64,000 nucleotides of DNA. Source: Eledone cirrhosa. Its lineage: Eukaryota. The stretch spans positions 131,626,001 through 131,690,000 of the forward strand of contig OZ024743.1 in the NCBI GenBank assembly GCA_964016885.1. The letters run 5' to 3'. The translations under genes and the position numbers were made by a program. The notes below the pieces were generated by a model. It did no database searches. It was not told where the DNA came from and saw nothing but the letters and a program-made list of their open reading frames with translations. Positions 1 through 64,000 of this stretch are shown here, piece after piece (position 1 is the first letter of the stretch; every line of letters starts with the position of its first letter).

Positions 1-569
1 CCAAACACCAAGCACCAAACACCAAGCACCAAGCACCAAGCACCAAGCACCAAGCACCAAACACCAATCACCAAGCCCCAAGCACCAAACACCAAGCACC
101 CAGCACCATACACCAAACACCAAGCACCAAGCACCCAGAACAAAGCACCAAGCACCAAACACCAAACACCAAACACCAAACACCAAGCACCAAGCACCAA
201 AGACCAAGCACCAAGCTCCAAGCACCAAACACCAAGCACCAACCACCAAGCACCAAACACCAAGCACCAGGCACCAAGCACCAAGCACCAAGCACCAAAC
301 ACCAATCACCAAGCACCAAACAGCAAACACCAAGCACCAAACACCAAACACCAAGCACCAAGCAACAAACACCAAACACCAAGCACCAAACACCAAGCAC
401 CAAGCCCCAAGCACCAAACACCAAGCACCAAGCACCAAACACCAAGCACCAAGCACCAAGCACCATGCACCAAACACCAAGCACCAAGCACCAAACAGCA
501 AACACCAAACAGCAAACACCAAACAGCAAACACCAAACAGCAAACACCAAACACCAAACACCAAACAGC

Positions 570-646
570 AAACGACAAAAAGCAAACGCCAAACTCCAAA
601 CGCCAAACAGCAAATGCCAAACCCCAAACGCCAAACAGCAAACGCC
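570..646. repeat. CpG-bearing variant cassette (AAACGCC-AAAAAGC-AAACGCC-AAAC(T/C)CC-AAACGCC-AAACAGC-AAATGCC-AAACCCC-AAACGCC), first of more than 20 copies
   Basis: It recurs near 3020, 3220, 4230, 12675, 12880, 15640, 15845, 16855, 22265, 22470, 23480, 33580, 34620, 44750, 44950, 48035, 48240, 49280, 49465, 58030, 58230, 61090 and 61270, with a degenerate copy near 63130. Confidence 0.88.
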
Positions 647-1311
647 AAGCACCAAACACCAAACACCAAGCGCCAAGCACCAAACACCAAACACCAAGCA
701 CCAAGCACCAAACACCAAACACCAAGCACCAAGTACCAAACACCAAACACCAAGCACCAAACACCAAACACCAAGCACCAAGCGCCAAACACCAAGCACC
801 AAGCACCAAGCACCAAACACCAAACACCAAGCACCAATCACCAAACACCAAACACCAAGCGCCAAACACCAAACACCAAACACCTAGCACCAATCACCAA
901 TCACCAAACACCAAGCACCAAACACCAAGCACCAAGCACCAAGCACCAAGCACCAAGCACCAAACACCAATCACCAAGCCCCAAGCACCAAACACCAAGC
1001 ACCCAGCACCAAACACCAAACACCAAGCACCAAGCACCCAGAACAAAGCACCAAGCACCAAACACCAAGCACCAAGCACCAAGCACCAAGCACCAAACAC
1101 CAATCACCAAGCCCCAAGCACCAAACACCAAGCACCAAGCACCAAACACCAAACACCAAGCACCCAGAACCAAGCACCAAGCACCAAACACCAAACACCA
1201 AGCACCAAGCACCAAACACCAAACACCAAGCACCAAGCACCAAGCACCAAGCACCAAACACCATACACCAAGCACCAAGGACCAAACACCAAAAACCAAT
1301 CACCAAGCACC

Positions 1312-4300
1312 AAAGAGCAAACACCAAGCCCCAAGCACCAAACACCAAACACCAAACACCAAATAGCAAACACTAAACACCAAACACCAAACAGCAAACA
1401 CAAAACACTAAATAGCGAACACCAAACAGCAAACACCAAACACCAAACAGCAAACACCAAACACCAACCAGGAAACACCAACCAGGAAACACCAAACACC
1501 AAGCACCAAGCCCCAAGCACCAAACACCAAGCACCAAGCACCAAACACCAAGCACCATGCACCAAGCACCATGCACCAAACACCAAGCACCAAGCACCAA
1601 ACAGCAAACACCAAACAGCAAACACCAAACACCAAACACCAACCAGCAAACACCAAACACCAAACACCAAACAGCAAACACCAAACACCAAACACCAAGC
1701 ACCAAGCACCCAGAACCAAGCACCAAGCACCAAACACCAAACACCAACCACCAAGCACCAGGCCCAAACACCAAGCACCAATCACCAAGCACCAAGCACC
1801 AAGCAACAAACACAAAGCACCAATCACCAAGCACCGAGCACCAAGCACCAAGCACCAAGCACCAAACACCAAGCACCAAACACTAAACACCAAGCACCAA
1901 GCACCAATCACCAAACACCAAGCACCAAGCACCAAACACCAAACAGCAAGCACCAAGCACCAAACACCAAACACCAAGTACCAAGCCCAAAGCACCAAAC
2001 ACCAAGCACCTAGCAGCAAGCACCAAACACCAAACACCAAGCACCAAGCACCAAGAACCAAGCACCAAGCACCAAGCACCAAGCACCAAACACCAATCAC
2101 CAAGCCCCAAGCACCAAACACCAAGCACCAAGCACCAAACACCAAACACCAAGCACCAAGCACCCAGAACCAAGCACCAAGCACCAAACACCAAACACCA
2201 ACCACCAAGCACCAAACACCAAACACCAAGCACCAAGCACCAAGCACCAAGCACCAAACACCAAACACCAAACACCAAACACCAAGGACCAATCACCAAA
2301 CACCAAGCACCAAGCACCAAACACCAAACACCAAACACCTAGCACCAAGCACCAAGCACCAAACACCAAGCACCAAACACCAAGCACCAAGCACCAAGCA
2401 CCAAGCACCAAGCACCAAACACCAATCACCAAGCCCCAAGCACCAAACACCAAGCACCCAGCACCATACACCAAACACCAAGCACCAAGCACCCAGAACA
2501 AAGCACCAAGCACCAAACACCAAACACCAAACACCAAACACCAAGCACCAAGCACCAAAGACCAAGCACCAAGCTCCAAGCACCAAACACCAAGCACCAA
2601 ACACCAAACACCAAGCACCAAGCACCAAACACCAAGCACCAAGCGCCAAACACCAAACTCCAAGCACCAAGCACCAAACACCAAGCACCAACCACCAAGC
2701 AACAAACACCAAGCACCAGGCACCAAGCACCAAGCACCAAGCACCAAACACCAAGCACCAAGCACCAAACAGCAAACACCAAGCACCAAACACCAAACAC
2801 CAAGCACCAAGCAACAAACACCAAACACCAAGCACCAAACACCAATCACCAAGCCCCAAGCACCAAACACCAAGCACCAAGCACCAAACACCAAGCACCA
2901 AGCACCAAGCACCATGCACCAAACACCAAGCACCAAGCACCAAACAGCAAACACCAAACAGCAAACACCAAACAGCAAACACCAAACAGCAAACACCAAA
3001 CACCAAACACCAAACAGCAAACGCCAAAAAGCAAACGCCAAACTCCAAACGCCAAACAGCAAATGCCAAACCCCAAACGCCAAACAGCAAACGCCAAGCA
3101 CCAAACACCAAACACCAAGCGCCAAGCACCAAACACCAAACACCAAGCACCAAGCACCAAACACCAAACACCAAGCACCAAGTACCAAACACCAAACACC
3201 AAGCACCAAACACCAAACAGCAAACGCAAAAAAGCAAACGCCAAACCCCATACGCCAAACAGCAAATGCCAAACCCCAAATGCCAAACAGCAAACGCCAA
3301 GCACCAAACACCAAGCACCAAGCACCAAGCACCAAGCACCAAACACCAAACACCAAGCACCAATCACCAAACACCAAACACCAAGCGCCAAACACCAAAC
3401 ACCAAACACCTAGCACCAATCACCAATCACCAAACAGCAAGCACCAAACGCCAAGCACCAAGCACCAAGCACCAAGCACCAAACACCAATCACCAAGCCC
3501 CAAGCACCAAACACCAAGCACCCAGCACCAAACACCAAACACCAAGCACCAAGCACCCAGAACAAAGCACCAAGCACCAAACACCAAGCACCAAGCACCA
3601 AGCACCAAGCACCAAACACCAATCACCAAGCCCCAAACACCAAACACCAAGCACCAAGCACCCAGAACCAAGCACCAAGCACCAAACACCAAACACCAAG
3701 CACCAAGCACCAAACACCAAACACCAAGCACCAAGCACCAAGCACCAAGCACCAAACACCATACACCAAGCACCAAGGACCAAACACCAAAAACCAATCA
3801 CCAAGCACCAAAGAGCAAACACCAAGCCCCAAGCACCAAACACCAAACACCAAACACCAAATAGCAAACACTAAACACCAAACACCAAACAGCAAACACA
3901 AAACACCAAATAGCAAACACCAAACAGCAAACACCAAACACCAAACAGCAAACACCAAACACCAACCAGGAAACACCAACCAGGAAACACCAAACACCAA
4001 GCACCAAGCCCCAAGCACCAAACACCAAGCACCAAGCACCAAACACCAAGCACCATGCACCAAGCACCATGCACCAAACACCAAGCACCAAGCACCAAAC
4101 AGCAAACACCAAACAGTAAACACCAAACACCAAACACCAACCAGCAAACACCAAACACCAAACACCAAACAGCAAACACCAAACAGCAAACACCAAACAG
4201 CAAACACCAAACACCAAACACCAAACAGCAAACGCCAAAAAGCAAACGCCAAACTCCAAACGCCAAACAGCAAACGCCAAGGACCAAACACCAAACACCA

Positions 4301-7300
4301 AGCGCCAAGCACCAAACACCAAACACCAAGCACCAAGTACCACACATCAAACACCGAGCACCAAACACCAAACACCAGGCCCAAACACCAAGCACCAATC
4401 ACCAAGCACCAAGCACCAAGCAACAAACATAAAGCACCAATCACCAAGCACCGAGCACCAAGCACCAAGCACCAAGCACCAAACACCAAGCACCAAACAC
4501 TAAACACCAAGCACCAAGCACCAATCACCAAACACCAAGCACCAAGCACCAAACACCAAACAGCAAGCACCAAGCACCAAACACCAAACACCAAGTACCA
4601 AGCCCAAAGCACCAAACACCAAGCACCTAGCAGCAAGCACCAAACACCAAACACCAAGCACCAAGCACCAAGCACCAAGCACCAAGCACCAAGCACCAAG
4701 CACCAAACACCAATCACCAAGCCCCAAGCACCAAACACCAAGCACCAAGCACCAAACACCAAACACCAAGCACCAAGCACCCAGAACCAAGCACCAAGCA
4801 CCAAACACCAAACACCAACCACCAAGCACCAAACACCAAACACCAAGCACCAAGCACCTAGCACCAAGCACCAAACACCAAACACCAAACACCAAACACC
4901 AAGGACCAATCACCAAACACCAAGCACCAAGCACCAAACACCAAACACCAAACACCTAGCACCAAGCACCAAGCACCAAACACCAAGCACCAAACACCAA
5001 GCACCAAGCACCAAGCACCAAGCACCAAGGACCAAACACCAATCACCAAGCCCCAAGCACCAAACACCAAGCACCAAGACCCAAACACCAAACACCAAGC
5101 ACCATGCACCCAGAACCAAGCACCAAGCACCAAACACCAAACACCAAGCACCAAGCACCAAACACCAAACACCAAGCACCAAGCACCAAACACTATACAC
5201 CAAGCACCAAGCACCAAACACCAAAAACCAATCACCAAGCACCAAAGAGCAAACACCAAGCCCCAAGCACCAAACACCAAACACCAAACACCAAAAAGCA
5301 AACACTAAACACAAAACACCAAACAGCAAACACCAAACACCAAATAGCAAACACCAAACACCAACCAGGAAACAGCAAACACCAAACAGCAAACGCCAAA
5401 CAGCAAACACAAACACCAAACACCAAACACCAAGCACCAAGCACCAAGCACAAAACACCAAGCACCAAGCGCCAAGCACCAAACACCAAACACCAAACAC
5501 CAAACAGCAAACACCAATCACCAAACACCAGACACCAAACACCAAACAGCAAACACCAAACACCAAACAGCAAACACCAAACACCAAACACCAAACAGCA
5601 AACACGAAACAGCAAACAGCAAACAGCAAACACCAAACAGCAAACACCAAACAGCAAACAGCAAACACCAAACTCCAAACACAAAGCACCAAGCACCAAA
5701 CACCAAGCACCAAGCAACAAGCACCAATCACCAAGCACCAAGCACTAAACACCAAACACCTAGCACCAAGCACCAAGCACCAAACACCAAGCACCAAGCA
5801 CCAAGCACCAAACACCAAGCACCAAAGACCAAGCCCCAAATACCAAGCACCAAGCACCAAACACTAATCACCAGGGACCAAGCACCAAACACCAAGAACC
5901 AAGCACCAAGCACTAAACACCAAACACCAAGCACCAAACACCAAACACCAAGCACCAAGTACCAAACTCCAAACACCAAACACCAAGCACCAAGCACCAA
6001 ATCCCAAGCACCAAACACCAAGCACCAATCACCAAACACCAAACACCAAGCGCCAAGCACCAAACACCAAGCACCAAGCACGAAACACCAAGCACCAAGC
6101 ACCGAGCACCAAACACCAAGTACCAAGCACCAATCACCAAACACCAAGCACCAAGCACCAAACACCAAACAGCAAGCACCAAGCACCAAGCACCAAACAT
6201 AAAACAACAAGTACCAAAGCACCAAACACCAAACACCAAACACCAAACACCAAGCACAAAGCACCAAACACCAAACACCAAGCACCAAGCACCAGACACC
6301 AAGCACCAAGCACCAAGCACCAAGCACCAAAAACAAAGCACCAAGCTCCAAGGACCAAACACCAAGCACCAAACACCAAACACAAAGCACCAAGCACCAA
6401 ACACCAAACACCAAGCACCAAGCACCAAACACCAAACACCAAGCACCAATCACCAAACACCAAGCACCAAGCGCCAAACACCAAACACCAAACACCTAGC
6501 ACCAAGCACCAAGCACCGAACACCAAGCACCAAACACCAAGCACCAAGCACCAAACACCAAGCACCAAGACCCAAACACCAAACACCAAGCACCATGCAC
6601 CCAGAACCAAGCACCAAGCACCAAACACCAAACACCAAGCACCAAGCACCAAACACCAAACACCAAGCACCAAGCCCCAAGCACCAAGCACCAAACACCA
6701 TACACCAAGCACCAAGCACCAAACACCAAAAACCAATCACCAAGCACCAAAGAGCAAACACCAAGCCCCAAGCACCAAACACCAAACACCAAACACCAAA
6801 AAGCAAACACTAAACACAAAACACCAAACAGCAAACACCAAACACCAAATAGCAAACACCAAACACCAACCAGGAAACACCAAACAGCAAACACCAAACA
6901 GCAAACGCCAAACAGCAAACACAAACACCAAACACCAAGCACCAAGCACCAAGCACCAAGCACAAAACACCAAGCACCAAGCGCCAAGCACCAAACACCA
7001 AACACCAAACACCAAACAGCAAACACCAATCACCAAACACCAGACACCAAACACCAAACAGCAAACACCAAACACCAAACAGCAAACACCAAACACCAAA
7101 CACCAAACAGCAAACACGAAACAGCAAACACCAAACAGCAAACACCAAACAGCAAACACCAAACAGCAAACAGCAAACACCAAACTCCAAACACCAAGCA
7201 CCAAGCACCAAACACCAAGCACCAAGCAACAAGCACCAATCACCAAGCACCAAGCACTAAACACCAAACACCTAGCACCAAGCACCAAGCACCAAACACC

Positions 7301-10300
7301 AAGCACCAAGCACCAAACACTAAGCACCAAAGACCAAGCCCCAAATACCAAGCACCAAGCACCAAACCCTAATCACCAGGGACCAAGCACCAAACACCAA
7401 GAACCAAGCACCAAACACTAAACACCAAACACCAAGCACCAAGCACCAAACACCAATCACCAAGCACCAAGTACCAAACTCCAAACACCAAACACCAAGC
7501 ACCAAGCACCAAATCCCAAGCACCAAACACCAAGCACCAATCACCAAACACCAAACACCAAGCGCCAAGCACCAAACACCAAGCACCAAGCACGAAACAC
7601 CAAGCACCAAGCACTGAGCACCAAACACCAAGTACCAAGCACCAATCACCAAACACCAAGCACCAAGCACCAAACACCAAACAGCAAGCACCAAGCACCA
7701 AGAACCAAACATAAAACAACAAGTACCAAGCACCAAACACCAAACACCAAACACCAAACACCAAGCACAAAGCACCAAACACCAAACACCAAGCACCAAG
7801 CACCAGACACCAAGCACCAAGCACCAAGCACCAAGCACCAAAAACCAAGCACCAAGCTCCAAGGACCAAACACCAAGCACAAAACACCAAACACAAAGCA
7901 CCAAGCACCAAACACCAAACACCAAGCACCAAGCACCAAACACCAAACACCAAGCACCAATCACCAAACACCAAGCACCAAGCGCCAAACACCAAACACC
8001 AAACACCTAGCACCAAGCACCAAGCACCGAACACCAAGCACCAAACACCAAGCACCAAGCACCAAGCACCAAGCACCAAGCACCAAACACCAATCACCAA
8101 GCCCCAAGCACCAAACACCAAGCACCAAGACCCAAACACCAGAAACCAAGCACCATGCACCCAGAACCAAGCACCAAGCACCAAACACCAAACACCAAGC
8201 ACCAAGCACCAAACACCAAACACCAAGCACCAAGCACCAAGCACCAAGCACCAAACACCATACACCAAGCACCAAGCACCAAACACCAAAAACCAATCAC
8301 CAAGCACCAAAGAGCAAACACCAAGCCCCAAGCACCAAACACCAAACACCAAACACCAAACAACAAACACTAAACAACAAACACCAAACAGCAAACACCA
8401 AACACCAAATAGCAAACACCAAACACCAACCAGGAAACACCAAACAGCAGACACCAAACAGCAGTCGCCAAACAGCAAACACAAACACCAAACACCAAAC
8501 AGCAAGCACCAAGCACCAAGCACAAAACACCAAGCACCAGGCGCCAAGTACCAAACACCAAACACCAAACACCAAACAGCAAACACCAATCACCAAACAC
8601 CAGACACCAAACACCAAACAGCAAACACCAAACACCAAACAGCAAACACTAAACACCAAACACCAAACAGCAAACACCAAACAGCAAACACCAAACACCA
8701 AACACCAAACACCAAGCACCAAGCACCAAACACCAAGCACCAAGCAACAAACACCAATCACCAAGCACCAAGCACTAAAAACCAAACACCCAGCACCAAG
8801 CACCAAGCACCAAAGACCAAGCACCAAGCACCAAGCACCAAACACCAAGCACCAAAGACCAAGCCCCAAATACCAAGCACCTAGCACCAAACACCAATCA
8901 CCAGGCACCAAGCACCAAACACCAAGAACCAAGCACCAAGCACTAAACACCAAATACCAAGCACCAAGCACCAAACTCCAAACACCAAGCACCAAGTACC
9001 AAACTCCAAACACCAAACACCAAGCACCAAGCACCAAATCCCAAGCACCAAACACCAAGCACCAATCACCAAACACCAAACACCAAGCACCAAGCACCAA
9101 ACACCAAAAACCAAGCACCAAGCACCAAGCACCAAACACCAAACGCCAAACACCGAACACCAAGTACCAAGCGCAAAACACCAAGCACCAAGCGCCAAAG
9201 ACCAAACACCAGGCACCGAGCACGAAACACCAAGCACCAAGCACCAAACACGAAGAACCAAGCACCAAACACCAGACAGCAAGCACCAAGCACCAAACAC
9301 CATGCACCCAGAACCAAGCACCAAGCACCAAACACCAAACACCAAGCACCAAGCACCAAACACCAAACACCAAGCACCAAGCACCAAGCACCAAGCACCA
9401 AACACCATCCACCAAGCACCAAGCACCAAACACCAAAAACCAATCACCAAGCACCAAAGAGCAAACACCAAGCCCCAAGCACCAAACACCAAACACCAAA
9501 CACCAAACAACAAACACTAAACACCAAACAACAAACAGCAAACACCAAACACCAAATAGCAAACACCAAACACCAACCAGGAAACACCAAACAGCAAACA
9601 CCAAACAGCAAACGCCAAACAGCAAACACAAACACCAAACACCAAACACCAAGCACCAAGCACCAAGCACAAAACACCAAGCACCAAGCGCCAAGCACCA
9701 AACACCAAACACCAAACACCAAACAGCAAACACCAATCACCAAATACCAGACACCAAACACCAAACAGCAAACACCAAACACCAAACAGCAAACACCAAA
9801 CACCAAACACCAAACAGCAAACACGAAACAGCAAACACCAAACAGCAGACACCACACAGCAAACACCAAACAGCAAACACCAAACACCAAACACCAAACA
9901 CCAAGCACCAACCACCAAAGACCAAGCACCAAGCAACAAACACCAATCCCCAAGCACCGAGCACTAAAAACCAAACATCTAGCACCAAGCACCAAGCACC
10001 AAACACCAAGCACCAAGCACCAAGCACCAAACACCAAGCACCAAAGACCAAGCCCCAAATACCAAGCACCAAGCACCAAACACCAATCACCAGGCACCAA
10101 GCACCAAACACCAAGAACCAAGCACCAAGCACTAAACACCAAATACCAAGCACCAAGCACCAAACACCAAACACCAAGCACCAAGTACCAAACTCCAAAC
10201 ACCAAACACCAAGCACCAAGCACCAAATCCCAAGCACCAAACACCAAGCACCAATCACCAAACACCAAACACCAAGCACCAAGCACCAAACACCAAAAAC

Positions 10301-10938
10301 CAAGCACCAAGCACCAAGCACCAAACACCTAACGCCAAACACCGAAAACCAAGTACCAAGCACCAAACACCAAGCACCAAGCGTCAAAGACCAAACACCT
10401 AGCACCAAGCACGAAACACCAAGCACCAAGCACCGAGCACCAAACATCAAGTACCAGGCACCAATCACCAAACACCAAGAACCAAGCACCAAACACCAGA
10501 CAGCAAGCACCAAGCACCAAACACCAAACTCCAAGCACCAAGCACCAAACACCAAGCACCAAGCGCCAAAGACCAAACACCAGGCACCAAGCACGAAACA
10601 CCAAGCACCAAGCACCAAACACCAAGAACCAAGCACCAAACACCAGACAGCAAGCACCAAGCACCAAACACCAAACACCAAGCACCAAGCACCAAACACC
10701 AAGCACCAAGTGCCAAACACCAAACACCAAGCACCAAGCACCAAACACCAAGCACCAACCACCAAGCACCAAACACCAAGCACCAAGCACCAAACACCAA
10801 GCACCAATCACCAAACAGCAAGCACCAAGCACCAAACACCAAACACCAAGCACCAAGCACCAAACACCAAGCACCAAGCACCAAACACCAAACACCAAGC
10901 ACCAAGCACCAAACACCAAAAACCAATCACCAAGCACC
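1312..10938. repeat. Super-cycle 1 (9,627 bp): blocks of 2498, 1434, 1505, 1560, 1147 and 1483 bp
   Basis: The block starting at 1312 recurs at 10939. Identical translations at 1373..1879 and 11000..11506 give an offset of 9627. Confidence 0.85.
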
Positions 10939-13900
10939 AAAGAGCAAACACCAAGCCCCAAGCACCAAACACCAAACACCAAACACCAAATAGCAAACAC
11001 TAAACACCAAACACCAAACAGCAAACACAAAACACTAAATAGCGAACACCAAACAGCAAACACCAAACACCAAACAGCAAACACCAAACACCAACCAGGA
11101 AACACCAACCAGGAAACACCAAACACCAAGCACCAAGCCCCAAGCACCAAACACCAAGCACCAAGCACCAAACACCAAGCACCATGCACCAAGCACCATG
11201 CACCAAACACCAAGCACCAAGCACCAAACAGCAAACACCAAACAGCAAACACCAAACACCAAACACCAACCAGCAAACACCAAACACCAAACACCAAACA
11301 GCAAACACCAAACACCAAACACCAAGCACCAAGCACCCAGAACCAAGCACCAAGCACCAAACACCAAACACCAACCACCAAGCACCAGGCCCAAACACCA
11401 AGCACCAATCACCAAGCACCAAGCACCAAGCAACAAACACAAAGCACCAATCACCAAGCACCGAGCACCAAGCACCAAGCACCAAGCACCAAACACCAAG
11501 CACCAAACACTAAACACCAAGCACCAAGCACCAATCACCAAACACCAAGCACCAAGCACCAAACACCAAACAGCAAGCACCAAGCACCAAACACCAAACA
11601 CCAAGTACCAAGCCCAAAGCACCAAACACCAAGCACCTAGCAGCAAGCACCAAACACCAAACACCAAGCACCAAGCACCAAGCACCAAGCACCAAGCACC
11701 AAGCACCAAACACCAATCACCAAGCCCCAAGCACCAAACACCAAGCACCAAGCACCAAACACCAAACACCAAGCACCAAGCACCCAGAACCAAGCACCAA
11801 GCACCAAACACCAAACACCAACCACCAAGCACCAAACACCAAACACCAAGCACCAAGCACCAAGCACCAAGCACCAAACACCAAACACCAAACACCAAAC
11901 ACCAAGGACCAATCACCAAACACCAAGCACCAAGCACCAAACACCAAACACCAAACACCTAGCACCAAGCACCAAGCACCAAACACCAAGCACCAAACAC
12001 CAAGCACCAAGCACCAAGCACCAAGCACCAAGCACCAAACACCAATCACCAAGCCCCAAGCACCAAACAACAAGCACCCAGCACCATACACCAAACACCA
12101 AGCACCAAGCACCCAGAACAAAGCACCAAGTACCAAACACCAAACACCAAACACCAAACACCAAGCACCAAGCACCAGACACCAAGCACCAAGCACCAAG
12201 CACCAAGCACCAAAGACCAAGCACCAAGCTCCAAGCACCAAACACCAAGCACCAAACACCAAACACCAAGCATCAAGCACCAAACACCAAGCACCAAGCG
12301 CCAAACACCAAACTCCAAGCACCAAGCACCAAACACCAAGCACCAACCACCAAGCACCAAACACCAAGCACCAGGCACCAAGCACCAAGCACCAAGCACC
12401 AAACACCAAGCACCAAGCACCAAACAGCAAACACCAAGCACCAAACACCAAACACCAAGCACGAAGCAACAAACACCAAACACCAAGCACCAAACACCAA
12501 TCACCAAGCCCCAAGCACCAAACACCAAGCACCAAGCACCAAACACCAAGCACCAAGCACCAAGCACCATGCACCAAACACCAAGCACCAAGCACCAAAC
12601 AGCAAACACCAAACAGCAAACACCAAACAGCAAACACCAAACAGCAAACACCAAACACCAAACACCAAACAGCAAACGCCAAAAAGCAAACGCCAAACTC
12701 CAAACGCCAAACAGCAAATGCCAAACCCCAAACGCCAAACAGCAAACGCCAAGCACCAAGCACCAAACACCAAGCGCCAAGCACCAAACACCAAACACCA
12801 AGCACCAAGCACCAAACACCAAACACCAAGCACCAAGTACCAAACACCAAACACCAAGCACCAAACACCAAACAGCAAACGCAAAAAAGCAAACGCCAAA
12901 CCCCATACGCCAAACAGCAAATGCCAAACCCCAAACACCAAACACCAAGCGCCAAACACCAAACACCAAACACCTAGCACCAATCACCAATCACCAAACA
13001 GCAAGCACCAAACGCCAAGCACCAAGCACCAAGCACCAAGCACCAAGCACCAAATACCAATCACCAAGCCCCAAGCACCAAACACCAAGCACCCAGCACC
13101 AAACACCAAACACCAAGCAACAAGCACCCAGAACAAAGCACCAAGCACCAAACACCAAGCACCAAGCACCAAGCACCAAACACCAATCACCAAGCCCCAA
13201 ACACCAGACACCAAGCACCAAGCACCCAGAACCAAGCACCAAGCACCAAACACCAAACACCAAGCACCAAGCACCAAACACCAAACACCAAGCACCAAGC
13301 ACCAAGCACCAAGCACCAAACACCATACACCAAGCACCAAGGACCAAACACCAAAAACCAATCACCAAGCACCAAAGAGCAAACACCAAGCCCCAAGCAC
13401 CAAACACCAAACACCAAACACCAAATAGCAAACACTAAACACCAAACACCAAACAGCAAACACAAAACACCAAATAGCAAACACCAAACAGCAAACACCA
13501 AACACCAAACAGCAAACACCAAACACCAACCAGGAAACACCAACCAGGAAACACCAAACACCAAGCACCAAGCCCCAAGCACCAAACACCAAGCACCAAG
13601 AACCAAACACCAAGCACCATGCACCAAGCACCATGCACCAAACACCAAGCACCAAGCACCAAACAGCAAACACCAAACAGTAAACACCAAACACCAAACA
13701 CCAACCAGCAAACACCAAACACCAAACACCAAACAGCAAACACCAAACAGCAAACACCAAACAGCAAACACCAAACACCAATCACCAAACAGCAAGCACC
13801 AAGCACCAAACACCAAACACCAAGCACCAAGCACCAAACACCAAGCACCAAGCACCAAACACCAAACACCAAGCACCAAGCGCCAAACACCAAAAACCAA

Positions 13901-16837
13901 TCACCAAGCACCAAAGAGCAAACACCAAGCCCCAAGCACCAAACACCAAACACCAAACACCAAATAGCAAACACTAAACACCAAACACCAAACAGCAAAC
14001 ACAAAACACTAAATAGCGAACACCAAACAGCAAACACCAAACACCAAACAGCAAACACCAAACACCAACCAGGAAACACCAACCAGGAAACACCAAACAC
14101 CAAGCACCAAGCCCCAAGCACCAAACACCAAGCACCAAGCACCAAACACCAAGCACCATGCACCAAGCACCATGCACCAAACACCGAGCACCAAGCACCA
14201 AACAGCAAACACCAAACAGCAAACACCAAACACCAAACACCAACCAGCAAACACCAAACACCAAACACCAAACAGCAAACACCAAACACCAAACACCAAG
14301 CACCAAGCACCCAGAACCAAGCACCAAGCACCAAACACCAAACACCAACCACCAAGCACCAGGCCCAAACACCAAGCACCAATCACCAAGCACCAAGCAC
14401 CAAGCAACAAACACAAAGCACCAATCACCAAGCACCGAGCACCAAGCACCAAGCACCAAGCACCAAACACCAAGCACCAAACACTAAACACCAAGCACCA
14501 AGCACCAATCACCAAACACCAAGCACCAAGCACCAAACACCAAACAGCAAGCACCAAGCACCAAACACCAAACACCAAGTACCAAGCCCAAAGCACCAAA
14601 CACCAAGCACCTAGCAGCAAGCACCAAACACCAAACACCAAGCACCAAGCACCAAGCACCAAGCACCAAGCACCAAGCACCAAGCACCAAACACCAATCA
14701 CCAAGCCCCAAGCACCAAACACCAAGCACCAAGCACCAAACACCAAACACCAAGCACCAAGCACCCAGAACCAAGCACCAAGCACCAAACACCAAACACC
14801 AACCACCAAGCACCAAACACCAAACACCAAGCACCAAGCACCAAGCACCAAGCACCAAACACCAAACACCAAACACCAAACACCAAGGACCAATCACCAA
14901 ACACCAAGCACCAAGCACCAAACACCAAACACCAAACACCTAGCACCAAGCACCAAGCACCAAACACCAAGCACCAAACACCAAGCACCAAGCACCAAGC
15001 ACCAAGCACCAAGCACCAAACACCAATCACCAAGCCCCAAGCACCAAACAACAAGCACCCAGCACCATACACCAAACACCAAGCACCAAGCACCCAGAAC
15101 AAAGCACCAAGTACCAAACACCAAACACCAAACACCAAACACCAAGCACCAAGCACCAGACACCAAGCACCAAGCACCAAGCACCAAGCACCAAAGACCA
15201 AGCACCAAGCTCCAAGCACCAAACACCAAGCACCAAACACCAAACACCAAGCACCAAGCACCAAACACCAAGCACCAAGCGCCAAACACCAAACTCCAAG
15301 CACCAAGCACCAAACACCAAGCACCAACCACCAAGCACCAAACACCAAGCACCAGGCACCAAGCACCAAGCACCAAGCACCAAACACCAAGCACCAAGCA
15401 CCAAACAGCAAACACCAAGCACCAAACACCAAACACCAAGCACGAAGCAACAAACACCAAACACCAAGCACCAAACACCAATCACCAAGCCCCAAGCACC
15501 AAACACCAAGCACCAAGCACCAAACACCAAGCACCAAGCACCAAGCACCATGCACCAAACACCAAGCACCAAGCACCAAACAGCAAACACCAAACAGCAA
15601 ACACCAAACAGCAAACACCAAACACCAAACACCAAACAGCAAACGCCAAAAAGCAAACGCCAAACTCCAAACGCCAAACAGCAAATGCCAAACCCCAAAC
15701 GCCAAACAGCAAACGCCAAGCACCAAGCACCAAACACCAAGCGCCAAGCACCAAACACCAAACACCAAGCACCAAGCACCAAACACCAAACACCAAGCAC
15801 CAAGTACCAAACACCAAACACCAAGCACCAAACACCAAACAGCAAACGCAAAAAAGCAAACGCCAAACCCCATACGCCAAACAGCAAATGCCAAACCCCA
15901 AATGCCAAACAGCAAACGCCAAGCACCAAACACCAAGCACCAAGCACCAATCACCAAGCACCAAACACCAAACACCAAGCACCAATCACCAAACACCAAA
16001 CACCAAGCGCCAAACACCAAACACCAAACACCTAGCACCAATCACCAATCACAAAACAGCAAGCACCAAACGCCAAGCACCAAGCACCAAGCACCAAGCA
16101 CCAAGCACCAAACACCAATCACCAAGCCCCAAGCACCAAACACCAAGCACCCAGCACCAAACACCAAACACCAAGCAACAAGCACCCAGAACAAAGCACC
16201 AAGCACCAAACACCAAGCACCAAGCACCAAGCACCAAACACCAATCACCAAGCCCCAAACACCAAACACCAAGCACCAAGCACCCAGAACCAAGCACCAA
16301 GCACCAAACACCAAACACCAAGCACCAAGCACCAAACACCAAACACCAAGCACCAAGCACCAAGCACCAAGCACCAAACACCATACACCAAGCACCAAGG
16401 ACCAAACACCAAAAACCAATCACCAAGCACCAAAGAGCAAACACCAAGCCCCAAGCACCAAACACCAAACACCAAACACCAAATAGCAAACACTAAACAC
16501 CAAACACCAAACAGCAAACACAAAACACCAAATAGCAAACACCAAACAGCAAACACCAAACACCAAACAGCAAACACCAAACACCAACCAGGAAACACCA
16601 ACCAGGAAACACCAAACACCAAGCACCAAGCCCCAAGCACCAAACACCAAGCACCAAGAACCAAACACCAAGCACCATGCACCAAGCACCATGCACCAAA
16701 CACCAAGCACCAAGCACCAAACAGCAAACACCAAACAGTAAACACCAAACACCAAACACCAACCAGCAAACACCAAACACCAAACACCAAACAGCAAACA
16801 CCAAACAGCAAACACCAAACAGCAAACACCAAACACC
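10806..16837. repeat. Local tandem duplication of about 3 kb (copy 1 about 10806-13779, copy 2 about 13780-16837)
   Basis: The offset is 2974 at the start (markers 10939/13913; ORFs 11000..11506 versus 13974..14480) and 3058 at the end (13374/16432). The 84-bp difference equals 12 heptamers. Confidence 0.85.
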
Positions 16838-19800
16838 AAACACCAAACAGCAAACGCCAAAAAGCAAATGCCAAACTCCAAACGCCAAACAGCAAACGCC
16901 AAGGACCAAACACCAAACACCAAGCGCCAAGCACCAAACACCAAACACCAAGCACCAAGTACCACACATCAAACACCGAGCACCAAACACCAAACACCAA
17001 GCCCAAACACCAAGCACCAATCACCAAGCACAAAGCACCAAGCAACAAACATAAAGCACCAATCACCAAGCACCGAGCACCAATCACCAAGCACCAAGCA
17101 CCAAACACCAAGCACCAAACACTAAACACCAAGCACCAAGCACCAATCACCAAACACCAAGCACCAAGCACCAAACACCAAACAGCAAGCACCAAGAACC
17201 AAACACCAAACACCAAGTACCAAGCCCAAAGCACCAAACACCAAGCACCTAGCAGCAAGCACCAAACACCAAACACCAAGCACCAAGCACCAAGCACCAA
17301 GCACCAAGCACCAAGCACCAAGCACCAAACACCAATCACCAAGCCCCAAGCACCAAACACCAAGCACCAAGCACCAAACACCAAACACCAAGCACCAAGC
17401 ACCCAGAACCAAGCACCAAGCACCAAACACCAAACACCAACCACCAAGCACCAAACACCAAACACCAAGCACCAAGCACCTAGCACCAAGCACCAAACAC
17501 CAAACACCAAACACCAAACACCAAGGACCAATCACCAAACACCAAGCACCAAGCACCAAACACCAAACACCAAACACCTAGCACCAAGCACCAAGCACCA
17601 AACACCAAGCACCAAACACCAAGCACCAAGCACCAAGCACCAAGCACCAAGCACCAAACACCAATCACCAAGCCCCAAGCACCAAACACCAAGCACCCAG
17701 CACCATACACCAAACACCAAGCACCAAGCACCCAGAACAAAGCACCAAGCACCAAACACCAAACACCAAGCTCCAAGCACCAAACACCAAACACGAAGCA
17801 CCATGCACCAAGCACCAAGCACCAAACACCAAACACCAAGCACCAAGCACCAAACACCAAACACCAAGCACCAATCACCATACATCAAGCACCAAGCACC
17901 AAACACCAAACACCAAGCACCAATCACCATACACCTAGCACCAAGCACCAAGCACCATACACCTAGCACCAAGCACCAAACACCAAACACCAAGCACCAA
18001 GCACCAAGCACCAAGCACCAAACACCATACACCAAGCACCAAGCACCAAACACCAAAAACCAATCACCAAGCACCAAAGAGCAAACACCAAGCCCCAAGC
18101 ACCAAACACCAAGCACCAAACACCAAACAACAAACACTAAACAACAAACACCAAACAGCAAACACCAAACACCAAATAGCAAACACCAAACACCAACCAG
18201 GAAACACCAAAAAGCAGACACCAAACAGCAGTCGCCAAACAGCAAACACAAACACCAAACACCAAACAGCAAGCACCAAGCACCAAGCACAAAACACCAA
18301 GCACCAGGCGCCAAGTACCAAACACCAAACACCAAACACCAAACAGCAAACACCAATCACCAAACACCAGACACCAAACACCAAACAGCAAACACCAAAC
18401 ACCAAACAGCAAACACTAAACACCAAACACCAAACAGCAAACACCAAACAGCAAACACCAAACACCAAACACCAAACACCAAGCACCAAGCACTAAAAAC
18501 CAAACACCCAGCACCAAGCACCAAGCACCAAAGACCAAGCACCAAGCACCAAGCACCAAACACCAAGCACCAAAGACCAAGCCCCAAATACCAAGCACCA
18601 AGCACCAAACACCAATCACCAGGCACCAAGCACCAAACACCAAGAACCAAGCACCAAGCACTAAACACCAAATACCAAGCACCAAGCACCAAACTCCAAA
18701 CACCAAGCACCAAGTACCAAACTCCAAACACCAAACACCAAGCACCAAGCACCAAATCCCAAGCACCAAACACCAAGCACCAATCACCAAACACCAAACA
18801 CCAAGCACCAAGCACCAAACACCAAAAACCAAGCACCAAGCACCAAGCACCAAACACCAAACGCCAAACACCGAACACCAAGTACCAAGCGCAAAACACC
18901 AAGCACCAAGCGCCAAAGACCAAACACCAGGCACCGAGCACGAAACACCAAGCACCAAGCACCAAACACCAAGAACCAAGCACCAAACACCAGACAGCAA
19001 GCACCAAGCACCAAACACCATGCACCCAGAACCAAGCACCAAGCACCAAACACCAAACACCAAGCACCAAGCACCAAACACCAAACACCAAGCACCAAGC
19101 ACCAAGCACCAAGCACCAAACACCATACACCAAGCACCAAGCACCAAACACCAAAAACCAATCACCAAGCACCAAAGAGCAAACACCAAGCCCCAAGCAC
19201 CAAACACCAAACACCAAACACCAAACAACAAACACTAAACACCAAACAACAAACAGCAAACACCAAACACCAAATAGCAAACACCAAACACCAACCAGGA
19301 AACACCAAACAGCAAACACCAAACAGCAAACGCCAAACAGCAAACACAAACACCAAACACCAAACACCAAGCACCAAGCACCAAGCACAAAACACCAAGC
19401 ACCAAGCGCCAAGCACCAAACACCAAACACCAAACACCAAACAGCAAACACCAATCACCAAATACCAGACACCAAACACCAAACAGCAAACACCAAACAC
19501 CAAACAGCAAACACCAAACACCAAACACCAAACAGCAAACACGAAACAGCAAACACCAAACAGCAGACACCAAACAGCAAACACCAAACAGCAAACACCA
19601 AACACCAAACACCAAACACCAAGCACCAACCACCAAACACCAAGCACCAAGCAACAAACACCAATCCCCAAGCACCGAGCACTAAAAACCAAACATCTAG
19701 CACCAAGCACCAAGCACCAAACACCAAGCACCAAGCACCAAGCACCAAACACCAAGCACCAAAGACCAAGCCCCAAATACCAAGCACCAAGCACCAAACA

Positions 19801-20656
19801 CCAATCACCAGGCACCAAGCACCAAACACCAAGAACCAAGCACCAAGCACTAAACACCAAATACCAAGCACCAAGCACCAAACACCAAACACCAAGCACC
19901 AAGTACCAAACTCCAAACACCAAACACCAAGCACCAAGCACCAAATCCCAAGCACCAAACACCAAGCACCAATCACCAAACACCAAACACCAAGCACCAA
20001 GCACCAAACACCAAAAACCAAGCACCAAGCACCAAGCACCAAACACCTAACGCCAAACACCGAAAACCAAGTACCAAGCACCAAACACCAAGCACCAAGC
20101 TTCAAAGACCAAACACCTAGCACCAAGCACGAAACACCAAGCACCAAGCACCGAGCACCAAACATCAAGTACCAGGCACCAATCACCAAACACCAAGAAC
20201 CAAGCACCAAACACCAGACAGCAAGCACCAAGCACCAAACACCAAACTCCAAGCACCAAGCACCAAACACCAAGCACCAAGCGCCAAAGACCAAACACCA
20301 GGCACCAAGCACGAAACACCAAGCACCAAGCACCAAACACCAAGAACCAAGCACCAAACACCAGACAGCAAGCACCAAGCACCAAACATCAAACACCAAG
20401 CACCAAGCACCAAACACCAAGCACCAAGTGCCAAACACCAAACACCAAGCACCAAGCACCAAACACCAAGCACCAACCACCAAGCACCAAACACCAAGCA
20501 CCAAGCACCAAACACCAAGCACCAATCACCAAACAGCAAGCACCAAGCACCAAACACCAAACACCAAGCACCAAGCACCAAACACCAAGCACCAAGCACC
20601 AAACACCAAACACCAAGCACCAAGCACCAAACACCAAAAACCAATCACCAAGCACC
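10939..20656. repeat. Super-cycle 2 (9,718 bp), containing an internal 3-kb duplication and lacking two of the 1.5-kb blocks
   Basis: Marker pairs 9456/19174 and 10939/20657, and AAGCGTC 10379 versus AAGCTTC 20097, are all offset by 9718. Confidence 0.85.
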
Positions 20657-22486
20657 AAAGAGCAAACACCAAGCCCCAAGCACCAAACACCAAACACCAA
20701 ACACCAAATAGCAAACACTAAACACCAAACACCAAACAGCAAACACAAAACACTAAATAGCGAACACCAAACAGCAAACACCAAACACCAAACAGCAAAC
20801 ACCAAACACCAACCAGGAAACACCAACCAGGAAACACCAAACACCAAACACCAACCAGCAAACACCAAACACCAAACACCAAACAGCAAACACCAAACAC
20901 CAAACACCAAGCACCAAGCACCCAGAACCAAGCACCAAGCACCAAACACCAAACACCAACCACCAAGCACCAGGCCCAAACACCAAGCACCAATCACCAA
21001 GCACCAAGCACCAAGCAACAAACACAAAGCACCAATCACCAAGCACCGAGCACCAAGCACCAAGCACCAAGCACCAAACACCAAGCACCAAACACTAAAC
21101 ACCAAGCACCAAGCACCAATCACCAAACACCAAGCACCAAGCACCAAACACCAAACAGCAAGCACCAAGCACCAAACACCAAACACCAAGTACCAAGCCC
21201 AAAGCACCAAACACCAAGCACCTAGCAGCAAGCACCAAACACCAAACACCAAGCACCAAGCACCAAGCACCAAGCACCAAGCACCAAGCACCAAGCACCA
21301 AACACCAATCACCAAGCCCCAAGCACCAAACACCAAGCCCCAAGCACCAAACACCAAACACCAAGCACCAAGCACCCAGAACCAAGCACCAAGCACCAAA
21401 CACCAAACACCAACCACCAAGCACCAAACACCAAACACCAAGCACCAAGCACCAAGCACCAAGCACCAAACACCAAACACCAAACACCAAACACCAAGGA
21501 CCAATCACCAAACACCAAGCACCAAGCACCAAACACCAAACACCAAACACCTAGCACCAAGCACCAAGCACCAAACACCAAGCACCAAACACCAAGCACC
21601 AAGCACCAAGCACCAAGCACCAAGCACCAAACACCAATCACCAAGCCCCAAGCACCAAACAACAAGCACCCAGCACCATACACCAAACACCAAGCACCAA
21701 GCACCCAGAACAAAGCACCAAGTACCAAACACCAAACACCAAACACCAAACACCAAGCACCAAGCACCAGACACCAAGCACCAAGCACCAAGCACCAAGC
21801 ACCAAAGACCAAGCACCAAGCTCCAAGCACCAAACACCAAGCACCAAACACCAAACACCAAGCACCAAGCACCAAACACCAAGCACCAAGCGCCAAACAC
21901 CAAACTCCAAGCACCAAGCACCAAACACCAAGCACCAACCACCAAGCACCAAACACCAAGCACCAGGCACCAAGCACCAAGCACCAAGCACCAAACACCA
22001 AGCACCAAGCACCAAACAGCAAACACCAAGCACCAAACACCAAACACCAAGCACGAAGCAACAAACACCAAACACCAAGCACCAAACACCAATCACCAAG
22101 CCCCAAGCACCAAACACCAAGCACCAAGCACCAAACACCAAGCACCAAGCACCAAGCACCATGCACCAAACACCAAGCACCAAGCACCAAACAGCAAACA
22201 CCAAACAGCAAACACCAAACAGCAAACACCAAACAGCAAACACCAAACACCAAACACCAAACAGCAAACGCCAAAAAGCAAACGCCAAACTCCAAACGCC
22301 AAACAGCAAATGCCAAACCCCAAACGCCAAACAGCAAACGCCAAGCACCAAACACCAAACACCAAGCGCCAAGCACCAAATACCAAACACCAAGCACCAA
22401 GCACCAAACACCAAACACCAAGCACCAAGTACCAAACACCAAACACCAAGCACCAAACACCAAACAGCAAACGCAAAAAAGCAAAC

Positions 22487-25400
22487 GCCAAACCCCATAC
22501 GCCAAACAGCAAATGCCAAACCCCAAATGCCAAACAGCAAACGCCAAGCACCAAACACCAAGCACCAAGCACCAAGCACCAAGCACCAAACACCAAACAC
22601 CAAGCACCAATCACCAAACACCAAACACCAAGCGCCAAACACCAAACACCAAACACCTAGCACCAATCACCAATCACCAAACAGCAAGCACCAAACGCCA
22701 AGCACCAAGCACCAAGCACCAAGCACCAAGCACCAAACACCAATCACCAAGCCCCAAGCACCAAACACCAAGCACCCAGCACCAAACACCAAACACCAAG
22801 CAACAAGCACCCAGAACAAAGCACCAAGCACCAAACACCAAGCACCAAGCACCAAGCACCAAACACCAATCACCAAGCCCCAAACACCAAACACCAAGCA
22901 CCAAGCACCCAGAACCAAGCACCAAGCACCAAACACCAAACACCAAGCACCAAGCACCAAACACCAAACACCAAGCACCAAGCACCAAGCACCAAGCACC
23001 AAACACCATACACCAAGCACCAAGGACCAAACACCAAAAACCAATCACCAAGCACCAAAGAGCAAACACCAAGCCCCAAGCACCAAACACCAAACACCAA
23101 ACACCAAATAGCAAACACTAAACACCAAACACCAAACAGCAAACACAAAACACCAAATAGCAAACACCAAACAGCAAACACCAAACACCAAACAGCAAAC
23201 ACCAAACACCAACCAGGAAACACCAACCAGGAAACACCAAACACCAAGCACCAAGCCCCAAGCACCAAACACCAAGCACCAAGAACCAAACACCAAGCAC
23301 CATGCACCAAGCACCATGCACCAAACACCAAGCACCAAGCACCAAACAGCAAACACCAAACAGTAAACACCAAACACCAAACACCAACCAGCAAACACCA
23401 AACACCAAACACCAAACAGCAAACACCAAACAGCAAACACCAAACAGCAAACACCAAACACCAAACACCAAACAGCAAACGCCAAAAAGCAAACGCCAAA
23501 TTCCAAACGCCAAACAGCAAACGCCAAGGACCAAACACCAAACAACAAGCACCAAGTACCACACATCAAACACCGAGCACCAAACACCAAACACCAGGCC
23601 CAAACACCAAGCACCAATCACCAAGCACAAAGCACCAAGCAACAAACATAAAGCACCAATCACCAAGCACCGAGCACCAATCACCAAGCACCAAGCACCA
23701 AACACCAAGCACCAAACACTAAACACCAAGCACCAAGCACCAATCACCAAACACCAAGCACCAAGCACCAAACACCAAACAGCAAGCACCAAGAACCAAA
23801 CACCAAACACCAAGTACCAAGCCCAAAGCACCAAACACCAAGCACCTAGCAGCAAGCACCAAACACCAAACACCAAGCACCAAGCACCAAGCACCAAGCA
23901 CCAAGCACCAAGCACCAAGCACCAAACACCAATCACCAAGCCCCAAGCACCAAACACCAAGCACCAAGCACCAAACACCAAACACCAAGCACCAAGCACC
24001 CAGAACCAAGCACCAAGCACCAAACACCAAACACCAACCACCAAGCACCAAACACCAAACACCAAGCACCAAGCACCTAGCACCAAGCACCAAACACCAA
24101 ACACCAAACACCAAACACCAAGGACCAATCACCAAACACCAAGCACCAAGCACCAAACACCAAACACCAAACACCTAGCACCAAGCACCAAGCACCAAAC
24201 ACCAAGCACCAAACACCAAGCACCAAGCACCAAGCACCAAGCACCAAGCACCAAACACCAATCACCAAGCCCCAAGCACCAAACACCAAGCACCCAGCAC
24301 CATACACCAAACACCAAGCACCAAGCACCCAGAACAAAGCACCAAGCACCAAACACCAAACACCAAGCTCCAAGCACCAAACACCAAACACGAAGCACCA
24401 TGCACCAAGCACCAAGCACCAAACACCAAACACCAAGCACCAAGCACCAAACACCAAACACCAAGCACCAATCACCATACATCAAGCACCAAGCACCAAA
24501 CACCAAACACCAAGCACCAATCACCATACACCTAGCACCAAGCACCAAGCACCAAACACCAAGCACCAAAAACCAAGCACCATGCACCAAGCACCAAGCA
24601 CCAAGCACCAAACACCAATCACCAAGCCCCAAGCACCAAACACCAAGCACCAAGCACCAAACACCAAACACCAAGCACCAAGCACCCAGAACCAAGCACC
24701 AAGCACCAAACACCAAACACAAAGCACCAAGCACCAAACACCAAACACCAAGCACCAAGCACCAAGCACCAAGTACCAAACACCATACACCAAGCACCAA
24801 GCACCAAACACCAAAAACCAATCACCAAGCACCAAAGAGCAAACACCAAGCCCCAAGCACCAAACAACAAACACCAAACACCAAAAAGCAAACACTAAAC
24901 ACAAAACACCAAACAGCAAACACTAAACACCAAATAGCAAACACCAAACACCAACCAGGAAACACCAAACAGCAAACACCAAACAGCAAACGCCAAACAG
25001 CAAACACAAACACCAAACACCAAACACCAAGCACCAAGCACCAAGCACAAAACACCAAGCACCAAGCGCCAAGCACCAAACACCAAACACCAAACACCAA
25101 ACAGCAAACACCAATCACCAAACACCAGACACCAAACACCAAACAGCAAACACCAAACACCAAACAGCAAACACCAAACACCAAACACCAAACAGCAAAC
25201 ACGAAACAGCAAACACCAAACAGCAAACACCAAACAGCAAACACTCAAACAGCAAACAGCAAACACCAAACTCCAAACACCAAGCACCAAGCACCAAACA
25301 CCAAGCACCAAGCAACAAGCACCAATCACCAAGCACCAAGCACTAAACACCAAACACCTAGCACCAAGCACCAAGCACCAAACACCAAGCACCAAGCACC

Positions 25401-28400
25401 AAGCACCAAACACCAAGCACCAAAGACCAAGCCCCAAATACCAAGCACCAAGCACCAAACACTAATCACCAGGGACCAAGCACCAAACACCAAGAACCAA
25501 GCACCAAGCACTAAACACCAAACACCAAGCACCAAGCACCAAACACCAAACACCAAGCACCAAGTACCAAACTCCAAACACCAAACACCAAGCACCAAGC
25601 ACCAAATCCCAAGCACCAAACACCAAGCACCAATCACCAAACACCAAACACCAAGCGCCAAGCACCAAACACCAAGCACCAAGCACGAAACACCAAGCAC
25701 CAAGCACCGAGCACCAAACACCAAGTACCAAGCACCAATCACCAAACACCAAGCACCAAGCACCAAACACCAAACAGCAAGCACCAAGCACCAAGCACCA
25801 AACACCAAACACCAAGCACAAAGCACCAAACACCAAACACCAAGCACCAAGCACCAGACACCAAGCACCAAGCACCAAGCACCAAGCACCAAAAACCAAG
25901 CACCAAGCTCCAAGGACCAAACACCAAGCACCAAACACCAAACACAAAGCACCAAGCACCAAACACCAAACACCAAGCACCAAGCACCAAACACCATACA
26001 CCAAGCACCAATCACCAAACACCAAGCACCAAGCGCCAAACACCAAACACCAAACACCTAGCACCAAGCACCAAGCACCGAACACCAAGCACCAAACACC
26101 AAGCACCAAGCACCAAGCACCAAGCACCAAGCACCAAACACCAATCACCAAGCCCCAAGCACCAAACACCAAGCACCAAGACCCAAACACCAAACACCAA
26201 GCACCATGCACCCAGAACCAAGCACCAAGCACCAAACACCAAACACCAAGCACCAAGCACCAAACACCAAACACCAAGCACCAAGCACCAAACACTATAC
26301 ACCAAGCACCAAGCACCAAACACCAAAAACCAATCACCAAGCACCAAAGAGCAAACACCAAGCCCCAAGCACCAAACACCAAACACCAAACACCAAAAAG
26401 CAAACACTAAACACAAAACACCAAACAGCAAACACCAAACACCAAATAGCAAACACCAAACACCAACCAGGAAACAGCAAACACCAAACAGCAAACGCCA
26501 AACAGCAAACACAAACACCAAACACCAAACACCAAGCACCAAGCACCAAGCACAAAACACCAAGCACCAAGCGCCAAGCACCAAACACCAAACACCAAAC
26601 ACCAAACAGCAAACACCAATCACCAAACACCAGACACCAAACACCAAACAGCAAACACCAAACACCAAACAGCAAACACCAAACACCAAACACCAAACAG
26701 CAAACACGAAACAGCAAACACCAAACAGCAAACACCAAACAGCAAACACCAAACAGCAAACAGCAAACACCAAACTCCAAACACAAAGCACCAAGCACCA
26801 AACACCAAGCACCAAGCAACAAGCACCAATCACCAAGCACCAAGCACTAAACACCAAACACCTAGCACCAAGCACCAAGCACCAAACACCAAGCACCAAG
26901 CACCAAGCACCAAACACCAAGCACCAAAGACCAAGCCCCAAATACCAAGCACCAAGCACCAAACACTAATCACCAGAGACCAAGCACCAAACACCAAGAA
27001 CCAAGCACCAAGCACTAAACACCAAACACCAAGCACCAAACACCAAACACCAAGCACCAAGTACCAAACTCCAAACACCAAACACCAAGCACCAAGCACC
27101 AAATCCCAAGCACCAAACACCAAGCACCAATCACCAAACACCAAACACCAAGCGCCAAGCACCAAACACCAAGCACCAAGCACGAAACACCAAGCACCAA
27201 GCACCGAGCACCAAACACCAAGTACCAAGCACCAATCACCAAACACCAAGCACCAAGCACCAAACACCAAACAGCAAGCACCAAGCACCAAGCACCAAAC
27301 ATAAAACAACAAGTACCAAGCACCAAACACCAAACACCAAACACCAAACACCAAGCACAAAGCACCAAACACCAAACACCAAGCACCAAGCACCAGACAC
27401 CAAGCACCAAGCACCAAGCACCAAGCACCAAAAACCAAGCACCAAGCTCCAAGGACCAAACACCAAGCACCAAACACCAAACACAAAGCACCAAGCACCA
27501 AACACCAAACACCAAGCACCAAGCACCAAACACCATACACCAAGCACCAATCACCAAACACCAAGCACCAAGCGCCAAACACCAAACACCAAACACCTAG
27601 CACCAAGCACCAAGCACCGAACACCAAGCACCAAACACCAAGCACCAAGCACCAAGCACCAAGCACCAAGCACCAAACACCAATCACCAAGCCCCAAGCA
27701 CCAAACACCAAGCACCAAGACCCAAACACCAAACACCAAGCACCATGCACCCAGAACCAAGCACCAAGCACCAAACACCAAACACCAAGCACCAAGCACC
27801 AAACACCAAACACCAAGCACCAAGCACCAAACACTATACACCAAGCACCAAGCACCAAACACCAAAAACCAATCACCAAGCACCAAAGAGCAAACACCAA
27901 GCCCCAAGCACCAAACACCAAACACCAAACACCAAAAAGCAAACACTAAACACAAAACACCAAACAGCAAACACCAAACACCAAATAGCAAACACCAAAC
28001 ACCAACCAGGAAACAGCAAACACCAAACAGCAAACGCCAAACAGCAAACACAAACACCAAACACCAAACACCAAGCACCAAGCACCAAGCACAAAACACC
28101 AAGCACCAAGCGCCAAGCACCAAACACCAAACACCAAACACCAAACAGCAAACACCAATCACCAAACACCAGACACCAAACACCAAACAGCAAACACCAA
28201 ACACCAAACAGCAAACACCAAACACCAAACACCAAACACCAAACACGAAACAGCAAACACCAAACAGCAAACACCAAACAGCAAACACCAAACAGCAAAC
28301 AGCAAACACCAAACTCCAAACACAAAGCACCAAGCACCAAACACCAAGCACCAAGCAACAAGCACCAATCACCAAGCACCAAGCACTAAACACCAAACAC

Positions 28401-31400
28401 CTACCACCAAGCACCAAGCACCAAACACCAAGCACCAAGCACCAAGCACCAAACACCAAGCACCAAAGACCAAGCCCCAAATACCAAGCACCAAGCACCA
28501 AACACTAATCACCAGGGACCAAGCACCAAACACCAAGAACCAAGCACCAAGCACTAAACACCAAACACCAAGCACCAAACACCAAACACCAAGCACCAAG
28601 TACCAAACTCCAAACACCAAACACCAAGCACCAAGCACCAAATCCCAAGCACCAAACACCAAGCACCAATCACCAAACACCAAACACCAAACACCAAGCA
28701 CCAAGCACCGAGCACCAAACACCAAGTACCAAGCACCAATCACCAAACACCAAGCACCAAGCACCAAACACCAAACAGCAAGCACCAAGCACCAAGCACC
28801 AAACATAAAACAACAAGTACCAAGCACCAAACACCAAACACCAAACACCAAACACCAAGCACAAAGCACCAAACACCAAACACCAAGCACCAAGCACCAG
28901 ACACCAAGCACCAAGCACCAAGCACCAAGCACCAAAAACCAAGCACCAAGCTCCAAGGACCAAACACCAAGCACCAAACACCAAACACAAAGCACCAAGC
29001 ACCAAACACCAAACACCAAGCACCAAGCACCAAACACCAAACACCAAGCACCAATCACCAAACACCAAGCACCAAGCGCCAAACACCAAACACCAAACAC
29101 CTAGCACCAAGCACCAAGCACCGAACACCAAGCACCAAACACCAAGCACCAAGCACCAAACACCAAGCACCAAGACCCAAACACCAAACACCAAGCACCA
29201 TGCACCCAGAACCAAGCACCAAGCACCAAACACCAAACACCAAGCACCAAGCACCAAACACCAAACACCAAGCACCAAGCACCAAGCACCAAGCCCCAAA
29301 CACCATACACCAAGCACCAAGCACCAAACACCAAAAACCAATCACCAAGCACCAAAGAGCAAACACCAAGCCCCAAGCACCAAACACCAAACACCAAACA
29401 CCAAAAAGCAAACACTAAACACAAAACACCAAACAGCAAACACCAAACACCAAATAGCAAACACCAAACACCAACCAGGAAACACCAAACAGCAAACACC
29501 AAACAGCAAACGCCAAACAGCAAACACAAACACCAAACACCAAGCACCAAGCACCAAGCACAAAACACCAAGCACCAAGCGCCAAGCACCAAACACCAAA
29601 CACCAAACACCAAACAGCAAACACCAATCACCAAACACCAGACACCAAACACCAAACAGCAAACACCAAACACCAAACAGCAAACACCAATCACCAAACA
29701 CCAAACAGCAAACACGAAACAGCAAACACCAAACAGCAAACACCAAACAGCAAACACCAAACAGCAAACAGCAAACACCAAACTCCAAACACCAAGCACC
29801 AAGCACCAAACACCAAGCACCAAGCAACAAGCACCAATCACCAAGCACCAAGCACTAAACACCAAACACCTAGCACCAAGCACCAAGCACCAAACACCAA
29901 GCACCAAGCACCAAGCACCAAACACCAAGCACCAAAGACCAAGCCCCAAATACCAAGCACCAAGCACCAAACACTAATCACCAGGGACCAAGCACCAAAC
30001 ACCAAGAACCAAGCACCAAACACTAAACACCAAACACCAAGCACCAAGCACCAAACACCAAACACCAAGCACCAAGTACCAAACTCCAAACACCAAACAC
30101 CAAGCACCAAGCACCAAATCCCAAGCACCAAACACCAAGCACCAATCACCAAACACCAAACACCAAGCGCCAAGCACCAAACACCAAGCACCAAGCACGA
30201 AACACCAAGCACCAAGCACTGAGCACCAAACACCAAGTACCAAGCACCAATCACCAAACACCAAGCACCAAGCACCAAACACCAAACAGCAAGCACCAAG
30301 CACCAAGCATCAAACATAAAACAACAAGTACCAAGCACCAAACACCAAACACCAAACACCAAACACCAAGCACAAAGCACCAAACACCAAACACCAAGCA
30401 CCAAGCACCAGACACCAAGCACCAAGCACCAAGCACCAAGCACCAAAAACCAAGCACCAAGCTCCAAGGACCAAACACCAAGCACAAAACACCAAACACA
30501 AAGCACCAAGCACCAAACACCAAACACCAAGCACCAAGCACCAAACACCAAACACCAAGCACCAATCACCAAACACCAAGCACCAAGCGCCAAACACCAA
30601 ACACCAAACACCTAGCACCAAGCACCAAGCACCGAACACCAAGCACCAAACACCAAGCACCAAGCACCAAGCACCAAGCACCAAGCACCAAACACCAATC
30701 ACCAAGCCCCAAGCACCAAACACCAAGCACCAAGACCCAAACACCAGAAACCAAGCACCATGCACCCAGAACCAAGCACCAAGCACCAAACACCAAACAC
30801 CAAGCACCAAGCACCAAACACCAAACACCAAGTACCAAGCACCAAGCACCAAGCACCAAACACCATACACCAAGCACCAAGCACCAAACACCAAAAACCA
30901 ATCACCAAGCACCAAAGAGCAAACACCAAGCCCCAAGCACCAAACACCAAACACCAAACACCAAACAACAAACACTAAACAACAAACACCAAACAGCAAA
31001 CACCAAACACCAAATAGCAAACACCAAACACCAACCAGGAAACACCAAACAGCAGACACCAAACAGCAATCGCCAAACAGCAAACACAAACACCAAACAC
31101 CAAACAGCAAGCACCAAGCACCAAGCACAAAACACCAAGCACCAGGCGCCAAGTACCAAACACCAAACACCAAACACCAAACAGCAAACACCAATCACCA
31201 AACACCAGACACCAAACACCAAACAGCAAACACCAAACACCAAACAGCAAACACCAAACACCAAACACCAAACAGCAAACACCAAACAGCAAACACCAAA
31301 CACCAAACACCAAACACCAAGCACCAAGCACCAAACACCAAGCACCAAGCAACAAACACCAATCACCAAGCACCAAGCACTAAAAACCAAACACCCAGCA

Positions 31401-33625
31401 CCAAGCACCAAGCACCAAAGACCAAGCACCAAGCACCAAGCACCAAACACCAAGCACCAAAGACCAAGCCCCAAATACCAAGCACCAAGCACCAAGCACC
31501 AAACACCAAGAACCAAGCACCAAACACCAGACAGCAAGCACCAAGCACCAAACACCATGCACCCAGAACCAAGCACCAAGCACTAAACACCAAACACCAA
31601 GCACCAAGCACCAAACACCAAGCACCAAGCACCAAGCACCAAGCACCAAACACCATACACCAAGCACCAAGCACCAAACACCAAAAACCAATCACCAAGC
31701 ACCAAAGAGCAAACACCAAGCCCCAAGCACCAAACACCAAACACCAAACACCAAACAACAAACACTAAACACCAAACAACAAGCAGCAAACACCAAACAC
31801 CAAATAGCAAACACCAAACACCAACCAGGAAACACCAAACAGCAAACACCAAACAGCAAACGCCAAACAGCAAACACCAAGCACCAAGCACCAAGCACAA
31901 AACACCAAGCACCAAGCGCCAAGCACCAAACACCAAACACCAAACACCAAACAGCAAACACCAATCACCAAATACCAGACACCAAACACCAAACAGCAAA
32001 CACCAAACACCAAACAGCAAACACCAAACACCAAACACCAAACAGCAAACACGAAACAGCAAACACCAAACAGCAGACACCAAACAGCAAACACCAAACA
32101 GCAAACACCAAACACCAAACACCAAACACCAAGCACCAACCACCAAACACCAAGCACCAAGCAACAAACACCAATCACCAAGCACCGAGCACTAAAAACC
32201 AAACATCTAGCACCAAGCACCAAGCACCAAACACCAAGCACCAAGCACCAAGCACCAAACACCAAGCACCAAAGACCAAGCCCCAAATACCAAGCACCAA
32301 GCACCAAACACCAATCACCAGGCACCAAGCACCAAACACCAAGAACCAAGCACCAAGCACTAAACACCAAATACCAAGCACCAAGCACCAAACACCAAAC
32401 ACCAAGCACCAAGTACCAAACTCCAAACACCAAACACCAAGCACCAAGCACCAAATCCCAAGCACCAAACACCAAGCACCAATCACCAAACACCAAACAC
32501 CAAGCACCAAGCACCAAACACCAAAAACCAAGCACCAAGCACCAAACACCAAACACCTAACGCCAAACACCGAAAACCAAGTACCAAGCACCAAACACCA
32601 AGCACCAAGCGTCAAAGACCAAACACCTAGCACCAAGCACGAAACACCAAGCACCAAGCACCGAGCACCAAACACCAAGTACCAGGCACCAATCACCAAA
32701 CACCAAGAACCAAGCACCAAACACCAGACAGCAAGCACCAAGCACCAAACACCAAACTCCAAGCACCAAGCACCAAACACCAAGCACCAAGCGCCAAAGA
32801 CCAAACACCAGGCACCAAGCACGAAACACCAAGCACCAAGCACCAAACACCAAAAACCAAGCACCAAACACCAGACAGCAAGCACCAAGCACCAAACACC
32901 AAACACCAAGCACCAAGCACCTAACACCAAGCACCAAGCGCCAAACACCAAACACCAAGCACCAAGCACCAAACACCAAGCACCAACCACCAAGCACCAA
33001 ACACCAAGCACCAAGCACCAAACACCAAGCACCAATCACCAAACAGCAAGCACCAAGCACCAAACACCAAACACCAAGCACCAAGCACCAAACACCAAGC
33101 ACCAAGCACCAAACACCAAGCACCAAGCACCAAACACCAAAAACCAATCACCAAGCACCAAAGAGCAAACACCAAGCCCCAAGCACCAAACACCAAACAC
33201 CAAACACCAAATAGCAAACACTAAACACCAAACACCAAACAGCAAACACAAAACACCAAATAGCAAATACCAAACAGCAAACACCAAACACCAAACAGCA
33301 AACACCAAACACCAACCAGGAAACACCAAAGACCAAGCACCAAACACCAAGCACCAAGCCCCAAGCACCAAACACCAAGCACCAAGCACCAAACACCAAG
33401 CACCAAGCACCAAGCACCATGCACCAAACACCAAGCACCAAGCACCAAACAGCAAACACCAAACAGCAAACACCAAACACCAAACACCAACCAGCAAACA
33501 CCAAACACCAAACACCAAACAGCAAACACCAAACAGCAAACACCAAACAGCAAACACCAAACACCAAACACCTAACACCAAACGCCAAAAAGCAAACGCC
33601 AAACCCCAAACGCCAAACAGCAAAT
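22487..33625. repeat. Copy 1 of a near-perfect 11.1-kb tandem duplication (11,139 bp)
   Basis: Markers 24834, 26346, 27885, 29354, 30914, 31704 and 33160 each recur exactly 11,167 bp downstream. Marker 23057 recurs at +11,139 because of a 28-bp indel near 23540/34690. Confidence 0.93.
26346..29353. repeat. Adjacent duplicated HOR block (offset 1,539 bp), also present at 37513-40520
   Basis: ORFs 26012..26962 and 27551..28501 are almost identical at offset 1539 (220x7-1). Both blocks carry the TATACACC variant (near 26296 and 27835) and the AACCAGG-AAACAGC variant. Confidence 0.85.
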
Positions 33626-36600
33626 GCCAAACCCCATACGCCAAACAGCAAATGCCAAACCCCAAATGCCAAACAGCAAACGCCAAGCACCAAACACCAA
33701 GCACCAAGCACCAAGCACCAAGCACCAAACACCAAACACCAAGCACCAATCACCAAACACCAAACACCAAGCGCCAAACACCAAACACCAAACACCTAGC
33801 ACCAATCACCAATCACCAAACAGCAAGCACCAAACGCCAAGCACCAAGCACCAAGCACCAAGCACCAAGCACCAAACACCAATCACCAAGCCCCAAGCAC
33901 CAAACACCAAGCACCCAGCACCAAACACCAAACACCAAGCAACAAGCACCCAGAACAAAGCACCAAGCACCAAACACCAAGCACCAAGCACCAAGCACCA
34001 AACACCAATCACCAAGCCCCAAACACCAAACACCAAGCACCAAGCACCCAGAACCAAGCACCAAGCACCAAACACCAAACACCAAGCACCAAGCACCAAA
34101 CACCAAACACCAAGCACCAAGCACCAAGCACCAAGCAACAAACACCATACACCAAGCACCAAGGACCAAACACCAAAAACCAATCACCAAGCACCAAAGA
34201 GCAAACACCAAGCCCCAAGCACCAAACACCAAACACCAAACACCAAATAGCAAACACTAAACACCAAACACCAAACAGCAAACACAAAACACCAAATAGC
34301 AAACACCAAACAGCAAACACCAAACACCAAACAGCAAACACCAAACACCAACCAGGAAACACCAACCAGGAAACACCAAACACCAAGCACCAAGCCCCAA
34401 GCACCAAACACCAAGCACCAAGAACCAAACACCAAGCACCATGCACCAAGCACCATGCACCAAACACCAAGCACCAAGCACCAAACAGCAAACACCAAAC
34501 AGTAAACACCAAACACCAAACACCAACCAGCAAACACCAAACACCAAACACCAAACAGCAAACACCAAACAGCAAACACCAAACAGCAAACACCAAACAC
34601 CAAACACCAAACAGCAAACGCCAAAAAGCAAACGCCAAATTCCAAACGCCAAACAGCAAACGCCAAGGACCAAACACCAAACACCAAGCGCCAAGCACCA
34701 AACACCAAACAACAAGCACCAAGTACCACACATCAAACACCGAGCACCAAACACCAAACACCAGGCCCAAACACCAAGCACCAATCACCAAGCACAAAGC
34801 ACCAAGCAACAAACATAAAGCACCAATCACCAAGCACCGAGCACCAATCACCAAGCACCAAGCACCAAACACCAAGCACCAAACACTAAACACCAAGCAC
34901 CAAGCACCAATCACCAAACACCAAGCACCAAGCACCAAACACCAAACAGCAAGCACCAAGAACCAAACACCAAACACCAAGTACCAAGCCCAAAGCACCA
35001 AACACCAAGCACCTAGCAGCAAGCACCAAACACCAAACACCAAGCACCAAGCACCAAGCACCAAGCACCAAGCACCAAGCACCAAGCACCAAACACCAAT
35101 CACCAAGCCCCAAGCACCAAACACCAAGCACCAAGCACCAAACACCAAACACCAAGCACCAAGCACCCAGAACCAAGCACCAAGCACCAAACACCAAACA
35201 CCAACCACCAAGCACCAAACACCAAACACCAAGCACCAAGCACCTAGCACCAAGCACCAAACACCAAACACCAAACACCAAACACCAAGGACCAATCACC
35301 AAACACCAAGCACCAAGCACCAAACACCAAACACCAAACACCTAGCACCAAGCACCAAGCACCAAACACCAAGCACCAAACACCAAGCACCAAGCACCAA
35401 GCACCAAGCACCAAGCACCAAACACCAATCACCAAGCCCCAAGCACCAAACACCAAGCACCCAGCACCATACACCAAACACCAAGCACCAAGCACCCAGA
35501 ACAAAGCACCAAGCACCAAACACCAAACACCAAGCTCCAAGCACCAAACACCAAACACGAAGCACCATGCACCAAGCACCAAGCACCAAACACCAAACAC
35601 CAAGCACCAAGCACCAAACACCAAACACCAAGCACCAATCACCATACATCAAGCACCAAGCACCAAACACCAAACACCAAGCACCAATCACCATACACCT
35701 AGCACCAAGCACCAAGCACCAAACACCAAGCACCAAAAACCAAGCACCATGCACCAAGCACCAAGCACCAAGCACCAAACACCAATCACCAAGCCCCAAG
35801 CACCAAACACCAAGCACCAAGCACCAAACACCAAACACCAAGCACCAAGCACCCAGAACCAAGCACCAAGCACCAAACACCAAACACAAAGCACCAAGCA
35901 CCAAACACCAAACACCAAGCACCAAGCACCAAGCACCAAGTACCAAACACCATACACCAAGCACCAAGCACCAAACACCAAAAACCAATCACCAAGCACC
36001 AAAGAGCAAACACCAAGCCCCAAGCACCAAACAACAAACACCAAACACCAAAAAGCAAACACTAAACACAAAACACCAAACAGCAAACACTAAACACCAA
36101 ATAGCAAACACCAAACACCAACCAGGAAACACCAAACAGCAAACACCAAACAGCAAACGCCAAACAGCAAACACAAACACCAAACACCAAACACCAAGCA
36201 CCAAGCACCAAGCACAAAACACCAAGCACCAAGCGCCAAGCACCAAACACCAAACACCAAACACCAAACAGCAAACACCAATCACCAAACACCAGACACC
36301 AAACACCAAACAGCAAACACCAAACACCAAACAGCAAACACCAAACACCAAACACCAAACAGCAAACACGAAACAGCAAACACCAAACAGCAAACACCAA
36401 ACAGCAAACACTCAAACAGCAAACAGCAAACACCAAACTCCAAACACCAAGCACCAAGCACCAAACACCAAGCACCAAGCAACAAGCACCAATCACCAAG
36501 CACCAAGCACTAAACACCAAACACCTAGCACCAAGCACCAAGCACCAAACACCAAGCACCAAGCACCAAGCACCAAACACCAAGCACCAAAGACCAAGCC

Positions 36601-39600
36601 CCAAATACCAAGCACCAAGCACCAAACACTAATCACCAGGGACCAAGCACCAAACACCAAGAACCAAGCACCAAGCACTAAACACCAAACACCAAGCACC
36701 AAGCACCAAACACCAAACACCAAGCACCAAGTACCAAACTCCAAACACCAAACACCAAGCACCAAGCACCAAATCCCAAGCACCAAACACCAAGCACCAA
36801 TCACCAAACACCAAACACCAAGCGCCAAGCACCAAACACCAAGCACCAAGCACGAAACACCAAGCACCAAGCACCGAGCACCAAACACCAAGTACCAAGC
36901 ACCAATCACCAAACACCAAGCACCAAGCACCAAACACCAAACAGCAAGCACCAAGCACCAAGCACCAAACACCAAACACCAAGCACAAAGCACCAAACAC
37001 CAAACACCAAGCACCAAGCACCAGACACCAAGCACCAAGCACCAAGCACCAAGCACCAAAAACCAAGCACCAAGCTCCAAGGACCAAACACCAAGCACCA
37101 AACACCAAACACAAAGCACCAAGCACCAAACACCAAACACCAAGCACCAAGCACCAAACACCATACACCAAGCACCAATCACCAAACACCAAGCACCAAG
37201 CGCCAAACACCAAACACCAAACACCTAGCACCAAGCACCAAGCACCGAACACCAAGCACCAAACACCAAGCACCAAGCACCAAGCACCAAGCACCAAGCA
37301 CCAAACACCAATCACCAAGCCCCAAGCACCAAACACCAAGCACCAAGACCCAAACACCAAACACCAAGCACCATGCACCCAGAACCAAGCACCAAGCACC
37401 AAACACCAAACACCAAGCACCAAGCACCAAACACCAAACACCAAGCACCAAGCACCAAACACTATACACCAAGCACCAAGCACCAAACACCAAAAACCAA
37501 TCACCAAGCACCAAAGAGCAAACACCAAGCCCCAAGCACCAAACACCAAACACCAAACACCAAAAAGCAAACACTAAACACAAAACACCAAACAGCAAAC
37601 ACCAAACACCAAATAGCAAACACCAAACACCAACCAGGAAACAGCAAACACCAAACAGCAAACGCCAAACAGCAAACACAAACACCAAACACCAAACACC
37701 AAGCACCAAGCACCAAGCACAAAACACCAAGCACCAAGCGCCAAGCACCAAACACCAAACACCAAACACCAAACAGCAAACACCAATCACCAAACACCAG
37801 ACACCAAACACCAAACAGCAAACACCAAACACCAAACAGCAAACACCAAACACCAAACACCAAACAGCAAACACGAAACAGCAAACACCAAACAGCAAAC
37901 ACCAAACAGCAAACACCAAACAGCAAACAGCAAACACCAAACTCCAAACACAAAGCACCAAGCACCAAACACCAAGCACCAAGCAACAAGCACCAATCAC
38001 CAAGCACCAAGCACTAAACACCAAACACCTAGCACCAAGCACCAAGCACCAAACACCAAGCACCAAGCACCAAGCACCAAACACCAAGCACCAAAGACCA
38101 AGCCCCAAATACCAAGCACCAAGCACCAAACACTAATCACCAGGGACCAAGCACCAAACACCAAGAACCAAGCACCAAGCACTAAACACCAAACACCAAG
38201 CACCAAACACCAAACACCAAGCACCAAGTACCAAACTCCAAACACCAAACACCAAGCACCAAGCACCAAATCCCAAGCACCAAACACCAAGCACCAATCA
38301 CCAAACACCAAACACCAAGCGCCAAGCACCAAACACCAAGCACCAAGCACGAAACACCAAGCACCAAGCACCGAGCACCAAACACCAAGTACCAAGCACC
38401 AATCACCAAACACCAAGCACCAAGCACCAAACACCAAACAGCAAGCACCAAGCACCAAGCACCAAACATAAAACAACAAGTACCAAGCACCAAACACCAA
38501 ACACCAAACACCAAACACCAAGCACAAAGCACCAAACACCAAACACCAAGCACCAAGCACCAGACACCAAGCACCAAGCACCAAGCACCAAGCACCAAAA
38601 ACCAAGCACCAAGCTCCAAGGACCAAACACCAAGCACCAAACACCAAACACAAAGCACCAAGCACCAAACACCAAACACCAAGCACCAAGCACCAAACAC
38701 CATACACCAAGCACCAATCACCAAACACCAAGCACCAAGCGCCAAACACCAAACACCAAACACCTAGCACCAAGCACCAAGCACCGAACACCAAGCACCA
38801 AACACCAAGCACCAAGCACCAAGCACCAAGCACCAAGCACCAAACACCAATCACCAAGCCCCAAGCACCAAACACCAAGCACCAAGACCCAAACACCAAA
38901 CACCAAGCACCATGCACCCAGAACCAAGCACCAAGCACCAAACACCAAACACCAAGCACCAAGCACCAAACACCAAACACCAAGCACCAAGCACCAAACA
39001 CTATACACCAAGCACCAAGCACCAAACACCAAAAACCAATCACCAAGCACCAAAGAGCAAACACCAAGCCCCAAGCACCAAACACCAAACACCAAACACC
39101 AAAAAGCAAACACTAAACACAAAACACCAAACAGCAAACACCAAACACCAAATAGCAAACACCAAACACCAACCAGGAAACAGCAAACACCAAACAGCAA
39201 ACGCCAAACAGCAAACACAAACACCAAACACCAAGCACCAAGCACCAAGCACCAAGCACAAAACACCAAGCACCAAGCGCCAAGCACCAAACACCAAACA
39301 CCAAACACCAAACAGCAAACACCAATCACCAAACACCAGACACCAAACACCAAACAGCAAACACCAAACACCAAACAGCAAACACCAAACACCAAACACC
39401 AAACACCAAACACGAAACAGCAAACACCAAACAGCAAACACCAAACAGCAAACACCAAACAGCAAACAGCAAACACCAAACTCCAAACACAAAGCACCAA
39501 GCACCAAACACCAAGCACCAAGCAACAAGCACCAATCACCAAGCACCAAGCACTAAACACCAAACACCTAGCACCAAGCACCAAGCACCAAACACCAAGC

Positions 39601-42600
39601 ACCAAGCACCAAGCACCAAACACCAAGCACCAAAGACCAAGCCCCAAATACCAAGCACCAAGCACCAAACACTAATCACCAGGGACCAAGCACCAAACAC
39701 CAAGAACCAAGCACCAAGCACTAAACACCAAACACCAAGCACCAAACACCAAACACCAAGCACCAAGTACCAAACTCCAAACACCAAACACCAAGCACCA
39801 AGCACCAAATCCCAAGCACCAAACACCAAGCACCAATCACCAAACACCAAACACCAAACACCAAGCACCAAGCACCGAGCACCAAACACCAAGTACCAAG
39901 CACCAATCACCAAACACCAAGCACCAAGCACCAAACACCAAACAGCAAGCACCAAGCACCAAGCACCAAACATAAAACAACAAGTACCAAGCACCAAACA
40001 CCAAACACCAAACACCAAACACCAAGCACAAAGCACCAAACACCAAACACCAAGCACCAAGCACCAGACACCAAGCACCAAGCACCAAGCACCAAGCACC
40101 AAAAACCAAGCACCAAGCTCCAAGGACCAAACACCAAGCACCAAACACCAAACACAAAGCACCAAGCACCAAACACCAAACACCAAGCACCAAGCACCAA
40201 ACACCAAACACCAAGCACCAATCACCAAACACCAAGCACCAAGCGCCAAACACCAAACACCAAACACCTAGCACCAAGCACCAAGCACCGAACACCAAGC
40301 ACCAAACACCAAGCACCAAGCACCAAACACCAAGCACCAAGACCCAAACACCAAACACCAAGCACCATGCACCCAGAACCAAGCACCAAGCACCAAACAC
40401 CAAACACCAAGCACCAAGCACCAAACACCAAACACCAAGCACCAAGCACCAAGCACCAAGCCCCAAACACCATACACCAAGCACCAAGCACCAAACACCA
40501 AAAACCAATCACCAAGCACCAAAGAGCAAACACCAAGCCCCAAGCACCAAACACCAAACACCAAACACCAAAAAGCAAACACTAAACACAAAACACCAAA
40601 CAGCAAACACCAAACACCAAATAGCAAACACCAAACACCAACCAGGAAACACCAAACAGCAAACACCAAACAGCAAACGCCAAACAGCAAACACAAACAC
40701 CAAACACCAAGCACCAAGCACCAAGCACAAAACACCAAGCACCAAGCGCCAAGCACCAAACACCAAACACCAAACACCAAACAGCAAACACCAATCACCA
40801 AACACCAGACACCAAACACCAAACAGCAAACACCAAACACCAAACAGCAAACACCAATCACCAAACACCAAGCAGCAAACACGAAACAGCAAACACCAAA
40901 CAGCAAACACCAAACAGCAAACACCAAACAGCAAACAGCAAACACCAAACTCCAAACACCAAGCACCAAGCACCAAACACCAAGCACCAAGCAACAAGCA
41001 CCAATCACCAAGCACCAAGCACTAAACACCAAACACCTAGCACCAAGCACCAAGCACCAAACACCAAGCACCAAGCACCAAGCACCAAACACCAAGCACC
41101 AAAGACCAAGCCCCAAATACCAAGCACCAAGCACCAAACACTAATCACCAGGGACCAAGCACCAAACACCAAGAACCAAGCACCAAACACTAAACACCAA
41201 ACACCAAGCACCAAGCACCAAACACCAAACACCAAGCACCAAGTACCAAACTCCAAACACCAAACACCAAGCACCAAGCACCAAATCCCAAGCACCAAAC
41301 ACCAAGCACCAATCACCAAACACCAAACACCAAGCGCCAAGCACCAAACACCAAGCACCAAGCACGAAACACCAAGCACCAAGCACTGAGCACCAAACAC
41401 CAAGTACCAAGCACCAATCACCAAACACCAAGCACCAAGCACCAAACACCAAACAGCAAGCACCAAGCACCAAGCATCAAACATAAAACAACAAGTACCA
41501 AGCACCAAACACCAAACACCAAACACCAAACACCAAGCACAAAGCACCAAACACCAAACACCAAGCACCAAGCACCAGACACCAAGCACCAAGCACCAAG
41601 CACCAAGCACCAAAAACCAAGCACCAAGCTCCAAGGACCAAACACCAAGCACAAAACACCAAACACAAAGCACCAAGCACCAAACACCAAACACCAAGCA
41701 CCAAGCACCAAACACCAAACACCAAGCACCAATCACCAAACACCAAGCACCAAGCGCCAAACACCAAACACCAAACACCTAGCACCAAGCACCAAGCACC
41801 GAACACCAAGCACCAAACACCAAGCACCAAGCACCAAGCACCAAGCACCAAGCACCAAACACCAATCACCAAGCCCCAAGCACCAAACACCAAGCACCAA
41901 GACCCAAACACCAGAAACCAAGCACCATGCACCCAGAACCAAGCACCAAGCACCAAACACCAAACACCAAGCACCAAGCACCAAACACCAAACACCAAGT
42001 ACCAAGCACCAAGCACCAAGCACCAAACACCATACACCAAGCACCAAGCACCAAACACCAAAAACCAATCACCAAGCACCAAAGAGCAAACACCAAGCCC
42101 CAAGCACCAAACACCAAACACCAAACACCAAACAACAAACACTAAACAACAAACACCAAACAGCAAACACCAAACACCAAATAGCAAACACCAAACACCA
42201 ACCAGGAAACACCAAACAGCAGACACCAAACAGCAATCGCCAAACAGCAAACACAAACACCAAACACCAAACAGCAAGCACCAAGCACCAAGCACAAAAC
42301 ACCAAGCACCAGGCGCCAAGTACCAAACACCAAACACCAAACACCAAACAGCAAACACCAATCACCAAACACCAGACACCAAACACCAAACAGCAAACAC
42401 CAAACACCAAACAGCAAACACCAAACACCAAACACCAAACAGCAAACACCAAACAGCAAACACCAAACACCAAACACCAAACACCAAGCACCAAGCACCA
42501 AACACCAAGCACCAAGCAACAAACACCAATCACCAAGCACCAAGCACTAAAAACCAAACACCCAGCACCAAGCACCAAGCACCAAAGACCAAGCACCAAG

Positions 42601-44792
42601 CACCAAGCACCAAACACCAAGCACCAAAGACCAAGCCCCAAATACCAAGCACCAAGCACCAAGCACCAAACACCAAGAACCAAGCACCAAACACCAGACA
42701 GCAAGCACCAAGCACCAAACACCATGCACCCAGAACCAAGCACCAAGCACTAAACACCAAACACCAAGCACCAAGCACCAAACACCAAGCACCAAGCACC
42801 AAGCACCAAGCACCAAACACCATACACCAAGCACCAAGCACCAAACACCAAAAACCAATCACCAAGCACCAAAGAGCAAACACCAAGCCCCAAGCACCAA
42901 ACACCAAACACCAAACACCAAACAACAAACACTAAACACCAAACAACAAGCAGCAAACACCAAACACCAAATAGCAAACACCAAACACCAACCAGGAAAC
43001 ACCAAACAGCAAACACCAAACAGCAAACGCCAAACAGCAAACACCAAGCACCAAGCACCAAGCACAAAACACCAAGCACCAAGCGCCAAGCACCAAACAC
43101 CAAACACCAAACACCAAACAGCAAACACCAATCACCAAATACCAGACACCAAACACCAAACAGCAAACACCAAACACCAAACAGCAAACACCAAACACTA
43201 AACACCAAACAGCAAACACGAAACAGCAAACACCAAACAGCAGACACCAAACAGCAAACACCAAACAGCAAACACCAAACACCAAACACCAAACACCAAG
43301 CACCAACCACCAAACACCAAGCACCAAGCAACAAACACCAATCACCAAGCACCGAGCACTAAAAACCAAACATCTAGCACCAAGCACCAAGCACCAAACA
43401 CCAAGCACCAAGCACCAAGCACCAAACACCAAGCACCAAAGACCAAGCCCCAAATACCAAGCACCAAGCACCAAACACCAATCACCAGGCACCAAGCACC
43501 AAACACCAAGAACCAAGCACCAAGCACTAAACACCAAATACCAAGCACCAAGCACCAAACACCAAACACCAAGCACCAAGTACCAAACTCCAAACACCAA
43601 ACACCAAGCACCAAGCACCAAATCCCAAGCACCAAACACCAAGCACCAATCACCAAACACCAAACACCAAGCACCAAGCACCAAACACCAAAAACCAAGC
43701 ACCAAGCACCAAACACCAAACACCTAACGCCAAACACCGAAAACCAAGTACCAAGCACCAAACACCAAGCACCAAGCGTCAAAGACCAAACACCTAGCAC
43801 CAAGCACGAAACACCAAGCACCAAGCACCGAGCACCAAACACCAAGTACCAGGCACCAATCACCAAACACCAAGAACCAAGCACCAAACACCAGACAGCA
43901 AGCACCAAGCACCAAACACCAAACTCCAAGCACCAAGCACCAAACACCAAGCACCAAGCGCCAAAGACCAAACACCAGGCACCAAGCACGAAACACCAAG
44001 CACCAAGCACCAAACACCAAAAACCAAGCACCAAACACCAGACAGCAAGCACCAAGCACCAAACACCAAACACCAAGCACCAAGCACCAAACACCAAGCA
44101 CCAAGCGCCAAACACCAAACACCAAGCACCAAGCACCAAACACCAAGCACCAACCACCAAGCACCAAACACCAAGCACCAAGCACCAAACACCAAGCACC
44201 AATCACCAAACAGCAAGCACCAAGCACCAAACACCAAACACCAAGCACCAAGCACCAAACACCAAGCACCAAGCACCAAACACCAAGCACCAAGCACCAA
44301 ACACCAAAAACCAATCACCAAGCACCAAAGAGCAAACACCAAGCCCCAAGCACCAAACACCAAACACCAAACACCAAATAGCAAACACTAAACACCAAAC
44401 ACCAAACAGCAAACACAAAACACCAAATAGCAAATACCAAACAGCAAACACCAAACACCAAACAGCAAACACCAAACACCAACCAGGAAACACCAAAGAC
44501 CAAGCACCAAACACCAAGCACCAAGCCCCAAGCACCAAACACCAAGCACCAAGCACCAAACACCAAGCACCAAGCACCAAGCACCATGCACCAAACACCA
44601 AGCACCAAGCACCAAACAGCAAACACCAAACAGCAAACACCAAACACCAAACACCAACCAGCAAACACCAAACACCAAACACCAAACAGCAAACACCAAA
44701 CAGCAAACACCAAACAGCAAACACCAAACACCAAACACCTAACACCAAACGCCAAAAAGCAAACGCCAAACCCCAAACGCCAAACAGCAAAT
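33626..44792. repeat. Copy 2 of the 11.1-kb tandem duplication (11,167 bp)
   Basis: ORF-track pairs are identical or nearly so at offset 11,167, for example 24077/35244, 26012/37179, 30310/41477 and 33221/44388. Confidence 0.93.
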
Positions 44793-47700
44793 GCCAAACC
44801 CCAAACGCCAAACAGCAAACGCCAAGCGCCAAACACCAAAGACCAAGCGCCAAGCAACAAACACCAAACACCAAGCACCAAGCACCAAACACCAAACACC
44901 AAGCACCAAGTACCAAACACCAAACACCAAGCACCAAACACCAAACAGCAAACGCCAAAAAGCAAACGCCAAACCCCAAACGCCAAACAGCAAACGCCAA
45001 GGACCAAACACCAAACACCAAGCGCCAAGCACCAAATACCAAACACCAAGCACCAAGCACCAAACACCAAACACCAAGGACCAATCACCAAACACCAAGC
45101 ACCAAGCGCCAAACACCAAACACCATACACCTAGCACCAAGCACCAAGCACCAAACACCAAGCACCAAGCCCCAAGCACCAAATAGCAAGCACCCAGCAC
45201 CATACACCAAACACCAAGCACCAAGCACCCAGAACAAAGCACCAACCACCAAACACCAAACACCAAGCTCCAAGCACCAAACACCAAACACCAAGCACCA
45301 AGCACCAAGCACCAAGCAACAAACACCAAACACCAAGCACCAAGCACCAAACACCAAGCACCAAGCACCAAACACCAAGCACCAAGCGCCAAACACCAAA
45401 CACCAAGCACCAAGCACCAAACACCAAGCACCAACCACCAAGCACCAAACACCAAGCACCAAGCACCAAACACCAAGCACCAATCACCAAACAGCAAACA
45501 CCAAGCACCAAACACCAAACACCAAGCACCAATCACCAAACACCAAGCACCAAGCACCAAACACCAAGCACCAAGCACCAAACACCAAACACCAAACACC
45601 AAACAACAAACACTAAACAACAAACACCAAACAGCAAACACCAAACACCAAATAGCAAACACCAAACACCAACCAGGAAACACCAAACAGCAGACACCAA
45701 ACAGCAATTGCCAAACAGCAAACACAAACACCAAACACCAAACAGCAAGCACCAAGCACCAAGCACAAAACACCAAGCACCAGGCGCCAAGTACCAAACA
45801 CCAAACACCAAACACCAAACAGCAAACACCAATCACCAAACACCAGACACCAAACACCAAACAGCAAACACCAAACACCAAACAGCAAACACCAAACACC
45901 AAACACCAAACAGCAAACACCAAACAGCAAACACCAAACACCAAACACCAAACACCAAGCACCAAGCACCAAACACCAAGCACCAAGCAACAAACACCAA
46001 TCAGCAAGCACCAAGCACTAAAAACCAAACACCCAGCACCAAGCACCAAGCACCAAAGACCAAGCACCAAGCACCAAGCACCAAACACCAAGCACCAAAG
46101 ACCAAGCCCCAAATACCAAGCACCAAGCACCAAGCACCAAACACCAAGAACCAAGCACCAAACACCAGACAGCAAGCACCAAGCACCAAACACCATGCAC
46201 CCAGAACCAAGCACCAAGCACTAAACACCAAACACCAAGCACCAAGCACCAAACACCAAACACCAAGCACCAAGCACCAAGCACCAAGCACCAAACACCA
46301 TACACCAAGCACCAAGCACCAAACACCAAAAACCAATCACCAAGCACCAAAGAGCAAACACCAAGCCCCAAGCACCAAACACCAAACACCAAACACCAAA
46401 CAACAAACACTAAACACCAAACAACAAACAGCAAACACCAAACACCAAATAGCAAACACCAAACACCAACCAGGAAACACCAAACAGCAAACACCAAACA
46501 GCAAACGCCAAACAGCAAACACCAAGCACCAAGCACCAAGCACAAAACACCAAGCACCAAGCGCCAAGCACCAAACACCAAACACCAAACACCAAACAGC
46601 AAACACCAATCACCAAATACCAGACACCAAACACCAAACAGCAAACACCAAACACCAAACAGCAAACACCAAACACCAAACACCAAACAGCAAACACGAA
46701 ACAGCAAACACCAAACAGCAGACACCAAACAGCAAACACCAAACAGCAAACACCAAACACCAAACACCAAACACCAAGCACCAACCACCAAACACCAAGC
46801 ACCAAGCAACAAACACCAATCACCAAGCACCGAGCACTAAAAACCAAACATCTAGCACCAAGCACCAAGCACCAAACACCAAGCACCAAGCACCAAGCAC
46901 CAAACACCAAGCACCAAAGACCAAGCCCCAAATACCAAGCACCAAGCACCAAACACCAATCACCAGGCACCAAGCACCAAACACCAAGAACCAAGCACCA
47001 AGCACTAAACACCAAATACCAAGCACCAAGCACCAAACACCAAACACCAAGCACCAAGTACCAAACTCCAAACACCAAACACCAAGCACCAAGCACCAAA
47101 TCCCAAGCACCAAACACCAAGCACCAATCACCAAACACCAAACACCAAGCACCAAGCACCAAACACCAAAAACCAAGCACCAAGCACCAAGCACCAAACA
47201 CCTAACGCCAAACACCGAAAACCAAGTACCAAGCACCAAACACCAAGCACCAAGCGTCAAAGACCAAACACCTAGCACCAAGCACGAAACACCAAGCACC
47301 AAGCACCGAGCACCAAACACCAAGTACCAGGCACCAATCACCAAACACCAAGAACCAAGCACCAAACACCAGACAGCAAGCACCAAGCACCAAACACCAA
47401 ACTCCAAGCACCAAGCACCAAACACCAAGCACCAACCGCCAAAGACCAAACACCAGGCACCAAGCACGAAACACCAAGCACCAAGCACCAAACACCAAAA
47501 ACCAAGCACCAAACACCAGACAGCAAGCACCAAGCACCAAACACCAAACACCAAGCACCAAGCACCAAACACCAAGCACCAAGCGCCAAACACCAAACAC
47601 CAAGCACCAAGCACCAAACACCAAGCACCAACCACCAAGCACCAAACACCAAGCACCAAGCGCCAAACACCAAGCACCAATCACCAAACAGCAAGCACCA

Positions 47701-48830
47701 AGCACCAAACACCAAACACCAAGCACCAAGCACCAAACACCAAGCACCAAGCACCAAACACCAAGCACCAAGCACCAAACACCAAAGACCAAGCACCAAA
47801 CACCAAGCACCAAGCCCCAAGCACCAAACACCAAGCACCAAGCACCAAACACCAAGCACCAAGCACCAAGCACCATGCACCAAACACCAAGCACCAAGCA
47901 CCAAACAGCAAACACCAAACAGCAAACACCAAACACCAAACACCAACCAGCAAACACCAAACACCAAACACCAAACAGCAAACACCAAACAGCAAACACC
48001 AAACAGCAAACACCAAACACCAAACACCTAACACCAAACGCCAAAAAGCAAACGCCAAACCCCAAACGCCAAACAGCAAATGCCAAACCCCAAACGCCAA
48101 ACAGCAAACGCCAAGCGCCAAACACCAAAGACCAAGCGCCAAGCAACAAACACCAAACACCAAGCACCAAGCACCAAACACCAAACACCAAGCACCAAGT
48201 ACCAAACACCAAACACCAAGCACCAAACACCAAACAGCAAACGCCAAAAAGCAAACGCCAAACCCCAAACGCCAAACAGCAAACGCCAAGGACCAAACAC
48301 CAAACACCAAGCGCCAAGCACCAAATACCAAACACCAAGCACCAAGCACCAAACACCAAACACCAAGGACCAATCACCAAACACCAAGCACCAAGCGCCA
48401 AACACCAAACACCATACACCTAGCACCAAGCACCAAGCGCCAAACACCAAGCACCAAGCCCCAAGCACCAAATAGCAAGCACCCAGCACCATACACCAAA
48501 CACCAAGCACCAAGCACCCAGAACAAAGCACCAACCACCAAACAACAAGCACCAAGCACCAAGCACCAAGCACCAAACACCAAACACCAAGCACCAAGCA
48601 CCAAACACCAAGCACCAAGCACCAAACACCAAGCACCAAGCGCCAAACACCAAACACCAAGCACCAAGCACCAAACACCAAGCACCAACCACCAAGCACC
48701 AAACACCAAGCACCAAGCACCAAACACCAAGCACCAATCACCAAACAGCAAACACCAAGCACCAAACACCAAACACCAAGCACCAAGCACCAAACGCCAA
48801 GCACCAAGCACCAAACACCAAGCACCAAGC
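42110..48830. repeat. Local tandem duplication of about 3.5 kb (copy 1 about 42110-45580, copy 2 about 45580-48830)
   Basis: Markers 42871/46349 and AAGCGTC 43774/47252 are offset by 3478. The offset drops to 3289 after a 189-bp (27-unit) deletion near 47780 that removes one AAAGAGC core. Confidence 0.8.
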
Positions 48831-48861
48831 ACCAAACACCAAAAACCAATCACCAAGCACC

Positions 48862-51800
48862 AAAGAGCAAACACCAAGCCCCAAGCACCAAACACAAAAC
48901 ACCAAATACCAAATAGCAAACACTAAACACCAAACACCAAACAGCAAACACAAAACAACAAATAGCAAATACCAAACAGCAAACACCAAACACCAAACAG
49001 CAAACACCAAACACCAACCAGGAAACACCAAAGACCAAGCACCAAACACCAAGCACCAAGCCCCAAGCACCAAACACCAAGCACCAAGCACCAAACACCA
49101 AGCACCAAGCACCAAGCACCATGCACCAAACACCAAGCACCAAGCACCAAACAGCAAACACCAAACAGCAAACACCAAACACCAAACACCAACCAGCAAA
49201 CACCAAACACCAAACACCAAACAGCAAACACCAAACAGCAAACACCAAACAGCAAACACCAAACACCAAACACCAAACACCAAACGCCAAAAAGTAAACG
49301 CCAAACCCCAAACGCCAAACAGCAAATGCCAAACCCCAAGCGCCAAACACCAAACACCAAGCGCCAAGCAACAAACACCAAACACCAAGCACCAAGCACC
49401 AAACACCAAACACCAAGCACCAAGTACCAAACACCAAACACCAAGCACCAAACACCAAACAACAAACGCCAATAAGCAAACGCCAAACCCCAAACGCCAA
49501 ACAGCAAACGCCAAGGACCAAACACCAAACAACAAGCGCCAAGCACCAAATACCAAACACCAAGCACCAAGCACCAAACACCAAATACCAAACACCAAGC
49601 ACCAAGCACCAAACACCAAACACCAAGGACCAATCACCTAACACCAAGCACCAAGCGCCAAACACCAAAAACCAAACACCTAGCACCAAGCACCAAGCAC
49701 CAAACACCAAGCACCAAGCCCCAAGCACCAAACAGCAAGCACCCAGCACCATACACCAAACACCAAGCACCAAGCACCCAGAACAAAGCACCAAGCACCA
49801 AACACCAAACACCAAGCTCCAAGCACCAAACACCAAACACCAAGCACCAAGCACCAAGCACCAAGCACCAAACACCAATCACCAAGCCCCAAGCACCAAA
49901 CACCAAGCACCCAGCACCATACACCAAACACCAAGCACCAACCACCCAGAACAAAGCACCAAGCACCAAACACCAAACACCAAGCTCCAAGCACCAAACA
50001 CCAAACACGAAGCACCATGCACCAAGCACCAAGCACCAAACACCAAACACCAAGCACCAAGCACCAAACACCAAACACCAAGCACCAATCACCATACACC
50101 AAGCACCAAGCACCAAACACCAAACACCAAGCACCAATCACCATACACCTAGCACCAAGCACCAAGCACCAAACACCAAGCACCAAACACCAAGCACCAT
50201 GCACCAAGCACCAAGCACCAAGCACCAAACACCAATCACCAAGCCCCAAGCACCAAACACCAAGCACCAAGCACCAAACACCAAACACCAAGCACCAAGC
50301 ACCCAGAACCAAGCACCAAGCACCAAACACCAAACACAAAGCACCAAGCACCAAACACCAAACACCAAGCACCAAGCACCAAGCACCAAGTACCAAACAC
50401 CATACACCAAGCACCAAGCACCAAACACCAAAAACCAATCACCAAGCACCAAAGAGCAAACACCAAGCCCCAAGCACCAAACAACAAACACCAAACACCA
50501 AAAAGCAAACACTAAACACAAAACACCAAACAGCAAACACAAAACACCAAATAGCAAACACCAAACACCAACCAGGAAACACCAAACAGCAAACACCAAA
50601 CAGCAAACGCCAAACAGCAAACACAAACACCAAACACCAAACACCAAGCACCAAGCACCAAGCACAAAACACCAAGCACCAAGCGCCAAGCACCAAACAC
50701 CAAACACCAAACACCAAACAGCAAACACCAATCACCAAACACCAGACACCAAACACCAAACAGCAAACACCAAACACCAAACAGCAAACACCAAACACCA
50801 AACACCAAACAGCAAACACGAAACAGCAAACACGAAACAGCAAACACCAAACAGCAAACACTCAAACAGCAAACAGCAAACACCAAACTCCAAACACCAA
50901 GCACCAAGCACCAAACACCAAGCACCAAGCAACAAGCACCAATCACCAAGCACCAAGCACTAAACACCAAACACCTAGCACCAAGCACCGAGCACCAAAC
51001 ACCAAGCACCAAGCACCAAGCACCAAACACCAAGCACCAAAGACCAAGCCCCAAATACCAAGCACCAAGCACCAAACACTAATCACCAGGGACCAAGCAC
51101 CAAACACCAAGAACCAAGCACCAAGCACTAAACACCAAACACCAAGCACCAAGCACCAAACACCAAACACCAAGCACCAAGTACCAAACTCCAAACACCA
51201 AACACCAAGCACCAAGCACCAAATCCCAAGCACCAAACACCAAGCACCAATCACCAAACACCAAACACCAAGCGCCAAGCACCAACCACCAAGCACCAAG
51301 CACGAAACACCAAGCACCAAGCACCGAGCACCAAACACCAAGTACCAAGCACCAATCACCAAACACCAAGCACCAAGCACCAAACACCAAACAGCAAGCA
51401 CCAAGCACCAAGGACCAAACATAAAACAACAAGTACCAAGCACCAAACACCAAACACCAAACACCAAACACCAAGCACAAAGCACCAAACACCAAACACC
51501 AAGCACCAAGCACCAGACACCAAGCACCAAGCACCAAGCACCAAGCACCAAAAACCAAGCACCAAGCTCCAAGGACCAAACACCAAGCACCAAACACCAA
51601 ACACAAAGCACCAAGCACCAAACACCAAACACCAAGCACCAAGCACCAAACACCATACACCAAGCACCAATCACCAAACACCAAGCACCAAGCGCCAAAC
51701 ACCAAACACCAAACACCTAGCACCAAGCACCAAGCACCGAACACCAAGCACCAAACACCAAGCACCAAGCACCAAGCACCAAGCACCAAGCACCAAACAC

Positions 51801-54800
51801 CAATCACCAAGCCCCAAGCACCAAACACCAAGCACCAAGACCCAAACACCAAACACCAAGCACCATGCACCCAGAACCAAGCACCGAGCACCAAACACCA
51901 AACACCAAGCACCAAGCACCAAACACCAAACACCAAGCACCAAGCACCAAACACTATACACCAAGCACCAAGCACCAAACACCAAAAACCAATCACCAAG
52001 CACCAAAGAGCAAACACCAAGCCCCAAGCACCAAACACCAAACACCAAACACCAAAAAGCAAACACTAAACACAAAACACCAAACAGCAAACACCAAACA
52101 CCAAATAGCAAACACCAAACACCAACCAGGAAACAGCAAACACCAAACAGCAAACGCCAAACAGCAAACACAAACACCAAACACCAAACACCAAGCACCA
52201 AGCACCAAGCACAAAACACCAAGCACCAAGCGCCAAGCACCAAACACCAAACACCAAACACCAAACAGCAAACACCAATCACCAAACACCAGACACCAAA
52301 CACCAAACAGCAAACACCAAACACCAAACAGCAAACACCAAACACCAAACACCAAACAGCAAACACGAAAAAGCAAACACCAAACAGCAAACACCAATCA
52401 GCAAACACCAAACAGCAAACAGCAAACACCAAACTCCAAACACAAAGCACCAAGCACCAAACACCAAGCACCAAGCAACAAGCACCAATCACCAAGCACC
52501 AAGCACTAAACACCAAACACCTAGCACCAAGCACCAAGCACCAAACACCAAGCACCAAGCACCAAGCACCAAACACCAAGCACCAAAGACCAAGCCCCAA
52601 ATACCAAGCACCAAGCACCAAACACTAATCACCAGGGACCAAGCACCAAACACCAAGAACCAAGCACCAAGCACTAAACACCAAACACCAAGCACCAAAC
52701 ACCAAACACCAAGCACCAAGTACCAAACTCCAAACACCAAACACCAAGCACCAAGCACCAAATCCCAAGCACCAAACACCAAGCACCAATCACCAAACAC
52801 CAAACACCAAGCGCCAAGCACCAAACACCAAGCACCAAGCACGAAACACCAAGCACCAAGCACCGAGCACCAAACACCAAGTACCAAGCACCAATCACCA
52901 AACACCAAGCACCAAGCACCAAACACCAAACAGCAAGCACCAAGCCCCAAGCACCAAACATAAAACAACAAGTACCAAGCACCAAACACCAAACACCAAA
53001 CACCCAACACCAAGCACAAAGCACCAAACACCAAACACCAAGCACCAAGCACCAGACACCAAGCACCAAGCACCAAGCACCAAGCACCAAAAACCAAGCA
53101 CCAAGCTCCAAGGACCAAACACCAAGCACCAAACACCAAACACAAAGCACCAAGCACCAAACACCAAACACCAAGCACCAAGCACCAAACACCAAACACC
53201 AAGCACCAATCACCAAACACCAAGCACCAAGCGCCAAACACCAAACACCAAACACCTAGCACCAGGCACCAAGCACCGAACACCAAGCACCAAACACCAA
53301 GCACCAAGCACCAAACACCAAGCACCAAGACCCAAACACCAAACACCAAGCACCATGCACCCAGAACCAAGCACCAAGCACCAAACACCAAACACCAAGC
53401 ACCAAGCACCAAACACCAAGCACCAAGCACCAAGCACCAAGCACCAAGCACCAAACACCATACACCAAGCACCAAGCACCAAACACCAAAAACCAATCAC
53501 CAAGCACCAAAGAGCAAACACCAAGCCCCAAGCACCAAACACCAAACACCAAACACCAAAAAGCAAACACTAAACACAAAACACCAAACAGCAAACACCA
53601 AACACCAAATAGCAAACACCAAACACCAACCAGGAAACACCAAACAGCAAACACCAAACAGCAAACGCCAAACAGCAAACACAAACACCAAACACCAAGC
53701 ACCAAGCACCAAGCACAAAACACCAAGCACCAAGCGCCAAGCACCAAACACCAAACAGCAAACACCAATCACCAAACACCAGACACCAAACACCAAACAG
53801 CAAACACCAAACACCAAACAGCAAACACCAAACACCAAACACCAAACAGCAAACACCAAACAGCAAACACCAAACAGCAAACACCAAACAGCAAACACCA
53901 AACAGCAAACAGCAAACACCAAACTCCAAACACCAAGCACCAAGCACCAAACACCAAGCACCAAGCAACAAGCACCAATCACCAAGCACCAAGCACTAAA
54001 CACCAAACACCTAGCACCAAGCACCGAGCACCAAACACCAAGCACCAAGCACCAAGCACCAAACACCAAGCACCAAAGACCAAGCCCCAAATACCAAGCA
54101 CCAAGCACCAAACACTAATCACCAGGGACCAAGCACCAAACACCAAGAACCAAGCACCAAACACTAAACACCAAACACCAAGCACCAAGCACCAAACACC
54201 AAACACCAAGCACCAAGTACCAAACTCCAAACACCAAACACCAAGCACCAAGCACCAAATCCCAAGCACCAAACACCAAGCACCAATCACCAAACACCAA
54301 ACACCAAGCGCCAAGCACCAAACACCAAGCACCAAGCACGAAACACCAAGCACCAAGCACTGAGCACCAAACACCAAGTACCAAGCACCAATCACCAAAC
54401 ACCAAGCACCAAGCCCCAAACACCAAACAGCAAGCACCAAGCACCAAGCACCAAACATAAAACAACAAGTACCAAGCACCAAACACCAAACACCAAACAC
54501 CAAACACCAAGCACAAAGCACCAAACACCAAACACCAAGCACCAAGCACCAGACACCAAGCACCAAGCACCAAGCACCAAGCACCAAAAACCAAGCACCA
54601 AGCTCCAAGGACCAAACACCAAGCACAAAACACCAAACACAAAGCACCAAGCACCAAACACCAAACACCAAGCACCAAGCACCAAACACCAAACACCAAG
54701 CACCAATCACCAAACACCAAGCACCAAGCGCCAAACACCAAACACCAAACACCTAGCACCAAGCACCAAGCACCGAACACGAAGCACCAAACACCAAGCA

Positions 54801-57800
54801 CCAAGCACCAAGCACCAAGCACCAAGCACCAAACACCAATCACCAAGCCCCAAGCACCAAACACCAAGCACCAAGACCCAAACACCAGAAACCAAGCACC
54901 ATGCACCCAGAACCAAGCACCAAGCACCAAACACCAAACACCAAGCACCAAGCACCAAACACCAAACACCAAGCACCAAGCACCAAGCACCAAGCACCAA
55001 ACACCATACACCAAGCACCAAGCACCAAACACCAAAAACCAATCACCAAGCACCAAAGAGCAAACACCAAGCCCCAAGCACCAAACACCAAACACCAAAC
55101 ACCAAACAACAAACACTAAACAACAAACACCAAACAGCAAACACCAAACACCAACCAGGAAACACCAAACAGCAGACACCAAACAACAATCGCCAAACAG
55201 CAAACACAAACACCAAACACCAAACAGCAAGCACCAAGCACCAAGCACAAAACACCAAGCACCAGGCGCCAAGTACCAAACACCAAACACCAAACACCAA
55301 ACAGCAAACACCAATCACCAAACACCAGACACCAAACACCAAACAGCAAACAACAAACACCAAACAGCAAACACCAAACACCAAACACCAAACAGCAAAC
55401 ACCAAACAGCAAACACCAAACACCAAACACCAAACACCAAGCACCAAGCACCAAACACCAAGCACCAAGCAACAAACACCAATCACCAAGCACCAAGCAC
55501 TAAAAACCAAACACCCAGCACCAAGCACCAAGCACCAAAGACCAAGCACCAAGCACCAAGCACCAAACACCAAGCACCAAAGACCAAGCCCCAAATACCA
55601 AGCACCAAGCACCAAACACCAATCACCAGGCACCAAGCACCAAACACCAAGAACCAAGCACCAAGCACTAAACACCAAATACCAAGCACCAAGCACCAAA
55701 CTCCAAACACCAAGCACCAAGTACCAAACTCCAAACACCAAACACCAAGCACCAAGCACCAAATCCCAAGCACCAAACACCAAGCACCAATCACCAAACA
55801 CCAAACACCAAGCACCAAGCACCAAACACCAAAAACCAAGCACCAAGCACCAAGCACCAAACACCAAACGCCAAACACAGAACACCAAGTACCAAGCGCA
55901 AAACACCAAGCACCAAGCGCCAAAGACCAAACACCAGGCACCGAGCACGAAACACCAAGCACCAAGCACCAAACACCAAGAACCAAGCACCAAACACCAG
56001 ACAGCAAGCACCAAGCACCAAACACCATGCACCCAGAACCAAGCACCAAGCACCAAACACCAAACACCAAGCACCAAGCACCAAACACCAAACACCAAGC
56101 ACCAAGCACCAAGCACCAAGCACCAAACACCATACACCAAGCACCAAGCACGAAACACCAAAAACCAATCACCAAGCACCAAAGAGCAAACACCAAGCCC
56201 CAAGCACCAAACACCAAACACCAAACACCAAACAACAAACACTAAACACCAAACAACAAACAGCAAACACCAAACACCAAATAGCAAACACCAAACACCA
56301 ACCAGGAAACACCAAACAGCAAACACCAAACAGCAAACGCCAAACAGCAAACACCAAGCACCAAGCACCAAGCACAAAACACCAAGCACCAAGCGCCAAG
56401 CACCAAACACCAAACACCAAACACCAAACAGCAAACACCAATCACCAAATACCAGACACCAAACACCAAACAGCAAACACCAAACACCAAACAGCAAACA
56501 CCAAACACCAAACACCAAACAGCAAACACGAAACAGCAAACACCAAACAGCAGACACCAAACGGCAAACACCAAACAGCAAACACCAAACACCAAACACC
56601 AAACACCAAGCACCAACCACCAAACACCAAGCACCAAGCAACAAACACCAATCACCAAGCACCGAGCACTAAAAACCAAACATCTAGCACCAAGCACCAA
56701 GCACCAAACACCAAGCACCAAGCACCAAGCACCAAACACCAAGCACCAAAGACCAAGCCCCAAATACCAAGCACCAAGCACCAAACACCAATCACCAGGC
56801 ACCAAGCACCAAACACCAAGAACCAAGCACCAAGCACTAAACACCAAATACCAAGCACCAAGCACCAAACACCAAACACCAAGCACCAAGTACCAAACTC
56901 CAAACACCAAACACCAAGCACCAAGCACCAAATCCCAAGCACCAAACACCAAGCACCAATCACCAAACACCAAACACCAAGCACCAAGCACCAAACACCA
57001 AAAACCAAGCACCAAGCACCAAGCACCAAACACCTAACGCCAAACACCGAAAACCAAGTACCAAGCACCAAACACCAAGCACCAAGCGTCAAAGACCAAA
57101 CACCTAGCACCAAGCACGAAACACCAAGCACCAAGCACCGAGCACCAAACACCAAGTACCAGGCACCAATCACCAAACACCAAGAACCAAGCACCAAACA
57201 CCAGACAGCAAGCACCAAGCACCAAACACCAAACTCCATGCACCAAGCACCAAACACCAAGCACCAAGCGCCAAAGACCAAACACCAGGCACCAAGCACG
57301 AAACACCAAGCACCAAGCACCAAACACCAAAAACCAAGCACCAAACACCAGACAGCAAGCACCAAGCACCAAACAACAAACACCAAGCACCAAGCACCAA
57401 ACACCAAGCACCAAGCGCCAAACACCAAACACCAAGCACCAAGCACCAAACACCAAGCACCAACCACCAAGCACCAAACACCAAGCACCAAGCACCAAAC
57501 ACCAAGCACCAATCACCAAACAGCAAGCACCAAGCACCAAACACCAAACACCAAGCACCAAGCACCAAACACCAAGCATCAAGCACCAAACACCAAGCAC
57601 CAAGCACCAAACACCAAAAACCAATCACCAAGCACCAAAGAGCAAACACCAAGCCCCAAGCACCAAACAGCAAACACCAAACACCAAATAGCAAACACTA
57701 AACACCAAACACCAAACAGCAAACACAAAACACCAAATAGCAAATACCAAACAGCAAACACCAAACACCAAACAGCAAACACCAAACACCAACCAGGAAA

Positions 57801-60666
57801 CACCAAAGACCAAGCACCAAACACCAAGCACCAAGCCCCAACCACCAAACACCTAGCACCAAGCACCAAACACCAAGCACCAAGCACCAAGCACCATGCA
57901 CCAAACACCAAGCACCAAGCACCAAACAGCAAACACCAAACAGCAAACACCAAACACCAAACACCAACCAGCAAACACCAAACAACAAACACCAAACAGC
58001 AAACACCAAACACCAAACACCTAACACCAAACGCCAAAAAGCAAACGCCAAACCCCAAACGCCAAACAGCAAATGCCAAACCCCAAACGCCAAACAGCAA
58101 ACGCCAAGCGCCAAACACCAAAGACCAAGCGCCAAGCAACAAACACCAAACACCAAGCACCAAGCACCAAACACCAAACACCAAGCACCAAGTACCAAAC
58201 ACCAAACACCAAGCACCAAACACCAAACAGCAAACGCCAAAAAGCAAACGCCAAACCCCAAACGCCAAACAGCAAACGCCAAGGACCAAACACCAAACAC
58301 CAAGCGCCAAGCACCAAATACCAAACACCAAGCACCAAGCACCAAACACCAAACACCAAGGACCAATCACCAAACACCAAGCACCAAGCGCCAAACACCA
58401 AACACCATACACCTAGCACCAAGCACCAAGCACCAAACACCAAAAACCAAGCCCCAAGCACCAAACACCAAGCACCAAGCGCCAAACACCAAACACCAAA
58501 CACCTAGCACCAAGCACCAAGCACCGAACACCAAGCACCAAACACCAAGCACCAAGCACCAAGCACCAAGCACCAAGCACCAAACACCAAACACCAAGCA
58601 CCAAGCACCAAACACCAAGCACCAAGCGCCAAACACCAAACACCAAACACCTAGCACCAAGCACCAAGCACCGAACACCAAGCACCAAACACCAAGCACC
58701 AAGCACCAAGCACCAAGCACCAAGCACCAAACACCAATCACCAAGCCCCAAGCACCAAACACCAAGCACCAAGCACCAAACACCAAACACCAAGCACCAA
58801 GCACCCAGAACCAAGCACCAAGCACCAAACACCAAACACCAAGCACCAAGCACCAAACACCAAACACCAAGCACCAAGCACCAAGCACCAAGCACCAAAC
58901 ACCATACACCAAGCACCAAGCACCAAACACCAAAAACCAATCACCAAGCACCAAAGAGCAAACACCAAGCCCCAAGCACCAAACACCAAACACCAAACAG
59001 CAAACACTAAACACCAAACACCAAACAGCAAACACCAAACAGCAAATAGCAAACACCAAACACCAACCAGGAAACACCAAACAGCAAACACCAAACAGCA
59101 AACGCCAAACAGCAAACACAAACACCAAACACCAAGCACCAAGCACCAAGCACAAAACACCAAGCACCAAGCGCAAAGCACCAAACACCAAACACCAAAC
59201 ACCAAACACCAAACACCAATCACCAGACACCAGACACCAAACACCAAACAGCAAACACCAAACACCAAACAGCAAACACCAAACACCAAACACCATGCAC
59301 CCAGAACCAAGCACCAAGCACCAAACACCAAACACCAAGCACCAAGCACCAAACACCAAACACCAAGCACCAAGCACCAAGCACCAAGCACCAAACACCA
59401 TACACCAAGCACCAAGCACCAAACACCAAAAACCAATCACCAAGCACCAAAGAGCAAACACCAAGCCCCAAGCACCAAACACCAAACACCAAACACCAAA
59501 CAACAAACACTAAACACCAAACACCAAACAGCAAACACCAAACACCAAGCACCAAGCACCAAGCACCAAACACCAAGCACCAAGCGCCAAGCACCAAACA
59601 CCAAACACCAAACACCAAACAGCAAACACCAATCACCAAATACCAGACACCAAACACCAAACAGCAAACACCAAACACCAAACACCAAACAGCAAACACG
59701 AAACAGCAAACACCAAACAGCAGAGACCAAACAGCAAACACCAAACAGCAAACACCAAACACCAAACACCAAACACCAAACACCAAGCACCAAGCACCAA
59801 ACACCAAGCACCAAGCAACAAACACCAATCACCAAGCACCGAGCACTAAAAACCAAACATCTAGCACCAAGCACCAAGCACCAAACACCAAGCACCAAGC
59901 ACCAAGCACCAAACACCAAGCACCAAAGACCAAGCCCCAAATACCAAGCACCAAGCACCAAACACCAATCACCAGGCACCAAGCACCAAACACCAAGAAC
60001 CAAGCACCAAGCACTAAACACCAAATACCAAGCACCAAGCACCAAACACCAAACACCAAGCACCAAGTACCAAACTCCAAACACCAAACACCAAGCACCA
60101 AGCACCAAATTCCAAGCACCAAACACCAAGCACCAATCACCAAACACCAAACACCAAGCACCAAGCACCAAACACCAAAAACCAAGCACCAAGCACCAAG
60201 CACCAAACACCTAACGCCAAACACCGAAAACCAAGTACCAAGCACCAAACACCAAGCACCAAGCGTCAAAGACCAAACACCTAGCACCAAGCACGAAACA
60301 CCAAGCACCAAGCACCGAGCACCAAACACCAAGTACCAAGCACCAATCACCAAACACCAAGAAACAAGCACCAAACACCAGACAGCAAGCACCAAGCACC
60401 AAACACCAAACTCCAAGCACCAAGCACCAAACACCAAGCACCAAGCGCCAAACACCAAACACCAAGCACCAAGCACCAAACACCAAGCACCAACCACCAA
60501 GCACCAAACACCAAGCACCAAGCACCAAACACCAAGCACCAATCACCAAACAGCAAACACCAAGCACCAAACACCAAACACCAAGCACCAAGCACCAAAC
60601 ACCAAGCACCAAGCACCAAACACCAAGCACCAAGCACCAAACACCAAAAACCAATCACCAAGCACC
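48862..60666. repeat. Right-hand super-cycle with the same block order but more private substitutions
   Basis: Blocks at 50451, 52005, 53509, 55055 and 56181 (1554, 1504, 1546, 1126 and 1456 bp) match the left-hand block types. The block at 48862 recurs at 60667, sharing the AAAAAGT variant near 49289 and 61095. Confidence 0.8.
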
Positions 60667-61979
60667 AAAGAGCAAACACCAAGCCCCAAGCACCAAACAC
60701 AAAACACCAAATACCAAATAGCAAACACTAAACACCAAACACCAAACAGCAAACACAAAACAACAAATAGCAAATACCAAACAGCGAACACCAAACACCA
60801 AACAGCAAACACCAAACACCAACCAGGAAACACCAAAGACCAAGCACCAAACACCAAGCACCAAGCCCCAGGCACCAAACACCAAGCACCAAGCACCAAA
60901 CACCAAGCACCAAGCACCAAGCACCATGCACCAAACACCAAGCACCAAGCACCAAACAGCAAACACCAAACAGCAAACACCAAACACCAAACACCAACCA
61001 GCAAACACCAAACACCAAACACCAAACAGCAAACACCAAACAGCAAACACCAAACAGCAAACACCAAACACCAAACACCAAACACCAAACGCCAAAAAGT
61101 AAACGCCAAACCCCAAACGCCAAACAGCAAATGCCAAACCCCAAGCGCCAAACAACAAAGACCAAGCGCCAAGCAACAAACACCAAACACCAAGCACCAA
61201 GCACCAAACACCAAACACCAAGCACCAAGTACCAAACACCAAACACCAAGCACCAAACACCAAACAACAAACGCCAAAAAGCAAACGCCAAACCCCAAAC
61301 GCCAAACAGCAAACGCCAAGGACCAAACACCAAACACCAAGCGCCAAGCACCAAATACCAAACACCAAGCACCAAGCACCAAACACCAAACACCAAGGAC
61401 CAATCACCTAACACCAAGCACCAAGCGCCAAACACCAAAAACCAAACACCTAGCACCAAGCACCAAGCACCAAACACCAAGCACCAAGCCCCAAGCACCA
61501 AACAGCAAGCACCCAGCACCATACACCAAACACCAAGCACCAAGCACCCAGAACAAAGCACCAAGCACCAAACACCAAACACCAAGCTCCAGGCACCAAA
61601 CACGAAACACCAAGCACCAAGCACCAAGCACCAAGCACCAAACACCAAACACCAAGCACCAAGCACCAAACACCAAGCACCAAGCGCCAAACACCAAACA
61701 CCAAACACCTAGCACCAAGCACCAAGCACCGAACACCAAGCACCAAACACCAAGCACCAAGCACCAAGCACTAAGCACCAAGCACCAAACACCAATCACC
61801 AAGCCCCAAGCACCAAACACCAAGCACCAAGCACCAAACACCAAACACCAAGCACCAAGCACCCAGAACCAAGCACCAAGCACCAAACACCAAACACCAA
61901 GCACCAAGCACCAAACACCAAACACCAAGCACCAAGCACCAAGCACCAAGCACTAAACACCATACACCAAGCACCAAGC

Positions 61980-64000
61980 ACCAATCACTAAACACTAAAC
62001 ACCAAGCACCAAGCACCAAACACAAACACCAAGCACCAAGCACCAAATCCCAAGCACCAAACACAAAACACCAAGCACCAAGCACCAAACACCAAACACC
62101 AAGCACCAACCACCAAACACCAAATACCAAGCACCAAGCACCAGGCACCAAGCACCAAACACCAAGCACCAAGCACCAAGCACCAAACACCAAGCACCAA
62201 ACACCAAGCACCAGACACCAAGCACCAAGCACCAAACACCAAACAGCAAACACCAAACACCAAACAGCAAACACCAAACAGCAAACACCAAACACCAAAC
62301 ACCAACCAGCAAACACCAAGCACCAAGCACTAAACAGCAAACACCAAGCACCAAGCACCAAGCACCAAACACCAAGCACCAAGCACCAAGCACCAAACAC
62401 CAAGCACCAAGCACCAACCACCAAGCAGCAAGCACCAAGCACCAAGCACCAAACACCAAGCACCAAGCACCAAACACCAAACACCAAGCACCAATCACCA
62501 AACACCAAACACCAAGCACCAAGCACCAAACACCAAGCACCAAGCACCAAAGAGAAAAAAACCAAGCACCAAGCATCAAACACCAAACACCAAACACCAC
62601 ACAGCAAACAGCAAACAGCAAACACCAAACAGCAAACACCAAATAGCAAACACCAAACAGCAAACACCAAACACCAAACAGCAAACACTAAACACCAAAC
62701 ACCAAGCACCAAGCACCAAGCACCAAACAACAAGCACCAAGCACCAAGCACCAAGCACCAAACACCAAACACCAATCGCCAAACACCAAACACCAAGCAT
62801 CAAGCACCAAACACCAAACACCAAGCACCAAGCACCAAGCACCAAGCACCAAACACCAAGCACCAAGCACCAATCACCAAACACCAAACACCAGGCACCA
62901 AACACCAAACAGCAAACACCAATCACCAAACACCAAACACCAAACAGCAAACACCAATCACCAAACAACAAACACCAAACACCAAACAGTAAACACCAAA
63001 CACCAAACAGCAAACACCAAACACCAAACAGCAAACACCAAACACCAAACACCAAACACCAAACACCAAACAAACAGCAAACAGCAAACACCAAACAGCA
63101 AACAGCAAACACCAAACACCAAACAACAAACGCCAAACAGCAAATGCCAGCCACCAGATGCCTAACAGCAAACGCCAAACACCAAACGCCAAACAGCAAA
63201 CACCAAACACCAAACAGCAAACACCAAACACCAAACACCAAATAGCAAACACCAAACAGCAAACACCAAACAACAAACACCAAACAGCAAACACCAAACA
63301 GCAAACAGCAAACACCAAACACCAAACACCAAGCACCAAGCACCAAACACCAAGCACCAATCAACAAGCACCAATCACCAAGCACCAAGCACTAAACACC
63401 AAACACCAAGCACCAAGCACCAAGCACCAAACACCAAGCACAAAGCACCAAGCACCAAACGCCAAGCAACAAGCACCAAACACCAAGCACCAAGCACCAA
63501 GCACCAAACACCAAGCACCAAAGACCAAGCACCAAATACCAAGCACCAAGCACCAAACACCAATCACCAAGCACCAAGCACCAAACACAAACACCAAGCA
63601 CCAAGTACCAAACTCCAAACACCAAACACCAAACACCAAGCATGAAGCACCAAGCACCAAATACCAAACACCAAACACCAAGCACCACATCAAACACCAA
63701 GCACCAAGCACCAATCGCCAAGCACCAAGCACCAAGCAACAAACACAACGCACCAAACACCAAGCACCAAGCACCAAGCACCAAACACCAAGCACCAAGC
63801 ACCCAACACCAAACACCAATCACCAAGCACCAAAGAGCAAACACCAAGCCCCAAGCACCAAACACCCAACACCAAACACCAAACATCAAACACCAATCAC
63901 GAATCACCAAACAGCAAACAGCAAACACCAAACACCAAACACCAAGCACCAAGCACCAAACACCAAACACCAAGCACTAAGCACCAAACACCAAATACCA
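61980..64000. repeat. Diverged portion of the satellite with a degraded HOR pattern
   Basis: It carries many variants not seen upstream: AAAGAGAAAAAAACC near 62549, a 4-bp unit near 63068, AGCCACC-AGATGCC-TAACAGC near 63149, AAGCATG near 63638, a 5-bp ACATC near 63687 and AATCACG near 63895. Confidence 0.75.

What the first reader, a model, noticed from the sequence alone, without database searches (positions are those of the whole stretch)
1..64000. A 'simple' 7-bp satellite with a nested, alpha-satellite-like higher-order architecture
Seen: the order of AAACACC versus AAGCACC units and of about 30 rarer variants is not random. It is copied faithfully at the scale of 1.1-2.5-kb blocks (41 AAAGAGC cores) and of 9.6-12.5-kb super-cycles (AAGCGTC/AAGCTTC landmarks at 10379, 20097, 32607, 43774, 47252, 57084 and 60261). 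Known: HORs are well described for long monomers such as primate 171-bp alpha satellite and Arabidopsis CEN178, while short satellites such as the Drosophila virilis heptamers are usually treated as homogeneous. Inference: the unit of amplification here is kilobases long, and this may be an undescribed centromeric or pericentromeric satellite family. I do not recognise the monomer from any named satellite.
Basis: partly seen in the sequence, partly recalled or inferred. Interest (0 to 1): 0.75.

Follow-up and report, generated by a model that had tools for sequence, protein, structure and literature searches.

The report
Heptamer satellite with megabase repeat cycles
The ordered pattern is real: this window is part of a 14.6-million-base block of a 7-base repeat on one giant chromosome of a likely octopus, built by copying at nested scales from 28 bases up to about eleven cycles of roughly a million bases each; it is likely non-centromeric heterochromatin of a kind already known from the human Y chromosome, not a new kind of centromere.

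Summary
Observation confirmed. All landmark coordinates are exact. 76% of 15-unit words recur (shuffles 0%), with peaks at 1.5, 3.0, 3.5, 9.6-9.7 and 11.17 kb. The window lies in a 14.60-Mb AA(A/G)CACC array on contig C4 of a likely octopod genome.

The main addition is a megabase level. One inversion junction recurs 11 times and a second 10 times, bracketing a 105-256-kb flipped cassette that holds the window. Subfamily order between junctions is collinear in the four cycles sampled densely (rho 0.94-0.99).

Interpretation only partly supported. Short satellites with kilobase nested repeats and multi-megabase duplications are known (human HSat3/DYZ1), and the HOR is irregular, not alpha-like. 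A centromere role is less likely than not (about 25%): the array is almost confined to one site, while a different 25-bp satellite occurs on C1, C2 and C4 (62 Mb away).

No paper found describing the monomer. The scan had already noted the 11 junction copies elsewhere in this array (e1-10312967, e1-10312942). Verdict: undescribed satellite family, known kind of architecture.

The parts
1..64000 (+). Uninterrupted AA(A/G)CACC heptamer satellite, 9,147 units; part of a 14.60-Mb array (G000:C4 about 128.823-143.422 Mb). The window lies in the 256-kb plus-oriented cassette between junctions at C4:131.437 and 131.693 Mb.
1312..10938 (+). Super-cycle 1: block types 2,1,5,5,8,7 (9,627 bp); AAGCGTC landmark at 10379 in the type-7 block
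10939..20656 (+). Super-cycle 2: types 2,1(short),2,1,8,7 (9,718 bp); internal 3.0-kb duplication, no type-5 block; AAGCTTC landmark at 20097
20657..33159 (+). Super-cycle 3: types 2,1,5,5,5,5,8,7 (12,503 bp)
24834..30913 (+). Run of four about 1.5-kb type-5 blocks (source of the 1.5-kb peak)
23530..44807 (+). Youngest duplication: 23530-33640 repeated 11,167 bp downstream with 7 mismatches in 10,111 bp (0.07%); includes a 3,447-bp exact repeat
33160..44326 (+). Super-cycle 4: types 2(short),1,5,5,5,5,8,7 (11,167 bp)
44327..48861 (+). Chimeric, shortened cycle (types 8,7 with fused parts); source of the 3.3-3.5-kb peaks
48862..57636 (+). Super-cycle 5: types 3,5,5,5,8,7 (8,775 bp)
57637..64000 (+). 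Short cycle (types 4,6,7) and more divergent blocks leading towards the inversion junction 3.27 kb beyond the window end

Best explanation
This is a 14.6-Mb, almost single-site 7-bp satellite of a likely octopod, whose order of variants is copied at 28-bp, 0.5-3-kb, 3-12.5-kb and megabase scales; it is likely passive, non-centromeric heterochromatin that grew by repeated in-register unequal exchange. Shown: nested recurrence; 11 copies of one tail-to-tail and 10 of one head-to-head inversion junction; conserved subfamily order between them; copies about 0.2-0.5% apart. Inferred sequence of events: (1) a simple heptamer array gathered point variants; (2) local duplications fixed variant strings as 28-bp and kilobase units, giving at least ten sequence subfamilies; (3) one segment of about 100-250 kb was inverted; (4) a roughly 1-1.5-Mb stretch containing that inversion was duplicated about ten times in a short period, twice in inverted orientation; (5) each copy has since kept changing size by local kilobase duplications and deletions, the 11,167-bp one being the newest seen. 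The variants are passengers that record the copying; no function of their order is needed.
For: Nested recurrence far above shuffle and Markov controls. Register kept: 39 of 9,147 units are not 7 bp. Nearest block copies 0-0.6% apart for most of the 40 blocks. The 11 tail-to-tail junction copies share the same left and the same right arm (like-to-like 70-mer sharing mostly 30-85%, left-to-right 0-1%; the left arm at 141.21 Mb is an exception at 2-11%) and differ by 0.17-0.46% in all 55 pairs. The head-to-head junction is the same in 4 of 4 cycles read and occurs 10 times, each 105-256 kb from a tail-to-tail junction. Order collinear in 12 of 12 ordered pairs of four cycles (rho 0.94-0.99, permutation p<=0.006; 115 of 156 sample comparisons matched, all on the same strand); within the minus domain alone rho 0.75-0.99, p<0.02 in 10 of 12. 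Near single site: 51,429 genome-wide matches to a 28-bp word against 53,000 expected from this array alone; 78 of 78 matches to a rarer word are on C4. A 25-bp satellite occurs on C1, C2 and at C4:205.5+ Mb. Same architecture in the non-centromeric human Yq12, attributed to unequal exchange.
Against: The array is large, recently homogenised, free of insertions or gaps in all 104 stretches examined (705 kb, 4.8% of it) and lies at 34-38% of the contig, all of which also fit an active centromere. Only 4 of the 10 intervals between junctions were sampled densely; sparse samples elsewhere show departures (plus-strand patches at 137.0 and 139.75 Mb, extra junctions at 129.21, 130.02, 134.47 and 142.16 Mb) and spacings range from 0.09 to 1.85 Mb, so it is not a clean tandem. 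The divergence measure is biased low, since it is seeded on exact 56-mers. The 25-bp satellite is itself an untested candidate, with two sites on C1. No raw-read confirmation. No recombination mechanism was tested directly.
Confidence: 0.65

Rival explanations
1. The array is the chromosome-specific centromere (or its immediate pericentromere) of giant chromosome C4, and the megabase cycles are centromeric macro-repeats like those of human chromosome 12.
For: 14.6 Mb, no insertions in 705 kb sampled, copies about 0.2-0.5% apart, submetacentric position. Macro-repeats in an active human array. Conserved inversion sites in putative centromeric Tribolium satellites. Genomes with different satellite families on different chromosomes exist.
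Against: No array of comparable size on other contigs. A composite satellite site resembling the mid-C2 site (AT-rich 11/12-mer, heptamer patch, 25-bp satellite) lies at C4:205.0-205.8+ Mb, 62 Mb away. The HSat3 analogue is not centromeric.
Confidence: 0.25
2. Origin hypothesis, compatible with either role: the heptamer descends from interstitial telomeric repeats (TAACCC to TAACAGC/TAACACC to AAACAGC/AAACACC).
For: Degenerate TAACCC arrays in the middle of C1, C2 and C3 carry a 7-bp TAACAGC unit (269 of 3,199 units in the C2 sample), one base from AAACAGC, the third commonest satellite unit; the C2 array has its own 2.3-2.4-kb nested period. On C2 a heptamer patch lies within 20 kb of such an array. 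The same strand is C/A-rich in both.
Against: 19% of all cyclic 7-mers are as close to TAACCC as AAACACC is; 15 of 228 reachable 7-mers lie within one base of a top-three unit. TAACAGC is only 7 of 58,901 satellite units and TAACACC 1 of 3,199 ITS units, so no intermediate was seen. On C2 the two are separated by 200-N gaps and rDNA. No telomeric tract at either edge of the C4 array.
Confidence: 0.2
3. The larger repeats are assembly artefacts (haplotypes written in tandem, or mis-joined repeat contigs).
For: The 11,167-bp duplicate differs by only 0.07%. The small patches on C2:251.15 and C4:205.36 abut 200-N gaps. No raw reads were laid.
Against: Eleven junction copies each carry their own substitutions and indels and cassette lengths differ 2.4-fold; two haplotypes could at most double the number. 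No gap in the 104 stretches examined in the main array.
Confidence: 0.07

Closest known systems
Human HSat3/DYZ1 in Yq12 and HSat2/3 nested tandem repeats (10.1101/2022.12.01.518724 and 10.1101/2021.07.12.452052; passages read)
   Same: Short ancestral monomer (CATTC) diverged into kilobase units; period varies along the array; iterative tandem duplications up to 5 Mb; strand switches (over 200 in HSat3B5); tens of megabases of heterochromatin.
   Different: Unrelated sequence and phylum. Here the 7-bp register is almost intact, so units are whole numbers of monomers. One family only, no partner satellite in the main array. One flipped cassette was carried through about eleven megabase copies.
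Primate alpha-satellite HORs and chromosome 12 macro-repeats (passages, section 6 of 10.64898/2026.09.17.752431)
   Same: Ordered variant monomers copied as blocks; macro-repeats above the HOR level.
   Different: Monomer 7 bp, not about 171 bp; no fixed HOR period (heterogeneous type); not present on all chromosomes; CENP-A untested.
Tribolium macro-dyad symmetries (PMC13081366; passages read)
   Same: Conserved, repeated inversion sites inside satellite arrays.
   Different: Thousands of sites and arms up to 75 kb on all chromosomes there; here two junction types in 10-11 copies, with the two arms from different subfamilies (0-1% shared 70-mers), so not true palindromes.
Drosophila virilis 7-bp satellites (10.1101/693077; passages read)
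   Same: 7-bp monomer, megabase amounts, similar AAAC start.
   Different: Those arrays average about 98.5-99% or higher identity; here the two main units make up only 66% of the array and about 100 variants are ordered.

Membership tests
HSat2/3-type nested tandem repeat (architecture) | Derived from a short simple repeat that is still recognisable | tested here: met
   Period 7 across the whole window
HSat2/3-type nested tandem repeat (architecture) | Longer, kilobase-scale repeat units of inconsistent size that vary along the array | tested here: met
   0.5-3.2-kb blocks and 3-12.5-kb cycles in the window; other periods at other sites
HSat2/3 (sequence family) | CATTC-derived sequence | tested here: not met
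   Monomer is AA(A/G)CACC
Regimented alpha-satellite-type HOR | A fixed multi-monomer period repeated with little structural variation | tested here: not met
   Cycle lengths 3.0-12.5 kb, 0-4 type-5 blocks, chimeric blocks
Centromeric satellite | CENP-A/CENH3 occupancy or location at the primary constriction | not testable with these tools
   No ChIP, FISH or Hi-C available
Centromeric satellite | One major array on most or all chromosomes (usual, not required) | tested here: not met
   Counts fit the C4 array alone; small patches on C2 and C4:205.36-205.42 Mb
Tribolium-type macro-dyad symmetry | Conserved inversion sites repeated in the array | tested here: met
   11 and 10 copies of two junctions
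Tribolium-type macro-dyad symmetry | Inverted arms of roughly symmetric length forming palindrome-like arrays on all chromosomes | tested here: not met
   Plus arms 105-256 kb against minus arms 0.85-1.34 Mb in four cycles; arms from different subfamilies; one chromosome
Telomere-derived (interstitial telomeric) satellite | Contains the telomeric unit or clear intermediates | tested here: inconclusive
   TAACCC not among the 12 commonest 6-bp units; TAACAGC 7 of 58,901; resemblance near chance

The most novel reading that the evidence does not exclude
A telomere-derived heptamer has become the private centromere of one giant octopod chromosome and expands as a megabase-long ordered unit, about eleven copies, each with its own flipped cassette: a higher-order repeat with a unit of some 200,000 monomers.
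Probability: 0.08. Interest if true: 0.8.

Novelty: new member of a known kind. Interest (0 to 1): 0.45.

Why it matters
I found no description of cephalopod centromeric satellites in four searches (and 39 within the centromere atlas), so this is an apparently undescribed family. It is an unusually readable case of satellite growth: two unique inversion junctions and at least ten ordered subfamilies mark each megabase cycle. Duplication order, copy-number differences between individuals, and the unequal-exchange versus break-induced-replication question can therefore be tested with a few junction probes. It also gives a chromosome-specific FISH probe. If it proved centromeric, it would be a rare chromosome-private centromere on a giant chromosome.

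Tried and rejected
Sequencing-run search: 23 runs listed; the 3 holding over half the words are one sample of one organism, possibly the assembly's source, so not independent. The other 17 holders share 0.05-0.19 and count as no evidence, including the 6 RNA rows. No reads were laid on the array, so raw-read support remains open. First search for head-to-head junctions found only two unrelated sites, because the main junction has variant units; it was then found by walking. Global alignment of junction arms gave inflated values of 1.5-9% for four copies through misregistration, so I used diagonal-chain values. Fold-back palindrome rejected: arms share 0-1% of 70-mers. Rfam: no match in the window. 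No canonical G-quadruplex motif on the G-rich strand. My first idea that this array is C4's counterpart of the mid-chromosome telomeric tracts of C1-C3 was dropped once the composite site at C4:205 Mb was seen. Literature: motif searches gave 0 papers; searches gave 0; three look-ups by id were not held, so Solanum telomere-like long-monomer repeats are recalled only and not used as evidence. Dfam and Repbase could not be searched. The supplements of the centromere atlas preprint could not be seen and may list this species or satellite.

Full report
Observation. The window is one uninterrupted 7-bp tandem array. Segmentation gives 9,147 units of 104 kinds: AAACACC 33.8%, AAGCACC 32.3%, AAACAGC 6.0%, AATCACC 3.3%; 39 units are not 7 bp. 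The 41 AAAGAGC cores and all seven landmarks are at the stated places. Unit autocorrelation peaks at 11,167 bp (0.377; highest value in 20 shuffles over all lags 0.245). 76% of 15-unit words recur, against 0% in shuffles and at most 3.6% in Markov controls. The 40 complete blocks are 496-3,165 bp and, at one clustering threshold of my choice, fall into eight types. They form cycles of the form 2,1,5(n),8,7 with n from 0 to 4, plus chimeric and shortened cycles. Most blocks have a copy 0-0.6% away; the 11,167-bp duplicate has 7 mismatches in 10,111 bp. The order is real but irregular.

Organism and place. The window is G000:C4:131.626-131.690 Mb, on a 378.8-Mb contig of a 3.0-Gb genome. Four contigs are 379-443 Mb; four of the 16 contig starts read are plain TTAGGG arrays. 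The genome has molluscan hemocyanin genes. One exon matches PDB chain 1js8_A at 786 bits and 4yd9_C at 681; that these are an octopus and a squid protein is recalled. So the animal is likely an octopod.

Extent. 14 of 14 samples from 129.0 to 142.0 Mb are this satellite and 6 of 6 outside are not. The edges are at about 128.823 and 143.422 Mb, 14.60 Mb, with no gap at either edge. In 104 stretches (705 kb) no insertion or gap of 60 bp or more was found; the five flagged stretches are runs of variant heptamers. A 28-bp word occurs 51,429 times in the genome; this array alone predicts about 53,000. All 78 matches to a rarer word are on C4, 76 in the array and 2 at 205.37 Mb; these matches are clumped, so they are fewer than 78 independent sites. 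Small patches exist at C2:250.86-250.93 and 251.15 Mb and at C4:205.36-205.42 Mb. The C2:250.86 patch shares 74% of 63-mers with C4:134.0 Mb and joins a 25-bp satellite without a gap, at a junction found once.

The megabase level. 3.27 kb past the window the strand flips. A pattern search found 12 other tail-to-tail sites. Ten of them, with the window's own slightly deleted version, share one left and one right arm; nine copies face one way and two the other. The left arm at 141.21 Mb matches only near the junction. The remaining two sites (129.21 and 130.02 Mb) are a different junction. Copies differ by 0.17-0.46% in all 55 pairs by a measure biased low, with no clear neighbour effect. A head-to-head junction is identical in 4 of 4 cycles walked and occurs 10 times, 105-256 kb from a tail-to-tail junction each time; the copy at 142.89 Mb has no match. 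Between junctions the subfamilies follow the same order. For 52 samples in four cycles, 115 of 156 comparisons found a match, all on the same strand, with rho 0.94-0.99 in 12 of 12 ordered pairs (the pairs are not independent). Within the minus domain alone rho is 0.75-0.99, p<0.02 in 10 of 12. The other six intervals were sampled only sparsely and show departures; junction spacings run from 0.09 to 1.85 Mb. The window sits in the flipped cassette of one cycle.

How it most likely works. Shown: nested copying, in register, at four scales. Inferred: point variants were fixed into longer units by local duplication, one segment inverted, and a stretch of 1-1.5 Mb holding it was copied about ten times in a short period, each copy then changing size locally. 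Unequal exchange is the standard explanation for such patterns; break-induced replication is not excluded. The two arms at the junction are different subfamilies, so this is an inversion scar, not a fold-back.

Centromere or not. Size, purity and recent homogenisation fit a centromere. Against: the family is nearly confined to one site. A 25-bp satellite has 751 copies of one 70-mer; the first 100 listed lie on C1 (two sites) and C2, and it is also at C4:205.5-205.8 Mb, in a composite block like that of mid-C2. Earlier AI notes name other multi-chromosome candidates in this genome (e1-10311123, e1-10347674, e1-10313858); I did not test them. I put a centromeric role at about 25%.

Telomere origin. 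Degenerate TAACCC arrays lie mid-C1, C2 and C3 and carry TAACAGC units, one base from AAACAGC. The resemblance is close to chance and intermediates are missing: about 20%.

Comparison with what is known. HSat2/3 come from CATTC and have multi-kilobase 'nested tandem repeats' whose period varies along arrays; HSat3B5 has many strand switches; chromosome 12 has macro-repeats (passages of 10.1101/2021.07.12.452052). DYZ1 is a 3.6-kb nested repeat in a region with iterative tandem duplications up to 5 Mb (passages of 10.1101/2022.12.01.518724). Heterogeneous HORs are widespread (section 6 of 10.64898/2026.09.17.752431; its main text has no 'octopus' or 'cephalopod'; its supplements were not seen). 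Tribolium has conserved inversion sites (passages of PMC13081366). D. virilis heptamers are indeed homogeneous (passages of 10.1101/693077). So it works like HSat3/Yq12 but is not a member of that sequence family, and it fails the test for a regimented alpha-type HOR. No paper holds the motifs, and three cephalopod or mollusc satellite searches listed none on this repeat (listings only).

Earlier notes. After my own junction analysis, the search of earlier findings showed two notes from other windows of this array that report the same 11 copies and 14.6 Mb. They agree but are not independent evidence. The second junction and the collinear subfamily order are not mentioned in the lines shown.

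Verdict. Real, apparently undescribed satellite family; architecture of a known kind, with an unusually clear megabase cycle. Interest 0.45.

Noticed in passing
G000:C1:217.85-218.06 Mb, C2:251.17-251.21 Mb, C3:150.93-151.01 Mb (L148-L151, L063, L097, L098, L157-L159): Degenerate interstitial TTAGGG arrays near the middle of three giant contigs, sharing a 7-bp TAACAGC variant; the C2 array has a 2.3-2.4-kb nested period. Possible fusion scars or one mobile telomere-like family.
   Followed up: partly
G000:C1:251.5-252.0 and 279.2 Mb, C2:244.3-251.1 Mb, C4:205.55-205.8 Mb (L065-L069, L172, L173): A 25-28-bp satellite (core GGGAGATAATTT) shared among at least three giant contigs at high identity; rival centromere candidate.
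   Followed up: partly
L096:2650-7145 (G000:C2:251.152-251.162 Mb): 5.8S and 28S rDNA between a heptamer patch and the telomeric array, next to 200-N gaps; placement may be scaffolding.
   Followed up: partly
L162:6313-9085 and L196:1-2900 (G000:C4:128.816-128.823 Mb): Cluster of tRNA genes right at the left edge of the array (four by Rfam in L162; more tRNA-like sequence up to about 100 bp from the first heptamer).
   Followed up: no
L094 and L095 (G000:C4:129.21 and 130.02 Mb); L203 (134.467 Mb); C4:142.158 Mb: Further inversion junctions; the first two are inverted copies of each other.
   Followed up: partly
L168-L170, L200 (G000:C4:205.363-205.420 Mb): A 57-kb heptamer patch that runs through three subfamilies including the window's, starts at a 200-N gap and ends without a gap in an AT-rich 11/12-bp repeat also seen at C2:250.70 Mb.
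   Followed up: partly
L019:3342-4949 (G000:C4:146.0 Mb): Seven-unit polyubiquitin gene 2.6 Mb beyond the array's right edge.
   Followed up: no
L146:883-3000 (G000:C1:217.75 Mb): Perfect (TCGAA)n array of at least 2.1 kb, 100 kb from the C1 telomeric array.
   Followed up: no
window, runs of 13-27 units with A at position 3 (e.g. after each AAAGAGC core): AAACAGC-rich stretches lacking AAGCACC recur in all seven subfamily samples tested and at the array's left edge; possibly relics of an older layer.
   Followed up: no
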